Positions 1 to 64,000 of a stretch of 64,000 nt of DNA are shown one piece after another. The stretch's first letter is position 1. Each line of letters starts with the position of its first letter. The stretch is from a virus (lineage: Duplodnaviria; Caudoviricetes): the IMG/VR virus record IMGVR_UViG_3300015607_002466, positions 13,394 through 77,393 of that record. One strand, written 5' to 3'. Below the pieces are notes generated by a model that made no database searches, had not been told where the DNA came from, and worked only from the letters and a program-made list of their open reading frames with translations. The position numbers and the translations under genes were made by a program.

Positions 1-1
1 C

Positions 2-3000
2 ATAAACAAATTCCCAGTTGAAGTTGCTACCTATGTTAATACCATCCTTACTGGATCTGGTCACGCGGACGAAAATTGGATTGTCACTTTTTCTGACGCT
101 CATAATTTCGTAATCACTGGCGAAACCTCTGGTATTTCCGGTCCTGGAACTGTTGACACCGTATTTAGATCCACTTACTTGACATTTAAAATTTCAAGTG
201 GTACCATCCCATTCGTCAATGGGGATACTTTCGTCATTTCAGTTAAAGATTTGTCAGAACAATACACATTCACATACTCAGGAACCGGCAATGGCGGTAT
301 CTCAGGTATTAAGGGTATCAGACGTTTTGCCGCAATCGTCCAGCCTGATGGATCATCCGTGCAGACCTACGACGGTATGCGAGTGCTCGTAACCAACCAA
401 AATAATTCTTCCGAAAATGGAATTTATATCGTTCGCTCCGGCGCGTGGGAGAGAGCTGTTGATTGTCTTGAAGGTTCAACTGGATTTGATGGTATAAAAG
501 TTTATGTTTCCGGCGGAGCGGCTGAAATGATTGGCCTTTGGGAAGCGATAACATTTAATAACACTTCCAAAATTTTCCAAAAGGTTTCTGAAAACAGAAA
601 CGTTTCTGAATGGTCACAATACAATTTCTGGGTTCATAGAGATGATGCAGAATCTCTAGGAATCAACATCAACAACGCGATCCAAGCTAAGCGTCCAATT
701 ATCGAGTATTCTTTTGATTTGGAAATGAATACTGATCAGGTCGACGGTAAACCACTTGGTGGAAATGTTCTGCTAAATGCTGAACAGAAAAAGTATAAAT
801 TCAACCAACTTCCGCTATTCAATTTGTATTTGGCAAACGGTGAGTTTGCTGAAAAAGTTTCATCAATTTTTTACTACGAAGAAAGCAATAAATCATCGAT
901 CGATTCTCAGCTAAAACGTCGTATTCTATTGGATGAAAATAATGACTTCGTGTTTAGTCAGGGTTGTGTGGATGAAAACGGTGGAATGCTATTCTTTAAA
1001 GAATCTGGTCTAATTAAATCAGTATGGGCGGCAGGTCCGAACCATGCTGAAGTATCAACACCACTATTCTCAAGCGTACAACGTCAAATTAAAGATGCTG
1101 AAATTGGCGTAATAATTAGCGATGTAAATTCGCATATTAAGAATGCTAATTGGCTAGCGACTGCTTCAACCTCAACAAGCTTTACTCTTGCGTCATATCA
1201 ATATCCTGAAATTTCTGTCAATGTTCCATTTGACAGCTCAATTAACGTAGTTGACGCGCTAGGAAACAAACTATTCACCATCACTATTCCTTCGGGATCC
1301 ACAGAAGTTCCAACTTCAGGCGTAAACGTTGGTGACTATTTCAGATTTAAATCTGTCAATAAAGAATTCCCACGTTACGTTACTGGTGAAACACTTGCTG
1401 CTTCTCATGAAGTAGCAATAGACGAAGAAATGGTAAATGGAGTTTGGACAACTCCATTCCAATTAGAATTTAACCCTTACCATGAAAATCGTAAGACTGT
1501 TCATTTTGGCGATTTGATTAACCACTTCAAATCTATTATTGCTGCCCAGCCAGGTTTTTTCGGAAGCTCATTTGGTAGAAACAATTTTAGAGAAATCTCA
1601 AATAAAAATGTTGGCCTAGGCGGAAAAATTAAAGAACATAATGGGGCATTTAATAAGTTTGTTGGATTAACTAACCAAGATAACATTTCTCCGTTGTCAA
1701 TTATTGATTTTGCTGAGACTCAATATGCACAAGCATTAAATTCAGTCAGCGAGTACGTAAACAAATACGCAATTGATTTCTTAACAAATCACGGCACTCC
1801 TGTATTTTTAATGGGAGTCGAATCAACTAACAAGATTCCTACCCTTGTTGATGAATATTGCGCGTACTACAAGGAGCGTGTTGACGTAGCTTCTTATCTA
1901 TCGGATTCAACTTCCGTTATTCCAAACTGGCCTGCAACTCTTCCATCATTGGGATTGTCTGGTGCGGTTCGTCCATTCTTTGGATTTGACCATGAACTTG
2001 GCCTAAACGTTATTGTCCACCATGACGGTCACTTAAGCCCAAAAAATCAACGAAACGTTGAGTTTGACCGTGGACTAACAAAACAATCAGTGCTTCGCTC
2101 TGATGGAACCTCATGTCCTGGTATTTTTGCTTCATCAATGCCAGCAAAACCATACAAGAACCAGTTGTGGTTCCATTCTAATACCAGCATCCTAAGAATT
2201 TTTGATGTTTCATCAGATACTTCTGCGCCTCTAAATCCATCAGCTAATGATTTTTGGTACGATCGAAACGCAGACACTTTGCACCAATGGATTGGTAATG
2301 AGTGGGTGGCAAAATCTGATAAGAGCATCGCGTGGAAAATTGTTGAGACTGATAGTATTCTTAACGCGTTCATTATTGAGATTGAAAATCGCCTATTTAA
2401 TTCTATCCACCCAAATCAACAAATGGTTTGGAACGCTTCTCGATACGTTTCTACTGAAACTCTTAAGTTTGAGCTTGCAAAGTTTGCAGCAAAATACAAT
2501 TACGATCCATACGCGCCAGACTTCAATGTGAATGACCCATTCACCTGGAATTACAAACAGGCAAATTTCCCTGTTATTGGTACTGGTCACGCAAGATGGT
2601 ATGACATTTACGCGGCGTATTTCGCAGCGGCAACTGGCACTCAATTTACTACTTGCCGCCCAAATATCGAGCCATGGAGATTGCTAGGTTATGAAACTAT
2701 GCCTGCAGGTTTCTATGAAACTTATGGCGGCGTATCACACATAGATTCATTACTTGCGGTAAATGACGTTTCCGTAGTATTGTTTGACAATTTGGTTTCA
2801 ACATCAGCTTGCCCAAATGTAGTTGACGGAAAAACTCTTTCAGTTGGTGATCGAGTTCTAGTCACCACTGGTGCGAATGCCGGCATCTACACCGTGACTT
2901 CAGTTGGAACTGGAACCAACGGCTCCTGGGCATTTGCATCAGACTTTAACCCATTCGCTATTCAGGTTGGACTAAATGTTTCCGTCAAGAATGGATCTCT

Positions 3001-6000
3001 ATGGTCAGGTTCGACTTGGGTAGTCGTTGATAATGGTGGTGTCAAGTCATTTGAACAAGTTCGTCAATGGAAGCTACAACTATGGGCAGACATCCAAGCA
3101 GCATTCCCTACCTTGAAACTATGTGTGAACGTGTTCAATGAGCAATTGCTCCCACCTTACGTTGATCCATTGTCTCCAGCTGCTCAGTTCGGTCTTCTTA
3201 ACATTGCTCCATCAGGAATCGCGAATGCGTACGAATTTGGGGACAATGGTCCTACTGAAATCGTATGGAAGAAATCACTGGAACACTCCTACTCACTTCT
3301 ACGCTCTTCGATGAAGAATCAACCATTGCTCTTCATCGAGAGTACCTGGGGTGACGTGTGTCGATCTGTGGGTGGCTTAAAACTCGACAAGCAGCTGGCA
3401 CGAAAAGAATCTCACAAAGAAATTCTACTGCACGGCGAAACTCTTCCTGTGAAGAACCGTGCCCGTATAATATACAGCTCTGTGCTTCCTGTAACTGGAG
3501 CTGGGACCAGGGAAAAATCTGTAGAATTGGTTTGTGACTACGTAACGGAGTTTTTCGACTTCTTTAAGGTTACCGTAGACGGAAAAATTGTTGGACACCT
3601 AAACAATTTTGATCCTTCTTGTGGAATCGATTTCTCCCAATTAGAAATTACCGATCAGGGAATGGGATTCTATGTTGGAGACAAAATCTCCTTCTCACTA
3701 ACTGATGGCGTAATTTCTAACGTGGTATTCGAGTCTGCGAAGACTAAGGTTTACCAAGGTATTGGTCAATTTTACACCCAACTTTTGAAGTTCAATTCCT
3801 ACTCTTTGGTCACTTCTAAGAATTCTGTAATGTTCCGTAACTGGGATGTCAATCTTGGATACCGCTTCGGCGCATTTATGAATACCGAAACCTTGAGTCT
3901 AAAGAGCAACGGTTTCGACATCCCGCTTGGTATGTGTAATATGCTAACCAAGATTAGCCCATACGCAGGTTCATCTTGGATTAATGCGCTTCGTATTCAG
4001 CTAGTCAAGGTAGGTTCTACACAGCTAGTCGACGGAATCTATAAACCAGCAAACAATGGGGATGATTGGGTATTCCGTATTGAAACCTATTTCAATAAGT
4101 ACCCTGAAATTTCGTACTATGATGTTGACACTGCAGGCGAATTCATGACTTTTGACGTATTGTCTGGTCGTCGCTGCCCTATCACATGGAAGAACTACTC
4201 CGGCAATCGTGGTGTTAAGACCTCAACTGTCCCAATGATCATCACTGGTGTTCAAAACGTCGTAAACTTCTTGTTTGGATATACTCGTTTCCTACAAGAC
4301 TCAGGCTGGGTTATCAACAACAACGCAAATCCAGATATCGACGCAGAAACTGGTCGTATCATCACATGGCAACTAGAAATCGAAAAGTTTGTAGACGCAG
4401 TTTACGACAATTTGACACCTGGTTCCGGCGTGATTATCAACCCATTCATGAAAAATGTTTGGTTCCAAACTGCAAAGGGCCTAGTTTCAAAATTTGAGAC
4501 TATCAATTTCTTGGATGTGTCAGCTTCTCAGTTTGCGTTTGACATTACCGGTAGTCAGATTTCTCTTGATCAATTGAAGATCATTAGAGAAGAAGATACC
4601 ACCATGGTAATCTCTGATACTCCAATTTTCGGCTTGCACGTAAATGTTGAGCACTATGAGCATTGTGTTCTGTTCCCATATTATCTCGACAACAGCAAGA
4701 AACAAAAGCTAATCTTTGATCCATTCTTGGGTATGAAGCTTGGTAAAATTCTTGTTCAAGGTTCTCGTCAAGCAGTTCAAACTGCTCGTCCATCATTTGG
4801 CGGCTTCTATCTAAGCAACAATAAGATGAAGAGAAACTTGGTTTCGTCAATCGATGATCTAGGAAAGTTGTACGATTCTGACGCGGTTTTCAACAATCCA
4901 GAATATTCTAAGTATGCTTTGGCATTATTCGGATTCTCCGAAAAAGATTACTTTGATTCACTAGGAACTTCTAAGAAGAATCAATTTAATTTCTGGAGAG
5001 GAATGATTCAGGCTAAGGGAACTAACTCTTCTGTTGAAGCTTTCCTAAATAACAAGGCCTTTGAAGATGCGAAGATTGACGAGTACTGGGCATTCAAGGT
5101 TGCCGAATACGGAGATGCGCGAACCAAGTCTTTCCCTGAGTTGAAGCTTCAAGCTTCAGACAGTTTGATTGACACCACTCGTTTCCAATTTGACGGCGAT
5201 CAAGTTTTACCAGGCTTTACTCAAATTTCGTCAACTGACGAATCCCGTTGGGTAAATCTTGACGATTTGAATGAGCTTAAAGCTCGTGGTATGTATTTCG
5301 ACGCGACCTCCGTAGGTAAAATCGTGTTGAAAGAAAAGCCTCAAATCGTGAACTTGATAAATGAAGGCAATGGTGCTGTTAAATTCGTAACCGGTTCTAC
5401 CGTTGTTAAATCGTTTATGAGTCCAACTGTTATCCGTTGTACTATGGACGATGTTGAAACTTTCACTGTCGTAAATACTGCAACAAATCAGGAACTAGGA
5501 ACCGGAATCATCGGCATTAATTTCACTTGCTCAGATTTTGAATTTACTGTCGAAACTGATTTGTTTGAAATGCAACCTGGAGATTCATTCACTTTCGCTA
5601 TTTCTGTAGATATTGACACATTGGTAAAACTACCATTTGTCAGCGACAAGCTTGTGATCAGTGATACCTCATCAGTTGAAGTTGTTTCTCAAACTGTTGT
5701 TAGAGTTAAGAAGGCAAATACTGCACCGATTACTATCGAAGGTTTTGGGCCACAAAAACCAAAATTTAGCCCAATCAAATTCTTCGACTATAAGAGCGAT
5801 TTGTTCCTTGGTAATATTCCATACTGGAACCCAGCAATTGGACAACATACTCCAGAAGCATATGAAATCATTAACATGATTTCTCCAGTTGATCCAGCAA
5901 AATACAACCAAACTACCCAAATCGTCAACAACCCTAACTATGACATGCTAAAACCATGGGGTAGCAGAGAGGTTGGTAAAGTTTGGTGGAATACCAATAA

Positions 6001-6769
6001 GCTTGACTACAAGCCTTATTACGATCCTGCTTTCTACCCAAATATTGAGCACCGTTTGTCAAAATGGGGTTCTGCTGCTGAATACTCAAGTGTTGAAGTT
6101 TACGAATGGGTAGAGTCTGATGTTCCTCCTGAAAAATACGCGGAACAAGTTCTTGCTGATGCTAAGGATCAGAACAAAACCCAAAGCGATAAGAAGAGCG
6201 GCGAAGTTGCAATCTCTAAATTGCTAACTCGCTCAAGAACTTGGAATGTTCGTCCAGTTGCTTGGAAGAAGAATGAAGATTATGAATCACCATTCATGAC
6301 TTCAGCGCTATTCAACAAAATTAGAGTAACGTCTGAAACTATTGGTGCTTCACGAGCAATTTTGAATTACGGGCGATTCTCAGACTACTCCATTAACGCT
6401 GGAATGTCTCTATCTGCGTGGAATAAAATTGATGATGTTCCAGTAGGTCAAGCTTTGGTTGGAACCGAAAAGACGTACGTCATTGGCGCTGAAAATGAAT
6501 TCATGAGACCGTATATCGATCAGCCTTCTGATTCACGCATCTCAAGTGTTAGCGTAGATTTCTCGACCAAGACTTCTTCTATTGGAAAAGCAATTGGCAA
6601 GATCGCTTTTACAAATTACTCCGAAGGTGGAATTTATTACGTTAGAGCAACTGAAATAAATACAGGAAAATCACAATCATTGCCTGTCAGCGATGTCGTT
6701 GTTGGTACTCCTTTTGTTGATTTCGACTTCTTCGAACTTGGTGTAAAAATCAGACTAAACTTGGCCTAA
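2..6769 (+). CDS. Giant virion structural protein (baseplate/tail-associated), 5'-truncated by the window
   Basis: The frame is open from nt 2 (INKFPVEVATYVNT...) through the track's TTG at 179 to TAA at 6767-6769, giving >2250 aa. It carries repeated F-x-GD-x-F motifs and two RVLV...GIY.V motifs, which are typical of jumbo-phage structural proteins. Confidence 0.75.
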   Translation: MNKFPVEVATYVNTILTGSGHADENWIVTFSDAHNFVITGETSGISGPGTVDTVFRSTYLTFKISSGTIPFVNGDTFVISVKDLSEQYTFTYSGTGNGGISGIKGIRRFAAIVQPDGSSVQTYDGMRVLVTNQNNSSENGIYIVRSGAWERAVDCLEGSTGFDGIKVYVSGGAAEMIGLWEAITFNNTSKIFQKVSENRNVSEWSQYNFWVHRDDAESLGININNAIQAKRPIIEYSFDLEMNTDQVDGKPLGGNVLLNAEQKKYKFNQLPLFNLYLANGEFAEKVSSIFYYEESNKSSIDSQLKRRILLDENNDFVFSQGCVDENGGMLFFKESGLIKSVWAAGPNHAEVSTPLFSSVQRQIKDAEIGVIISDVNSHIKNANWLATASTSTSFTLASYQYPEISVNVPFDSSINVVDALGNKLFTITIPSGSTEVPTSGVNVGDYFRFKSVNKEFPRYVTGETLAASHEVAIDEEMVNGVWTTPFQLEFNPYHENRKTVHFGDLINHFKSIIAAQPGFFGSSFGRNNFREISNKNVGLGGKIKEHNGAFNKFVGLTNQDNISPLSIIDFAETQYAQALNSVSEYVNKYAIDFLTNHGTPVFLMGVESTNKIPTLVDEYCAYYKERVDVASYLSDSTSVIPNWPATLPSLGLSGAVRPFFGFDHELGLNVIVHHDGHLSPKNQRNVEFDRGLTKQSVLRSDGTSCPGIFASSMPAKPYKNQLWFHSNTSILRIFDVSSDTSAPLNPSANDFWYDRNADTLHQWIGNEWVAKSDKSIAWKIVETDSILNAFIIEIENRLFNSIHPNQQMVWNASRYVSTETLKFELAKFAAKYNYDPYAPDFNVNDPFTWNYKQANFPVIGTGHARWYDIYAAYFAAATGTQFTTCRPNIEPWRLLGYETMPAGFYETYGGVSHIDSLLAVNDVSVVLFDNLVSTSACPNVVDGKTLSVGDRVLVTTGANAGIYTVTSVGTGTNGSWAFASDFNPFAIQVGLNVSVKNGSLWSGSTWVVVDNGGVKSFEQVRQWKLQLWADIQAAFPTLKLCVNVFNEQLLPPYVDPLSPAAQFGLLNIAPSGIANAYEFGDNGPTEIVWKKSLEHSYSLLRSSMKNQPLLFIESTWGDVCRSVGGLKLDKQLARKESHKEILLHGETLPVKNRARIIYSSVLPVTGAGTREKSVELVCDYVTEFFDFFKVTVDGKIVGHLNNFDPSCGIDFSQLEITDQGMGFYVGDKISFSLTDGVISNVVFESAKTKVYQGIGQFYTQLLKFNSYSLVTSKNSVMFRNWDVNLGYRFGAFMNTETLSLKSNGFDIPLGMCNMLTKISPYAGSSWINALRIQLVKVGSTQLVDGIYKPANNGDDWVFRIETYFNKYPEISYYDVDTAGEFMTFDVLSGRRCPITWKNYSGNRGVKTSTVPMIITGVQNVVNFLFGYTRFLQDSGWVINNNANPDIDAETGRIITWQLEIEKFVDAVYDNLTPGSGVIINPFMKNVWFQTAKGLVSKFETINFLDVSASQFAFDITGSQISLDQLKIIREEDTTMVISDTPIFGLHVNVEHYEHCVLFPYYLDNSKKQKLIFDPFLGMKLGKILVQGSRQAVQTARPSFGGFYLSNNKMKRNLVSSIDDLGKLYDSDAVFNNPEYSKYALALFGFSEKDYFDSLGTSKKNQFNFWRGMIQAKGTNSSVEAFLNNKAFEDAKIDEYWAFKVAEYGDARTKSFPELKLQASDSLIDTTRFQFDGDQVLPGFTQISSTDESRWVNLDDLNELKARGMYFDATSVGKIVLKEKPQIVNLINEGNGAVKFVTGSTVVKSFMSPTVIRCTMDDVETFTVVNTATNQELGTGIIGINFTCSDFEFTVETDLFEMQPGDSFTFAISVDIDTLVKLPFVSDKLVISDTSSVEVVSQTVVRVKKANTAPITIEGFGPQKPKFSPIKFFDYKSDLFLGNIPYWNPAIGQHTPEAYEIINMISPVDPAKYNQTTQIVNNPNYDMLKPWGSREVGKVWWNTNKLDYKPYYDPAFYPNIEHRLSKWGSAAEYSSVEVYEWVESDVPPEKYAEQVLADAKDQNKTQSDKKSGEVAISKLLTRSRTWNVRPVAWKKNEDYESPFMTSALFNKIRVTSETIGASRAILNYGRFSDYSINAGMSLSAWNKIDDVPVGQALVGTEKTYVIGAENEFMRPYIDQPSDSRISSVSVDFSTKTSSIGKAIGKIAFTNYSEGGIYYVRATEINTGKSQSLPVSDVVVGTPFVDFDFFELGVKIRLNLA

Positions 6770-6772
6770 CGT

Positions 6773-8941
6773 ATGACTATTATTCAAAACGCCCTAATAA
6801 CCGCCACCATTTCTAATGGTGGCTCAGGATTTAACCTATTCGAATCGGTTCCGTTGTACGCAAACGGAACCCTTTTTGCTCATGCTTCTTCCGATTCAGG
6901 AAAAATTACAGGGGTAAAAATAGATTCTCCTGGTTCAGGTCTATTAGATGGAAGATATCCGATTAATGGAGAGACCATCGATGTTGGATATGTTGACGTT
7001 GTTAACGGACAAGTCACTTCTGGATATTACGTAAAAGATACGGTTTATTCCGGTAGACCTGCAGTTACCGTTAACATCCCTTATGATTACACCACTTGGC
7101 CATCATCTTCTACTGGCGTTCATACTTCGCCGACGTTAAGTGCAATTGTTCAAGGTGCTTTAACCTCAGTAATCCCTGATTGGGAAACCGTTACAAATGG
7201 TCAACCACAGTCTTTTGGTGCTAATCCTACAATAACCTTTGGTGGAACTGGAACTGGAGCGGTTCTTACTCCAGTAATTGCGGATTATACCATTCCTGGC
7301 ACAACAACCACTGACACTGGATCAACTGGCGGTTCGACAGGCGGCTCAAATACCGGTAGTGGTTCGACTACTCCTTCTGTTACCGTAACGAATACCACTT
7401 CAGTTTCTAATTTGATTATTCCAGCATCTGCTATTTCAGCAATGATTGGAAATAGTAACCACGACATTTTTGTGAGAGAAGCTGTTTCAATTGATGTTGA
7501 AATTGATTTCCCTGATAACACCCTTGTAAACGATGAGACTGATCCTGATACTGTAAATCATGCGTTTGGTTGGAGAACTTGGCAGAATCCTGCTCAAACC
7601 GACTTGGACTCTGACTTGAAATCTCCTGATAACATCTGGGAACCAATTTACGGAGAATACGTTCCTGTTGGAACCCTATCCACTGACTATCTCAAGAAGA
7701 TCAAGTCTTACCAAGAAGCGAAATTGGTTCTTAACAGTGGAATTGAGGTTGAAAAGTATCAATCGATCTGGTCTGATTTTGCGCAACTAAATGACATTTT
7801 CCTTGAGCGTATTTTTGATGGTAAAGATGTATCACGCACCTTCACTATCGCTACATCAGACAAGAGCATTGATACGAGCAGACTATTTGTCTATGTAGAC
7901 GGAGTTTTGCAATCTTTGACTAACGTGAAAATCTCAAAGCTAAATGTTGAGCTAACCTCAGCAATCAATGTTCTCGTCGGATCAAAAATTGTAGTCATCT
8001 ACAAGAAGTATCAACCTTCAGCCTCAGAGTTGTCATTTGACCCTGATACTAAAGATGATTACTTAGTCAACACACAATACAAGTTTGGCTACGATTATAC
8101 CTCATTTGAGATTCGCGATTCTAATGATCGCTTGACCCAATCTGTTTACTATTTCTGGGTAAAGAACAAAAATACTCCAGCTGCGGGACATAAGATGTCC
8201 ATTCAGCAGTCTAAGAACCTCTTGACTTACGGTCCATCCTTGTATATGACATTCCACGATATCAAGGATGCGTCAGGTTCACTTCCAATCCGATACGATG
8301 CTATTTCTATCTTTGGACTCAACAAGTTTGCAACCCGTGATGATACGTACAAACTACGATTTACTCGCAACTTTACCCTTAGAGACGATCCAAATGAACT
8401 TGATCTAAAGAACGTCCACGCTGAATGGGCATTGATAAGACCTGCGCAGAACGTACGTATCCCATTAAACCTTTGGGATAAATTGGTCGATTCCGCTGTT
8501 GGACAAGATGTAATCGGAAATGCGGTTCCTTACACTTACTTAAGTGATTATGATGAACAGCACGGAACCTCAAACCGTTTTGGCCTCGGTCAAGGTCAGG
8601 TTTTAGCTAACAAAGAATCCGTAGTAGCTTCAATCAAGCACACAATTTTAAACACCAATCTCACCATCAATCTTGGTGGCACACTAGTTCCTGATTACAT
8701 TCAAAATCTAAAATTGTCTCAATTGGATAAATACTTTGATACACCAGAAACTATTAGACAGACTCTAGATTTCATTTGGAGACAGGCAAAGCCTAAGCAA
8801 ATAAATGAAATCTTCTTTGCTGTAATCAACGATGCTCTTGCTAATAATTTCGAATTTAAAGACGTATTTAAGACATCACGACTATCCGTGTACTCAATTA
8901 AGACAGTGGAACAAATTTTGACAGGAACCGACGATGAGTAA
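6773..8941 (+). CDS. Virion structural protein, in frame with the upstream giant ORF
   Basis: 722-aa ORF that starts 3 nt after the upstream TAA in the same frame. It has a Gly/Thr-rich N-terminal part and a YYFWVK-containing C-terminal part. Confidence 0.7.
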   Translation: MTIIQNALITATISNGGSGFNLFESVPLYANGTLFAHASSDSGKITGVKIDSPGSGLLDGRYPINGETIDVGYVDVVNGQVTSGYYVKDTVYSGRPAVTVNIPYDYTTWPSSSTGVHTSPTLSAIVQGALTSVIPDWETVTNGQPQSFGANPTITFGGTGTGAVLTPVIADYTIPGTTTTDTGSTGGSTGGSNTGSGSTTPSVTVTNTTSVSNLIIPASAISAMIGNSNHDIFVREAVSIDVEIDFPDNTLVNDETDPDTVNHAFGWRTWQNPAQTDLDSDLKSPDNIWEPIYGEYVPVGTLSTDYLKKIKSYQEAKLVLNSGIEVEKYQSIWSDFAQLNDIFLERIFDGKDVSRTFTIATSDKSIDTSRLFVYVDGVLQSLTNVKISKLNVELTSAINVLVGSKIVVIYKKYQPSASELSFDPDTKDDYLVNTQYKFGYDYTSFEIRDSNDRLTQSVYYFWVKNKNTPAAGHKMSIQQSKNLLTYGPSLYMTFHDIKDASGSLPIRYDAISIFGLNKFATRDDTYKLRFTRNFTLRDDPNELDLKNVHAEWALIRPAQNVRIPLNLWDKLVDSAVGQDVIGNAVPYTYLSDYDEQHGTSNRFGLGQGQVLANKESVVASIKHTILNTNLTINLGGTLVPDYIQNLKLSQLDKYFDTPETIRQTLDFIWRQAKPKQINEIFFAVINDALANNFEFKDVFKTSRLSVYSIKTVEQILTGTDDE

Positions 8942-11900
8942 TTATTTGTATTCTTCAACCGCCGTAGATAGCCTTATTGCGTACATTAATGACGTAAAAC
9001 CTTATCACAGCAAGCTATCAGAAATTGTAGAAGAATATCAATTTTACGAAAGCATGAATGTTGCTATCAATGATAGCAAAAGATTTACTCGCACAAAAAT
9101 TGCAGGCATTTGGGATTCTGAAACATATTCAAACGGACTTTACATTCCGTTTACCAATCTAGCGTTTACAAAGCAATCAAAGTCTTCAAAATATTGGAAT
9201 GACGCTTTATTGATTGACTCTGCAAAATACGATAGACAGATTCCAGGTTTAACAGACGCGTATTATCTTCGTCATAATATCGGTATTCGCTCTGTTTTCA
9301 GAAACGGTATTGTTCAAAACGAAGGTGTAGATTTCCATGTTTCCCATGGTGCCTACACTATTGACGTCGAGGGTTCAAAACAGAAATATACTGAATCTTC
9401 TCTAAAAAATGTAGTCGGCGATGACGCATCAAAATGGGTCAAGGGTCTTCAGCTCATGTCTGAGCCATCCTCTTTATATTATGAAGATGTAAAGGGAACA
9501 AACGGCACCGTTACTGAAATTGTACCTAATCTTAATGCAAGCAATTACGAAGAATTTACCCTAAAGTGTGTCCAAGTAAACAACACAACAGACGGGATAA
9601 AACTAAGCTACGAACACGAACAAGTTGTGCCATCATCAGTATGGAACATTCAGCATAAGCTAAATTCAACTAATTTGTTTATGCAATGCTACATTGTTGA
9701 TGCTCAAACTTTAGTTCCAATTTCACCAGCTAGAATTGAATTTGTAAACGCAAATACCGTAAACGTTTATTTTTCAAGCGAACGAATTGGTAAAGTAAAG
9801 ATTATTCGTTTTGTTGACTCGCTTAGCACCTTTACCGAAACCTTTGTTACTCCTGAAGATAAGTGGCATGTTCATCATAATCTAGGTACGACTGATTTAA
9901 TTTACAATGTTTTAGTAAACATCAATGGTTCTCTAGAGAAGATTAATCCTGCATCTATTGACATCGTTGATGACAACAATGTCATTATTAATTTCTCATC
10001 TCCAAGATCAGGTGAAGTAAGTCTTGGTTCAATTAGTTCATACGCTTCTGCGTCATTTGTCCAAAATCAACCTTCTGATACTTGGTCATTTGACAACAAA
10101 CTAAGAACCGATTCGGGTGTATTTCTTGTCTATGATTCGAATGGCAACGTCGTCTTCCCACAAGACATTGTTATCAGTAAGAGTCTCATCTATGTAAAAT
10201 TCTCAAAGCCTATTTCAGGTAAATTGCTGTTTGCGAAACTATTTAGCGCAGGTAATGAAAACACAATTTTCTCTGTTACTGGCTCCGAGACTGGTCTAAT
10301 TGGCTATGCTAGAGTTGGCTTAAAGTTTACCTCTCAAAATCTCAGCTTCACTATTAAGCCAGTAGCAGAAGACTCCGTGTTTTTGATGGGTGAGACTTAT
10401 GTCTTGACTCCAAAAAACAGAATAGTAACTCATAAGAATTACATTGACGACGAAAAATGGTCCTTTATTAAGGTCAATCCGATCGTTCATGAAAAGCCTC
10501 GATTCCAAAAATCAGGAACTCCGATTATTTCTAATTGGGTTTATAAGACCACTGGTATAAGACCACAAGTCTTGACCATTACTCATGATGGCTCAGTCTT
10601 TAATGTTGTTAGTTCAATCGACGGAAGCATAGGTTCCGTCGCAAACGGTGGAACCTTTAGCACTTCAGAATTTTCGTTTACAATACAGTCGAGCATTATT
10701 GACCCAGTAGCTGGTGATTATTTCCAGATTACCGTGTTTAATGAAGCACCAACCATAAGTGATCTTGATCTAACAATTGGTTATGATCTTACCACTTACG
10801 ACAACACTGAGTATGACGATCATTTTATTGGGTTCGATTTAACCTCATTGAATTTGACTATCGTTGATCCGGCAATTAAAACTTCTTATTTTGAATTGTC
10901 ATATAATGGATCTACATTTGATGTTTTCCAATACAACAATTCAACAGACAGACGTCCTCTCGCTCAATATGCGCCAATAGTTCCAGGCGTCCCATACACC
11001 TGTCAGGCTTTTTCAATCACTATTCCAGCAACGGTGTCATACCTAACTGGAGACATTTTCATATTTAACGTCACTAATCCTGATCCATATTTCAATGATC
11101 ATGACGTTTATATGATTTCAAATAGATTTGGATTGATTAATCTTTATCCAAAGTCCTTTATTGATTCACCTGCACAAACCTGGACAATTTCAGTAAACGG
11201 TGATTATTCTGTTTCTGTTGTTGGTTCCGTATCTGGTGCTCAAGCTAATGGAAAAATCACTGAGTCGTATGATAATGGATTTATCCATTTTACCCTTCTT
11301 CAGACCGAAATTCCATTTACTCCTGGAGACCAGTTCTTTATCACCATTAATGATGAGAAACCATCATACTTGGTATTTGGCGAGAAGACCGGTTTCACCA
11401 AGCCGCTAACTATCGGCAAATGGTACTGGAACGGCAAACTAGGTCTAAAAATCGACTTTCCATTCTATCATGCCCAGGAATTTGTGTCTGTTGGTGAAGG
11501 TAAACAGGGTCGAGAAATTTACTCCGGATCAATAGTCATTGATGAGTTTGGTAATAAGCTTGAGTTTAATAAGCCGCCAAGATACGACGCTCGTAACGAT
11601 GTGTACAAATTCACCCCATTGGGAACCAAATACCAAAATCAGCAGCTGATTAATGTTGAATCTGCCGTTCGTGGTATCCAACGTGGAGCTCTTCGTAATT
11701 CTCGTTACATCGATGACATGAGACCTGAGCAGTCTAAGTTTGTAGGTTTTGAACATCATGACGGTGTAATTGATCTTACAATTACCGCTGCATCGGATCT
11801 TCCGTTGACACCAATTTCATTTGAAATTGTTTCAAATGATTTGCCATTATACCACGCAAACGATCTAATAATTTTTAACACACCAATTGGCTTTGATACT

Positions 11901-13034
11901 GTCACAGTTGAACGTGAGACTATTGATAAGATTTTCCTTAAAACCAACACTAAGAACCCAGTATTAGGTCAAAATCCATCTGATAATGAGGATCAATGGT
12001 TCCCAACTTACACCGTTCAGAAGAGCCCGTTCTCTGATGAATCTACGGAAGTTGACGTTTATGCGTCTTTAATCAATAAAAAAGTCGGAACAATTAAGAA
12101 TTTTGGTGGTGTAAAAGAACAATACCGTCTAGAAGTTGATAGCGATTTCTTCAATGAATTCTTGCCATTCAATTCTAGATTAGGCTCAAAAGTAGTACAA
12201 AACGAGCAGGAAAATGCAGTAGTTAAAACTCGCTTCACTGAAAAAATGCGAGTGTTTGACTATTATCGAATGAGTGATACTATTTCTGTCAACCTACACG
12301 AAAATCACGCAATTAAGATCGATTCAAGTTATCCGTTGTTCCACGATACTATTTTAGTATCTATCGACGATAAGACCTTTAGAGGGTTCTTTGCGGGTTA
12401 TGACACATCTCCATTTGATATTGAATCAAATGGCTATGATGACACAACTTCCGTACAAAATGAATTTTTCTCAGCGTCAGCTGGTGGTGTAGGTTACCTT
12501 GTTCAGGATAAGGGAGTTGGAAATAGTTCAGTTTCGAAGATAAACGAGACAATGACAGTCTATTCTCGCTTGACCTCGGACGCAATGGGTTTCGCCAATG
12601 CCTACGCTGATACAAACCTACCTGCTATCGACGCCTACGGTTGGAACAATGCCGACGTAATCGATGGAACTCCGCCGATGGATGCTCAAGGTTGGGATGC
12701 TGCAGTGTTTGATATGGTTTATGGACAAAACATTGAGAGTGTGACCGACGTCATCTATGATCTAACCGCATATGTTTCAAAGCTAAATATTCCTGTTCCA
12801 GGATCCAGCTTGTATGGAGCCCCATACACTAATATTCCTTCTGCTTTAATTGATGTAAATAGAAAGATCGCAACAGCAACTATCATGAAACGTGGTTTAA
12901 ACGCAAGTTCAGTTGTCATGTATTCTGACATTGCAACACAAACACAGGTGTCAATCAACATCATTGAGAACACGTCTGATTATGTGAAGATTTCTGTAAC
13001 AACCCCATCTATCGGTAAGATCGTAATTTTCTAA
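8934..13034 (+). CDS. Large virion structural protein with three W-x-[IV]-x-H-x-L-type domains
   Basis: 1366 aa; overlaps the upstream stop (ATGAGTAA). The three tandem ~70-aa domains lie at ~9609-10245, with repeated F-x-x-GD-x-F motifs elsewhere. Confidence 0.7.
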   Translation: MSNYLYSSTAVDSLIAYINDVKPYHSKLSEIVEEYQFYESMNVAINDSKRFTRTKIAGIWDSETYSNGLYIPFTNLAFTKQSKSSKYWNDALLIDSAKYDRQIPGLTDAYYLRHNIGIRSVFRNGIVQNEGVDFHVSHGAYTIDVEGSKQKYTESSLKNVVGDDASKWVKGLQLMSEPSSLYYEDVKGTNGTVTEIVPNLNASNYEEFTLKCVQVNNTTDGIKLSYEHEQVVPSSVWNIQHKLNSTNLFMQCYIVDAQTLVPISPARIEFVNANTVNVYFSSERIGKVKIIRFVDSLSTFTETFVTPEDKWHVHHNLGTTDLIYNVLVNINGSLEKINPASIDIVDDNNVIINFSSPRSGEVSLGSISSYASASFVQNQPSDTWSFDNKLRTDSGVFLVYDSNGNVVFPQDIVISKSLIYVKFSKPISGKLLFAKLFSAGNENTIFSVTGSETGLIGYARVGLKFTSQNLSFTIKPVAEDSVFLMGETYVLTPKNRIVTHKNYIDDEKWSFIKVNPIVHEKPRFQKSGTPIISNWVYKTTGIRPQVLTITHDGSVFNVVSSIDGSIGSVANGGTFSTSEFSFTIQSSIIDPVAGDYFQITVFNEAPTISDLDLTIGYDLTTYDNTEYDDHFIGFDLTSLNLTIVDPAIKTSYFELSYNGSTFDVFQYNNSTDRRPLAQYAPIVPGVPYTCQAFSITIPATVSYLTGDIFIFNVTNPDPYFNDHDVYMISNRFGLINLYPKSFIDSPAQTWTISVNGDYSVSVVGSVSGAQANGKITESYDNGFIHFTLLQTEIPFTPGDQFFITINDEKPSYLVFGEKTGFTKPLTIGKWYWNGKLGLKIDFPFYHAQEFVSVGEGKQGREIYSGSIVIDEFGNKLEFNKPPRYDARNDVYKFTPLGTKYQNQQLINVESAVRGIQRGALRNSRYIDDMRPEQSKFVGFEHHDGVIDLTITAASDLPLTPISFEIVSNDLPLYHANDLIIFNTPIGFDTVTVERETIDKIFLKTNTKNPVLGQNPSDNEDQWFPTYTVQKSPFSDESTEVDVYASLINKKVGTIKNFGGVKEQYRLEVDSDFFNEFLPFNSRLGSKVVQNEQENAVVKTRFTEKMRVFDYYRMSDTISVNLHENHAIKIDSSYPLFHDTILVSIDDKTFRGFFAGYDTSPFDIESNGYDDTTSVQNEFFSASAGGVGYLVQDKGVGNSSVSKINETMTVYSRLTSDAMGFANAYADTNLPAIDAYGWNNADVIDGTPPMDAQGWDAAVFDMVYGQNIESVTDVIYDLTAYVSKLNIPVPGSSLYGAPYTNIPSALIDVNRKIATATIMKRGLNASSVVMYSDIATQTQVSINIIENTSDYVKISVTTPSIGKIVIF

Positions 13035-13087
13035 TCTTATCGACAGAATAAATACCCCAAACCATCTATTTTTAAAGGTGAGAACTA

Positions 13088-13696
13088 ATGGAAATGAATT
13101 TCAAAACCAAAATTAAAGGTCACGTTCTAGTTAAGGACAAGAACACTAACGAAGTCCTTGTCGACAAGTTTAACGCTGTTCACCCACAGAACATGGCGAA
13201 AGTTATCGCCCGCGGCCTTGCAAATGAACCAAATCAACAGATTTTCCAAATCGCCCTAGGCAATGGTGGAACTTATATCGATTCTACCCAAAGCATCGTT
13301 TATAATTCACCTAACATTATTGGTCAATCCGCAGATTTGTATAACGTAACTTACACTGAAGTCGTCGATGATGCAAATTCAGGCGTCGGTGTAGGTAACT
13401 CTGTTATTAGCCAAGCTGCACCAAGCCCAGATATTTCTTCTCTAGTTATTTGTACTATTCAGCTTTCAGCAAATGAACCAGCTGGCCAAAATACTACAGA
13501 CGCTGGAGCAGACGGTGTAAGCACTTCAGGTACAACCGTTGGCGCAAAGAAAAACGCATTCACCTTTGACGAACTAGGTCTAAAGACTGTTGACGGTCTA
13601 TTGCTTTCTCATATCGTCTTCAACCCAATCGAAAAGAACGCGCAACGCGAACTTATCATTTCTTATACCTTGACAGTCTCTGTTTCTGCGTCTTAA
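13088..13696 (+). CDS. Phage structural protein (tail/baseplate, function uncertain)
   Basis: 202 aa, SD AAGGTGAG, TAAATA at 13049, and location inside the structural operon. Confidence 0.55.
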   Translation: MEMNFKTKIKGHVLVKDKNTNEVLVDKFNAVHPQNMAKVIARGLANEPNQQIFQIALGNGGTYIDSTQSIVYNSPNIIGQSADLYNVTYTEVVDDANSGVGVGNSVISQAAPSPDISSLVICTIQLSANEPAGQNTTDAGADGVSTSGTTVGAKKNAFTFDELGLKTVDGLLLSHIVFNPIEKNAQRELIISYTLTVSVSAS

Positions 13697-13794
13697 TTGA
13701 CATTGGGGATGTGGATGAAAATGGTCTCAATCCACATCCCCAATAAATAAAATCCCCAATAAATAATAAAGTAACTTCTTATAGTCAAAAGACC

Positions 13795-14763
13795 ATGGAA
13801 CTAAACTTTCGCCAAGGTATTTTAAAGCGTCAATCTGACCTTACTAATACCGCAATCTTCATTCAAAAGTCTAGCCTAGACGGCCGCTATTTAGATCTCG
13901 TTGTTTCGCCAGATCCGACAGTTTTCACTGTCGCTCATTTCGACGCAAACTATCTAATAGAGGAAACCAAGTCAGTAATTAAGGCTTGGGGTCCAATGGA
14001 ACCAACCGGTGAGACACAATATCTTTACTGGGATGTTAGTCTTCTAGATGCATCCTTAACTAGAGGTCATACGACCTTACCACCAATAGTTTCAAGTGCT
14101 GAACCTTCTAATCCTTTACCAGATCAGCACTGGTTTGATACTAATCAAAACGTTTATAAAGTTTACCTAAACGGCAAATGGCAAGTTCGTCTTCGCTGTT
14201 TTGCTGCAGTTTATGACCGTTCTGCTCAAGTAATCGCATATCCTATTGGTTCTCAAGTTGGTATAACTGGCGGAACATTTGCTGCCGGTAATATCATCCT
14301 AGGTAAAAACAATAAACCGTTAAGAGATTCTGACGGAACCTTCGTAACATCAGAATCAAATTTGATTATCGCTAGAACTTCAGCAGAAGCTGTCAAATTT
14401 GACGCTGCTCTTGCATTTGCTGAAGCCGCAGAAAATATTCCAAAGTTTTCTCTTGTTACCATTTTACCAAAACGTAAAGTGGTTCTCGGATCATTCTTGA
14501 AAACTGGAAGACAAATTCACGGGATTATCGCGCACGATTTAAATGCGGGCGAAGTCGGACAAATTGTCACAAATGGTCTAATCAGAAACGAACAGTGGAA
14601 TTTCACTGAAGCCCAAGTAGGTAAACCTCTTTTCTGCGGTCCATCAGGTGAAGTCACCTTGACTCCTCCAATATCAGGCATCTTGCAACAAGTCGGATTC
14701 GTCTACGATGTAGACGCCATCTATTTGAACTTGTTCGCACCGATAATTCTGACACAGAGCTAA
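13795..14763 (+). CDS. Virion structural protein with a capsid-cement-like C-terminal domain
   Basis: 322 aa; P-x-x-DQHWFDT motif and a C-terminal AGEVGQIVTNG...GKPLFCGPSG...QQVG segment resembling DUF2190-type cement folds. Confidence 0.45.
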   Translation: MELNFRQGILKRQSDLTNTAIFIQKSSLDGRYLDLVVSPDPTVFTVAHFDANYLIEETKSVIKAWGPMEPTGETQYLYWDVSLLDASLTRGHTTLPPIVSSAEPSNPLPDQHWFDTNQNVYKVYLNGKWQVRLRCFAAVYDRSAQVIAYPIGSQVGITGGTFAAGNIILGKNNKPLRDSDGTFVTSESNLIIARTSAEAVKFDAALAFAEAAENIPKFSLVTILPKRKVVLGSFLKTGRQIHGIIAHDLNAGEVGQIVTNGLIRNEQWNFTEAQVGKPLFCGPSGEVTLTPPISGILQQVGFVYDVDAIYLNLFAPIILTQS

Positions 14764-14785
14764 TATAAAAAATAGGAAATAGAGA

Positions 14786-16033
14786 ATGTCAGAAATCATT
14801 CAAACTTATCAAGATATCGGCGGACAAGAGAACGTTTACGTTCCTTTGTACGTTGATACGACCGGTCAATATGGCCGTATTCCCTCTTCTGCACTTTTAG
14901 ATATTTCAGGTATCTATTCACCTAACTTTACAGTTGGTGGAAAACCGATTATGTTTGCAGATGGTACCGCATCAGACGGTTCATCTCAACTCGATTTTCA
15001 GTCAGTCTATTTCCACTCTCGTGCGGTAAATGGCGCAGCCAGAATATCGTTACAACCTGGAAAAGATTTCGCAATTTGCGACGCGGAAGGAAACTCTTAT
15101 ATTGAGGTTGATGCAGCAACCGGCAAAATCACCATTCACGGTGAAATGGCCGTCGTTTCTGCAATTGCTAAATTTGAAGGGGCGTATCAGGAATTTAACC
15201 ACCTGAATATTCTTTCAACTGATGGCTCTAGGACCGCTCTATTAATTGAACCAAAACCTGGGGTTCAATTTCTAACAAACCCTGTCCAGATTTCAACAAA
15301 CTCTGGCGGACCAATCGATTTTTCTATTAATGCTCAAGGTCAGACCTATATTCGTGACCTAATTGTAGATTCGATCGATGCAAATCTAATAGATGGTGTA
15401 GACTTCGGTGCGATTTCATCCCACCTTTCTCCAGAAGCTTCGCCATATAAACACTTTGCTTCTGAAATTGAGTTTAATCCAAGTATTGGGAATACTAACT
15501 ATTTCCAATATGATGGTAGAATTTCAGTTAATGACGCTTTAAACACAATTGTTGACTCGGTTTCAAACAAACTTGATTCATTATCTGCAGCAATTGATTT
15601 AATCCTACAAGATGAAACTTCTGAGGTTAGTTTCTTTAACCGAATAGTTACTCTTGAGGGTCAAGTATCTACTCTCAATAATGATCTTTATGGTCAGCAT
15701 GGTGTAATAAATCGTTTGGCAGTTACTGAATCGGAGATTCAGAGTTTAACTAGCCAAATGAGTAGAATTAATACCGCCAATATCGCGGGTATTAATTTTG
15801 AACAATATGCTGGAGCTACAGTTTGGACAATCCATCATAACACTGGGTCAACTTTTATACAGTTTACCACGTATGATGAACATGAACGTTTAATTTGGCC
15901 TGATGATGCATTTTCCTTGGATCACAATACGTTCGTAATCGTCTTTGGATCTAATCAAGTAGGAAGAGCTATTTTGACTTGCTTGATTCCTCCTGTTACT
16001 ACGATTTTCCAGCAACCCGTTGCTCCAGCTTAA
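14786..16033 (+). CDS. Fibre-like structural protein
   Basis: 415 aa; coiled-coil segment followed by a C-terminal WTIHHNTG domain. Confidence 0.55.
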   Translation: MSEIIQTYQDIGGQENVYVPLYVDTTGQYGRIPSSALLDISGIYSPNFTVGGKPIMFADGTASDGSSQLDFQSVYFHSRAVNGAARISLQPGKDFAICDAEGNSYIEVDAATGKITIHGEMAVVSAIAKFEGAYQEFNHLNILSTDGSRTALLIEPKPGVQFLTNPVQISTNSGGPIDFSINAQGQTYIRDLIVDSIDANLIDGVDFGAISSHLSPEASPYKHFASEIEFNPSIGNTNYFQYDGRISVNDALNTIVDSVSNKLDSLSAAIDLILQDETSEVSFFNRIVTLEGQVSTLNNDLYGQHGVINRLAVTESEIQSLTSQMSRINTANIAGINFEQYAGATVWTIHHNTGSTFIQFTTYDEHERLIWPDDAFSLDHNTFVIVFGSNQVGRAILTCLIPPVTTIFQQPVAPA

Positions 16034-16145
16034 GTAAAATTTGTAACTAAAGTAATAAAATTGGGGTGGTCAAAAAAATCAAAAAAATTGACTCCCCAAT
16101 AAATAAGAATATCTAAAAAGTAAAAACACATAAGGTATATCCAAT

Positions 16146-16385
16146 ATGAGTAACACCTCTAGACAGACAATTTCTACTAGTGATATTGTGTTAGCAGCTA
16201 CATTGAAAGTTAAAGGTTTTGTCCTAAATAGGATAGAAAAGAACGGCAACAAGGGTATTTTTATATTCGATGATGTCGAGGTCTCAGTAGTCGAAGATTA
16301 CGATCTCGGTAAATGCCTCGTTGAACCAATTGCCTTTAATAATGCTATCAAGGCTCTTACCACAGCAACTCGTAGAATCGTTTAA
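16146..16385 (+). CDS. Small protein, DUF5659-like
   Basis: 79 aa; DIVLAATLKVKGFVL...IFIFDD pattern, SD AAGGT and TAAATA at 16100. Confidence 0.45.
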   Translation: MSNTSRQTISTSDIVLAATLKVKGFVLNRIEKNGNKGIFIFDDVEVSVVEDYDLGKCLVEPIAFNNAIKALTTATRRIV

Positions 16386-16409
16386 TTTGCAAATTAAGGA
16401 GAAAACAAC

Positions 16410-18437
16410 ATGCGTCTAAATGGCAATCTAGTTCTAAACGCCGGCGGTCTTTCTGAAATCCAGAACGCAGTCGTAGAACGCGTATCACAACTACCAACTT
16501 TCAGCGCTGCTGAAAAAGGTCGTTTCGTATTCCTAACCACTGAAGGCAAAGTCTATTTCAACGACGGCGTCCAGTGGAGCACCATGGCAACCGGTGGTAA
16601 TGCATCCGCACTACAAACCGAAGTTGACCAACTAGAGTCCGCTCTAGGTGCACTATTTACCCAAGCTGGCGGCTTCAACGCTGTTGGTGCAGTTCTATCT
16701 AACGTTACTGGTGCAACCACTCTAACTGAAGTTATCTCTCAGCTAGACGCAGCTCTAACCGCAGCAAAGAACGCAACCGCAGCTGAAGTTACCCGCGCAG
16801 CTGCAGCAGAAGCATCCCTATCCGCTGCTCTAGCAGCTGAAACCACTCGTGCAGAAGGCGCAGAAGCTGACCTTCAAGCAGCAATCGACGCAGAAGCAGC
16901 AGCTCGTCTTGCTGCAGGTAATACTTTCGCATCTGATCTAGCAGCAGAAGTTACTGCTCGTTCAACCGCTGACGCAACTCTAACTGCAAACCTAGCAGCT
17001 GAAACCACTCGTGCAACTACTGCAGAAGCTGGTCTACAGTCCGCTATCGACGCAGAAGCAGCATCCCGTCAAGCGGCTGATTCTTCAGAAACCGCTTCCC
17101 GTATTGCTGCAGATACCGCAGCAGCTGCAGCAGCTTCTGATCAACTAGCAACCGAAACTACCGCACGTCTAGCAGGCGACGCAGCTCTAAATACCCGCGC
17201 TGATAACATCCAAGCTGAACTTGACGCAACTCAAGTCGGTGCAGGTCTAGGCGTTGACGGTGTTTACACTGCTCCAGCTAACACCAACTATCTAGGTTCT
17301 GCAACTTCTCTAAGCAACGCAGACGTTAAGCTAGATACCGCAATCAAAGCAGAAGCAGATCGTGCAGCTGGTGTTGAAGCAAACCTAGCATCCGCAATCG
17401 CTAACGAAGCTCAACTTCGTACCGACGGTGACGCAAACCTACAAGCTCAGTTGACCGCATACATCAACGGTAAGGTTGACCAAAACGCTACTCAAGACGC
17501 AGCAGAAGCAGCAGCACGTATCGCAGCTGACGCAGCTCTACAAGCTGAATTGGATCAAACCCAAGCTTCTATCGGTCTAGACACCAACGGCGCGATCATC
17601 CCAGTTGAAGGTACCAACTACCTAGACGGCATCACTTCCGTTTTCGGTGGCGCATTCGTTCTTGATACTCAAATCAAGACCGTTGCTGATGGTCTAGCAA
17701 CTGAAACTACCGCACGTCAAGCAGCAGATACCGCATTCCAAAATGCGCTAAATACTGAAGCTCAAACCCGTGAAACCGCTGACCTAGCACTACAGCAAGA
17801 GTTGAATACCACTCAAGCTGGCGCAGGTCTAGAAACCAACGGTGCATATGCAGCTCCAACTGGTTCTAACTACCTAGGTTCCGCAGTTTCCCTAAAGGAC
17901 GCTGACTACATCCTAGACGCAGCAATCAAGGTTCAAGAAGATGCAATCGCAACTCTAGCATCTACTTCTGGTTCTGCACTAGCATCAGAAACCGCAGCAC
18001 GTATCGCTGGTGACAACGCTGTTCAAGCAGCTGTTACCTCCGAAGCTAACCGCGCTCTAGCAGCTGAAGCATCTCTATCTGCAGACATCTCTGCAGAATC
18101 TGCAGCACGTTCTGCAGCTGATGCAACTCTAACCTCTGGTCTAGCAGCTGAAGTTGCTGATCGTACCGCTGGTGATGCAGCTCTACAAGCTGAAGTTGAT
18201 ACCATCAACACCAACCTAGGTAAGATCTACTTCCTATACTCAGCAGCATCTGCATCTACTTCCCACACCGTTTCACACGGTCTAGGTCAGAAGTACGCAT
18301 CTGTTACTGTTATTGATGCAAACACTGATGAAGTTATCATCCCACAGGCAATCGTCTTCGGTGATGCTAACACTCTAACTGTTACTTTGAACGCAGCACT
18401 AGAAATCAAGGTAGTAGTTGTTGCAGTAGGTTTCTAA
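16410..18437 (+). CDS. Ala-rich coiled-coil fibre protein
   Basis: 675 aa; SD AAGGAG, 18-residue E-x-x-R-A-x-A-[ED]-x-x-L periodicity, three NYL...LD..IK repeats and a C-terminal HTVSHGLG domain. Confidence 0.75.
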   Translation: MRLNGNLVLNAGGLSEIQNAVVERVSQLPTFSAAEKGRFVFLTTEGKVYFNDGVQWSTMATGGNASALQTEVDQLESALGALFTQAGGFNAVGAVLSNVTGATTLTEVISQLDAALTAAKNATAAEVTRAAAAEASLSAALAAETTRAEGAEADLQAAIDAEAAARLAAGNTFASDLAAEVTARSTADATLTANLAAETTRATTAEAGLQSAIDAEAASRQAADSSETASRIAADTAAAAAASDQLATETTARLAGDAALNTRADNIQAELDATQVGAGLGVDGVYTAPANTNYLGSATSLSNADVKLDTAIKAEADRAAGVEANLASAIANEAQLRTDGDANLQAQLTAYINGKVDQNATQDAAEAAARIAADAALQAELDQTQASIGLDTNGAIIPVEGTNYLDGITSVFGGAFVLDTQIKTVADGLATETTARQAADTAFQNALNTEAQTRETADLALQQELNTTQAGAGLETNGAYAAPTGSNYLGSAVSLKDADYILDAAIKVQEDAIATLASTSGSALASETAARIAGDNAVQAAVTSEANRALAAEASLSADISAESAARSAADATLTSGLAAEVADRTAGDAALQAEVDTINTNLGKIYFLYSAASASTSHTVSHGLGQKYASVTVIDANTDEVIIPQAIVFGDANTLTVTLNAALEIKVVVVAVGF

Positions 18438-18475
18438 ACTACTGTCACTAAAGCTTAACTAAGCTTTTAAAGTGA

Positions 18476-18512
18476 AAAGGCCCGAAGCCTAAAGGTTTTC
18501 AGGCCTTTTTTG
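18476..18512 (+). terminator. Rho-independent terminator after the fibre gene
   Basis: aaaaggcc...ggcctttttt, followed immediately by TAAATA at 18514. Confidence 0.7.
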
Positions 18513-18553
18513 ATAAATACAGTATAGATCTTTTTATCGCAAAGGAACTAAAA

Positions 18554-19156
18554 ATGAGACATTACGGCAACATTAATCTTCAGCAAAATGAATTGCAAAA
18601 TGCAGTTCTACCAATCGACACTTACTTTCCAGTAAATCCAAAGGTTGGTCAACTAGTTTTCAAAGATAAAGTCCTTTACATTTGTGTTGACATTCAGAAC
18701 GAGCTACCAATTTGGACTCCTCTAACCAACCAAATCGACACTTTCATCTTTACTCAGACTTTCCCATCCGCTTCTTGGAACATTTCCCACGGACTAAACT
18801 CTGGTACTGTTCAAGTACAAGTTTTCGGTAACGATGGCCGCATGGTTATTCCAAATGAAATCACTATCGTCGACAAGGACACTGTCACCGTTGATTTTGG
18901 TATTGAGTTCTCTGGTCGCGCATCAGTTATCGCTGGCAACCTAGACGGCGGCGAGCGCCCAACATATGGTTTTGAGTACGATCAAACTACTCCATCTGAT
19001 TCTTGGGTTGTAAACCACGGTCTTGGATATTACCCAGTTGTTCGTGTTTTCATCGGTAATGAAGAGGTTCAACCAGCTCAAATTATCCATGATTCTGTTA
19101 ACACTACTCGTATCTTGTTTACAGCTCCATACGTCGGTGTTGCTAAGTTCATGTAA
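18554..19156 (+). CDS. Structural protein with two W-x-[IV]-x-H-G-L domains
   Basis: 200 aa; SWNISHGLN and SWVVNHGLG motifs, and an N-terminus resembling that of the 16410 fibre. Confidence 0.6.
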   Translation: MRHYGNINLQQNELQNAVLPIDTYFPVNPKVGQLVFKDKVLYICVDIQNELPIWTPLTNQIDTFIFTQTFPSASWNISHGLNSGTVQVQVFGNDGRMVIPNEITIVDKDTVTVDFGIEFSGRASVIAGNLDGGERPTYGFEYDQTTPSDSWVVNHGLGYYPVVRVFIGNEEVQPAQIIHDSVNTTRILFTAPYVGVAKFM

Positions 19157-19167
19157 GGAGAAATAGA

Positions 19168-19389
19168 ATGGGTTACTTCATTCCAAAAGAATTTCTCTTC
19201 GTACAAGATACTCCAGCATCAATTTGGACTATCAAGCATGCTTGTGGCTATCCAATTGTTGACATTTACATTTCACAAAATGGTGTAAATGAAAAAATGA
19301 TTCCAAAGGAAATCGTTTATGTGAGCGATTCACTGGTGGAAGTACATTTCACAAAGCCGTTTGCAGGTTTTGCAAAAGTAGTAGGATAA
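19168..19389 (+). CDS. Stand-alone single-domain protein (WTIKHACG)
   Basis: 73 aa, SD AAGGAG; homologous by eye to the repeated fibre domain. Confidence 0.65.
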   Translation: MGYFIPKEFLFVQDTPASIWTIKHACGYPIVDIYISQNGVNEKMIPKEIVYVSDSLVEVHFTKPFAGFAKVVG

Positions 19390-19398
19390 GGATAAAAC

Positions 19399-19614
19399 AT
19401 GACTGCTCCAGCATTTTCCCAAACCTTTAACACTCCTTCCACAGAATGGGTTGTTACCCATAACATGGGTAAGGCTGTTGTTTCCGATGTGTTTGTGTTT
19501 GACGGTTCTAATCGTCCAGTTAAAGTTCTTCCACTTGACGTAATCGAAGAATCTGATAACGTAGTAAGAGTTACTTTTTCACAACCACAGCGTGGTCTAG
19601 TTAGAGTTATCTAA
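19399..19614 (+). CDS. Stand-alone single-domain protein (WVVTHNMG)
   Basis: 71 aa, SD AAGGA; same domain family. Confidence 0.65.
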   Translation: MTAPAFSQTFNTPSTEWVVTHNMGKAVVSDVFVFDGSNRPVKVLPLDVIEESDNVVRVTFSQPQRGLVRVI

Positions 19615-19635
19615 CTAAGTCTTTACAGACAAATG

Positions 19636-19666
19636 AAGGCGATGTTAAACATCGCCTTTTTCTTTT
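19636..19666 (+). terminator. Rho-independent terminator after the fibre-domain genes
   Basis: aaggcgatgtt-a-aacatcgcctt followed by a T-tract. Confidence 0.75.
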
Positions 19667-19717
19667 CAAAATCTTCAATAAATATTAAGAAGTTCAACTC
19701 AATTTGAAAGGAAAAAT

Positions 19718-20137
19718 ATGGGAGCAATCTTCGGCCTATTAGGCGCTAACATAAGAGTTTATGTTATAGCTTTTGTAGTAGCAGCAATTTTAGCAGTAGT
19801 TGGAACATTTGCGTGGAAATACAAATCTGCGTTAGATAGTTTAAAAGAAATTCAGGAACAAAACATCCAGCTTGAAAAAGAAAAATCAGTGCTATCACAA
19901 GTAAACAACCAAAACCAAACCTTTATCGCTCAAATGCAAGCAGATTTAGCTAATAAGGAAAAATTGGTAAGTGATTTCAGAATTCAGAAGGCGCGTGATG
20001 ATAAAAAGCTTTCCGATCTTTCAAAGGTCATTATTGCTTATGATAAGAAAGACGATGGCCCAATTGCAAAAGTTTTAAAGGACGCTATTGACGGAATTCT
20101 TAAACTAAGAGACAGTAAAGACGGAGAACAAAAATGA
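19718..20137 (+). CDS. Inner-membrane spanin (Rz-like)
   Basis: N-terminal TM helix (VYVIAFVVAAILAVVGTFAW) then a coiled coil; ATGA overlap with a lipoprotein gene. Confidence 0.75.
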   Translation: MGAIFGLLGANIRVYVIAFVVAAILAVVGTFAWKYKSALDSLKEIQEQNIQLEKEKSVLSQVNNQNQTFIAQMQADLANKEKLVSDFRIQKARDDKKLSDLSKVIIAYDKKDDGPIAKVLKDAIDGILKLRDSKDGEQK

Positions 20138-20391
20138 AAATTGTACTTATCGCATTAGTTTCTTTATTCCTGACTGCCTGTGAACATAATCGTCCTCGTG
20201 AGGAACCTCCAGTAGAACATCAATTGGTCTCTAAAAAGATACCTTCAGAGCTTCTTGAAATTCCAAGCTATCCAACTGCCCCTGATTTATCTGGTACCCA
20301 GAAGGATGTGGCAGTATGGATTATTGAGAATGAAAAGCGTGTGAAACAGCTTGAGTCACAATTGAAAAAAATCAAAGAATATAACGAGTAA
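20134..20391 (+). CDS. Outer-membrane spanin lipoprotein (Rz1-like)
   Basis: Signal peptide with lipobox LTAC and a Pro-rich mature part. Confidence 0.75.
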   Translation: MKIVLIALVSLFLTACEHNRPREEPPVEHQLVSKKIPSELLEIPSYPTAPDLSGTQKDVAVWIIENEKRVKQLESQLKKIKEYNE

Positions 20392-20396
20392 GAATT

Positions 20397-22001
20397 ATGG
20401 CATGTGATTGCGGCGCACCAAGTAAAAGTGGGTTATGGACTTCTATCCCAAATAGTGGTTTAACTGAGATGTTGCCTGGGGAGGACGTTGAATGTTATAT
20501 GCAACGTTCTTCTGATTCAACCGATAAGGGAGGTGCGCCCGAGCCAACTGACAAAATATCGAATAACGCAATCGTTCCTGATTGCGCAATGAAAATCGAT
20601 ATGCAGTTTAAACTTACGGATGGATCACCATCAAGCAAGTTTAAAGCTCCTGTTACATGGAGCATGGTTGACCCTGCTGACAAAGAAGGAAATAACGGGA
20701 AGTATACGATCAGTGGACTTGAGTTTACAAGCGACGGTAAACTCTCAGGAACGATGGATCCTCAAGCGGAAGGTCGCACTTTCACTGTACTGATCGTTGC
20801 AAAAGATTCAACTGGTGCAGAAATTGATTCGAGATCATTTACTTTTTCTCCGAAGAAATGCACACCTGGGGCCGACTTAAAATTTATCCATCCATTACCA
20901 GGATCGGTAAAGACAAGTGGTTTCGGCCCACGAGTCCACCCAGTTACTGGTGTAAAAAAGGATCATAAAGGCTGCGACTTCGCTTATTCTGGCGGCGTCA
21001 CAAAAGATGTTTTAGCAGCATGCGACGGCAAAGTGACGAAGGCTGGAGTAGGTGCTGGATACGGTAACGTTGTCTATATCCAGCATGTTAACGGTTCTGG
21101 AAAAGTAATGGCTGAAACGAGATACGCACATTTGGCGTCAATTTACGTTTCAGTAGGCCAGCAAGTGTCAGCAGGCCAGCCGATAGGTAAAGAGGGAAAT
21201 ACGGGTATTGGTACTGGAGCGCATCTTCATTTTGAATTGCGATTGCCAGGTGACAAGCCTGTTGATGGCTCTGAATACATCAATGGCACTATAAAGTCTG
21301 CGACATCTGACACCACTTCGGGTGATCCTGACCCTGGTAAACCAGCGGGCGCCGTGTCGCAAAGCGAGAACTCGAATAAGGCATTAACTACCGCTAAGGT
21401 AGATGCAGCTGCGAAACCTTGCGCTCCATTAAACACTTCTTCAGCATTGCCACCTCAACCCGATAAACAGGTGATTTCATCTTCACGATCTGACTGTAAA
21501 CCTGAAACCACACCTACCAAATCAGAGGTTCAAGCAAAAATCAATTCTGTTCTTGATAAACATCCAGATCTTGATGCTAGCGATAGGGATTTTATTATGC
21601 AGACCGCTAAAATCGAGTCAACTTACGATCCATACGCAAAGAACCCAACTACTTCTGCAACAGGTCTATATCAAATGGTTGATGGGACTGCTAATGCTTA
21701 TTACAAAAAAATCGGCGTCGAACCTACTTGTGAAAATAGATGCGACGCCGAAATAGCTACAGAAGCAATGGTTAGGTTCTATAAAGAAGCAATCCTAAAA
21801 TTCTATCAAGAATTTAAGTCAAAGCAAACCATAGCTGGAAAGCATTTAACTCCAGAACTTATTCAAAAGTATAATGCACTCAGTAAGGCTGAGTTTTGTT
21901 ATGGGTTGATTCACCACGATGGTGTTGGTAATGCTGTAAAAGGAATTGATCGTCAAGGTGTCCAAATCGCTAGATCACGATTTAGTAGCAACACTGCTTA
22001 A
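20397..22001 (+). CDS. Modular peptidoglycan hydrolase: Ig-like + M23 peptidase + SLT-like transglycosylase
   Basis: M23 motifs HKGCD, YGN and GAHLHFE; lysozyme-like IES...ATGLYQ motif. Confidence 0.8.
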   Translation: MACDCGAPSKSGLWTSIPNSGLTEMLPGEDVECYMQRSSDSTDKGGAPEPTDKISNNAIVPDCAMKIDMQFKLTDGSPSSKFKAPVTWSMVDPADKEGNNGKYTISGLEFTSDGKLSGTMDPQAEGRTFTVLIVAKDSTGAEIDSRSFTFSPKKCTPGADLKFIHPLPGSVKTSGFGPRVHPVTGVKKDHKGCDFAYSGGVTKDVLAACDGKVTKAGVGAGYGNVVYIQHVNGSGKVMAETRYAHLASIYVSVGQQVSAGQPIGKEGNTGIGTGAHLHFELRLPGDKPVDGSEYINGTIKSATSDTTSGDPDPGKPAGAVSQSENSNKALTTAKVDAAAKPCAPLNTSSALPPQPDKQVISSSRSDCKPETTPTKSEVQAKINSVLDKHPDLDASDRDFIMQTAKIESTYDPYAKNPTTSATGLYQMVDGTANAYYKKIGVEPTCENRCDAEIATEAMVRFYKEAILKFYQEFKSKQTIAGKHLTPELIQKYNALSKAEFCYGLIHHDGVGNAVKGIDRQGVQIARSRFSSNTA

Positions 22002-22559
22002 AAAGTCGATAAACGGGTAAGGTTCTTTAGATTTGAACCTTTTCCAGAATTGTGGGTGCGGAAACGAAATTGGGTCCCACCCATTTTTCTTTGCCCATTT
22101 TTCGGCAACCTTTCCCAAACAGATGACTTTCTTCGGTTTAAGTTCTGTTACCATAGAAGGATCATTTTCAGATCCGTCAAGGTTGAAGGCATTTACCCAA
22201 AAAAGTTTCCCTTCATCAATCCTTGCCCTAGCAAGTAGGTTGTTTAGCCATCCTGAACATCCAGTGGTATCATTGAACGGGTATGAACGTTGAAACGGAG
22301 ACGGACCCGAAGGTTTTTCACCAATGACAGCAATGATTGATCCATCGCTTAAGAAGTTCCCTGCACAATTCTGAAACTTATCGGGAATAGATCGACTGAC
22401 GTCTAGACGACTAGACAATTGAGTAATGACGAGTAGATCATCCTTATAACAGGACTTCCAATTACCGTCATACATCATTTTTGATAAAGCGGCCGACCTT
22501 CCGACCGCTAAACCATGCTCCTCAACAATTTTGAGGAGCTCAACTACATTCTTATGCAT
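21975..22559 (-). CDS. Uracil-DNA glycosylase-superfamily protein
   Basis: Motif A-like IGEKP, VICLGKVA and motif B-like HPQF. Start reassigned to ATG 22559, which overlaps the upstream stop. Confidence 0.6.
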   Translation of the reverse strand: MHKNVVELLKIVEEHGLAVGRSAALSKMMYDGNWKSCYKDDLLVITQLSSRLDVSRSIPDKFQNCAGNFLSDGSIIAVIGEKPSGPSPFQRSYPFNDTTGCSGWLNNLLARARIDEGKLFWVNAFNLDGSENDPSMVTELKPKKVICLGKVAEKWAKKNGWDPISFPHPQFWKRFKSKEPYPFIDFLSSVATKS

Positions 22560-23019
22560 CGAGCCAGTTCTTGTTGATGTTGATGCTGAACAGACGATAT
22601 GACACAGCACGACGGAAAGCTTCCTCCGCTGAACCAAATCGCGAAATCGGGAAACGCTTCAGCTTGGTTTTACCGTTAACGGTGTAGTTCGCGATGTAAG
22701 CATAAGGATGCTTGCGCTTTAGACGATCATAAGTGTGTTCAAGATAGACACCAACCACACCAGTCTTATTGTCTGAACGATCAATAAGGATTCGCACCTT
22801 CTCATCAGACATGGTAGGAACCAGGTTACGAGCCGCGGAAAGATTCTTGGTTTGGTTGTAAAGATCGACTAGGGAGTCGACATATTGTTCGGCTGCAATT
22901 CTAGCCTTTTTCTTACCACCACAAGACAGGAAATTGAACGTCTTGCTTGGAGCATGACGTAGTTCATCAGAAGTAAAATTGACAACGAGGTCTTTAGTGG
23001 TTTCTTTGATCTGATACAT
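22552..23019 (-). CDS. AP2-domain DNA-binding protein without an HNH domain
   Basis: NKTGVVGV...KRFPISRFGSAEEAFRRAVSYR is an AP2 signature, with a possible second degenerate AP2 at the N-terminus. Start reassigned to ATG 23019 (SD GGAG). Confidence 0.65.
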   Translation of the reverse strand: MYQIKETTKDLVVNFTSDELRHAPSKTFNFLSCGGKKKARIAAEQYVDSLVDLYNQTKNLSAARNLVPTMSDEKVRILIDRSDNKTGVVGVYLEHTYDRLKRKHPYAYIANYTVNGKTKLKRFPISRFGSAEEAFRRAVSYRLFSININKNWLDA

Positions 23020-23079
23020 TATTTTTATTCTCCATGAAGAAACGATTTTCAAAATGGTAGACTTTGCCACCATTTTGAA

Positions 23080-23108
23080 ATTATATCATAGAGAACAGGA
23101 TTTGTAAA
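23080..23108 (-). promoter_or_regulatory. sigma70-type promoter TTTACA-N17-TATAAT with extended TG
   Basis: Read directly from the minus strand, upstream of the AP2 gene. Confidence 0.8.
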
Positions 23109-23111
23109 CTG

Positions 23112-23768
23112 TTATACGTGCTCTTTAAACCAGCTTTCAATGAAGCCAGATTTGCCCGCTGGATAACGCTTTGGATCATACATCCACATTGCTGAACCAT
23201 CATCTGGGTTGATGCAAATGTTGATCTTTACTTGGTACAGAGAACCAACTAGTATTGGCGAAATCGCAGTGATGAAGTGCGGACCTGCTGGGAAAATTAC
23301 CAAAGTTCCAGCCTGAGGCGCAAAGCTGAAGTTGTAAGCTGGGAATTCAAGTTTCCCACCATAGACTTCATTGCGTGGATCAAGAGGAGCTTGATCATTG
23401 TAGTCCTTTAACCAAAGGAAACCAACTAGGTCGATGTCCTTGGTCTTTACCCATTTCTTTCGCATAAACTTAGAGTTTTCGCAGCCTGGATTTTCTGCTG
23501 GCCCTTTATGATTCTCTGGGAAATATTGAAAGACCATCTTTTCGACACCTTTGATGGTACCGTCATATCGATCTTCGATTTCTGGGAATTTACTTTTCAA
23601 GCGAGAAAATAGGAAATCCTCTCCTTCAAGATAGTGTCTCTCCATCTTGATAGGATTTCCTTCAGTGTCATAGTTTGGAGTCTTGACTTCGATTTCTGCA
23701 ATAAGCTCTTGACACTTCTTTGGAGAAATGAATTCAGGATAAACTAGGAATGGGCTGCGAATTGTCAT
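23112..23768 (-). CDS. 2OG-Fe(II) oxygenase-fold protein, apparently lacking iron ligands
   Basis: FISPKKC, YGGKLEFP and GTLVIFP motifs of prolyl-hydroxylase-like proteins; the HxD and distal His are not visible. Confidence 0.6.
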   Translation of the reverse strand: MTIRSPFLVYPEFISPKKCQELIAEIEVKTPNYDTEGNPIKMERHYLEGEDFLFSRLKSKFPEIEDRYDGTIKGVEKMVFQYFPENHKGPAENPGCENSKFMRKKWVKTKDIDLVGFLWLKDYNDQAPLDPRNEVYGGKLEFPAYNFSFAPQAGTLVIFPAGPHFITAISPILVGSLYQVKINICINPDDGSAMWMYDPKRYPAGKSGFIESWFKEHV

Positions 23769-23802
23769 AAGTGTTATTATCTTTGTTATGCGATTGAATT
23801 AT

Positions 23803-25434
23803 TTATTCTTCTTCCTTTTTGCTTTCTTCACCATCGGTTTTAGCATCGACAGTATTCAGCGATTTAGTGGAAAGATGAACAAGAGCAGGATTAACAAGAA
23901 CATTAGCCTGAGCTAATGCACGACGGCCAAGTAGTACGTCATAGTTTAGGCCGCCACGGTCATTGACGGTGAACTCAACGTTGTGTAGTGTTTTTCCGTC
24001 GACAACAATATCAAGTCTAATAATTGGGCGTTTGTCTTTGCCGTTTGCAGCGACAATCTTTACGCTCTTAAGTAGGCTAAAGCGATATCGATAGTCACCA
24101 AATGTAAATGAAATAGTTTCATCATTCATGTCGATATCGGAACCGTTAATTGAACTGTATTCAGCTCCGGTGTCGATACGAACATCGATTGGCTTTTCAT
24201 CGTTGAAATACTTAATCACAATCTTATCAACTGAACCAACAAGGGAGAAATCGTCATTGCTGATCTTTTCTTTTTCTGGTTCAATGATGTTGGAATCGTC
24301 AACCTCTTTGGAAGGTTCTTCCTTGTGTTTTGGTTCTTCATCTTCTTCGGTTTCATTGCCCTTAGAATCTTCCTCAGACTCGACTTCTTCCTCTTCCTCA
24401 TTAGATTTTGGTTCAGAATCTTCTTCAGTCTCATTACCATGAGTGTCTTCCTCAGACTCGACTTCTTCTTCCTCTTCTGGTGCAACCTCACCAGATGTTA
24501 CCGTTTTTTCAGTTGGTGTATTTTCCTGTTTGTTGCTTCCATCGTCATTAGTATTTGCGCCCATCATAGTGGCAACAAACTCAATTACTTTGTCGGCGAT
24601 ATTGAAGTCAATAACCTTTTGCATTGCTTCAAAGCCAGGAGAACCGTTAACCTCAAGTAGATAGATTTCTTTGTCTACGACGATGTAGTCAACTGCGGCA
24701 AATTGAGTACCAACGAGCTTAGCGGCTTTGATGCAGATTTCGGTTTCTTCAGGTGTTGGCTCATATTTTTTGAGCTCTGCGCCTTGGTGAGCATTTGATC
24801 TGAAATCTCCATCTGGAATAGTTCTTACCACACCAGCCAAAGCTTGATCGCCAAGAACTAGAATTCGAGCTGATTCCTCGTGAGCAATATACTCTTGAAG
24901 CATGAACTCAACATTTGTCTTTACCAACTGCTGACAAATTGAACGAAGAGAAGCAAGAGAATCTGCACGCATAACACCAACACCATGCGTACCAAAAATA
25001 GTCTTAACGATTACTGGGAATTTCCCGCCAATTGACTCGAGAGCTTTATCGAGCTGTTCTTCGTTGATGAATAGCGCAGTTTTAGGAGTTTTGATACCCT
25101 CATTATTGAGGATAATTTGAGTCTCAATCTTGTTAGATGCAGTGCGCATTGACGCACCAGTGTTTAGAACCTTTACACCCATTTTTTCGAAATGCTTCAT
25201 GATCGCAACCTTATAGTCAAGGTTGGTTTCAGACAAACGAGGAATGCAGGCGTCAGCCTTTTCGAATTTGCTGCCCTTATTTGCGAAGAATGTGTCGGTA
25301 GCTAAATAGATGTAGCACTCATCAGGATTGATTACCTCAAGCTCAAAGCCCTGCTTTTCTGCGCTTTCAGCAAACTTTTCCTGAACGAAACTCTCAGGTT
25401 CAGTGGTAAAAAGAACAATCTTTTTCTTTTCCAT
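23803..25434 (-). CDS. rimK: RimK-family ATP-grasp ligase fused via an acidic linker to a retropepsin-like (RimB-type) protease
   Basis: IVKTIFGTHGVGV, LQEYI, FRSNAHQG and LLEVNGSPG motifs; C-terminal IDTGA...LLGRRAL. Start reassigned to ATG 25434. Confidence 0.8.
   Translation of the reverse strand: MEKKKIVLFTTEPESFVQEKFAESAEKQGFELEVINPDECYIYLATDTFFANKGSKFEKADACIPRLSETNLDYKVAIMKHFEKMGVKVLNTGASMRTASNKIETQIILNNEGIKTPKTALFINEEQLDKALESIGGKFPVIVKTIFGTHGVGVMRADSLASLRSICQQLVKTNVEFMLQEYIAHEESARILVLGDQALAGVVRTIPDGDFRSNAHQGAELKKYEPTPEETEICIKAAKLVGTQFAAVDYIVVDKEIYLLEVNGSPGFEAMQKVIDFNIADKVIEFVATMMGANTNDDGSNKQENTPTEKTVTSGEVAPEEEEEVESEEDTHGNETEEDSEPKSNEEEEEVESEEDSKGNETEEDEEPKHKEEPSKEVDDSNIIEPEKEKISNDDFSLVGSVDKIVIKYFNDEKPIDVRIDTGAEYSSINGSDIDMNDETISFTFGDYRYRFSLLKSVKIVAANGKDKRPIIRLDIVVDGKTLHNVEFTVNDRGGLNYDVLLGRRALAQANVLVNPALVHLSTKSLNTVDAKTDGEESKKEEE
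24340..24480 (-). repeat. 78-bp (26-aa) tandem duplication in the acidic linker
   Basis: tcttcctcagactcgacttcttc occurs at 24368 and 24446; the protein shows EEEEEVESEED..GNETEED.EPK twice. Confidence 0.85.
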
Positions 25435-25444
25435 TGAATTCACC

Positions 25445-25879
25445 TTAAACAAAAGTGCCTTTGCCTGGGACACCAGCCAATTCTCTTAGACCTTTTAGTA
25501 GTTTGGAGTTGTCTTTCTTTTCTTCCTTTTTACTTTCAACGAAAGTAACTGGTTGAGCAGAAGTTTGATCTGCTAGGCTTTGTTTGCAGAAAGAAACGGT
25601 CTTTAGCATTTTTGCGGTTTTGTATTCACCAGTCGCTGGGCAGGTCCAGTTAACAGACAATACAATATCAAAAACTGCTTGACTTGGATCATTTGATGAC
25701 GAAGGTGAAATAGATTCAGCGTAGACGTTGATGTTCTCAAACGCTGGCATTTGTTGTGGAGCTACAACTGGAACTTCTGGGGTAAATGAAGTAGTTGGAA
25801 CTTCTGGGGAAACTGGAGCTGGAGTAACTTCAACAGGTGCATTAGCTACTGGAGCTGAGAAAGACATGGTTGGTTCCAT
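25445..25879 (-). CDS. Hypothetical protein with a Pro/Val-rich N-terminus
   Basis: 144-aa ORF with SD AAGGA and TAAATA at 25946-25951. Confidence 0.6.
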   Translation of the reverse strand: MEPTMSFSAPVANAPVEVTPAPVSPEVPTTSFTPEVPVVAPQQMPAFENINVYAESISPSSSNDPSQAVFDIVLSVNWTCPATGEYKTAKMLKTVSFCKQSLADQTSAQPVTFVESKKEEKKDNSKLLKGLRELAGVPGKGTFV

Positions 25880-25881
25880 TT

Positions 25882-26550
25882 TTAATCCTTATCTGAAAAG
25901 AGAATTTCGTAAAACCGATGTGCGCGGTTTTCTAACTTATCATAATATTTATTCAAATCAACGCAAAACTCTAATGGGAACCCGTCTTTAGTCGCCATAA
26001 TGATAACTCCATGGTCGATATTCGTTCCATACATTTCATTATGCGCCATTGAATAAAACGCTAATTGGTACTTGTAATCCTCAATCATGCTGTCAGATTT
26101 TATTTTAGACGACGTCTTCCAGTCAAGGATACTTGGTTTACCTTTATAGACTCCAATACAGTCGCATCGGCCAGCGATTTTTACCTTCGTTGAATAAAGT
26201 GCGACCTCTTGTCCCCACACTTCGTCGATCTTTTTCAAATAACCCTTGACTGAACGGAACCGTTTGATTTGTTCTTCAGTAAATTGCGATTCATCTATCG
26301 TTTCTCCCTTTAGGAAAAGCTCAATTAATAAGTGGACAGCTGTACCGTTAGTAGTCGCTTCATGACTAATTCTTGCGGCTTCAGCTTCACCGATTGATTT
26401 CTTCCAATTTTCAAGGCTTAGGCGTGTCTCTTCAGATTGGGTTTTACCCAACATCGAAGTGATTGACGGAAATGCCATATCTTCGTTGATCACGTACCAA
26501 CGAAGATTGAATTCCTCAATAGTTGGAAAGTCTAAATAGTTGAATTTCAT
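25882..26550 (-). CDS. PD-(D/E)XK exonuclease (Cas4/MGME1-like, common in T4-like phages)
   Basis: PSITSML, GTAVH, EVALYS, AGRCDC, ILDWKTS and YQLAFY motifs. Confidence 0.85.
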   Translation of the reverse strand: MKFNYLDFPTIEEFNLRWYVINEDMAFPSITSMLGKTQSEETRLSLENWKKSIGEAEAARISHEATTNGTAVHLLIELFLKGETIDESQFTEEQIKRFRSVKGYLKKIDEVWGQEVALYSTKVKIAGRCDCIGVYKGKPSILDWKTSSKIKSDSMIEDYKYQLAFYSMAHNEMYGTNIDHGVIIMATKDGFPLEFCVDLNKYYDKLENRAHRFYEILFSDKD

Positions 26551-26601
26551 AAATGGAAACGGGGATTTTAAAATCCCCGTTGTTTGATAGGATAGATGTA
26601 T

Positions 26602-28539
26602 TTATCCTAGAATTTTGTCAATTGACTTAGCAGAAAGTAGAACACCAAATGGATACTTATCGCTATGACCTGGCTTCACTGATTTGATAACGTACTCTTT
26701 ACCTCTTGCCAATGCGATTAGGTTGACTTTGCCAAGATTTTCAGATTTAACAACACCTGATTTACCGTCACCAAGGATCTTTAGAACTTTTTCAAATTGT
26801 TCTTCATCGAATTCAACAGAGAAATCCTTAACCTTTAGAGTTGTTCCGCCGACAGAGCCCATAGAAACTACAGTGAAGGTACCAAGATCTGCTGCATTAT
26901 CAGTCTTAGAGAAGTCTTCAAGCAAACCATTTGATTTGTACTCAACTACCTTTTCAACTTCAACCTTAGATTCGATTTCAACCTTAGCTGCTTCGTAACC
27001 TTCCTTTAATGCGCTCTTGTGTTCTGCCTTTAGGAGGTCTGATAGCATGTAAATGTAAGTCTTAATACGAGAATGTTTGACCGCAATCTTTGCTAGATTC
27101 TTAATGCGATTTCTGAAGGCAGTTTTCTTGTAGGTTAGTAAGAATTCTGGTACACCAAGAGCAAGAATCAATCCATAAATCTTCTTTGAGATTTCTGTTG
27201 ATAGCTGATCCTTAATGGTGCCTTGAATCTTTTCTTCTTTTTCCTCTGCTTCAGTAATTTTATGAATCTCGCTCTTCTTAGAAGCCAAATCCCTGCCAAG
27301 CTTAGTCAAAATGTTCTTGATCTGTGGATGATGTTGGATCATAGTCGCAACATCTTTAACACCCTTACGAACCTTAAATTTACGGATATTGATTTGGTCA
27401 GCATTAACGCCGAGCAAAAGAATGGTGCGATAGATTAGCTGTTGTACTGGGGTCGCAAAGATCTTTGAAAGCTCTTCCTCATCCTTTGAAAGGGTAATGT
27501 GGAAAACGTCAGCAGAATCGTCAGGCTGAGCGTCAGTCTTTTTCGGTTCTTCGTGCTTTACTTCAACTTTCTTTGGCTCAGTCTTCTTATGTTCAGCTTT
27601 AGCTTCGTTTAGAGAAACCAATTGTTGTAGTAGTGATTTGCCTTCTTGCTTCATTTTGTCTTCCTTGTCCTTGGATTTTTTCTTATCCTTCTTTTTGTCC
27701 TTGTTTTCTGGATCGTCTTCAGGCTCATCCTCAGAATCATCCTCTTCAGGTTCGCCTTCATCGTCCTTTTTATCTTCATCTTCTTCAGGCTTGTCTTCGC
27801 TTCCATCTTCAGATGAATCGTCCTCGCCACCTTCACCGTCGACTTCATCCTCTTCAGGTTTGTCTTCACCCTTATCATCTTCTTCGGAGTCATCTCCAAA
27901 ACTTAGACTATCGGAATCATCTTCAGTTTCTTTCTCGTCGGAGTCGTCTTCTTCAGATTTGTCTTCAGAATCGTCATCCTTCTCTTCGTCATCCTTCTTA
28001 TCTTTTTTCTTCTTTTCATTTTCGTCATCGATTAGATCTTCACCATCCATATCTTGGACAATGTCATCATCGGTTAGAGGTTCATCTAGTTTGTTTTCGA
28101 TTCCAACTTCAGGAGCTTCGCCTTCTGGATTTTCACCATTTAGACCGACTTCTTGAGCGTCCATCTCGCCTGGTTTGACTACGCTCACGATGTCGAACTC
28201 ATTTGATAGCTCTTCAATAGCTTGGTCAATGTTATCAATCTTACCAAGAAGTTGAGACATGCGCTGTTCAAATGCTTCAGCTTCTTCCGCATTTACATAA
28301 ACTTTAACGATGTCGCCATCAGTTGTTTCTAGACCAAATGCTACAGTGTCAACGTGGTCATCGGCGTCATCGACCGCGTGTAAATGGTTGGTAACATCAC
28401 CTGCAGTTAGTTCACTGCCGTGGATGTTCTGCAACAAAGAGAATGAGGTGTTAGCCTTGTTTTGCGGAGTCGCTGCTATTAGAGGAGCAGTTTCATCCTC
28501 AGATAGTTTTGTATTTAAAATCTGTTTTAGTAGGGACAT
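26602..28539 (-). CDS. Highly acidic probable head-internal/core protein
   Basis: ~150-aa D/E/K low-complexity tract and several L/I-x-E motifs. Start reassigned to ATG 28539 (SD AAGGT); TAAATA upstream. Confidence 0.55.
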   Translation of the reverse strand: MSLLKQILNTKLSEDETAPLIAATPQNKANTSFSLLQNIHGSELTAGDVTNHLHAVDDADDHVDTVAFGLETTDGDIVKVYVNAEEAEAFEQRMSQLLGKIDNIDQAIEELSNEFDIVSVVKPGEMDAQEVGLNGENPEGEAPEVGIENKLDEPLTDDDIVQDMDGEDLIDDENEKKKKDKKDDEEKDDDSEDKSEEDDSDEKETEDDSDSLSFGDDSEEDDKGEDKPEEDEVDGEGGEDDSSEDGSEDKPEEDEDKKDDEGEPEEDDSEDEPEDDPENKDKKKDKKKSKDKEDKMKQEGKSLLQQLVSLNEAKAEHKKTEPKKVEVKHEEPKKTDAQPDDSADVFHITLSKDEEELSKIFATPVQQLIYRTILLLGVNADQINIRKFKVRKGVKDVATMIQHHPQIKNILTKLGRDLASKKSEIHKITEAEEKEEKIQGTIKDQLSTEISKKIYGLILALGVPEFLLTYKKTAFRNRIKNLAKIAVKHSRIKTYIYMLSDLLKAEHKSALKEGYEAAKVEIESKVEVEKVVEYKSNGLLEDFSKTDNAADLGTFTVVSMGSVGGTTLKVKDFSVEFDEEQFEKVLKILGDGKSGVVKSENLGKVNLIALARGKEYVIKSVKPGHSDKYPFGVLLSAKSIDKILG

Positions 28540-28568
28540 TTGCTTACCTTGCAAGTAAAGTGTTTCTA

Positions 28569-30299
28569 TTATTTATGCGATTTTTTGTTCTTTGGGAAAT
28601 AATTTCTCTTGATACGTTTCAAGACCTTCCCATTAAACAAACGAGTTGGAACGGTAGCAATGCTTGCTGAAGTCGTTGCAGTCGTGTCAGGCGCTGGTGC
28701 AGCATCGGCAGGTGCAACATCTCCACCTTCACCATCTTCGTTCAAAGATGAAATGACTTTAATTAGAGATAGATTTTCAGACATTATAGGACCTTTCTTT
28801 GTGATTTCTTCTGCGACCTTTTTGTGAGTATCGTTGATGAACTTTCCATAAATGGCGATAATCAAATCTTCTACTTTTTGAGATTTCTTTACATCAGCAA
28901 TCAATCGGTCGATTTCTTTAAACAATTCGGCAAATGCTAATAAGGTTCTCTTTCGTGATTCTTCTGAATACGCAATAGTTTTACCGTTCTTTAGCTTTAC
29001 CTTGTAGTCTCCTGCTTCTTGTTTGAACTTATCGAGTCGTGACTTTAAGTCGTCCTTTGTGTCAACAAGAATAGCGATGATTTTGGTTTTGTACATACCA
29101 AAATCATTAATTTTTAGGGTCTTTGCGAAATTTTTAGCGGTATCCTCAGGGGTATTACCAATATAGCTTGCAAAAATCTTCTTAGCTTTTGCTGATTTCG
29201 CTAGCTCTTTCATGTCAAATAGGTTTGCAATTCGCAATTTGCAGTTACCAAACACTCCACCCTTATTTTGTAGAGGAGCTTCCATGTCGTCAGACATGAC
29301 TGCACCATTCAACTCATTTCTGATTTTAAAGTTGAACTCATTGATTGCTGTGAAAAGGTCTCTATCAACAATTTTAATTTGCTCATCACCATCGGAAAGA
29401 ACAAAACCTTCCAAATCAGATTTCTCTTTTGATTTGAATGCCGCGCTTAGAAACTCTCCATTATCCATTAGGTCAGTGAATAACTTTTTCTTAATTGGGA
29501 GTTTAAATTCGGTCAAGACGGTTTGGTTAAGAATCTCTTTCTCACTACGAATAACTTTTTTTACTTCTGCTGAAATACCGACCAAGCGCATAGTCATAAC
29601 AGAGAAGTTCGATACATCTTGTCCCATTGCTTGGGAGACTTTCTTATTAGTTTGGTGGAGAAACTTTTCTAGACCGTCAACAATCTTTAGGACAGATTTA
29701 TGTGAGATTAAGGACGCTGATACTTTTTCAGAAACGTTCTTTACGATTTTCCATTTGAATGGGGATTTAGTTCTTACTAGAGATTCGCCATCAACAGTGT
29801 CGATAACTTCAGATTGTACGTTGACTTCTTTGCCGTCAAGCATGCTGACCAATTTATCAAAATGCTCTTGGGAGGTTCCATCTACTGGTCGAAGAAGAAC
29901 AATGTAGTTGATTCCTTCTTCGGAATACTTGACAACGTTTGGTTGTTTACCAAACACAACTTCAATTTCGATCTTATCACCTGGATGTAGAGCTCCTCGA
30001 TACTTTCCAAGCTTCATAAATGATTGAAGCGCATCATGTGCTGAACGGAATCCATTGTACGCAGCAACCTTGCTGTAATCTTTTGATTCGTACTTTCTAT
30101 CCTTATCACCGCTCTTTTGTTCTCGAGTTGTGTAAAAAATGTCCGAATCGTCTAATCCAAACCACAAGTTGGCGCCGTCGATTTTCTCTGACACGTGAAA
30201 TTTGAAGATGTTCTTGATGATGTCGATGAACTTATCAATCGACAAATCTTCAATGTGTGTAATTCCCTCGTTTAGTCTAGTAACTCTCATGGCTTCCAC
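28569..30299 (-). CDS. Ligase-like covalent nucleotidyltransferase with a long helical C-terminus
   Basis: EKIDG (motif I), EIEVV (III), EGFVL (IV) and IKIVD (V); perfect TATAAATA upstream. Confidence 0.55.
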   Translation of the reverse strand: MEAMRVTRLNEGITHIEDLSIDKFIDIIKNIFKFHVSEKIDGANLWFGLDDSDIFYTTREQKSGDKDRKYESKDYSKVAAYNGFRSAHDALQSFMKLGKYRGALHPGDKIEIEVVFGKQPNVVKYSEEGINYIVLLRPVDGTSQEHFDKLVSMLDGKEVNVQSEVIDTVDGESLVRTKSPFKWKIVKNVSEKVSASLISHKSVLKIVDGLEKFLHQTNKKVSQAMGQDVSNFSVMTMRLVGISAEVKKVIRSEKEILNQTVLTEFKLPIKKKLFTDLMDNGEFLSAAFKSKEKSDLEGFVLSDGDEQIKIVDRDLFTAINEFNFKIRNELNGAVMSDDMEAPLQNKGGVFGNCKLRIANLFDMKELAKSAKAKKIFASYIGNTPEDTAKNFAKTLKINDFGMYKTKIIAILVDTKDDLKSRLDKFKQEAGDYKVKLKNGKTIAYSEESRKRTLLAFAELFKEIDRLIADVKKSQKVEDLIIAIYGKFINDTHKKVAEEITKKGPIMSENLSLIKVISSLNEDGEGGDVAPADAAPAPDTTATTSASIATVPTRLFNGKVLKRIKRNYFPKNKKSHK

Positions 30300-30318
30300 G
30301 ATTATTGTAGTAATGTTC

Positions 30319-30326
30319 TATTTATA
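30319..30326 (-). promoter_or_regulatory. T4-late-type promoter TATAAATA
   Basis: Perfect match 20 nt upstream of ATG 30299. The same motif occurs at 35081, 62755 and 63969, and the TAAATA core precedes many other genes. Confidence 0.7.
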
Positions 30327-30395
30327 GAAACAAAAATAGGGAGACCAATATTGGTCTCCCCGTTATACTCACTTTTTTGGAAGTGAGTATAACCG

Positions 30396-30641
30396 TTAGG
30401 CTGCTGGGCTTTGCTCGGTTTCCTGAGCTGCTTGAGGATTTAGTTCCTTCTTAATCAGATCAGTAATTTCACGATTTGCTTCACGAAGAGCGGCTTCAGA
30501 TTTAGCAGCTTCAAGACGTAGATCTTGGAGTTCCTTTTCCCAAATTAGGATGATTTGGGTTAGGCGTTGAACTTGAGGCGAGAACATGGAAAGATCATAT
30601 TCATTGCCGTCGATGATAATGGTTTTTAGTTGGTCGTCCAT
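30396..30641 (-). CDS. Hypothetical coiled-coil protein
   Basis: 81 aa, SD AAGGA. Confidence 0.6.
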   Translation of the reverse strand: MDDQLKTIIIDGNEYDLSMFSPQVQRLTQIILIWEKELQDLRLEAAKSEAALREANREITDLIKKELNPQAAQETEQSPAA

Positions 30642-30665
30642 TTTGTTTCCTTTCTGGTTTTATGG

Positions 30666-32039
30666 TTATTTAGGTCCTGATGACTCAGTTCCTGAGATTT
30701 CATCAACTGCATCCAAGACGTTGAAAAGAGGATTCTTGGAATGATTGATTTTGTCTAGCACAGTTCCTGCACTATGAACTTCAGAGTTGTCTCGTGGCTT
30801 TTTCACCTTTAGGTCTTTACCACCAGACTTATCCAAATTTGTTACACGAAGAGCAATAGGGTCCCACTTTAGTAGAGTCTTTTTACCTACGCCGTTAGAG
30901 TTACGAGTTTTTGCGTACTCAACTATATATTCTCCAGCGGCTCTCATTTGCTCGGTTTGAACAATCGCTAGGAAGTTGTCGCAAGTGTTCACCTTTGAGA
31001 TACCACCTTGAATGTGACCTTGGTGGATGTGTTCTGCTTCAAGAGCGCCGCGTCCCAACTGAGAAGCTGAAATTACCAAACAATCGAAGTCATGACCTAG
31101 TGCGCGAGCTTCTTCAGCGACGTATTTATCTTTGATGAAGAGGTTGTCTGCGGGAATCTTATGATTGGTCGTCATAAGGTCCAAGTAGTCGATTACGATA
31201 AAGTCTGGTAGGAAACCATTGACTGCTTCGAATTCCTTGATATAGGCTCGAAGGTGGTTAGCGTTGGTTGAGCTTTCTGGGAAACGCTTAACGTAGAACT
31301 TACCCATCAAGTCACGAGTTGCTTCCAACTCATGAGAAATCTGATGGATGTTCTTGAAGATGTCTTGTTGACCGATACCGGTGAGCATAGAGTCCAGGCG
31401 TTTTGCAACGACCTCTTCACTTAGTTCAAGAGTGAAGTAGATGCCGTTGAGACCTTGCGACAATAGGTTTGCCGCCATGTTCAACATGAAGATGGACTTA
31501 CCTACGCCTGAGTTTGCGCCAAAGAGTAGGAGTTCTTGTCGACCTACACCGCCACCTAGAACTTCATCGATGTCTCTCCATCCAGTTGGGATCAATCGAG
31601 TCGAGTCAAGAAGTTTCTTTAGGCGAAGTTCAGGGTTCGCAAAGTAGTCGGTACCAAGATCGCGATTTAGAGATACACCAATCGCTTGCTTCAAGTTCAA
31701 TTCGATTTTACCAAAGTCACCTTCTTGGAGAAGCTTTGGTGCGCCTAGGATGGCGGCTTCGATTGCTTTGTTCTTACAGAATTGTTCGACTTGGTCTGAA
31801 GCATACTTCACTTCAGCCTTGGTCAAAGTTCTGGTTGGAACTTCCATACCAGTTTCGGCCTTGACAACCTCTGGTGATGGAATGTTTTTGTACTTTTCGA
31901 AATACTCTTGCGAGAAATTGACAACCCGTTTTATGGATGGGTCGAAATACGAGGATTTGATGATTCCGTGGCAAGTTGCGTACAAGTCATGATCGCTGAG
32001 CAAGTGCGCAACAAGCAGTTTCTGCTTGTCGATTTCCAT
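30666..32039 (-). CDS. Replicative DnaB-type helicase (T4 gp41-like)
   Basis: Walker A GANSGVGKS, IVIDYLDLM and SASQLGR. Confidence 0.92.
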   Translation of the reverse strand: MEIDKQKLLVAHLLSDHDLYATCHGIIKSSYFDPSIKRVVNFSQEYFEKYKNIPSPEVVKAETGMEVPTRTLTKAEVKYASDQVEQFCKNKAIEAAILGAPKLLQEGDFGKIELNLKQAIGVSLNRDLGTDYFANPELRLKKLLDSTRLIPTGWRDIDEVLGGGVGRQELLLFGANSGVGKSIFMLNMAANLLSQGLNGIYFTLELSEEVVAKRLDSMLTGIGQQDIFKNIHQISHELEATRDLMGKFYVKRFPESSTNANHLRAYIKEFEAVNGFLPDFIVIDYLDLMTTNHKIPADNLFIKDKYVAEEARALGHDFDCLVISASQLGRGALEAEHIHQGHIQGGISKVNTCDNFLAIVQTEQMRAAGEYIVEYAKTRNSNGVGKKTLLKWDPIALRVTNLDKSGGKDLKVKKPRDNSEVHSAGTVLDKINHSKNPLFNVLDAVDEISGTESSGPK

Positions 32040-32062
32040 GCTTAATTCCTTTATAGTTTTTG

Positions 32063-33055
32063 TTATCGTGAGCAGTTTAGCTCAATAAGCATCTTGGCTT
32101 CAAATTCGTTCTTTGGAATTTGGTTGAACAATTGGTAGATTGTCCAACATTTGCCATATGTAATTATACTCTTATTTACGTCATCTGTAAACTGAGTGGC
32201 GAAAGTAATTTTCCAACCATTTTCAAGAGCTTTCTCAGCCACCATTCGGCCGTTTTTGTCCTTGTCAATGACGAAAATTAGTTCTCGCCTGCTCTTCTTG
32301 AGAATTTCAATTTTTGCCTCATTGATTTTGCTACCAATGAGAGCTACGCCATTCATTGGTAGCGCGTCAAAGACGCCTTCTGAAACGAAGAGCGGGCCTG
32401 AACCGCGAAAGAGCTCATCGAAATTGAAGATGATATTCTCTTTTGGTTCAGTGCAATTGTCCCAACGATCCTTTTTACTGGAACCATTGGTATAATTTCG
32501 ACCTTGCCAGTAAATGATCTTACCATTACGGTAAAACGGAATAATGACAAAGTTGAGACGTTTGGGATCGAGAGTGAAGTAGAACGGATACGCAAAAGGA
32601 TCAATCTTTCTACTTAAGAGATACTCAACAATTCTCTCTTGTACTTGAATTCCCTTATCTGTTGAGCCGAGTAGCATCGCACCTTTAGGCAGCTCAACTT
32701 CTGGTGTGATCAGGTAATTCTTTTTCTCTTTCTTTTGTGATACATCAGCTAGAGAAATCGTTTCACTCTCAGTGTTCTTGTTAAAAAATGCTTTGCCGAT
32801 TTCTTTGTCAATGTCTTCATCAGAGATGCCAAAGATGTTTAGAATCTTTCTAAACTTTCTGGTAATCTCTCCACTATTTTCGACATAGCGCCCGCCCGCT
32901 CCACAATTGAAGCAATTGTAACCAACTTCACCGCCTTGAAACTTGAATCCCCCACGATCGGTATGATCATGACAGACATCACAGACACAATGGTGAAAGC
33001 CGGTATGGGCCACTCTTGTAAAGTGGACCCGTTGCCGGATCAGATCTTCAAGCAT
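32063..33055 (-). CDS. DNA primase (T4 gp61-like)
   Basis: Zn finger CDVC...CFNC; TOPRIM motifs SEGVFDA and DKD. Confidence 0.9.
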   Translation of the reverse strand: MLEDLIRQRVHFTRVAHTGFHHCVCDVCHDHTDRGGFKFQGGEVGYNCFNCGAGGRYVENSGEITRKFRKILNIFGISDEDIDKEIGKAFFNKNTESETISLADVSQKKEKKNYLITPEVELPKGAMLLGSTDKGIQVQERIVEYLLSRKIDPFAYPFYFTLDPKRLNFVIIPFYRNGKIIYWQGRNYTNGSSKKDRWDNCTEPKENIIFNFDELFRGSGPLFVSEGVFDALPMNGVALIGSKINEAKIEILKKSRRELIFVIDKDKNGRMVAEKALENGWKITFATQFTDDVNKSIITYGKCWTIYQLFNQIPKNEFEAKMLIELNCSR

Positions 33056-33090
33056 TTAGTTCATTCATTGAATAATACGATACTTCATAC

Positions 33091-33411
33091 TTAAATCCTT
33101 GGTGGTGTAAGTACAGAGAATGGCAATTTTACCGTATGCGCCAAAGCTATTTTAGCTTTACCCTCGACTACGTACTGGATTTTTCCATCTTTAATAGATC
33201 CGTGATAATGATTGCTTGTTGATTTCCACGATTCATCGTCTTTCAGATTCCGCTTTAAGGTGCGTTCGCAGTCAAAATATCCACGTTTCACGATATCATT
33301 AACACGTTCTTCGTGAATCTGTTCGGGGGTCAAAGGCGCTGGCTTCGGCAAAACATACGGAATAAACATTCCAACCAGAAGAATGCAACCAAGGATTTTA
33401 GAGGTTTTCAT
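33091..33411 (-). CDS. Small membrane-anchored hypothetical protein
   Basis: N-terminal hydrophobic helix, SD GGAG and a sigma70-type promoter upstream. Confidence 0.6.
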   Translation of the reverse strand: MKTSKILGCILLVGMFIPYVLPKPAPLTPEQIHEERVNDIVKRGYFDCERTLKRNLKDDESWKSTSNHYHGSIKDGKIQYVVEGKAKIALAHTVKLPFSVLTPPRI

Positions 33412-33443
33412 CGTAATTACTCCATCAGTTTATCAGTGAAATC

Positions 33444-33473
33444 ATTATATCATATTTCGATTTCGCTTGTAAA
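33444..33473 (-). promoter_or_regulatory. sigma70-type promoter TTTACA-N18-TATAAT
   Basis: Upstream of 33411; a second TTTACA lies just upstream. Confidence 0.7.
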
Positions 33474-33496
33474 CTAGATTTTGTAAAAACTTTGAT

Positions 33497-33721
33497 TTAG
33501 TTCTTTGCTACTTGAGCTCGATGCCAAATAAAGGTCGCCAAATGCTGCAGAATACCCACATCAATTTTGTCGTATTTCACGATGTCTCCATTGGTTGGTG
33601 GAGTATCGCTGCCTTGGTTCCACCATTCGGTGAAAGCTTCTTTAAGGCCTACATAATTGTCTGGTAGAGAATTGGTCGGTGCTGGATTAGCAGGCGGCCA
33701 AGCTTCTTGTTCTGTGCTCAT
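33497..33721 (-). CDS. Hypothetical protein
   Basis: 74 aa, SD AAGGA. Confidence 0.55.
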   Translation of the reverse strand: MSTEQEAWPPANPAPTNSLPDNYVGLKEAFTEWWNQGSDTPPTNGDIVKYDKIDVGILQHLATFIWHRAQVAKN

Positions 33722-33733
33722 TTGGCGAGTTCC

Positions 33734-34381
33734 TTATCTGATATTTTTTATGTGGTTTTTAACTTCTTTGACATAATGCAAAGTGCTCGGATTTGAGACT
33801 TCTCGTACTCCTCCGGGACCTTTGTTGTATGCTGCGACGAGTTTATCACCCTCATAACCATAATCGTCAGAAAGAATCTTCAGATATCTGGTAGAAATCT
33901 CAACGTTGAACAAATCGTTCATGATAAGATTTGCGATAACTTCTTCGTCAGTATGTGTATGAAAATCGTATTTGTCCCACAGATGCGGGAAACGATTCAA
34001 CACAGCTTTTGCTGCAGAAAGCTTAATTTGTCCAATACCGTAGTATCGCTCATTTGTCTTCAAACCAAATTCTTGGCCTGCGACTTTGTATGAGTCTAGA
34101 CCGCCAGCCTTGGATTCTTGAATAAGAATGCCTTGAGCAAGCTCTGGTTTCTTTAAGCCGATAGCTTTAGCCATCGAATAAGCCGCATTAAGAATGCGGT
34201 GCTGTTTTTCAGAGAGATTTTCTGGGACAGCAAAAGTTAATGGATCACCTCCGAGGGCTTTGTCAAATTTTGGAGAAATGACAGATGTGCCGATCTTCGG
34301 TTGCGTAATTTGATAAAAGTTGCCTAGAACTCCTACCGACATGACTGAAACGACAGCCAATATAGACAGTGTATATCTCAC
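33734..34381 (-). CDS. SLT-family lytic transglycosylase with an N-terminal signal/anchor
   Basis: IQES catalytic Glu, YGIGQI and AAYNKGP motifs; GTG start with SD AAGGAG. Confidence 0.8.
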   Translation of the reverse strand: MRYTLSILAVVSVMSVGVLGNFYQITQPKIGTSVISPKFDKALGGDPLTFAVPENLSEKQHRILNAAYSMAKAIGLKKPELAQGILIQESKAGGLDSYKVAGQEFGLKTNERYYGIGQIKLSAAKAVLNRFPHLWDKYDFHTHTDEEVIANLIMNDLFNVEISTRYLKILSDDYGYEGDKLVAAYNKGPGGVREVSNPSTLHYVKEVKNHIKNIR

Positions 34382-34563
34382 TGAATACTCCTTTCTTGTT
34401 GTTGAGACAATAGAGAGTGCTCTATAAGTAAAGCATCAATCTTCGTATGTATCGGTATTTCGGTATAGCTATGCTATTATAACATATTTCCTGCTCTAAA
34501 TAAACAAAAAGGATAAATGGCTCGCACCATTTATCCCATTTGACTTGTGCAGTTTTTTATTTA

Positions 34564-34995
34564 TTAGCCGAAGACTTTAGTGGTCTTATCTAGAGCTGCT
34601 TCAGCTGGGTTGGTAAAGTCTGAACCGATCATCTTATCGGAAACCTTAGCGGTGACTGAACCTAGAGTGTCGCGAGAAGCCAATGCACCCTTTGGACGCT
34701 TGGTCTTTACGCAGTTGAAATGGAAGAAATCCAATGCATTCATACCATTACTTAGGGTAGCCTGGGATAGTAGCTCCCATAGTGGGTATTTGTCTGCGTG
34801 AACTGAAGTAACGATCTTCTTTAGACGTTGCTTATCGATATTGTGTAGTGGGGAAATTGGGATGTAGTAGATGGTGCCATCATCTTCTTCCTTCACGATT
34901 GCAACTTCTTGAAGTAGACCTGAATCGTCAACGTCAACACGGAAAATATGTGGTAGATCGGTTGCCTGCTTCGCGATGGTTTCTTTGATTGCCAT
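34564..34995 (-). CDS. Hypothetical phage protein
   Basis: 143 aa, SD AAGGAG, TATAAATA upstream. Confidence 0.6.
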   Translation of the reverse strand: MAIKETIAKQATDLPHIFRVDVDDSGLLQEVAIVKEEDDGTIYYIPISPLHNIDKQRLKKIVTSVHADKYPLWELLSQATLSNGMNALDFFHFNCVKTKRPKGALASRDTLGSVTAKVSDKMIGSDFTNPAEAALDKTTKVFG

Positions 34996-35116
34996 TAACT
35001 TGCTCCTTATTGGTATGGAAATATAAATTTGTGATTTGGTTATAAATACATCTAGAGAACCAAATCAATTCACTCAATTTTATTTATATCTCCGAAAAGG
35101 CGTTTTCGGGAGAAAA

Positions 35117-35521
35117 TTAACGACCCCCATTAAAGAACCAAGTTTCTGCCTTTTCTAAGGTGTTAAATGGTCCAGTTCCACTCTTAACCGTCATATCATC
35201 AGCATCACCATAAACAAGAATGAATTTATTCCATTCATTGTTATGCGTCAAAACTGGCTCACTGAGCTCTATCACTCGAACTTTCGAATAATGTTCGAGT
35301 TCGGTCTTGATCCATTTGTCAATCATGGGATCGATATACGATCCACCATCAGGAACCCTTGACCAACGGTGAGCAGTGCCGTCTTTAAGACATTGCTGGT
35401 AGCTTTCCAAAGTTTTCTTAGCTTGTTCTTTAGAGTAAACACGATGTTGTTCGTGTTTAGCTACAGCCCTTTCGATTTGCTCTTTTACTTTAGTTTGGTC
35501 AAGGTCGTGACGTGTATTCAT
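35117..35521 (-). CDS. Hypothetical protein
   Basis: 134 aa; TAATG coupling to rnh. Confidence 0.6.
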   Translation of the reverse strand: MNTRHDLDQTKVKEQIERAVAKHEQHRVYSKEQAKKTLESYQQCLKDGTAHRWSRVPDGGSYIDPMIDKWIKTELEHYSKVRVIELSEPVLTHNNEWNKFILVYGDADDMTVKSGTGPFNTLEKAETWFFNGGR

Positions 35522-36486
35522 TAAAATGAAATCAATCCAGAAGTTTTGGCCTTCTTCAAGTCCTTCTTATTTTCATGAAGGCTGAAGATTTCGTTGTAGT
35601 TCATCGATTCGTCAGCAATCGACTTAAGCTGATACTCCCCAAGGAACTTCATGAAATGGAAGTAGGAGAATTGAGCACGATTTTCGATAGCTTCATCGAT
35701 AGTTTGCTGAATAAGGTCCTTAATTTCCTGAGGCTGGGCGTCAAGGTCCATCAACAGCTTATTTTCTTCGAATAGGTCTTTTACCAAGAATGTCTGGGTA
35801 ATTTCACCAGTTTCAGGGTCCTTTACAGACCAAGTCTCATTCATGATGTTGGTAAATTCGAATGCGTCTTTGTAAGCCTTTTCGATTCGAGTAGAACGAA
35901 TGCGTGGATACGCAGTCATGACATTATCGCCACCATCCCCACGGAAACACTTCTCAAACATGAAGAATTCAGGATCGTCACAAGTACGTTCTTTGCCCTT
36001 ATCTGGGTTGATAAGCCTAACGTTCTTATAACGAAGAAGTTGGGTAAAGTCCTTATCTCCAGATAGGATGATAATTTCATCACCAGCTTCAGAAAATCTC
36101 TTCGTGAACCCAGCAATTAAATCGTCACCTTCAACACGATCAGCGTTCAACACTGTCGAAGTTGTATGCAGCTTAAGGAATTCTTTAAACGAATCAACTA
36201 GTTGGAAGAAGATTTCATTTGACGCGGTGTATACTCGATTGCCTTTGTAAAGTCGCTTTGAGACACATGCGTCGCTCTTGGTGTACTCTTTTCGCCAGTT
36301 GTTACGACCTTCAAACGCGAAAGCTACCTGATCGGGTTTATGCTTCTTGTAATGAGACAATACCGTGCGAAAGCACATGTGCATTGCAAGACCTGCATTT
36401 AGTTCATCATCGTCAGTCTTAATCTTCTGGTTTGCTGAGTGTACTCGGAACAGTAGGTTCGGAGTATCAATGATCATGCGTTTCAT
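35521..36486 (-). CDS. rnh: T4 RNase H / 5'-3' exonuclease (FEN family)
   Basis: IIDTPNL, FAFEG, EGDDLIA, SGDKDFTQL and GDGGDNV motifs. Confidence 0.88.
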   Translation of the reverse strand: MKRMIIDTPNLLFRVHSANQKIKTDDDELNAGLAMHMCFRTVLSHYKKHKPDQVAFAFEGRNNWRKEYTKSDACVSKRLYKGNRVYTASNEIFFQLVDSFKEFLKLHTTSTVLNADRVEGDDLIAGFTKRFSEAGDEIIILSGDKDFTQLLRYKNVRLINPDKGKERTCDDPEFFMFEKCFRGDGGDNVMTAYPRIRSTRIEKAYKDAFEFTNIMNETWSVKDPETGEITQTFLVKDLFEENKLLMDLDAQPQEIKDLIQQTIDEAIENRAQFSYFHFMKFLGEYQLKSIADESMNYNEIFSLHENKKDLKKAKTSGLISF

Positions 36487-36794
36487 GTACGAACAACTTC
36501 CATTTTAGATTCATCTGGATTTACGAGAAGCTTTACTTTCTCAGTGAACCCAACGATAAGTGGCTCAACCATATCAACTACCAACTTTTCTTGTTCTTCA
36601 GTCATGGTCTCGGAACCGTCACGAACCAACTCAAATAGAATTGAAGCGATCACTGAACCAAAACAGAAAGACAGATCACCAATCGAAGCCTGGGCTTCTT
36701 CAACTAGAGGATCGACTTCCTCTAGAACGTGGTGAATATGATGCTGAAGACCGACCTGAACGGCCTTATAAAATTCTGACAACTTTTCGGACAT
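36483..36794 (-). CDS. Hypothetical protein
   Basis: 103 aa; ATGA overlap with rnh. Confidence 0.6.
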   Translation of the reverse strand: MSEKLSEFYKAVQVGLQHHIHHVLEEVDPLVEEAQASIGDLSFCFGSVIASILFELVRDGSETMTEEQEKLVVDMVEPLIVGFTEKVKLLVNPDESKMEVVRT

Positions 36795-36817
36795 TTCTTT
36801 TCCTTTATTTTACCGAA

Positions 36818-37483
36818 TTAGGTGATGATATTTTGGTTTTCCATCAACTTTGGAATGTAAGCTCGAACGAAAGTGTTTTGACTCTTAAGAACGAACTTGA
36901 TGTTTTCATAAGCTGCTTCTTGGTCGAAGAACTTACGACGAGCAATCTTGAGCATTGGGAGAACAAAGTTCTCGGTTTCGTCCACGTAGCTCATTTGCTT
37001 CGTAGTCGTGAATACATGCGCCATGCTACCTTGGTTGTGAATACGGTCGCCGCCTTTGGCGATGCTACCATGCGGAGTTTTAGCAAGATTTGCGTAATAC
37101 TCCTCGGTCGACAGCTTTTTGCCTTTATATTCTTTGCTGATGGTCATGATTTCATCGGCCATCTCGCAACCAACGATTCCACAAACTTGCTCAAATGTTA
37201 CAAATGGTGCTTTAGCACTATAGTCTTCTAGAATGTCGTGACCAAGTGCTAGACCAATAACTAATGCCGGATTTCGAAGATCACTTAGGGTTCGGATGAA
37301 GTGGGCAATTTCCAGTTGGTGTTGAAATTCTGGAGTGCTTCCATCCTTTCGAGTACCAACATGAACGTCCTTTGCGAATTCCAGCATGTTTAGAGCTGGA
37401 ACATAGGACTTGTCAAACTTCGCTGCTGAAATCAGGTAATAGCGAAGAGAAAGATACAGCTTTTCGAAGGTTGTTGCCATCAT
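36818..37483 (-). CDS. RelA/SpoT-type HD-domain hydrolase (small alarmone hydrolase-like)
   Basis: H-x-G-x-RKDG...H, HDILED and K-x-x-DRIHN motifs. Confidence 0.8.
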   Translation of the reverse strand: MMATTFEKLYLSLRYYLISAAKFDKSYVPALNMLEFAKDVHVGTRKDGSTPEFQHQLEIAHFIRTLSDLRNPALVIGLALGHDILEDYSAKAPFVTFEQVCGIVGCEMADEIMTISKEYKGKKLSTEEYYANLAKTPHGSIAKGGDRIHNQGSMAHVFTTTKQMSYVDETENFVLPMLKIARRKFFDQEAAYENIKFVLKSQNTFVRAYIPKLMENQNIIT

Positions 37484-37496
37484 CCTACCCCTAGAG

Positions 37497-37613
37497 TTAT
37501 AGTTCTATTCCGCAACGTGTGCATCGCCACATTGCTTTTCCATTCTTATCGTTGAAACGAATTGGTACATGCCGCTTATTGAACCAGCAAATTACCCATT
37601 TAAAAATGTTCAT
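37497..37613 (-). CDS. 38-aa Cys/His Zn-finger micro-protein (not in the ORF track)
   Basis: Hand translation MNIFKWVICWFNKRHVPIRFNDKNGKAMWRCTRCGIEL. It fills the gap between a promoter and the HD gene. Confidence 0.6.
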   Translation of the reverse strand: MNIFKWVICWFNKRHVPIRFNDKNGKAMWRCTRCGIEL

Positions 37614-37647
37614 TATCTTGAACTTTCTTGAATTATATCACAAAACT

Positions 37648-37947
37648 TTAACTTCTGAAACGATTTTTCTCAGATGTCATGGTTGGGGCAGCAAGAGAGT
37701 CATCTGAGACGGCCTCATTTAAACCATCCACTTTTGGAATGATCATGCTGCCTAGAAAGAAATTTTCAACGATTTCCTGTTCATTATGGCCAACAAATCC
37801 AGCCCTTTTCAGATTTTCTAGAAATGCAGGATTCCATGCCATGTCGTAACGGACTGATCCATCTTCGACCCCCGTTGTGACAAATCTTGCCCAAGGTTTC
37901 TTGGAACGGTTTTGAAGCTTTTCATCAAGCCATGATAGGAAGCTCAT
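37648..37947 (-). CDS. Hypothetical phage protein
   Basis: 99 aa; ATGA overlap. Confidence 0.6.
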   Translation of the reverse strand: MSFLSWLDEKLQNRSKKPWARFVTTGVEDGSVRYDMAWNPAFLENLKRAGFVGHNEQEIVENFFLGSMIIPKVDGLNEAVSDDSLAAPTMTSEKNRFRS

Positions 37948-38336
37948 AGTGCTGAACCTTTATTTTCAATCATTCGGTTTTTTACGATCGCTGCGATCTT
38001 TTCACGAATTTCGTTTGCAATAACTTCACGATATGGGACAACCACTAAGTCAAGAATGTCGGTGATAATTGCATCTACAGGCTCAGAGCTTTGAAGATAG
38101 TGATCAACTGCTTCTGGTGTAAACTTTGCTTCTTTAACCTTACCGTTGATTTCCAATGCTACACGATTGAGCCGTGAAATTGGGTCAGTTTCAACAACAA
38201 TAGTAGTCTTAAATTTCTCCAACTCAGCTTCAGTCTTCTGTAGTTTCTCGGTCAACTCCTTGATCTTGATTTCCAGCTGAAGCTGAGTTGAGAGGCGATC
38301 CGCGATAGTGATATCGGTTGCTCTCAACTCTGCCAT
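37944..38336 (-). CDS. Hypothetical protein
   Basis: 130 aa; coupled to the clamp gene. Confidence 0.6.
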   Translation of the reverse strand: MAELRATDITIADRLSTQLQLEIKIKELTEKLQKTEAELEKFKTTIVVETDPISRLNRVALEINGKVKEAKFTPEAVDHYLQSSEPVDAIITDILDLVVVPYREVIANEIREKIAAIVKNRMIENKGSAL

Positions 38337-38339
38337 ATT

Positions 38340-39119
38340 TTAATCTCCTTGGGTATTAGTTTGCGGTACTAGGATAATCTCATGGTTATTTATGATTAGC
38401 CGGAGTGTACCGCCCTTACCAACAATGATCGGGAAAGCGGTTTCGTTTTCACCAAGTGCGCCATTGATTTGACGAATCAGACCAAGGAAGACATCAGTGA
38501 TGTAGTAATAAACGAAAGTTGCTGGTTCGTCGAGGAACTCAACGTTGTCGTTCACCTTGATGGAGAAGACGTCTTGATTGGCGTCGTAGTACTCGATGAA
38601 AGCTTCATAAGCATCACCATTCTTCTTGCACATCAGGGTGAAGGTCTTTGCACCCATGGACTTTGCCGCAGAGTTGATGGTTGCAACATCACCCTTTGCG
38701 ATTTGAATGATTGCGAGTGCTTCGTCATTCACCGCCTTAGGAGCTTTGATGATGGAAGGAGACGCACAACGGAATTGGGTCTTTGCCTTGCTGCTCTTGA
38801 GGCCTAGGACAGAAACTTCGCTCTTGTTGTTGGTTTCAACTGACATTTCAAAAGAATCGTCAGTGTTGAGAACATTGATTCGTGAACGAAGAATGTTCAT
38901 ACGAGAAAGACCAAGAACTTTACCTTCTCCGCCTAGCGAAGGAACTTCTGAATGAGACAGAATCAAGCAAGTGCGGTCATCATTGATGCCGCGAATTACA
39001 GCTTGACCTTCATCGCCGTCAGGATCATTTTCGATTAGGACGTTCTCGATACCTGCAAGTAGGCAAGTTTCGATAACCTTGTTAAGCTTTTGAACACTAT
39101 CTTTAGACAAACTAGACAT
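38340..39119 (-). CDS. Probable sliding clamp (gp45-like)
   Basis: 259 aa, directly downstream of the polymerase; alpha/beta repeat pattern and length fit a phage clamp. Confidence 0.6.
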   Translation of the reverse strand: MSSLSKDSVQKLNKVIETCLLAGIENVLIENDPDGDEGQAVIRGINDDRTCLILSHSEVPSLGGEGKVLGLSRMNILRSRINVLNTDDSFEMSVETNNKSEVSVLGLKSSKAKTQFRCASPSIIKAPKAVNDEALAIIQIAKGDVATINSAAKSMGAKTFTLMCKKNGDAYEAFIEYYDANQDVFSIKVNDNVEFLDEPATFVYYYITDVFLGLIRQINGALGENETAFPIIVGKGGTLRLIINNHEIILVPQTNTQGD

Positions 39120-39130
39120 AAACTATCTCC

Positions 39131-41854
39131 TTAAAACTCAATAATTGTTTTGATAAATTGACCTTGAACCGTTGGGACTTCATGACCCCAAGCATCAAAG
39201 ATACCTTCAAGTTTGGCATCTATCATTTTTTCTTCAGTGAGCGCGACGTCAACCTTGAAGTTGTCTTCGAACCACTTTGGGAATTTCGAAATATCAGCGG
39301 GGAAGGCGATACTCTTAATTTGCTTAGAGTTACCGCGAAGGTAGAACACCTTCACTTTATCGCCAGATTGAATCAGCTTTGCGCCTGGACCTTCGTGCTC
39401 CAACGCTTGTTGGTTATACATGACTGCTGCACGAATGTGGCCTGGAAGTTTAACCTTTTTCTTACCAGTGAGTTCATATTTCTTGTACTCTTCGTACTGG
39501 TTGTCAAGGTTATTTGCGGCTCTTGCTACACCAAGTTGAATTATATCATGATATGCTTGCTTTGAAAACAGTTTTTTGCGCTGAACATTCACAAAATTTT
39601 CAATCGTTTCATAATCGATACCATCAAGAATCTGCTCAACCACGTCTTTGAGGAAGTGTTGAATCGGCTTTGGTGTATCGGCTTTCTTGATTTCTGATCC
39701 CATGGTCTTAAGCTTGTTGGTTGCAACACCTTCAAGGTCAACAACCTTAATCAGATACTTCTTCTTGGCTTGGAACAAACCACGAATACCGACGATTTCT
39801 CGGCCAGCCTTAATGAGGTCGTGGAAATCTGGCTCTTGACAGTTAAAAGCTTCTTTCATGAATCCAGGGAAGGAATCATTTACGCCTTCAGCGATGGTGT
39901 CAGCGATTTCAACAGCTTCTTCCTTGTTGGTTGCGTAGGTCAAGAAGTATGAGGAGTCAGTATCTCCATAGATAACAGGAGAATCTGCATCAGTCTCATA
40001 GAACTTAGAGGTCGTACCATCCTTGTTGATTTCGGTATAAGAAGTCAGTTTGGAGTAATTGCCAGTTAGGAGTTCTCCAATAGTTCCCATCATGTGAGTC
40101 GTAATTTGGCGACCCGTTGCAGTAACTGAAGCTCCCATTTCTACTCGGAAATAACGGAAGAAGGCGTTTAGTAGCGCACCATAACAAGAGTTTAGCTGAA
40201 TCTTTCGAGTAAGCTGTAGAAGATCGTAATACTCTTCTTGGGTCTTAGCTTCAATGAATTTTGCCGAAGTCGTATCACCAGAGTCTTCAATTTCTTTACG
40301 AATCTTGGTCCACTTCTTCTTTTCTGCTTGAAGCTTCTTACGTCCAAAGTACCAATCTTCAAGAACTGTTGGGATCAAACCCTTACCAGAAGATTGGTCA
40401 AAGACGGTACCGTACGCGGACAATGCCCACTTTTGTTCCTTGAGCATGTCATTCCATTGTTCGCCAGTCAGCCCAACTTCTTCACCATTTTCCAAGGATA
40501 GGAAGTGCATCTTGTCATCGCGTGCTCGGATACCAGACCAGTCAGCTTCACCATTGACAAATTGACCAATGATCTTTTCTGGGGAGATATTGAGGCTTCG
40601 AATAACCGATGGATAAAGAGAGTTGATGTCGACTGAACCTACCCATTCATGTAGACCAATCTTTGGAGTAAGAACGATAGCACCTTCAACCTTGTCGGTT
40701 TCTTCAGGAGGACGCTTATCTCCAACGATCTTACCAAGAACTCGGTGAGCATAGTTGGAAAGGCCAGTTTCTACGTACTTCACTGTACCAAGAACAGCGT
40801 CCAAAAGAACAGTGTTCTCATGTGACATCATGTTCGCTAGGTTGATGAACTTGAACTTGTCATCGAGACGATGCAAGATTTCGACGTCTCGTACGTTGTA
40901 CTTGATGAAGTGTAAGAAGTCGTTATTGTACAAATCAGCTAGTGAACCTTCATAGTCCAACTTTGGAATGTCAAGTTCTTCTTCGGCAATTGCGGCCAAA
41001 GAATATGAAGAACGACCTTCAAAGGTAAACTTCTTGAACAATCTTAGATAGTCAAGGTGGTTACGACCATAAATGCTTGCGGTAACTTTCTCAGAACCGA
41101 ATTGTTCAACTGAGCCGAACTTTGGATCATCAGCTCCAGGGAAACACCACTTGCGGGCGCCAGTCATACCCAAGGTTGCAATAGTTCTCTTGATCAAATA
41201 TGGAATATCATAGAACTCTGAGTTCCAACCGCTGATCACGTCAGTGTTCTCAATTTCCTTGAGAGTTTCTGTCAATAGTTCAACTTCGTTAGCGACGACT
41301 CGAAGATCGGTAACTACGTCAGAGCCAATATCCGCAAGAGACAGCTTACGTGGAAGCTTTTCGGTGAAACCTTCAGGAGGAACAACAATGGTGATGTACT
41401 CATTCTTCCATTGCTTGTAAATCGTGATTGCGTTGATCGGGCTTTGCGGATTTTCTGGTCGAGCAGTCTCAAAACCTTCTTCAGGATTGTAGTCTACTTC
41501 GATGTCGAGGAACGCATAGTTGAGTTTTGGGATCGGAGCGCCATAATAATGGTCCATTAGGATTCGATCAAGTGCGCTGAAATCTGATTCAAACTTACGC
41601 TTGTTCTTCTTTCGAGCGGTATCAAATTCTCCCTTGTCCTTAAACTCCAATTTCTTTAGAGTATCTCCAAAGATTGATACGAAATCGCCATTAGCATCCG
41701 GAACATAGAAGTAATACGGCATGTCGAACGATTTCATCGAACGGGTGCCATTCGAATCTCGTTCCCAAACATGAACTAACTGTTGGTCAAAGTCCATGCA
41801 AGCGCCAACGTAACCAGCCGTTGGCTTGTAATTTTTATCTTTAATGATTGCCAT
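39131..41854 (-). CDS. Family B DNA polymerase (T4 gp43-like)
   Basis: ExoI DIEVD; DINSLYPS, KIQLNSCYG and YGDTDS motifs; 907 aa. Confidence 0.96.
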   Translation of the reverse strand: MAIIKDKNYKPTAGYVGACMDFDQQLVHVWERDSNGTRSMKSFDMPYYFYVPDANGDFVSIFGDTLKKLEFKDKGEFDTARKKNKRKFESDFSALDRILMDHYYGAPIPKLNYAFLDIEVDYNPEEGFETARPENPQSPINAITIYKQWKNEYITIVVPPEGFTEKLPRKLSLADIGSDVVTDLRVVANEVELLTETLKEIENTDVISGWNSEFYDIPYLIKRTIATLGMTGARKWCFPGADDPKFGSVEQFGSEKVTASIYGRNHLDYLRLFKKFTFEGRSSYSLAAIAEEELDIPKLDYEGSLADLYNNDFLHFIKYNVRDVEILHRLDDKFKFINLANMMSHENTVLLDAVLGTVKYVETGLSNYAHRVLGKIVGDKRPPEETDKVEGAIVLTPKIGLHEWVGSVDINSLYPSVIRSLNISPEKIIGQFVNGEADWSGIRARDDKMHFLSLENGEEVGLTGEQWNDMLKEQKWALSAYGTVFDQSSGKGLIPTVLEDWYFGRKKLQAEKKKWTKIRKEIEDSGDTTSAKFIEAKTQEEYYDLLQLTRKIQLNSCYGALLNAFFRYFRVEMGASVTATGRQITTHMMGTIGELLTGNYSKLTSYTEINKDGTTSKFYETDADSPVIYGDTDSSYFLTYATNKEEAVEIADTIAEGVNDSFPGFMKEAFNCQEPDFHDLIKAGREIVGIRGLFQAKKKYLIKVVDLEGVATNKLKTMGSEIKKADTPKPIQHFLKDVVEQILDGIDYETIENFVNVQRKKLFSKQAYHDIIQLGVARAANNLDNQYEEYKKYELTGKKKVKLPGHIRAAVMYNQQALEHEGPGAKLIQSGDKVKVFYLRGNSKQIKSIAFPADISKFPKWFEDNFKVDVALTEEKMIDAKLEGIFDAWGHEVPTVQGQFIKTIIEF

Positions 41855-41931
41855 TTCTTTTCTCGTTGTAGTGTTATGGCTTATTTAATTCTTGGGGGAG
41901 GGCTTTAAAGCGGCCCTCCAAGCGCTATAGT

Positions 41932-42246
41932 TTAGTCGTTGCTGCCGTCATCGCTACCATCATCATTGCTGATGGTGAACATCATTTCGATGGCGTTTTC
42001 AAGGCTTTCAGCTTCTTTGAGCTTTTCGACTGCGTTGTTCTTTTGGGTAATGCCAGCAAGAACCTTGAAGAGCTTTGGATCAATATCGATCTTTTCCTTG
42101 ATGTCATCAACGATGACCTTCATGCTTTCCTTCTTGTCCTTGATGCTGTCAAGAAGCTTAACGTACTCATCGATGCTGTTGTTCAGCTTGGTGCGGTCAG
42201 CAGAGTTGTTCATGATGTCTTCAATACGACGATGTTCTTTTGCCAT
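41932..42246 (-). CDS. T4 DsbA/GapR-like dsDNA-binding protein
   Basis: Helical 104-aa protein with an ...IKDKKE.MK.IVDDIKEK...PKLFK pattern. Confidence 0.5.
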   Translation of the reverse strand: MAKEHRRIEDIMNNSADRTKLNNSIDEYVKLLDSIKDKKESMKVIVDDIKEKIDIDPKLFKVLAGITQKNNAVEKLKEAESLENAIEMMFTISNDDGSDDGSND

Positions 42247-42247
42247 T

Positions 42248-42643
42248 TTAGCTATCCTTTTGGTTATGTTTATGTGATAAAATCGAAACTACGAGTTTTG
42301 TCAGCTTATTGCCGTGCTCGTCCTTTACATCATCGCTAACTACGTAGAAACGAAATAATTCGTTCCTCGGCCAATTAGCGAGTTGACCTATCCCAGGAGG
42401 ACTTTTGTTTTCTTCCTCAAGGGCAGGGTTGAATGCGGTTTGTGCGAAGAATTTTCCGCCAGCGGCATTTAGCCCGGTTAGAACGTCAGTGACGAACAAT
42501 TGGGCCGCATCGGTACAATCTTTGTATGAAGCAAATGCTTTAGATTTGAGTTTGGTCTCTTGGAGTTTTGACAGATGTTGAAAAATCGGCAAAGCGCCAA
42601 GCTGAGCGTCAGACGTATTGACGCTAACATAGTAATTAAACAT
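42248..42643 (-). CDS. Hypothetical protein
   Basis: 131-aa ORF in an operon. Confidence 0.55.
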   Translation of the reverse strand: MFNYYVSVNTSDAQLGALPIFQHLSKLQETKLKSKAFASYKDCTDAAQLFVTDVLTGLNAAGGKFFAQTAFNPALEEENKSPPGIGQLANWPRNELFRFYVVSDDVKDEHGNKLTKLVVSILSHKHNQKDS

Positions 42644-42677
42644 GTTATTCTTCTTGTTATTTTAGTATTTTAGTATT

Positions 42678-43127
42678 TTAATTCAAAACGGTCTTCGTGG
42701 AAACGTTTTCTTTTGTGAAATGGTGATCAACATCCTTCATCATTTCGGCAATTGGGTTGTCTGACGGTTTTATGCAAGCAGACACACAAGCTTCTTTTTC
42801 GTAGTCAACCTCAACGAAAATGCTCTTAAGCACGAACGAATTCTCAATCAATTCATCGCGACTGTCGTAATCAGAAATATACTTGTCACCAAACGTAAAT
42901 TGTTCAGGTAGATCAGGGAAAAATTTGATATTGTATTTTTCCTCAACGTTCTGTCCGTCAAAACACTTAGCAATCGATGTTGCTAAGTTTATAGCTTCAA
43001 TATCGAATTTGAAATTTTCTGAGACCGCTAACACCGTCTCTATTCCGTATTTTTCTGCTCCAGGTAGCGCAAGCTTTGTTAACTCAGGAGTATGAGTTTC
43101 CAATGTCACAAAATACCGTGTTGTCAT
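42678..43127 (-). CDS. Hypothetical protein
   Basis: 149 aa; ATGA overlap. Confidence 0.55.
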   Translation of the reverse strand: MTTRYFVTLETHTPELTKLALPGAEKYGIETVLAVSENFKFDIEAINLATSIAKCFDGQNVEEKYNIKFFPDLPEQFTFGDKYISDYDSRDELIENSFVLKSIFVEVDYEKEACVSACIKPSDNPIAEMMKDVDHHFTKENVSTKTVLN

Positions 43128-44215
43128 ACTGGCCCTAAAATAAATTTGTTATTTGAAGAGATATTAATGTTTAGAGAAGTATCATCTGCGACAGCGGTAG
43201 TAGTCGCAGATTCTAGTTTTTGATCAAAGAATGTAGAAGGTGTAATTGCTGGGAAAACATCTCCTAATGCTAATGAAGTAACTAAAAGTTTAGGAACCTT
43301 TGATACGAGGGAATATTTTAGATGCTGAACTGAGCTATTAAGCTCGGAAGCTTTGATCGTGCGCGAGGTAATTCGGTCTAGAACATGAAATGGTTCTTTA
43401 GATAGCAAGAAATGAATTGAGCCTAATGGTAATGAAGTAGAACCAACGGTTGCTCCGGTGATCATGAGACGCGAATTCAAATCTAAACCCGAAATAGATT
43501 CACACGTAAACAAATCAAAATCTTCCCCATTAAATCTCACGGAATCAATATTAGCCCATGAGCATGAAGATAGACCTTGAACGTTTCTCTTAAAATTCAA
43601 AGTGCGAACAACAGGGGTTTCCGCAGAAAATACCAATACTTTGACGAATATGGTTGAAGACGCGTAAGTGTTGTACGTAATTTGATTTACGAATCGAATT
43701 ATGTTTGCGTCAGCAACAAAGGTCGACGAATCAACTTCTTGACCGTTGATGAAAAGAACTACCGAATCTGATGAGTCAAATGCCAGAATTTTCTGTTCAA
43801 CAGAATGGTCTTTACCAGAAATCGCACTCGTTGGAACAGGTAGGTTAAAAATGTATTCCTTATACTCTTGTTCCTTACTCATTATTTCTGATAAGGAGAG
43901 TACTAATTGAGAAGCAGCATTGACAGAAACCAAACCACGTTTGACCGCGATTGAGAGCTCATTAGCATCTGAAGATGCTAAATTGATGTAGTCTGGGATC
44001 GAATAGTCTAAAGAAACTCCACCTATTTTGCTGGTTTGGATTACTGTATCGAAATTTAGAACATTGTCCTTATAGTTTTTCTCACCAATAAGGCGCAATG
44101 TACCAAGACAGCCAGCCGTCAAGTTACAACGGTCAATAAACGCGTGGGTTATGTTATTGTCGACGTCAACTTCTTTGTTGCAGGTATCACATTTATAACG
44201 CTTGAACTTGTTCAT
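43124..44215 (-). CDS. Hypothetical protein with an N-terminal Zn-ribbon
   Basis: CDTC...C-x4-C at the N-terminus and a beta-rich body; 363 aa. Confidence 0.6.
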   Translation of the reverse strand: MNKFKRYKCDTCNKEVDVDNNITHAFIDRCNLTAGCLGTLRLIGEKNYKDNVLNFDTVIQTSKIGGVSLDYSIPDYINLASSDANELSIAVKRGLVSVNAASQLVLSLSEIMSKEQEYKEYIFNLPVPTSAISGKDHSVEQKILAFDSSDSVVLFINGQEVDSSTFVADANIIRFVNQITYNTYASSTIFVKVLVFSAETPVVRTLNFKRNVQGLSSCSWANIDSVRFNGEDFDLFTCESISGLDLNSRLMITGATVGSTSLPLGSIHFLLSKEPFHVLDRITSRTIKASELNSSVQHLKYSLVSKVPKLLVTSLALGDVFPAITPSTFFDQKLESATTTAVADDTSLNINISSNNKFILGPV

Positions 44216-44454
44216 TGTAGAATTACTTTCCTATAACGGCGTAGAATTACGTCCACGTCATTACAGGTGAATGCATGACCGTTTTCGAAATTCACAACCT
44301 TAACACATTTGTCATCTGTTGCTGAAACATGTACCTCAGGCAAAAGACGATATTGATTGATGTAGTTATTTATTCCGATTAGGCTAGATGTAATAATGCT
44401 CACGAGAACGGCAAATAGGAAAAGCTGCTTACCAGAAACGCTATACAAAGTCAT
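44212..44454 (-). CDS. Small membrane protein
   Basis: TM helix LFLFAVLVSIITSSLIGI and two Cys. Start reassigned to ATG 44454 (SD AAGGA). Confidence 0.55.
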   Translation of the reverse strand: MTLYSVSGKQLFLFAVLVSIITSSLIGINNYINQYRLLPEVHVSATDDKCVKVVNFENGHAFTCNDVDVILRRYRKVILQ

Positions 44455-44467
44455 TTGACTTCCTTTC

Positions 44468-44650
44468 TTAATTGGTTTTAACCTCATAGAGGTCTTCAGG
44501 ACGAACCCATTTCTTCCAGTCGAAGGTTGTATCGACTGGTGTAATCTCAACAAGGATAAGCTCCTTGTTTTTGATTGTTAGCTTCTTCGAAGCAGTTCTT
44601 CCTGTTTTCTTTACTTCGGTTCCTTCAAACACAAACGTTTCCATTTTCAC
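44468..44650 (-). CDS. Hypothetical protein
   Basis: 60 aa; fills the operon gap. Confidence 0.5.
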   Translation of the reverse strand: MKMETFVFEGTEVKKTGRTASKKLTIKNKELILVEITPVDTTFDWKKWVRPEDLYEVKTN

Positions 44651-44972
44651 TCCTAAAGCGCAAATAGCTATTTAATAGCTGTTCAATGTTCTTTGCGCCG
44701 ACAGGATTTTGGCTGTGAACGGTGAACGCAAAATCGTTTGGAATGAAGGTCATACCAAAAGCAATTCGATCCAAATCTTGAGTGATCATCCAATTGATCA
44801 CATGCATGGAAGTGTCATCACCACCAAGATCATGATCAAACGAGATAAACTCGGGACATCCATAAGACTTCATAGTCTGGATGGCTTCTTCTGAAGTTCG
44901 GGAAATATGGAAATCCCGAACAGAATGGTCAGAAGGATAACGCTCGTCATCAATGAATAAGCAGTAGCCCAT
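44625..44972 (-). CDS. Cyclic-phosphate-processing receiver-like domain protein
   Basis: LFIDDERYP, ISFDHDLG and VHSQNPVG signature. Confidence 0.7.
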   Translation of the reverse strand: MGYCLFIDDERYPSDHSVRDFHISRTSEEAIQTMKSYGCPEFISFDHDLGGDDTSMHVINWMITQDLDRIAFGMTFIPNDFAFTVHSQNPVGAKNIEQLLNSYLRFRSENGNVCV

Positions 44973-44995
44973 AATTCGCTCCTCAATGTTTGTAC

Positions 44996-45024
44996 ATTAT
45001 AACACAGAAGAGCGAATTTGTAAA
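44996..45024 (-). promoter_or_regulatory. sigma70-type promoter TTTACA-N17-TATAAT
   Basis: Upstream of 44972. Confidence 0.8.
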
Positions 45025-45025
45025 A

Positions 45026-45478
45026 TCAAGCTAACTTGAGCAGTTTAGACATACGATCTTCATGTTTTGCTTGAGCTATAACTGAGTATTGTTCAAAAGC
45101 AGATTGCGCGTTTTTGTGTAGTTCACATTTTACGGAAACCCAAAAACGATCATCCAACTTACCAGTATTCCCGCAAAGCGAGCAAATTTGAGAAGATTTG
45201 AATTCAGTTAGACCTACCAAACGCTGAAAAATTTGTTGTCGGTCTTCTGATATTCCATGCATTCCAAACGCAATTTTCAGCGGACCGTTGGTGTCTTTGA
45301 TCTGGACGATTTGTATCCGTTCAGATGGCTTGAGTTCCTTTTGGATCGCGCCAAGCAGAGATTCTACTAGAGGTATCCACCCTGGTAGAATAGTTATTTC
45401 ATATGACGAATTTCCAAAAAGATTCGAATTTCTTTTAACTAAGTCATAGATTTTATTTAGAGTTTCTTCATAGTCCAT
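45026..45478 (-). CDS. Hypothetical protein with a C-terminal CxxC...C..H Zn site
   Basis: ICSLCG...WVSVKCELH. Confidence 0.55.
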   Translation of the reverse strand: MDYEETLNKIYDLVKRNSNLFGNSSYEITILPGWIPLVESLLGAIQKELKPSERIQIVQIKDTNGPLKIAFGMHGISEDRQQIFQRLVGLTEFKSSQICSLCGNTGKLDDRFWVSVKCELHKNAQSAFEQYSVIAQAKHEDRMSKLLKLA

Positions 45479-45481
45479 TTT

Positions 45482-46090
45482 TTACCCATAGAGTTCTTGC
45501 ATCGCGAAGGTCATTAGACCTTTGATGATTTTGCAGGTTTCTAGGGTCATCAGAATATCTTCTAAAGCATTGTGGGCGCCGCGCTTATCAAATCCTAGAC
45601 GTTCAAAGAGCTGATCACTCTTGTATAGACCAAGAGTAATGAACCCAGTTGACGAAGTATCAAGTAGTACGTGGTGCTTGTTCATCGGTGGTAAACCATG
45701 ATCTGTCAACAGCTGATTGGTAAACTTTACATCAAAGTCGGCATTGTGTCCGAGGAAAATTGGCTTACCTTCAGGTCCCCAATATTTCATGATCAGTTCA
45801 CCCAAGTCCACGCAAGCCTCTTCTCTAGAGACACCATTCTTTTGAAGGTACTCTTGAGACAACCCATGAATTGCTTCTGCTTCTTTTGACCATTTGTATT
45901 TATCGGAATCAAAGCGTAATTCTCGATACAAAGTCTCAATGGGTTCAAAAGTGTCTGCGTCAAACACAACCGCGCCAAAGGACAAGCCTTGATATTTAAT
46001 GTGCGAACCTTCTGGGTGATCCCAATCGGAACCCGAAGTTTCCCAATCGATACCTAGTCCAAATTTTGGGTGATTTTTTGGCTTCTTCAT
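45482..46090 (-). CDS. DEDDh 3'-5' exonuclease
   Basis: IDWETSG, GHNADFD and HNALED motifs. Confidence 0.85.
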   Translation of the reverse strand: MKKPKNHPKFGLGIDWETSGSDWDHPEGSHIKYQGLSFGAVVFDADTFEPIETLYRELRFDSDKYKWSKEAEAIHGLSQEYLQKNGVSREEACVDLGELIMKYWGPEGKPIFLGHNADFDVKFTNQLLTDHGLPPMNKHHVLLDTSSTGFITLGLYKSDQLFERLGFDKRGAHNALEDILMTLETCKIIKGLMTFAMQELYG

Positions 46091-46127
46091 TATAGTTTTC
46101 TCTTATAAACGGAAATTTAAAAATGTT

Positions 46128-47612
46128 TTAGAAGATTTCGACGTTATATTTTTTCTTGAAATCTTCAGCATCTTGCCACGTGTCAACAAGCGGTTGACCT
46201 TTGATATTCAAGCTCGTGTTGAGCAAGATTGGGCATCCTGTTCTATTATAAAACTCTTTGATCAAATTGTAAACGTTTTCGTTCTGTTCTTTGTTTACGG
46301 TCTGAACACGAGAAGAACCATCAGCGTGGCAAATTGCTGGAAGCAGATCAGGAGTCTTACATTTGGCAGTGAATTGCATGTATGGCGAAGATTGCACTGG
46401 AAGCTCAAAGAACTCGTGTGCGTATTCTTCCAAGACCATTGGCGCAAATGGGCGGAAGCGTTGGCGTTTCTTGATGTCGTTCACTTGATCCTTGACAGTT
46501 TTACCACGGGGGTCAGCTATGAGGGAACGGTTTCCAAGAGCTCGAGGGCCAAATTCGGCTCTTCCGTTTGCCAATGCAGCAATCTTATTAGTCTTTAGTG
46601 TGTCTAAGATCTTAGCCGTCTCAAATGGTCGATCAATGTTGGTACCAAGATATGGGCCTTTCCATTCCAACTGGGTCTTAAGGAATGCGGTTATGGCGCC
46701 AAGAGATGATCCAGCATCTCCTGGATTTGGCATAATCCATACGTTGTCGAAAAGTTTCTTGCCAAACTTCGACATGCTCGCTATTTTTTCATTAGCGACG
46801 CAGTTTAGAGCAACACCCCCAGAAATAACCAAGTTCTTTGACGGAAGATTGGCAAAAATCCACCAAGCTGAAGCTAGCATATAATTCTCAACGACCAACT
46901 GAGCTGAAGCAGCAAGATCGTAGTGATCCTGCTCAGTCACAATTTTATCAGCCATCCAATCCAAGCATCCCATATGAAGATTTCTCTTCAATTCGAAATA
47001 AGGAGCATGGCTGATGTCGATCAAATCTCGTAGAAGGTCATCATAGAATCTTGGTTTACCATAGGCCGCCATACCCATTAGGATAAACTCTTCTTCATTA
47101 GGTTTAAGCCCGACTCGATGTGTTATGGCTGAATAAAACAAACCTATAGAATGGGGGTATTTTTGCGAGAATACCTGCTTTAGTTCAGATCCTGAAGCTT
47201 CCCAAATAGAGGTGGTAATAAATTCACCAATCGCGTCAACTACAAAAATACTAGCGCTCGAGAAACCAGAGGTGAAATAGCCGCCACAGGCATGGGATAG
47301 GTGATGATCAACATACTCTATTTTTGAGGTGAGTCCACAATTTTCTAAGTACTGTTTTGGAAAAGATTTCTTTACTTCTCCCCATTCTCCAGCTAAAGCC
47401 TGACGAAATTTTTTCTTAAGTGGATCCTCAAACCAAACGATCTGATCTGGCTCTCCGTATTTTCGAGCCTCTTTGATGATTTCTAGGTTTAGGTATTTGT
47501 CATTCTTTTTCTTTGAGTAACGCTCGGCATGACCAGCAAAAAGAATTTGATTGTCTTCGACAACAGTAATTGAAGCGTCATGACTTAACGCAGATATTCC
47601 CCAAATTGCCAT
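46128..47612 (-). CDS. Carbamoyltransferase (NodU/CmcH/TobZ family)
   Basis: HDAS, HHLSHA, SGGVALNC, GDAGSSLG, EFGPRALGNRS, FRPFAP and LNTSLN motifs. Confidence 0.93.
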   Translation of the reverse strand: MAIWGISALSHDASITVVEDNQILFAGHAERYSKKKNDKYLNLEIIKEARKYGEPDQIVWFEDPLKKKFRQALAGEWGEVKKSFPKQYLENCGLTSKIEYVDHHLSHACGGYFTSGFSSASIFVVDAIGEFITTSIWEASGSELKQVFSQKYPHSIGLFYSAITHRVGLKPNEEEFILMGMAAYGKPRFYDDLLRDLIDISHAPYFELKRNLHMGCLDWMADKIVTEQDHYDLAASAQLVVENYMLASAWWIFANLPSKNLVISGGVALNCVANEKIASMSKFGKKLFDNVWIMPNPGDAGSSLGAITAFLKTQLEWKGPYLGTNIDRPFETAKILDTLKTNKIAALANGRAEFGPRALGNRSLIADPRGKTVKDQVNDIKKRQRFRPFAPMVLEEYAHEFFELPVQSSPYMQFTAKCKTPDLLPAICHADGSSRVQTVNKEQNENVYNLIKEFYNRTGCPILLNTSLNIKGQPLVDTWQDAEDFKKKYNVEIF

Positions 47613-47621
47613 GGTATTCCC

Positions 47622-47723
47622 TTAGTGGTAAATGAAAGGATCGCTCTTCTTCATTTGTTTGATTTTACGTTTGGTCTCGAAATAGTTTTTTACCAAGTAA
47701 ATCCAGTAGCGAATGGTGTTCAT
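47622..47723 (-). CDS. 33-aa basic micro-protein ending DPFIYH (not in the ORF track)
   Basis: Hand translation MNTIRYWIYLVKNYFETKRKIKQMKKSDPFIYH; SD GGAG and TAAATA upstream; stops 9 nt before the carbamoyltransferase ATG. Confidence 0.75.
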   Translation of the reverse strand: MNTIRYWIYLVKNYFETKRKIKQMKKSDPFIYH

Positions 47724-47771
47724 TTTTTCTCCATAAATAATCTTCGATTGGAATATTTATTGGTACGAAAA

Positions 47772-48209
47772 ATGATACAAATAGCACATCGCGGTAATTT
47801 TGCAGGTCGAAATAAAGAACGTGAAAATACGCTTAGTTATCTTAACGAAGCTATAGACGCGGGGTATGATGTTGAAGTAGATGTTTGGGTAATAGATGGT
47901 AAATTCTTTTTGGGACATGATGGTCCCGAACATCCCATTACCATTTGGGACCTTTTACAAATTGAAGAACACTCTTGGTTCCACGCTAAAAACTATGAAG
48001 CCTTTGTTGAGTTATTGAAGCATGAGCTTCACGTATTCTTTCATGATAAGGACGAATATACACTAACATCACATGGCGTCATTTGGGCTTATTCTGGTAA
48101 ATTCGTTAACGAATACGCAATCGCATGTATGCCTGAAATGACAGAAGGTTTTGAGGTACCAGAAAATGCGATGGGCGTTTGTTCAGATAATTTGAAACCT
48201 ATCGTATAA
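47772..48209 (+). CDS. Minimal glycerophosphodiester-phosphodiesterase-like protein
   Basis: IAHRGN...EN...GYDVEVDVW...LGHD motifs. Start reassigned to ATG 47772. Confidence 0.75.
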   Translation: MIQIAHRGNFAGRNKERENTLSYLNEAIDAGYDVEVDVWVIDGKFFLGHDGPEHPITIWDLLQIEEHSWFHAKNYEAFVELLKHELHVFFHDKDEYTLTSHGVIWAYSGKFVNEYAIACMPEMTEGFEVPENAMGVCSDNLKPIV

Positions 48210-49092
48210 GTCATACCATATACTAGTACACTCTTGTAATCCTTGTTCAAACTTCTCTGTAAATTGTAATACTTCATTTGGATTGTTTTTGAAGTATTCG
48301 TATTCGTATTTGCCTTTTATTCGCATATCACGAACAATCATTACATCAAGAAAATAATCATACATGATTACGCCGTATTTCTGTAAGAAAGAAAACAGTG
48401 TCGCATGGGGGAAGCAGAAATTTGTTTCTTCTTCCTTCCTTTTTGCGTCAATGTATGCACTTGATAGTAAATCTAAAACTTGCGAAGGCCCATAAAAGCT
48501 AAAATCTGGAATTCCTGGAACATCAGAAACGATAGTTCCAAATCTATCTTCAATTTGGACTTCACTAAAGCATTTCAGTTTCTGACCTGGAGTTTTAACA
48601 CTGTCATTGTAATTTAGTCCAAATTTGTCTTTAGCTGAGCATATGTTTTTTACGCAATTGTTTATTTCCCACGAATTCGGTTTAAAGACTATATCAGGTC
48701 GAATTTGAATAACCAGATCATATTTTGCGTTAGAAGATAGTTCAACGCTACGCTTAGATAGGTTCGACAAATAAATCAGCTTCAAAAAAGAGAGTGATGG
48801 GTTTAACGATGCATCAAATTCATGTGTGGTAAACGACACTAGATGCATTTTAGCATCTCTAAAATCTTTCTTTATGCTTTCTTTAATTTCTTCTGTTAAT
48901 GCGATAGAAATTCTTTCAGCACGACAAGTATTTTCTAAAGGATCAACATCATAGTACGTATACGAATCAATATCCCACGTGTCAAAAAAACCAATCTAAT
49001 TTTTGTGGGAACTTTCTAAATGTTTGAAAAATATTGTGTTTACATACATCCCAAGATCGGATGCTTCCGCGAACACATACTGCAATTCTCAT
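48183..49092 (-). pseudogene. GT-like gene split by a +1 frameshift in a T7 run (or expressed by recoding/slippage)
   Basis: ATG 49092 (ATGA overlap) gives MRIAVCVRGSIRSW...LDWFF then TGA. Removing one T gives FFDTWD and joins the 48183-48848 ORF. The paralogue at 52315 reads YFFVTWD. Confidence 0.75.
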
Positions 49093-49727
49093 TTTATATT
49101 CTCCAGTGAAGCATATTCACAGTTCATCCTTTGAAGTAGGCGTTTAATGAAGTAATCTGGTTCAGACTCTTCATAATTTAAAGTGATTCTGTCAGAGTTA
49201 ATAAAGCTTATGATGTTTTGTATATTGTTGAAAATAAACCTATTTCCAGTCATCAAGAAGCTGAATGGATCTTTTCCGGAACTTGCGTTATTTGTCAAAT
49301 AGTATAATTTGTTCGGATTTAGATTAAAGCCATTAAGGGTTTTTAACTTTTCTAAAATTGAAATGTCAAAATCCGTAGTCGGCGTTAATTGAAAATACCA
49401 TTCATACTTATCAATTTTATGTATGAATTGATTAACTTCCCTGAAGTTTTCACAAAGGGTCGCCATTTCATACAGCCTTCTGTTAGAGTGAATAGAAAAC
49501 TGTATTGTAAAAATTATATTCACGACACCAATATTCTGCAAATCTTTTAACATGCCATAAAGGTTAGATTTTAAGAAACCCTCTTCATTAATGGTACAGA
49601 CATAAACATCAAATCTACTATAGTGTTCGGTTTCTTTTAGCAAACCATAAATCCACGAATAGTAAGATTCGTTGAAACGACATTCTACGTCGAGAATGCA
49701 TACGCAAGCAATATCAGATGTGTTCAT
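49089..49727 (-). CDS. Hypothetical, divergent GT-like protein
   Basis: 212 aa, AT-rich, overlapping its neighbours. Confidence 0.55.
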   Translation of the reverse strand: MNTSDIACVCILDVECRFNESYYSWIYGLLKETEHYSRFDVYVCTINEEGFLKSNLYGMLKDLQNIGVVNIIFTIQFSIHSNRRLYEMATLCENFREVNQFIHKIDKYEWYFQLTPTTDFDISILEKLKTLNGFNLNPNKLYYLTNNASSGKDPFSFLMTGNRFIFNNIQNIISFINSDRITLNYEESEPDYFIKRLLQRMNCEYASLENIK

Positions 49728-50688
49728 TTATACCGGGGAAAATTGACATTCGAATAAATTTGTTGGGTATAAGCGGCAAAGTCGCATCAACTTTTACTTC
49801 CCACTTATCTGTGATTCCTAAATATTTATCTTGATCTAAATGCAACCAATTTCCAAATTGAATTAAATTGAACCGTCTCTTAAGCAGCTCCCGTTCAACC
49901 ACAATTTGATTAACGTATTTGTTAACTTCTTGAAAGTTGTTAAGAAGGTGTATCGCGAATTTTTTACTAATGGACGAAATTTCAAACATTCGCTTTCGCT
50001 TATTTAGAAGGTCTACAATTTCTTTGTTTGCAATACAATAACCAATCCTACATCCAGCAGATCCAATACCTTTACTGAAAGAATTTACGAAAACTATGCC
50101 TTTATCAATCCAAGACAATGGAACTTCTGTTTTTCCAAACTCGCCATATGCTTGATCTAACACTATTGGAATATTAGTGAGTGTGAGTTTTTCTATTTCC
50201 GCCAAGGAAACTAAATCCCCAACTGGAGAGTTTGGATTTCCTATAATAATCAGATTCACATTTGGACCACAATATATTTCAGTGTTTAATTTCAACTTGT
50301 TGTCTACAAGTTGGTACTTAAAAGTGATCTTTTTCCCTTGATTCTGTTTGAGATAAACGTCATACATTGGGAAATGTGCTTCTGGCATTACTACTTCCGA
50401 CCCTGGCGAAACAAACACGTCAAACAATGTGTTCAAAACTGAATCAGACCCGGCAGCAACATAAATGTTTTCTTTTGAGACTCCATTAAATTCTGCTAGC
50501 TTTATTCTAAGATCTATATCAGAAGAATAGTAAATAAAATCCTCTTGCGTTAAACTATTTTTGAATGAAGAGAAAAAGGAATCACTGAACGGCAAAGTGC
50601 GCTCGCACATATTAAGACGTCTTTTGTTTGGATCCATTGGACCCATTTCTTTTCTCTCAATTTCGGCTAAATGCAGGTTGAACTTCAT
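49714..50688 (-). CDS. PLP-dependent class I/II aminotransferase (HisC-like)
   Basis: AGSD, NPNSPVG, DQAYGEF and SFSK...RIGY motifs. Confidence 0.88.
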   Translation of the reverse strand: MKFNLHLAEIERKEMGPMDPNKRRLNMCERTLPFSDSFFSSFKNSLTQEDFIYYSSDIDLRIKLAEFNGVSKENIYVAAGSDSVLNTLFDVFVSPGSEVVMPEAHFPMYDVYLKQNQGKKITFKYQLVDNKLKLNTEIYCGPNVNLIIIGNPNSPVGDLVSLAEIEKLTLTNIPIVLDQAYGEFGKTEVPLSWIDKGIVFVNSFSKGIGSAGCRIGYCIANKEIVDLLNKRKRMFEISSISKKFAIHLLNNFQEVNKYVNQIVVERELLKRRFNLIQFGNWLHLDQDKYLGITDKWEVKVDATLPLIPNKFIRMSIFPGINEHI

Positions 50689-51590
50689 ATTATTTCTTGG
50701 AGAATTTTAGTCAGTTCTTTATATGAGCAGTTTTTGCAATGCTCAGTTGGTTGGTTATTCTTACAACCATCTGCAATTTCAATGAACCGTTTATTAGAAA
50801 ATGATTGAGAAACGGCAGGATCAAACACTAGGTTTCCGACAGGTTTTGCTGAGGTATTCATACAACAGATCTTCACGTCCCCATTAACTGACATGTATAG
50901 ACCCTCTTTAACCCAGAAACAGTCATTATAGTCCCAAACTTGGCGACCCTTCATTACGTTTCGATAAGTCTTTAAGAATTCAATATCCTCTTGTTTGAAG
51001 CCGTTGATTATCCCTTCAACCTTTTCATCTTCGCTCCAGTTTTGAACTACATTCAAACGCAGTTCATCTAAGTTGAAACGCTCCAATAGCCTTTCTACTT
51101 TTGGTATATCGTACACATTGTCAGGATTAATCGTGTAGTTGATTGCGATTTTGCAGTTAAACCTGTCGCATTCCTTAAGTTCTGAAAGAAACTTTAAAAG
51201 CTTTGACCATTTTGCCGGCTTTCTAAACTTTTCATACGTCTCACCATATCCATCAATACTAAGATACAGTAGGTCAATAAATTCTAGGGATCGTTTGAAA
51301 TTTCCGCTCAACTGAAATTGACCATTAGTTGCGCTAATTATTTTAGCATTTGGGAAAGTTTCTTTTGTCAGACGACAAATCTCAGAAAACTTTGGATGGA
51401 GGAAAGGTTCACCCATCCCCATAAGTTTTATTTCTTCGATTGGATGGTTTTTGATTTTGCTTAATACGACCTTATATGTCTCAACAGACATATGTTCAGA
51501 TTTGGAGACGACCTCTTCCCTATTACAAAATGAACAATTCAGATTGCAATATGATGTCGTCTCCAAATAGGCGTATTTTATTTTACGCAT
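50685..51590 (-). CDS. Radical SAM protein with a SPASM/twitch domain
   Basis: CNLNCSFC, GEPFLHP and C-terminal C...GDVKICC...CKNC. Confidence 0.9.
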   Translation of the reverse strand: MRKIKYAYLETTSYCNLNCSFCNREEVVSKSEHMSVETYKVVLSKIKNHPIEEIKLMGMGEPFLHPKFSEICRLTKETFPNAKIISATNGQFQLSGNFKRSLEFIDLLYLSIDGYGETYEKFRKPAKWSKLLKFLSELKECDRFNCKIAINYTINPDNVYDIPKVERLLERFNLDELRLNVVQNWSEDEKVEGIINGFKQEDIEFLKTYRNVMKGRQVWDYNDCFWVKEGLYMSVNGDVKICCMNTSAKPVGNLVFDPAVSQSFSNKRFIEIADGCKNNQPTEHCKNCSYKELTKILQEII

Positions 51591-52318
51591 TATTCACCAT
51601 CAGTTATATGAGCAGAAGCTTTTCTATCAAGATATTCTGCCAATTCTTCAGGAGTTCCTACTTGATCTACATGATTGACGTATTCGATTGTTATCTTCTT
51701 GTCAATAGCATAGTTATAAACTGGAGCAACATAGAATTCGTTGTTGGTTCTATCATTAGCCGCAATCATAGCTTTAGCAGCGTCCATGAAGTATTGCCAC
51801 TTCTTCCAGTAGTACATTCCACTAGTTGCATGTTCGCTTATCTGTTTTTTCTCAGCGACTTCAGTTACTAAGCCCTGTAGATTTACTTTCGCATAAGACC
51901 ATTTAGTGCCCTCTCCAGGGAAACAGAAGATGCAGCCACCAAACTCAGAATTTTCTAGAGTGTCTATAACGTCACGATCCCAATGAACTAATTGATCACT
52001 ATTAACCAACATGACGGAATCATCCGGTGATAATACCTTATCTGCCAGCATAACAGTACAAGCTGCACCTTCGGTCAAACCATCAACTTCAACAATTTTG
52101 TAGTTGCTAAGAAATGAAGAAAATAATCGATGTAGATCGTATTTTTCAACGTGCGCTTTTTGGCATAGAAAAATGTGCTCATGCCCCATCATTCCTACGT
52201 GCTCAACTACATGACGTATCATAGGCTTACCAAGAAACTCGATAAGAGGTTTTGGATTTTCATAACCCTGTGAGCTAAACCTACTACCTAGTCCTGCCAT
52301 TGGTACAATAATTTTCAT
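51590..52318 (-). CDS. Sugar/polyol-phosphate nucleotidyltransferase-family protein
   Basis: PMAGLGSRF...PKPLI, GAACTV and VAEKKQIS motifs. Confidence 0.85.
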   Translation of the reverse strand: MKIIVPMAGLGSRFSSQGYENPKPLIEFLGKPMIRHVVEHVGMMGHEHIFLCQKAHVEKYDLHRLFSSFLSNYKIVEVDGLTEGAACTVMLADKVLSPDDSVMLVNSDQLVHWDRDVIDTLENSEFGGCIFCFPGEGTKWSYAKVNLQGLVTEVAEKKQISEHATSGMYYWKKWQYFMDAAKAMIAANDRTNNEFYVAPVYNYAIDKKITIEYVNHVDQVGTPEELAEYLDRKASAHITDGE

Positions 52319-53199
52319 TTTAGATTCTCTTTCTTATCTTTAAAGTTTTGATTTGCTCGTTTAACCTGGTCAAGTGTTTTTTCGCTTGGATTGAAAAAGT
52401 TAACTGGTTCATTAAAATATTCTAAAGGTCGAACAATTTCGGCATCCTTTATAAACATAATGACTGGTAGAGTAGTATTTACTAATTTGAAATTTAAGAA
52501 ATGATCTGCCAACATGTTGTGCGGATGTAGATGTTTTATCATCTCGTCGCGCCTTCTATTGTAGAGAAAGGCAAATTCTGACGTCAAAATATCTGAGGTG
52601 AAACCATTTGAAATAAAAAACACGTCTTCGACAAATAATGAGTTAGGATTACTGACTTTTGCGTTTTTAATTTCATGTTTTCGTGGCAAGATTTCTATCT
52701 TAGCGCCAAATACAAAGTCATTTATAGGAGCATTAATGTCTTGGTGCTCTTTAAAGAATTCCTGCTTGTGCTGAGCTAGATATAAATCTGGTCTAGCTTC
52801 AAACACTAAATCAAAATAGCAATTGTTTTCTATCTCATAATTTTGCTTTAACAATCCTGAAATGTATCGAACATAGCTTATCAAGTGATATTCTTCTGGA
52901 AGGCTAATATCCTTAATAAATTCTTTTACCTTGTGGTAATCTAGTATGTGTAATTGTAGATTTTTTCCTTCAAAATCGAATTTTATACTATTAACGTCGA
53001 TAGACGAGAGGTTTTTAAATTCAAATTTTGTTATATTTGATTTTGTGTCGATAGAAAAATACGTACAATCCCATGTCACAAAAAAGTAAACGATGTTGAA
53101 ATGTTCTTCATACGGCTTAAAAGCTTCAAATATACTAAACTTAGCGTTATTCCAAGATCTAACTTGGCCCCTTAAAATGACAGCAAGATTCTTTTTCAT
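52315..53199 (-). CDS. GT-like hypothetical protein
   Basis: AVILRGQ.R...FFVTWD...FDLVFEARPD pattern. Confidence 0.6.
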   Translation of the reverse strand: MKKNLAVILRGQVRSWNNAKFSIFEAFKPYEEHFNIVYFFVTWDCTYFSIDTKSNITKFEFKNLSSIDVNSIKFDFEGKNLQLHILDYHKVKEFIKDISLPEEYHLISYVRYISGLLKQNYEIENNCYFDLVFEARPDLYLAQHKQEFFKEHQDINAPINDFVFGAKIEILPRKHEIKNAKVSNPNSLFVEDVFFISNGFTSDILTSEFAFLYNRRRDEMIKHLHPHNMLADHFLNFKLVNTTLPVIMFIKDAEIVRPLEYFNEPVNFFNPSEKTLDQVKRANQNFKDKKENLK

Positions 53200-53762
53200 A
53201 ATTCACTCGACAATAAAGGGACACCAATCCTATGGGCAATAAAAGAGATGAGTCCACCAGGATTAGATTCAAGTTCTTTAACACTCCTAATGGAGCTAAC
53301 CAGAATCTTCAATATTGCTGGATTCACAATAAAAATCATGTCGCTAAGCTCATTAAGCGAATTGAACTTGTTAAAAGATTTAATGGGTAGATAAATCTGT
53401 TTTGGGTTATTCACAATAACATTGAGCTGACTTTTTAGTGTGTCCTTTTTGATGTCGACGAATTTCATCAAATTGACTTGCTTAACGTCTGATAAATTCA
53501 GAACAACATCAAACATATTTTGTAGTTCTATTTCTTGTTTGTTAACAAAAAGCACGGTTTTTCTTAAAGCTTCTGATATTTTTACCCCATTAGGATAACG
53601 AATAAGCGTTATATTCTGATTCAGGTTAATGTTAAAATCTGAAACACAATGAATAAGCAAATGGCAGTTTAATCCATCTGTTATTTGCGAAAGAATATTA
53701 GTTAGAATTTTTTTATTGACTATCTGCGGGGAAATCAAAATTAAATTTATCAGAACGTTCAT
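53196..53762 (-). CDS. Hypothetical, possibly degenerate GT-like protein
   Basis: 188 aa, very AT-rich, coupled to its neighbours. Confidence 0.5.
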   Translation of the reverse strand: MNVLINLILISPQIVNKKILTNILSQITDGLNCHLLIHCVSDFNINLNQNITLIRYPNGVKISEALRKTVLFVNKQEIELQNMFDVVLNLSDVKQVNLMKFVDIKKDTLKSQLNVIVNNPKQIYLPIKSFNKFNSLNELSDMIFIVNPAILKILVSSIRSVKELESNPGGLISFIAHRIGVPLLSSEL

Positions 53763-54375
53763 AAATTTCTTTCACTAGCTTAGAATTTAACATACCAAAC
53801 GATTTCACATGTACTACGTTGGCTTTACTTGCTTTAGCAGCTGTTAATCCAACCTCACTATCTTCAAAAATAACAGTTTGGTTAGGTGTTGATCCTAATG
53901 ATTCTATAGCGAAGCAATACATGTCTGGGCTAGGCTTTGATTTAAAACTTGAATCATTTCCAAGTGATAAATCTACCAACTCATCGATACCTAATTCGGA
54001 TTTAATGAAAGAGATGTATTCTGATCTAGCGTTTGAAACTAACGCAGTTTTTATTCCTTTGTCTTTTAAGAACGTAAAGATTTCTTTACTTTCTTTGTTA
54101 AATTTTTCATCGTGTAGCTTAAGCTCTTCTAAAAGATAATCAAATTTTTTCTTAAGAAACTCGGCCTTTAATAAAGGATCAACCGAAAAGCTAAATTTTT
54201 TAGCAAAGTATTCAAGCTTCAAAAACGTTGGTATTGGACCAAGGAATAGATCTTCTTCTAAGGAAATAGTAATTCCAAAGAATTCGTTTAAAGCTCTTCT
54301 TAGTGAAGTGAAATTAGCTAACTCACTGTCAATTAAAACGCCATCTATGTCAAACACGAATGATTTCATTTCCAT
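53713..54375 (-). CDS. HAD-family phosphatase (beta-PGM-like)
   Basis: FDIDGVLIDS, VSNA and KPSPD...IFEDS..G motifs. Confidence 0.9.
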   Translation of the reverse strand: MEMKSFVFDIDGVLIDSELANFTSLRRALNEFFGITISLEEDLFLGPIPTFLKLEYFAKKFSFSVDPLLKAEFLKKKFDYLLEELKLHDEKFNKESKEIFTFLKDKGIKTALVSNARSEYISFIKSELGIDELVDLSLGNDSSFKSKPSPDMYCFAIESLGSTPNQTVIFEDSEVGLTAAKASKANVVHVKSFGMLNSKLVKEIYERSDKFNFDFPADSQ

Positions 54376-55316
54376 TTTTCCATAACCTTTTTAAATCCTT
54401 CGCGACTTCTTAGTTTATTATAGAAAGTTTTGCTATAATTCCAATGCGAATTGGGGCCTGGATGCATTCCATCTCTCCCAATGTTTTGTTTAAAAGGTCT
54501 CTCAAAATTAGGCAATACTACACCCTCGTCTTGCAAGAATTCAGAATGAATGATATGCTCTCTTAAATCCTTTGGTGCATTCAACATCATGGCGTCGCCA
54601 AAACCTAAAAACTTATTGTTACAAAAATCTATTTTAGTGGTATCCCAAGTATAAAAATAAAATGGAATATTTTGAGAATCTAGAAACAGTTTAAGAAATA
54701 GTAGATTTCTAAATGCTTCATGGAGACGGTGTAAAGGGTTAAATGACTTTAAATAATTTGAGTGAATATTCTTTACTATTGGATCGGTAAACTTGTCATA
54801 AGTTGTAATGAATCCATACATCTCTATTTGATTATAACTGTTTTGGAATAAAATTTCACTCCTAGTTATAGATGGTAGTAATAGCAATACCACATCTGGA
54901 ACAAAAATCTTATTTTTGATAGTTAAGTATGTAAATCTGGTAATAGCGTCAATTGAGAAACCCCCATACCCAATGTTATACATTTTGGGAGTTTTTCCTA
55001 TTTCTTTCGAAATGAATCCATTTACAAAACTAGCCCAAGTATGTTCTACAGGAAGGCCTACTCCTTCTGTTATAGAACATCCCGAATAGAGAATTTTGAC
55101 AGGGTCATTGTTGTCAAAATTCTCACTTCTAAAGCCATAAGAATTCCTACGGTAAAAAAATTGATCTTTACCGTAGGTTAAGAACTTATTATTTTTAGTT
55201 ACTTTTTTGAAATTATCTTCGCAGTCCGGGCCATTCCACTGCTCTATTTTATTTTTTGTTGATGCTAAATAATCAAAACGATAGTCATCCCAGAAGTTTA
55301 AATCTGTGTTGGTCAT
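54366..55316 (-). CDS. SGNH-hydrolase-like protein
   Basis: NSYGFRS, GCSITEG (Ser nucleophile) and DGMHPG (DxxH). Confidence 0.7.
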   Translation of the reverse strand: MTNTDLNFWDDYRFDYLASTKNKIEQWNGPDCEDNFKKVTKNNKFLTYGKDQFFYRRNSYGFRSENFDNNDPVKILYSGCSITEGVGLPVEHTWASFVNGFISKEIGKTPKMYNIGYGGFSIDAITRFTYLTIKNKIFVPDVVLLLLPSITRSEILFQNSYNQIEMYGFITTYDKFTDPIVKNIHSNYLKSFNPLHRLHEAFRNLLFLKLFLDSQNIPFYFYTWDTTKIDFCNNKFLGFGDAMMLNAPKDLREHIIHSEFLQDEGVVLPNFERPFKQNIGRDGMHPGPNSHWNYSKTFYNKLRSREGFKKVMEKWK

Positions 55317-55360
55317 AATTTACAAAAATAGAATTTGATCAAATTCTATTTATCAGAAAA

Positions 55361-56893
55361 TTACTCTGCGGTTTCTTTAAACTCTTGCGAACCTGGATTT
55401 GCACCTTGAGGATTTAAAACCCAACCCTCTTTTTTAGCTTTCTCTTTTAGTTCCTCAGCAATTTGGTCTGCATATCCGGAAGAATCACCGCTTTTAAATT
55501 GGATTAGCGGCTGAATGTTTGTCTCAGGAATTCCATCATACCATTCAATTAGGTCAGAATGATCTTTGAATGTTTCACGGAAATTCTTTCCACGGCGCAT
55601 GTCATATTGAGTAAAGAATGACTTGAAATCACGCTCACGAGATTCAATAGAAGAGGTATGTGAATGTCCTACTTCGACATTCTTGATATAAGCAATCAAG
55701 CGCTCAAGGCTATCTTTTTCAAATTGATCAAAGTATGGGCGATTCTTGTTCTCATTGAACCATTTCTCAATGATTGCACCTTGCTTCTCTCGAATATGTT
55801 TAGGCAAAGTAACAATTGACATGAAACTTGGGAAGCGGAGAATGTTGAAGCTCATATAAGGAGACTTCTTCTTGTATTGCTCCTTTACTTTGAACATCTC
55901 CTCCATAAATTCTACTAGACTGAATAGGCAAAGGCTATTATTTGTGAGCATTGCATGCATGGCATGACAATTGCCCTCATTGCTCATTAGGTGTAGATTC
56001 TCTAACCAAGTATCCCAAACAAGACCGTCACGAATGTACTCCGCATGCGCACCAAATGCTTCATTAGACGTATAAAGTTCAAAATGCTTGAATGAACGAG
56101 AAGATTCTGCTAGACGCTGAATCAACGACTTTTTTGCGCCAAGGTTAGAGTTGACAGCAAGGTTCACTTCACATTCTGGATGCTGTTTCCACCAATCCAT
56201 CAACTTCCAGAATTCTGGAGACATGGTTGCTTCACCACCAGTAATACGAAGTTCCTTCAAAGATTTTTGAAGATCGCTTTCCCACCATTTCCAAAACGCC
56301 TCAATGTAAGGATTACCTTCATTCTTTAGGCCATATGGAATTGTCCAAGATCCATCTTGTTGGAATGCTCCGGCTCCGTCACTTACTAGATTTTGGTACG
56401 GGCCGTTAGTCTTTACATCACCTTGCCAGGAGGTAGAGAAACTTGGATTGCAATACGAACAAGAGAAGTTACAATTTGAATCAAAGGCTATTTCAAGGGT
56501 TTTGAGGTCAACATCAGCATTTGCGCCAAGATCGAACGCGCATGCTTGTAGATCTGCGTCAGAGTAAATTACGGATTTGTAAACACGATCTGAGACTTTG
56601 TCAGGACCTAACGCCTCAACTCTCCAACAATAATCACATTCTTTTGGTTTTTGACCAAGCAACATTTCTTGGCGAACGAGCTTCTTGTATTCGGTATTGT
56701 GAAGAGCCTTCATGGACTTCTTTAGCTCATCAAGAGGAATCTTATGAGCCGGAGGGTGATGGCAAGACGCGGTCATCCCGTTGTTTAACCATATAGAAGC
56801 ATTATACCATTTTGCGCCGCAGAAGCTCGGTGAAATCGGGTCAACAACCCGATCCCGATACTCTTGGAAAGATTCGTTAGCTTTCTTGAACAT
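55361..56893 (-). CDS. Radical SAM protein with an N-terminal twitch-like Cys cluster
   Basis: FCGAKW...SCHH, CDYCW, CNFSCSYC and ITGGEA motifs. Confidence 0.88.
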   Translation of the reverse strand: MFKKANESFQEYRDRVVDPISPSFCGAKWYNASIWLNNGMTASCHHPPAHKIPLDELKKSMKALHNTEYKKLVRQEMLLGQKPKECDYCWRVEALGPDKVSDRVYKSVIYSDADLQACAFDLGANADVDLKTLEIAFDSNCNFSCSYCNPSFSTSWQGDVKTNGPYQNLVSDGAGAFQQDGSWTIPYGLKNEGNPYIEAFWKWWESDLQKSLKELRITGGEATMSPEFWKLMDWWKQHPECEVNLAVNSNLGAKKSLIQRLAESSRSFKHFELYTSNEAFGAHAEYIRDGLVWDTWLENLHLMSNEGNCHAMHAMLTNNSLCLFSLVEFMEEMFKVKEQYKKKSPYMSFNILRFPSFMSIVTLPKHIREKQGAIIEKWFNENKNRPYFDQFEKDSLERLIAYIKNVEVGHSHTSSIESRERDFKSFFTQYDMRRGKNFRETFKDHSDLIEWYDGIPETNIQPLIQFKSGDSSGYADQIAEELKEKAKKEGWVLNPQGANPGSQEFKETAE

Positions 56894-57870
56894 TATTCGT
56901 TTTCAGTAGTTAGGGGGTTTTTAGACTTCTTGACTTGACCAGCCAAAGAGTACTTAAAGAATTTGCTTTGTTCCGCATTTAGGTCTGCGACGTCAACACC
57001 TAGACCCTTTTGAAGTTCGTCTTTGATACGAGAATTTTCTGTCATTAGTTTAGACAAATCATATTCAATACCAGAACGGGAGCAACGCATAATGGTCATG
57101 AAGTCTGATCTGGAGTCCGGGACAAATTGAGGAAGGATTTCTTCAGCAAAGTACTTTTTGAACCAATCGTAATCACTGATGTTTGCCATCTGAAAATCAT
57201 CAGTCAAATTGGTTAGATACATTCCTAGGCGAGTTCCATAAATTGCCCAAAGACCGTTATCCGCATCTGCGCCAACAGAAGCCCAAATGAGCAAACGACG
57301 AAGGTTTTCACGGTAGATATGGTTCTTCATTTTAGCAGGATCGATTTTGTTACCACGATCCAAAGTCATCTTTACACCTTCGCGGAAACCTGCACGGAAA
57401 GCTTGGAATGGAGAACCATTTGGGAAAGTATCAGAATAAGTGTTGCGTAGCTGAACGTACTTATCTTTCCAACAGAAATCCAACTTCTCATCCTCAGACT
57501 CAGCATTTTCATGGGTCTTCATATTGAGAACAAAGTCTTTAGTCCAGAGTTTTAGGCCACCGTTACCATAAGTCAAACCGTTGATAGCATTAACAGAATT
57601 CCAGCTTAGGACACAGTCTTCGTATTTTTCAGGGATATCGATCTCGCATTCAAAAAATTCTGGATAAACGACATTATCTCCGTCGACGGTAATAAATCTA
57701 TCGGTTTCTGACGCATTTGCTGCAGCTTTGTGCGCACTGTCGAAACCTTTTACACCGTCGATTCGTTTTGCCCAAGGGGCAATGTCTAGTAGTTTTGCCC
57801 AAAACTCTTCCTTTTGTGGCTCATCATAAGAAATGTAGAAAATGTCAAATTCAGAAATTTGCTGAGTCAT
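56893..57870 (-). CDS. GT-A-like glycosyltransferase
   Basis: DIFYISYDE, AHKAAA and TVDGDN (DxD). Confidence 0.6.
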   Translation of the reverse strand: MTQQISEFDIFYISYDEPQKEEFWAKLLDIAPWAKRIDGVKGFDSAHKAAANASETDRFITVDGDNVVYPEFFECEIDIPEKYEDCVLSWNSVNAINGLTYGNGGLKLWTKDFVLNMKTHENAESEDEKLDFCWKDKYVQLRNTYSDTFPNGSPFQAFRAGFREGVKMTLDRGNKIDPAKMKNHIYRENLRRLLIWASVGADADNGLWAIYGTRLGMYLTNLTDDFQMANISDYDWFKKYFAEEILPQFVPDSRSDFMTIMRCSRSGIEYDLSKLMTENSRIKDELQKGLGVDVADLNAEQSKFFKYSLAGQVKKSKNPLTTENE

Positions 57871-57874
57871 TGTT

Positions 57875-58915
57875 TCACCTGAAAATGGAAATGAAATTTT
57901 TTGAAATTTTAAGTGGGAAAATGTCTAATTCGTCTGGATCAATCGACGGATTAGAAAATTTTAGGGTTGTGTTGTCTTTAAGGGTGATCGTTCTGTAGAC
58001 GATTGAACTATCGTATTTATTCTTCAAAACCAGCACCGCTTCGGGCAATGTTTCCCCAAAACTCAAATTGTTTGAAATGACAATTTTATCACCGCTCAAG
58101 TTTACTTTCACTTCACCTTTAATGTTGTTCAAAACATTGATGTCTGTACTTCTCAAATGAAAACGGCTGGTAAAGAACGACATTTCAGTCAGCTTACAAT
58201 TGCTGAAGTTTAATTTGAAAGTTTGATCTCGTTTAAACTGGATTAGTTTGATGAGGAATGAAGGATCATTTTTGTTGGTGATTGCCAAAAAGAAATCATT
58301 GAATGCTTCAGGAGAAACGTTAGCGCATCTAGCAACAATTGAATTTTCAGCGTAATCGAAATCTATTTCGCAAATACGATTCTTTGACTTTTCTACATGA
58401 CGAGATAGGGAAGTATCAATCTCCGCGAATGACAAAAAGTCAATTCGATTCTTGAAAAGATTAGATCCGTCATCTTCTCCTTTTGGGGAATAAGCTAAAG
58501 CGACAACTCCATTATTTGTTACAACTTTCCAATCTTCGAAAGTGGTGTCATGTGCTAAAAGAGAATATGCTACTCGAGTATCGACGACTACAAAATTTTG
58601 TTTGTTTTCATCGAGTTCTTTCTTTTCTGGTTTTTTAACAACTACTTTTTGCAGTTCAAGCGTATCAACCGAAAAAACAACAAAGAATTCAGATTGTTTA
58701 GGGAATAGTGATTTGTCGATAACGTAAGGAGGCGTCGCATATTGATTGACGATCAATTGATCATCAGTCAGGGAACCATCTAGCAGACGTTTCGAAATCG
58801 CTTCTTCAAGCTTGATAGCGATCACAAACGGATCGCTAGTTTCATCGTCTCGATCTACCTTTAGTGTCTTATCATTTTGAGTATCGTAGTGAAGATAGAA
58901 TTGAGGAAAAGACAT
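57875..58915 (-). CDS. Hypothetical protein
   Basis: 346-aa ORF inside the GT operon. Confidence 0.6.
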   Translation of the reverse strand: MSFPQFYLHYDTQNDKTLKVDRDDETSDPFVIAIKLEEAISKRLLDGSLTDDQLIVNQYATPPYVIDKSLFPKQSEFFVVFSVDTLELQKVVVKKPEKKELDENKQNFVVVDTRVAYSLLAHDTTFEDWKVVTNNGVVALAYSPKGEDDGSNLFKNRIDFLSFAEIDTSLSRHVEKSKNRICEIDFDYAENSIVARCANVSPEAFNDFFLAITNKNDPSFLIKLIQFKRDQTFKLNFSNCKLTEMSFFTSRFHLRSTDINVLNNIKGEVKVNLSGDKIVISNNLSFGETLPEAVLVLKNKYDSSIVYRTITLKDNTTLKFSNPSIDPDELDIFPLKISKNFISIFR

Positions 58916-58916
58916 A

Positions 58917-59795
58917 TCAAATTCCTAGCTTTCTTTCCATTTGGCTAATCATTTCATCAGTAAGAAAATCTTTGACGAAGTAATGGAATGGCAGAGTTTG
59001 TAGATAGTTACCAATCTTCAATTGGCAGTCATTGTTGTGATAAACCTGAATCATATTAGACCAGTCTTCAGTCATCATAGTATCTTCTGGCCAATTCTGT
59101 AGACGGCTCTTCATGTGTACAAAGGTTGGAAAATCTTCGGCCAAAGTTCTATTTTTGTTCAGCTCTTCGATGTCGAGAATCTTAGCAGCAAGGGCAAACA
59201 CTACGTCGGTACTCACAACTCTTGGACGCTGTTCGGGTTTAAAGAACTCGTAGAAGAAACGTTCCCAGTTGTTGAAAATGATTTCAGATAGCTTAAAGAA
59301 CTCGTATGATTCGTCAGATTTATCAAAATAGAAATACGCTGAATAGACGTTTGGTAGATCGTTTTCTGTATAAACCTTGCGATAATAATCGCTCGTAACA
59401 GTCTCACCACGATAGGTCTTCGCATTGGTAGCAAAAACCAACTTTGAGCCTTTCATGTAATCAAACCAGTGGGATTTGTCTGAAAGGAAAAGCATGTCAG
59501 CATCAAGTTTGACCGTATGATCAAATGGTGACATGTAAATCGATTTCCATTCGTTCTCAAGCTTCCAAGAAGATTTTGCTGCGTGATCTTTCCAGGGAAT
59601 GTCGATGATGTTCTCGATCCCAATTACCTCTTTAAGCTTTGGGTTAATTGCGGATTTTTCTTCAGGAGTCACACCGATTGCAAGTTGATTGCGACCTTTA
59701 GGTTGAGTTAGCAACAGTGATAGGGCTAATCCGTATGCAAACCGTTGATATTGCCTACCCTGAGCAATGGTAAAATACCCGTAAGTTTCGCTCAT
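58917..59795 (-). CDS. GT8-like glycosyltransferase
   Basis: SPFDHTVKLDADMLF (DxD). Start reassigned to ATG 59795 (ATGA overlap). Confidence 0.65.
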   Translation of the reverse strand: MSETYGYFTIAQGRQYQRFAYGLALSLLLTQPKGRNQLAIGVTPEEKSAINPKLKEVIGIENIIDIPWKDHAAKSSWKLENEWKSIYMSPFDHTVKLDADMLFLSDKSHWFDYMKGSKLVFATNAKTYRGETVTSDYYRKVYTENDLPNVYSAYFYFDKSDESYEFFKLSEIIFNNWERFFYEFFKPEQRPRVVSTDVVFALAAKILDIEELNKNRTLAEDFPTFVHMKSRLQNWPEDTMMTEDWSNMIQVYHNNDCQLKIGNYLQTLPFHYFVKDFLTDEMISQMERKLGI

Positions 59796-60691
59796 TTTAC
59801 TACCTTCATAATCTTTTCGTAATTGTTCAACAATGAAATTTTGTTCAAGCAATGAACATTAACTCCTTTGACCTTGGAAATATAGAACTTATAGTTTTCC
59901 ACTGGATCATTCGCATAGAAGCTGATAGACTCTTTATCGTCGAATGAAATAAATTGGTCAGTGTCGATAGCGGTGAGTATTGCTGGATCAGGAAACGACT
60001 TCACAAAGTCTTCATCATCAATAAACCCGTTCAACATATGCAAAGCAATAGAGAACGCAAAGTCATTTCTGTACAAGGTGCTAGAAAAGTCGTAAACGTG
60101 CTTGTAATAATTCCAAGTTTCTTTGACGTGTTCAATCAAATCGAAGATTAGCTTAGCTTTTTCAGATTTCTTAAAGTAAACGATGGTTGCCCAATACATG
60201 CGAATACCAAATGGATTGAGTCTAAACTCTGGTCCTTGGAGCTCTTTGTGGAACAACGTCTTAGCGCTCTTATTGATTAGGAAATCTTCATTGCAACCCC
60301 ATACCGTGTTCAGACTATCATTCAAAACAAAATAGTCCACGTCAATAAGTAGTGTCTCATCATAAGGCGTCAAATTGTAAGCACTTGATCGAGCCTTATT
60401 TTGAAACTTTGCTCGAACCTCATGGTAACGAGTATCTCGATAAACGCGAATATTGGTTTGCTGAGATTCGTCGTAATCAGTGATGATGATCTTATCAAAC
60501 AGAGCTTTAATTTCATTTTGCTCTGATTCTTTAAATCCATCTATAGAATATTGGGTCGTGATTAGCGAAACTTTGGTATTCTTGCCCATGTGGTTCTTCA
60601 CACAATTTGCGGCAATTATCGCTAATTTGACGTAATTTATTCGTTCGTTGTTCTCAGCGAACAACAAAACTCCACGTGAAGATTTTTCCAT
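59792..60691 (-). CDS. GT8-like glycosyltransferase (paralogue of the downstream gene)
   Basis: TPYDETLLIDVDYF (DxD) and YRNDFAFSIA. Confidence 0.65.
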   Translation of the reverse strand: MEKSSRGVLLFAENNERINYVKLAIIAANCVKNHMGKNTKVSLITTQYSIDGFKESEQNEIKALFDKIIITDYDESQQTNIRVYRDTRYHEVRAKFQNKARSSAYNLTPYDETLLIDVDYFVLNDSLNTVWGCNEDFLINKSAKTLFHKELQGPEFRLNPFGIRMYWATIVYFKKSEKAKLIFDLIEHVKETWNYYKHVYDFSSTLYRNDFAFSIALHMLNGFIDDEDFVKSFPDPAILTAIDTDQFISFDDKESISFYANDPVENYKFYISKVKGVNVHCLNKISLLNNYEKIMKVVK

Positions 60692-60692
60692 G

Positions 60693-61094
60693 TTACCAAG
60701 TCACCACTTTAGATGTCGTTCTTAGCTTCTTAAACTTCTCATACTCAATGAGATAGTCGTTCATCCCTTCTTGGTAGATGTCAAGAATATTCTCGTAGAA
60801 ATCTTCTAGGTCGTCAATCTTAACAGGATTTTCATTGGAGTCAAGAATGACAGCTGACTTCTTAGACTGTGATATGGCAAAAATAAACGAGATAAAATCT
60901 TGGGTGATTTTGAAGATACCACCATTCTGAGAATACACAAGGTGATTCTTTAGCTTTAGTTTTGAGTTTTCGCGTTGGATATTCAGGGTCAAACGGTAAT
61001 TTGAGGATTCAAGAGCCCTTGCTAGGCGCTCATCAACAGCAGCCTCAACTACTTCGGTTTCGACAATGGTTGGGTTGGCGGATTGTTCTGCCAT
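60693..61094 (-). CDS. Hypothetical protein leading the GT operon
   Basis: 133 aa, SD GGAG, sigma70-type promoter upstream. Confidence 0.6.
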   Translation of the reverse strand: MAEQSANPTIVETEVVEAAVDERLARALESSNYRLTLNIQRENSKLKLKNHLVYSQNGGIFKITQDFISFIFAISQSKKSAVILDSNENPVKIDDLEDFYENILDIYQEGMNDYLIEYEKFKKLRTTSKVVTW

Positions 61095-61176
61095 GTTATT
61101 CTCCGTTTTTGTTATGGTTATAGAGCTACTTATAGTTCCAGAAAACTATAATGGCAACGTCATTTCTAACATTGCC

Positions 61177-61205
61177 ATTATATCATGCTTTGGAACTTTT
61201 GTAAA
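61177..61205 (-). promoter_or_regulatory. sigma70-type promoter TTTACA-N17-TATAAT
   Basis: Upstream of 61094, at the head of the GT operon. Confidence 0.8.
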
Positions 61206-61206
61206 C

Positions 61207-62673
61207 TTACACGGAGCTGTCAGTTATGAATGTTCCAGTTTGTGAAGCTGTTGGGTACGGAATTTCAACGTCGCTTAAGTTGAGTTCATTAGCCTTAAAC
61301 GTAGTGATTGAAGATGATGTAGTACCAATCGCTGCAGAGTTCGAAGAACTGTATGAACCTTGATGATAAACGTTGTTTATGCCTTCTGGTGCAAAAATGA
61401 TCTGGAATCTGACTGTTACAGCTGTTGAGTTTGGATCAGCTTCAAGTCTTGCTTTGATTGCAATGTATGATCCAGTTGATCCAGATAGGGAAGAAGTAAA
61501 GGTTACAAGGGTCTTGTAAACTCCGCCCAAGGTCAAATCGTAAAAGCCTGTGTTTACGACATTTGATCCATAAGATGTTCCCTTGACGTCGAAAGTTACT
61601 GGACCAATAGAAGAAACGAAGTTCTTCCAAGAATTGGTGAACACTGTTGATTGACTTGCGGTAAAACCTAAGTTTGCAACAAACTTTCCACCAGAATTGA
61701 AGAAACCTCGCGCGTGGCTGATATTCTGGAAAGTGAAGGCGATTTCATGTGTCTTTGCGTTGAAGTAAGACGCGTTTCTAGTGAACGAACTATTTTGAAG
61801 AACAGAGTTCTCAAGAGATAGAGGGTTAACATTGAAACGATTTAGTTCAATTTGATCAATGACTGGGAAAATAGCTTCGTAGTTCTTCAATGCCTTTGCA
61901 ATACCGAATGACGTATCCTTGTTGAGGATAAATCCGTCAGTGGTAAAACCTGTCAATGGGGTACCTTGATGCAAGGCGACTCTTTGGAATTTTGTAAGAA
62001 GATCTACCCAAAGTGAGTTAGTCATTGACGCGACGGTAGCATGAGCTACTGGGTTTTGGTTGTATCCGTACCATGAACCGTAGCTTGTTCCAGCGATTAC
62101 AGAATTTAATGGCGTTGAGGTATGAACAATGGTTCCGTCGTAGGCAACAGAGTTAGCCTCAACATTAGAAGTAGATTCAGTATGTTGAGATGGTGTTGCT
62201 GCGATCTTGTTGTAACGATCAACAAGTACGTTGTATTCATCAACGAATGCTACAGGAATTACAGAAAGTGAAGGCCAAATTTGACCCCACTGAGTTCCAT
62301 CGTAAACAAAAAGCTTGTTGTTTACGGTATCCCACCACATATCTCCTTCATAAATTGAAGTAGGAGCAGTTGCAGACTTGATAACTCCAGCGATTCTCTT
62401 CCATACTCCGTCAACATCATAAACGTAAAGGGAATTGTCGGTCGTATTAAACCAACATTGTCCAGAAGTAGGGTGAGCAGGTGGAGTTGGGCTAGAGAAG
62501 TTCTCTAGCAATCTGATAAAATTCTCTTGTTGAATTTCACCATAGTTTGGCGTACCTTTACCTGTTAGGGTAAGTGAGGTGCTAGTTCTGTCAACTGTTA
62601 GTGGTGGTAAAGAAATTGATGGTTTGCCATTAGGCGGAGTGCCTGTATTGGACCAATCGATAATATAAGTCAT
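61207..62673 (-). CDS. Virion structural/fibre-like protein
   Basis: GKG.PNYGE..QENFIRLLENF and two P...G..W.[ND]T....L.VY repeats; TATAAATA upstream. Confidence 0.65.
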   Translation of the reverse strand: MTYIIDWSNTGTPPNGKPSISLPPLTVDRTSTSLTLTGKGTPNYGEIQQENFIRLLENFSSPTPPAHPTSGQCWFNTTDNSLYVYDVDGVWKRIAGVIKSATAPTSIYEGDMWWDTVNNKLFVYDGTQWGQIWPSLSVIPVAFVDEYNVLVDRYNKIAATPSQHTESTSNVEANSVAYDGTIVHTSTPLNSVIAGTSYGSWYGYNQNPVAHATVASMTNSLWVDLLTKFQRVALHQGTPLTGFTTDGFILNKDTSFGIAKALKNYEAIFPVIDQIELNRFNVNPLSLENSVLQNSSFTRNASYFNAKTHEIAFTFQNISHARGFFNSGGKFVANLGFTASQSTVFTNSWKNFVSSIGPVTFDVKGTSYGSNVVNTGFYDLTLGGVYKTLVTFTSSLSGSTGSYIAIKARLEADPNSTAVTVRFQIIFAPEGINNVYHQGSYSSSNSAAIGTTSSSITTFKANELNLSDVEIPYPTASQTGTFITDSSV

Positions 62674-62754
62674 TTAGAGTCTCCATGTGCCGGTTCACAA
62701 AGTATTAAGCCATTGTCCCCGGTGTTGTTGACAATGGCTTATGGGTTACTCTCG

Positions 62755-62762
62755 TATTTATA
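62755..62762 (-). promoter_or_regulatory. T4-late-type promoter TATAAATA
   Basis: Upstream of the structural gene at 62673. Confidence 0.7.
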
Positions 62763-62785
62763 AAAATTAATGAGTTGTAGCGAAT

Positions 62786-63580
62786 CTACTCTGACCGACA
62801 AGTGTTTTTGCCGTTAATTTTTACTTCGAAGTTTTCTTTTCTTGGTTCTGGAGAATCCAAGTAGGTTAGAATCTTCGTGATCAATACGTTACGAACGATG
62901 TCCTTGGAAGAGAACTCTACGACGGCAATTTCTGGAACATTACCACGTAGCTTGTTCGTTGCCCACTGCAATCCATGACCACCCGGTTTTAAAACTGGTA
63001 GGTCACATTGAGAATTATCTCCGTTGATACAGAACATTGCATTGTAGCCAAGACGAGTTAGGAACATTCTCATTTGTTCTTGAGTCGTGTTCTGCGCTTC
63101 GTCTAGAATTACGTACGCGTTGTTGAATGTTCTGCCGCGCATAAATGTTAGTGGGGCAATTTCGATTTTACCAGCTTCCATTAGCTTCTTAGCCATGATA
63201 GGGCCAACGTGATCTTCGATCGCGTCAAGCAATGGGAGTAGGTAAGGATGAAGTTTTTCGTTCAAATCGCCTGGTAGGAAACCAAGGTTCTCGCCCGCCT
63301 CAACGACAGGACGGGTCAAAACAATTCGATCGATCTCATTATTCATGAGTTTTTCAAGCGCAACATAGGTAACCAAATAAGTCTTACCACTACCAGCAGG
63401 ACCATTACACAGGGTGATTGTATTATTGCGTAGGGACTCAACGTACATCTCTTGTGAATAGTTCTTTGGTCGCATTTTAGACTTAAGCGTGAAGCTCTGG
63501 CGTGCTTCCTGTGGAACATCCTGAGGATATTTCTGTTTGGACTTAAGTGGTGGGGTTGCTGCTTGTGCGCGCTTTGCCAT
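62786..63580 (-). CDS. phoH: PhoH-family ATPase
   Basis: GPAGSGKT, LTRPVVE, FMRGRTF and LDEAQN motifs. Confidence 0.93.
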   Translation of the reverse strand: MAKRAQAATPPLKSKQKYPQDVPQEARQSFTLKSKMRPKNYSQEMYVESLRNNTITLCNGPAGSGKTYLVTYVALEKLMNNEIDRIVLTRPVVEAGENLGFLPGDLNEKLHPYLLPLLDAIEDHVGPIMAKKLMEAGKIEIAPLTFMRGRTFNNAYVILDEAQNTTQEQMRMFLTRLGYNAMFCINGDNSQCDLPVLKPGGHGLQWATNKLRGNVPEIAVVEFSSKDIVRNVLITKILTYLDSPEPRKENFEVKINGKNTCRSE

Positions 63581-63598
63581 TATGAATGAACTCCTAAG

Positions 63599-63940
63599 TT
63601 AGTCATCCTTTACGGTGACTTGTTTGATGAATGAAGCGTAATCAACATCAAGTGGAGCAATAGTTTCAGAGTCAACCAATTCTTTGAGTTTCTTAGCAAG
63701 GGCTACTCGCTTTTTATCGGATAGCTCTTTGATTTCTTGGTAGATTTCTCCACTTCTAAAATCTAGGTCGCCAACATTACGATAGCTAGTGTAGTACCCG
63801 ATTAGTCGCTCAAGAGTTAGGTCATGGATGGTATTCTTGTTCTTGCCCTCAATAATCTCCGCAAGAATTAACGACAAATAGGATTTGAATCCCAAAAGTC
63901 CGTCTTTGTTTACCAAACTTCTAAAGTCAATCAAAAACAT
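63599..63940 (-). CDS. Hypothetical protein
   Basis: 113 aa, SD AAGGAG, TATAAATA at 63969-63976. Confidence 0.6.
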   Translation of the reverse strand: MFLIDFRSLVNKDGLLGFKSYLSLILAEIIEGKNKNTIHDLTLERLIGYYTSYRNVGDLDFRSGEIYQEIKELSDKKRVALAKKLKELVDSETIAPLDVDYASFIKQVTVKDD

Positions 63941-64000
63941 GTCTTTTTCTCCTTATGTCAAGACCTAATATTTATAACCATAAATATCCCCAGCAGTAGT

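Follow-up and report, generated by a model that had tools for sequence, protein, structure and literature searches.

The host-recognition cluster (HRC) of pelagimyophages and cyanomyophages (Zaragoza-Solas et al., 2020; PMC7029224) resembles the locus described here in being a hypervariable island beside tail-fibre genes of large myoviruses and in carrying, besides GT8 glycosyltransferases (GTs) and exchangeable radical SAM cassettes, sugar genes of the LPS type. It differs in being known by annotation alone and interpreted as host O-chain modification, and that report contains neither the order 115-aa protein, GT8, GT8, GT-A, N-twitch radical SAM nor the promoter and the carbamoyltransferase/SGNH set. 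In mycobacteriophages, virion proteins are modified in the cytoplasm by phage-encoded GTs whose genes lie close to structural genes (Freeman et al., 2023, cited in PMC12619734); compared by description, and as far as the citing account describes them, these systems differ in their number of GTs (one or two) and in lacking a radical SAM enzyme, carbamoyltransferase or precursor cassette. Enzyme classes of the cluster are also shared with phage DNA hypermodification (glucosyl-5hmC of T4; 5mYOX/ThyS-linked GTs, bioRxiv 10.1101/2023.12.21.572611; 5-carbamoyloxymethylcytosine, PMC8670742), but the hydroxylated-pyrimidine step that defines those systems is missing from two complete relatives of the present phage. 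Giant viruses likewise encode cytoplasmic GT-A enzymes (PBCV-1 A64R; Mimivirus R699 and R655), which assemble glycans on capsid or fibril proteins; these three enzymes are among the structural neighbours of our 325-aa GT, although they belong to eukaryotic viruses and the similarity is at the fold level only (Z of 7.7–8.6, 12–13% identity). Capsule amidation in Campylobacter jejuni employs the HAD phosphatase Cj1435 and the HisC/CobD-like PLP enzymes Cj1436 and Cj1437; like one module of the present cluster, it pairs a HisC/CobD-like PLP enzyme on a phosphorylated small substrate with a HAD phosphatase in a glycan-decoration locus. The cluster has no ATP-grasp ligase, however, and this likeness, drawn by description, is a lead only.

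The window, the whole stretch of 64,000 nucleotides analysed here, comes from a 77 kb record that represents only ∼22% of the complete genome; the phage is an RsoM2USA-like jumbo phage and not a pelagimyophage. By ORF inspection, positions 46128–61094 hold 17 densely packed genes, 16 of them on the minus strand, where a first-pass annotation had counted about 18. The ORFs lie where that annotation, which described the genes as mostly translationally coupled, had placed them, and most minus-strand neighbours overlap or abut by 1–14 nt. Pfam/NCBIfam cut-offs were applied for the family calls. The cluster and its upstream context are as follows.

61207–62673, minus strand: fibre-like virion protein of 488 aa (conserved N-terminus, remainder variable), context gene and candidate acceptor.
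61177–61205, minus strand: predicted sigma-70-like promoter, TTTACA-17-TG-TATAAT, in front of the operon (consensus match only).
60693–61094, minus strand: first operon gene, small protein of the ∼115-aa family; no assignable fold or family.
59792–60691, minus strand: GT8/glycogenin-like glycosyltransferase 1, DxD = DVD (joint profile with paralogue).
58917–59852, minus strand: GT8/glycogenin-like glycosyltransferase 2, DxD = DAD (joint profile with paralogue).
57875–58915, minus strand: 346-aa ORFan filling the variable slot that separates the GT8 pair from the GT-A gene; no assignable fold or family.
56893–57870, minus strand: GT-A-fold glycosyltransferase of 325 aa, D63-G-D65 almost invariant (predicted fold).
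55361–56893, minus strand: N-terminal-twitch radical SAM enzyme of 510 aa (NF033640).
54366–55316, minus strand: SGNH-like esterase or acyltransferase of 316 aa (profile and conserved residues).
53713–54375, minus strand: HAD-superfamily phosphatase or phosphomutase, beta-PGM-like (PF00702, 82 bits).
53196–53762, minus strand: 188-aa ORF; no assignable fold or family.
52315–53199, minus strand: 294-aa protein, tentative GT-A-like transferase (weak model).
51590–52318, minus strand: sugar-phosphate (or phospho-alcohol) nucleotidyltransferase (PF00483, 37.9 bits).
50685–51590, minus strand: radical SAM enzyme with SPASM-type C-terminus (PF04055, 51.2 bits).
49714–50688, minus strand: HisC/CobD-like fold-type I PLP enzyme (PF00155, 117 bits).
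49089–49727, minus strand: 212-aa ORF; no assignable fold or family.
48183–49092, minus strand: frameshifted paralogue of 52315–53199 (+1 frameshift, T7 run near 48980–48990).
47772–48209, plus strand: half-length GDPD-like ORF (PF03009, 16.7 bits; cut-off 23.6).
46128–47612, minus strand: NodU/TobZ-type O-carbamoyltransferase (PF16861, 186 bits; PF02543, 143 bits).

The cluster is a composite of three modules with unequal conservation and not the single pathway that had been proposed. The conserved GT core (55361–61094) comprises the 115-aa-family protein, two GT8-like genes, the variable slot, the GT-A enzyme and the N-twitch radical SAM enzyme. The order fibre-like gene, 115-aa, GT8, GT8, slot, GT-A and radical SAM(s) is kept in 25 of 26 IMG/VR loci and recurs in the sole carrier in culture, the Ralstonia phage RsoM2USA (gp355–349), beside the virion protein gp356 and the sheath gp359. 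This core is widespread in uncultured giant phages, and its GTs are 40–60% identical among phages of soil, marine and freshwater samples. The decoration set, made up of the radical SAM, SGNH and carbamoyltransferase genes, counts as a separate module because RsoM2USA encodes its carbamoyltransferase ∼90 kb away from the core, together with radical SAM B and three SGNH-like genes. The exchangeable AT-rich cassette (47772–55316) is foreign, as judged by its GC content (34.2% versus 39.3% in the core) and by the absence of most of its genes from all 80 viral loci; nearly all relatives lack the cassette.

The fibre-like protein has weak PHROG matches to tail-fibre and virion structural families over residues 3–133. 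In 25 of the 26 related loci a member of its family directly precedes the operon, and its RsoM2USA homologue, gp355, adjoins gp356, a virion protein detected by MS. The putative promoter occupies the only sizeable gap in the cluster and matches 11 of 12 consensus positions; the corresponding gap contains a match of at least 10/12 in 13 of the 26 related loci, with 12/12 in two. It suggests early or middle expression of the operon, unlike the fibre-like gene, which may have a late-type TATAAATA; this contrast counts against the explanation favoured below. The ∼115-aa family (826 representatives at 50% identity, almost all standalone and ∼115 aa long) is always encoded between the fibre-like and GT8 genes in related loci, and searches of the PDB and Pfam with the product of 60693–61094 gave no match.

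Three GT-A-fold glycosyltransferases are well supported by profile or fold, in agreement with the three DxD genes of the first-pass annotation. A joint profile of the two GT8-like paralogues matches glycogenin-1 (E of 1e-7) across the nucleotide-binding region and the DxD motif; the true start of the second is probably Met20, at 59795, and its homologues align only from residue 25 on. The 325-aa enzyme, which is present in 29 of 80 loci, gave an AF2 model with a pLDDT of 92.6 and Foldseek matches to RmlT, TarS and PBCV-1 A64R, and its residues 1–150 have VIA Z scores of 9–10 to B4GALNT1, CHSY3, STIV A197 and SpsA. The slot between the GT8 and GT-A genes holds unrelated small genes in other loci; the 346-aa ORFan found here has 19 homologues in metagenomes, all of them devoid of Pfam domains, and no usable match in an Atlas search.

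The earlier calls of a carbamoyltransferase, two radical SAM enzymes, a PLP enzyme, a nucleotidyltransferase and a HAD protein all lie above Pfam/NCBIfam cut-offs. The 510-aa protein scores 303.8 bits with NF033640 (N_Twi_rSAM, twitch domain-containing radical SAM protein; cut-off 170) and so clearly belongs to this named family without an assigned reaction. Its C141-x3-C-x2-C motif and N-terminal Cys 25, 44, 86 and 89 are invariant across 39 diverse paralogues, and the window and its relatives contain tandem arrays of 2–8 diverged paralogues. In other phage loci the family is accompanied by GT7 with lectin, GT2-like proteins, UDP-glucose dehydrogenase, epimerases, SGNH proteins and methyltransferases, and in Bdellovibrionota chromosomes by GT1, GT2 and ABC-2 exporters. 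The SGNH-like protein, also suspected earlier, matches GDSL/SGNH esterases at a profile E of 5e-4 and has invariant G79, S81, G119, D282 and H285, which include the conserved Ser and D-x-x-H. The carbamoyltransferase matches NovN, GdmN and TobZ in the PDB (E of 1e-42 to 1e-61) and shares 48% identity with RsoM2USA gp199. At the level of enzyme classes, families, folds and the radical SAM companions elsewhere thus uphold a phage pathway for sugar activation, transfer and O-decoration.

No membrane helix was detected in any cluster protein, with no hydrophobic 19-mer above 1.65 on the Kyte–Doolittle scale; the cluster therefore encodes no flippase, polymerase, initiating phosphoglycosyl transferase or exporter. 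The core occurs in two relatives with complete genomes, G001 (523 kb) and G002 (424 kb), the former having the carbamoyltransferase as well. In both, the sole thymidylate-synthase-type enzyme is a canonical ThyA (PFNIASY, Asn), and neither Tet/JBP nor a C5-methyltransferase was found in either genome; all known ways of making hydroxylated DNA pyrimidines are thus missing from them. The possible targets named earlier were virion, host surface and DNA. Because of the missing membrane helices and hydroxylated-pyrimidine routes we favour a cytoplasmic target that the phage itself makes, a virion or fibre protein being the likeliest, and the linkage of the core to the fibre-like gene narrows the choice in the same direction without settling it; envelope and DNA remain candidates.

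We give roughly an even chance to a phage-encoded, fully cytoplasmic system of three modules for glycan assembly and tailoring, in which the order of reactions, all substrates and the acceptor are what we infer, and families, folds, synteny, modularity and the lack of membrane proteins are what we observe. The core operon would start at its own sigma-70-like promoter just behind the fibre-like virion gene, and the two GT8 enzymes (glycogenin-like, retaining) and the GT-A DxD enzyme would assemble a short, conserved glycan. Its acceptor would be made by the phage, the adjacent fibre-like protein or a different virion protein being the likeliest candidates. The N-terminal-twitch radical SAM enzyme, the SGNH esterase/acyltransferase and the NodU/TobZ-type carbamoyltransferase would edit and O-decorate the sugars: radical H-abstraction might lead to oxidation, epimerization or a similar change, followed by O-acyl handling and O-carbamoylation from carbamoyl phosphate and ATP. 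A carbamoylated glycan as the product can be no more than inferred, since phage enzymes of this family can also carbamoylate 5hmC in DNA to 5-carbamoyloxymethylcytosine (PMC8670742).

An unlikely explanation is remodelling of the host envelope, in which the soluble GTs and decorating enzymes would modify LPS-core, O-antigen or capsule intermediates on the cytoplasmic side of the membrane in infected cells and so alter the cell surface, for instance to keep out other phages or to prevent re-adsorption of progeny. GT8 is the classical LPS-core family, and since the RfaI/J-type GT8 enzymes that synthesize LPS cores are soluble or peripheral too, the absence of membrane helices is compatible with host lipid-linked acceptors. 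The predicted promoter agrees with early expression, bacterial radical SAM homologues adjoin GT1, GT2 and ABC-2 exporter genes, and the GT8 and radical SAM cassettes of pelagimyophages have been interpreted in this sense (PMC7029224). The cluster, however, encodes neither an enzyme with a membrane anchor nor a flippase, polymerase or exporter, its core is nearly always linked to a fibre-like virion gene, and a phase of lysogenic conversion is not known from these lytic jumbo phages. Moreover, host LPS cores differ, whereas core GTs of phages from very different habitats, one of which infects Ralstonia, are 40–60% identical; an acceptor that is conserved and supplied by the phage would fit this better than would the variable LPS of hosts.

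Hypermodification of phage DNA, with hydroxymethyl- or hydroxycytosine glycosylated by the GTs and carbamoylated by the carbamoyltransferase for restriction evasion, appears rather improbable. In favour of this reading, RsoM2USA ORF10, a second thymidylate-synthase homologue adjoining the canonical Td, has an Asp at the specificity position; we take its N-D motif to be like that of T4 gp42. Phage carbamoyltransferases do make 5-carbamoyloxymethylcytosine (PMC8670742), and GT-A-fold phage GTs glycosylate 5hmC from clusters that can likewise adjoin structural genes (bioRxiv 10.1101/2023.12.21.572611), yet G001 and G002 carry the core with an Asn-type ThyA only. Carbamoyltransferases of the DNA type are reported to have a thymidylate-synthase homologue, MazG and dCMP deaminase within 3 kb, and on 'unmodified contigs' the carbamoyltransferase is flanked by GTs (PMC8670742), as in the window. 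The 325-aa GT has D-G-D instead of the R...DDD...EDY/F motif of DNA GT-A enzymes, and a hydroxymethylase was not found in the 77 kb record, itself ∼22% complete. A free small molecule or secondary metabolite, aminoglycoside-like or nucleotide-linked for instance, that would be released or serve as a cofactor or inhibitor, is a highly improbable product. The nearest solved carbamoyltransferases (NovN, GdmN and TobZ) act on antibiotics, twitch radical SAM enzymes such as BtrN work in aminoglycoside pathways and the cassette looks like a precursor pathway; but there is no scaffold-forming enzyme (cyclase, PKS/NRPS) in the cluster, and 3–5 transferases, the fixed place behind a virion gene and hundreds of module variants fit a macromolecular or polymeric acceptor better.

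Within the favoured three-module system, the cassette, with its HAD phosphatase/mutase, nucleotidyltransferase, SPASM radical SAM enzyme, HisC-like PLP enzyme and two GT-A-like transferases (one frameshifted), would make and attach one unusual nucleotide-activated amino- or phospho-substituent, giving a phage-specific glycan variant. The HAD protein scores 80 bits with TIGR02009, under the cut-off of that model. The nucleotidyltransferase matches PDB 4evw, a nucleoside-diphosphate-sugar pyrophosphorylase, over its full length (E of 4e-18). In the SPASM-type enzyme PF13186 scores 21.5 bits, exactly its cut-off, and no NCBIfam equivalog is reached; the PLP enzyme carries the SFSK lysine motif and matches TIGR01141 (150 bits, under the cut-off of 277) and HisC in the PDB (E of 2e-18). 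Up to four further GT-like genes had been proposed, of which two have weak GT-A-like support, one of them frameshifted, and the rest none. The 294-aa protein has just nine homologues, none with Pfam domains, its Atlas neighbours are viral hypothetical proteins, DUF7796, DUF8374 and Sulfotransfer_2, and its weak model (AF2 pLDDT of 53) gives a VIA Z of 9.5 to GT-A enzymes. Its broken paralogue (BLASTP E of 5e-5) is split by one extra T in the T7 run, and three-frame translation places the N-terminal piece in another frame; both are tentatively GT-A-like. Family searches gave no match for the 212-aa ORF or the 188-aa ORF, the latter having no significant similarity to the 294-aa family. The GDPD-like gene reported earlier does match phrog_34507 (E of 3e-25, residues 50–157), but it is sub-threshold for PF03009, lies on the plus strand and probably starts at 47772, which would give 145 aa, or about half a GDPD domain. 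It co-occurs with HAD and nucleotidyltransferase genes in three loci (L050, L052 and L152).

The window represents the final 64 kb of an IMG/VR virus record of 77 kb, 22% complete by CheckV, which implies a genome of roughly 350 kb. It also codes for a 2255-aa virion structural protein, a family-B DNA polymerase, a peptidase/endolysin and PhoH. The sole cultured relative among 50,697 phage records is RsoM2USA, a Ralstonia jumbo phage of 344 kb; against these records the whole cluster gave zero megablast matches, and in protein searches the radical SAM and GT-A genes matched RsoM2USA only. A 156,692-bp contig records proteins identical to those encoded at 52315–53199 and 57875–58915, which means that public data include a longer assembly of this phage.

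Between 61094 and 46128 we count 17 genes, 16 of them on the minus strand, most of which overlap or abut. The dense gene cluster described in the first-pass annotation is thus confirmed, with a count of 17 instead of about 18. Curated models (Pfam/NCBIfam) support six of the 17 genes and bear out six of the enzymes that it had listed, namely a carbamoyltransferase, a PLP enzyme, two radical SAM proteins, a nucleotidyltransferase and a HAD enzyme. Nine genes were blank in single-sequence searches of Pfam, PHROG and NCBIfam and were therefore examined through homologues taken from related loci. Six of the features outside the core are as follows.

Annotated features of the cluster outside the core
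46128–47612, minus strand: NodU/TobZ-type carbamoyltransferase (PF02543, 143.4 bits against a cut-off of 24; PF16861, 186.3 against 27)
start probably 47772, plus strand: GDPD-like ORF of ~145 aa, about half a domain
49714–50688, minus strand: HisC/CobD-like PLP enzyme (PF00155, 117 bits; SFSK motif)
50685–51590, minus strand: radical SAM protein with a SPASM-type tail (curated model)
51590–52318, minus strand: nucleotidyltransferase (curated model)
53713–54375, minus strand: HAD enzyme of the beta-phosphoglucomutase group (curated model)

Searching IMG/VR with the 510-aa radical SAM protein, we confirmed at least 592 stretches as relatives, and gene conservation was compared in the loci of 80 of these. 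The window genes fall into conservation classes. The core (55361–61094) is present in 24–29 of the 80 loci in the order fibre-like gene, 115-aa-family gene, GT8, GT8, a variable small gene, GT-A and radical SAM, with the fibre-like gene as immediate upstream neighbour in 25 of the 26 loci that have the 115-aa gene. RsoM2USA gp355–349 show the identical order directly after gp356, which the RsoM2USA paper matched to an abundant protein band of the virion identified by LC-MS/MS; the tail sheath is gp359. In the same phage, the orthologue of the window's radical SAM gene lies ~90 kb from the core and adjoins three SGNH/DUF6071-like genes and a carbamoyltransferase; together with it, these therefore constitute a separable decoration set. 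Synteny across jumbo phages had been proposed as a check and does hold for the core order, in the related IMG/VR loci as in RsoM2USA. The cluster had been read as one pathway; conservation in the 80 loci and the split in RsoM2USA instead reveal a composite of three modules, the third being an AT-rich cassette (47772–55316).

The 115-aa family comprises 826 clusters at 50% identity and, as it marks the core, the core module must be abundant. Its profile retrieved nothing credible from the PDB. The 346-aa ORF (57875–58915) has homologues, all without domains, and gave no usable match in the Atlas. The short gap between the fibre-like gene (61207–62673, minus strand, 488 aa) and the 115-aa-family gene (60693–61094) contains the best promoter-like site of the region.

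61205–61177, minus strand: sigma-70-like site, TTTACA-17-TG-TATAAT

The same gap in 26 relatives has a sigma-70-like match of 10/12 or better in 13, two of them perfect. Across the region such sites are not above chance (47 observed, 54 expected), and the weight of this putative promoter lies only in the position and conservation of one site before the operon. T4-late-type TATAAATA boxes are located upstream of the fibre-like and 113-aa genes (62755–62762 and 63969–63976, minus strand); the window contains five against 2.7 expected, again not above chance. The pairing of these boxes with a sigma-70-like operon promoter suggests different expression timing. A 16-bp hairpin (61147–61182, minus strand) overlaps the −10 box of the operon promoter and may be regulatory or a chance occurrence.

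Three DxD glycosyltransferase-like genes had been noted, and all three hold up, two as GT8 by a joint profile and one as GT-A by predicted fold. The GT8 pair (58917–59852 and 59792–60691) are paralogues of each other. Their joint profile (A2) matches glycogenin-1 in the PDB (E = 9e-8) over ~110 residues ending at D-A-D, a span that covers the nucleotide-binding region and the DxD motif by which the GT8 family is recognized; Asp117 and Asp119 are nearly invariant. The relationship is visible by profile search only, as none of 39 members matched Glyco_transf_8 (PF01501) at E = 0.05 when searched singly against Pfam. In two viral loci (L013 and L014, 4476–6131) the first GT8 is fused to an N-terminal domain of ~330 aa, directly after the 115-aa gene.

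The fold of the 325-aa protein (56893–57870) was predicted because its family profile returned only noise from the PDB and Pfam. The AF2 model (pLDDT 92.6) displays a GT-A domain, with a Rossmann-like fold and a DxD motif after β4. Foldseek aligned it with RmlT, TarS and PBCV-1 A64R (probability 1.0 for RmlT and A64R), and VIA gave Z scores of 9–10 to B4GALNT1, CHSY3, STIV A197 and SpsA (for B4GALNT1, Z = 9.9 with an r.m.s.d. of 3.1 over 142 residues). The aspartates of its D-G-D motif (Asp63 and Asp65) are kept in at least 90% of the family. Since nucleotidyltransferases share the GT-A fold and occur in the match list, we infer its glycosyltransferase activity from the model; placement in a CAZy family did not succeed.

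The 510-aa radical SAM protein (55361–56893) belongs to NF033640 ('twitch domain-containing radical SAM protein'), with 303.8 bits against a cut-off of 170. Cys141, Cys145 and Cys148 of the CX3CX2C motif, together with Cys25, Cys44, Cys86 and Cys89 of an N-terminal four-cysteine auxiliary cluster, are invariant in 39 diverse paralogues. The 81 viral loci contain 287 members, typically two to eight in tandem, which separate into 42 subfamilies at 45% identity. No solved structure was detectable in the PDB by sequence, and we found no paper on the function of the family or on its pairing with a carbamoyltransferase, jumbo phage or tail fibre. A second type of phage locus contains a methyltransferase, a GT2-like gene and two GT7 genes with lectin domains, followed by radical SAM arrays and then by UDP-glucose dehydrogenase, NAD-epimerases, SGNH proteins and a tail sheath gene. 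For the scan of bacterial genomes a narrower alignment was used, that of the 39 paralogues being too divergent. In the species-representative set the matches were nearly all in Bdellovibrionota MAGs; the carriers include Bacteriovoracaceae, Bdellovibrio and Halobacteriovorax, megabase contigs among them. On the megabase contigs the radical SAM proteins are 30–35% identical and have as neighbours GT1 (six ORFs), GT2, ABC-2 exporters, SPASM radical SAM proteins, a carbamoyltransferase and APS kinase. The company of the family is consistently glycan-related, in phage and bacterial loci.

In the decoration set, both domains of the carbamoyltransferase (Carbam_trans_N and Carbam_trans_C) score above the Pfam cut-offs, and the protein aligns to NovN, GdmN and TobZ at E values of 1e-42 to 1e-61. 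It is a member of the family and not NodU itself (NF041651, 160.9 bits against a cut-off of 1000). The SGNH-like protein proposed in the first-pass annotation is substantiated by the 316-aa product of 54366–55316, in which the block I serine (Ser81), block II glycine (Gly119) and block V D-x-x-H (Asp282 and His285) are invariant in 14 homologues. Its profile matches GDSL esterases in the block I region only (E = 5e-4); a single-sequence Pfam search was negative.

The cassette has a GC content of 34.2%, lower than that of the core (39.3%) and of the window as a whole (40.0%), and for most of its genes the 80 loci offer no counterpart. The one group to recur among the viral loci (L050 and L052) is the GDPD-like, HAD and nucleotidyltransferase trio, while the apparently mis-binned phage contig L152 carries a GDPD-like gene, a nucleotidyltransferase and a SPASM radical SAM protein together. 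The GDPD assignment itself was rejected: the ORF is on the plus strand, scores below the Pfam cut-off (PF03009, 16.7 bits against 23.6) at profile positions 1–44 of 244 only and has about half the domain length. The PLP enzyme is a member of the HisC/CobD subfamily and not HisC itself (TIGR01141, 149.6 against a cut-off of 276.55), and could be either an aminotransferase or a decarboxylase. Further glycosyltransferase-like genes had been suspected in the cluster, for which the 294-aa protein (52315–53199) and its ~302-aa paralogue (48183–49092, minus strand) offer only a hint of GT-A likeness, the AF2 model of the former being poor (pLDDT 53). The reading frame of the paralogue is interrupted by a single additional T in a T7 run (48975–49000); possible explanations are an assembly error, a pseudogene and slippage-based switching. 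Sulfotransferase-like and DUF8374 leads for the 294-aa protein from the Atlas were not borne out, and profile comparison gave no support to the 212-aa and 188-aa ORFs as degenerate paralogues of its family. No family or fold could be given to the ORFs of 212, 188 and 346 aa, nor to that of 133 aa.

As to the target of modification, the cluster is not a self-sufficient surface-polysaccharide locus, since Pfam identified no initiating phosphoglycosyl transferase, flippase, polymerase or ABC-2 exporter in it; the membrane components of Wzx/Wzy- or ABC-dependent loci are thereby missing, and no membrane helices were predicted in any cluster protein. The core enzymes are 40–60% identical between phages from very different habitats, and such similarity would be easier to reconcile with a conserved acceptor supplied by the phage itself than with host LPS. 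Phage DNA is a further candidate. Known pyrimidine glycosylation and carbamoylation all start from 5hmC, 5hoC or 5hmU, whose source is either a thymidylate-synthase homologue or a C5-methyltransferase with a Tet-like dioxygenase (PMC8670742; PMC13326640; bioRxiv 10.1101/2023.12.21.572611). No such route was found in the 77-kb record, itself 22% complete. The core is present in two complete relatives, G001 (523 kb, also with the carbamoyltransferase) and G002 (424 kb); in both, the only thymidylate synthase has the canonical PFNIASY motif, and Tet/JBP and C5-methyltransferase are absent. The carbamoyltransferase of the window is flanked by glycosyltransferases, like those on unmodified contigs (PMC8670742).

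In RsoM2USA, ORF10 (7739–8398) is a thymidylate synthase according to the published annotation. It is a second such homologue with N-D at the specificity position, a canonical Td being encoded elsewhere in the genome. Because its G-N-D-A-P motif matches that of T4 dCMP hydroxymethylase, RsoM2USA DNA may be modified, and the sequence hints at modified cytosine. In G001 (60618–61625) and G002 (334991–336022) the canonical thyA gene directly borders the glycan cluster locus on its downstream side and contains a mid-protein insertion, of ~40 and ~50 aa, respectively.

A far-reaching reading, to which we give rather less than even chances, is an O-antigen-like glycan on a fibre or other virion protein, with a conserved inner part (the GT8–GT8–GT-A core and 115-aa protein) and a hypervariable outer part (swappable cassettes and arrays of N-twitch radical SAM proteins). 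The mechanism that we favor, at about even chances, has the GT8 pair and the GT-A enzyme assembling a short glycan in the cytoplasm on an acceptor made by the phage, for which the fibre-like protein next to the operon and other virion proteins are the best candidates; the 115-aa protein would serve as adaptor, chaperone or primer. The N-twitch radical SAM protein would edit a sugar, and the SGNH protein and carbamoyltransferase would handle O-acyl and O-carbamoyl groups. The cassette may activate and aminate an unusual precursor: with the HAD enzyme as mutase or phosphatase, an NDP-linked donor would come from the nucleotidyltransferase, be tailored by the HisC-like PLP enzyme and SPASM radical SAM protein and be attached by the cassette's own transferases.

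Earlier work on pelagimyophages and cyanomyophages (PMC7029224) described, from annotation and not from experiments, islands that combine tail fibres, GT8 genes and exchangeable radical SAM cassettes. The present analysis adds the three-module anatomy, the core/decoration split of RsoM2USA and a cassette unseen in relatives. If the O-antigen-like reading is correct, giant phages of a sizeable and widespread group (more than 590 IMG/VR matches for the radical SAM gene) build complex, strain-specific glycans on their own particles, which would matter for recognizing hosts, for evading defences or grazers and for the stability of the particles. NF033640, catalogued without a known reaction, would gain its first biological context and a testable substrate class, and the N-twitch proteins would be radical enzymes of a new class, editing sugars once these are attached to a macromolecule or while they are being attached. 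RsoM2USA is cultured and carries the conserved parts, which makes bench tests possible.

The longest radical SAM arrays, with five to eight genes in a row, are found in L084 (10001–21352) and L085 (4169–11410), both binned as Bacteriovoracaceae/Bdellovibrionales. Six other loci from the bacterial genome set (L101, L102, L106, L152, L155 and L157), binned under labels such as Rickettsiales, Legionellales, Fischerella and Pelagibacter, also have the phage core and appear to be phage DNA placed in the wrong bins.
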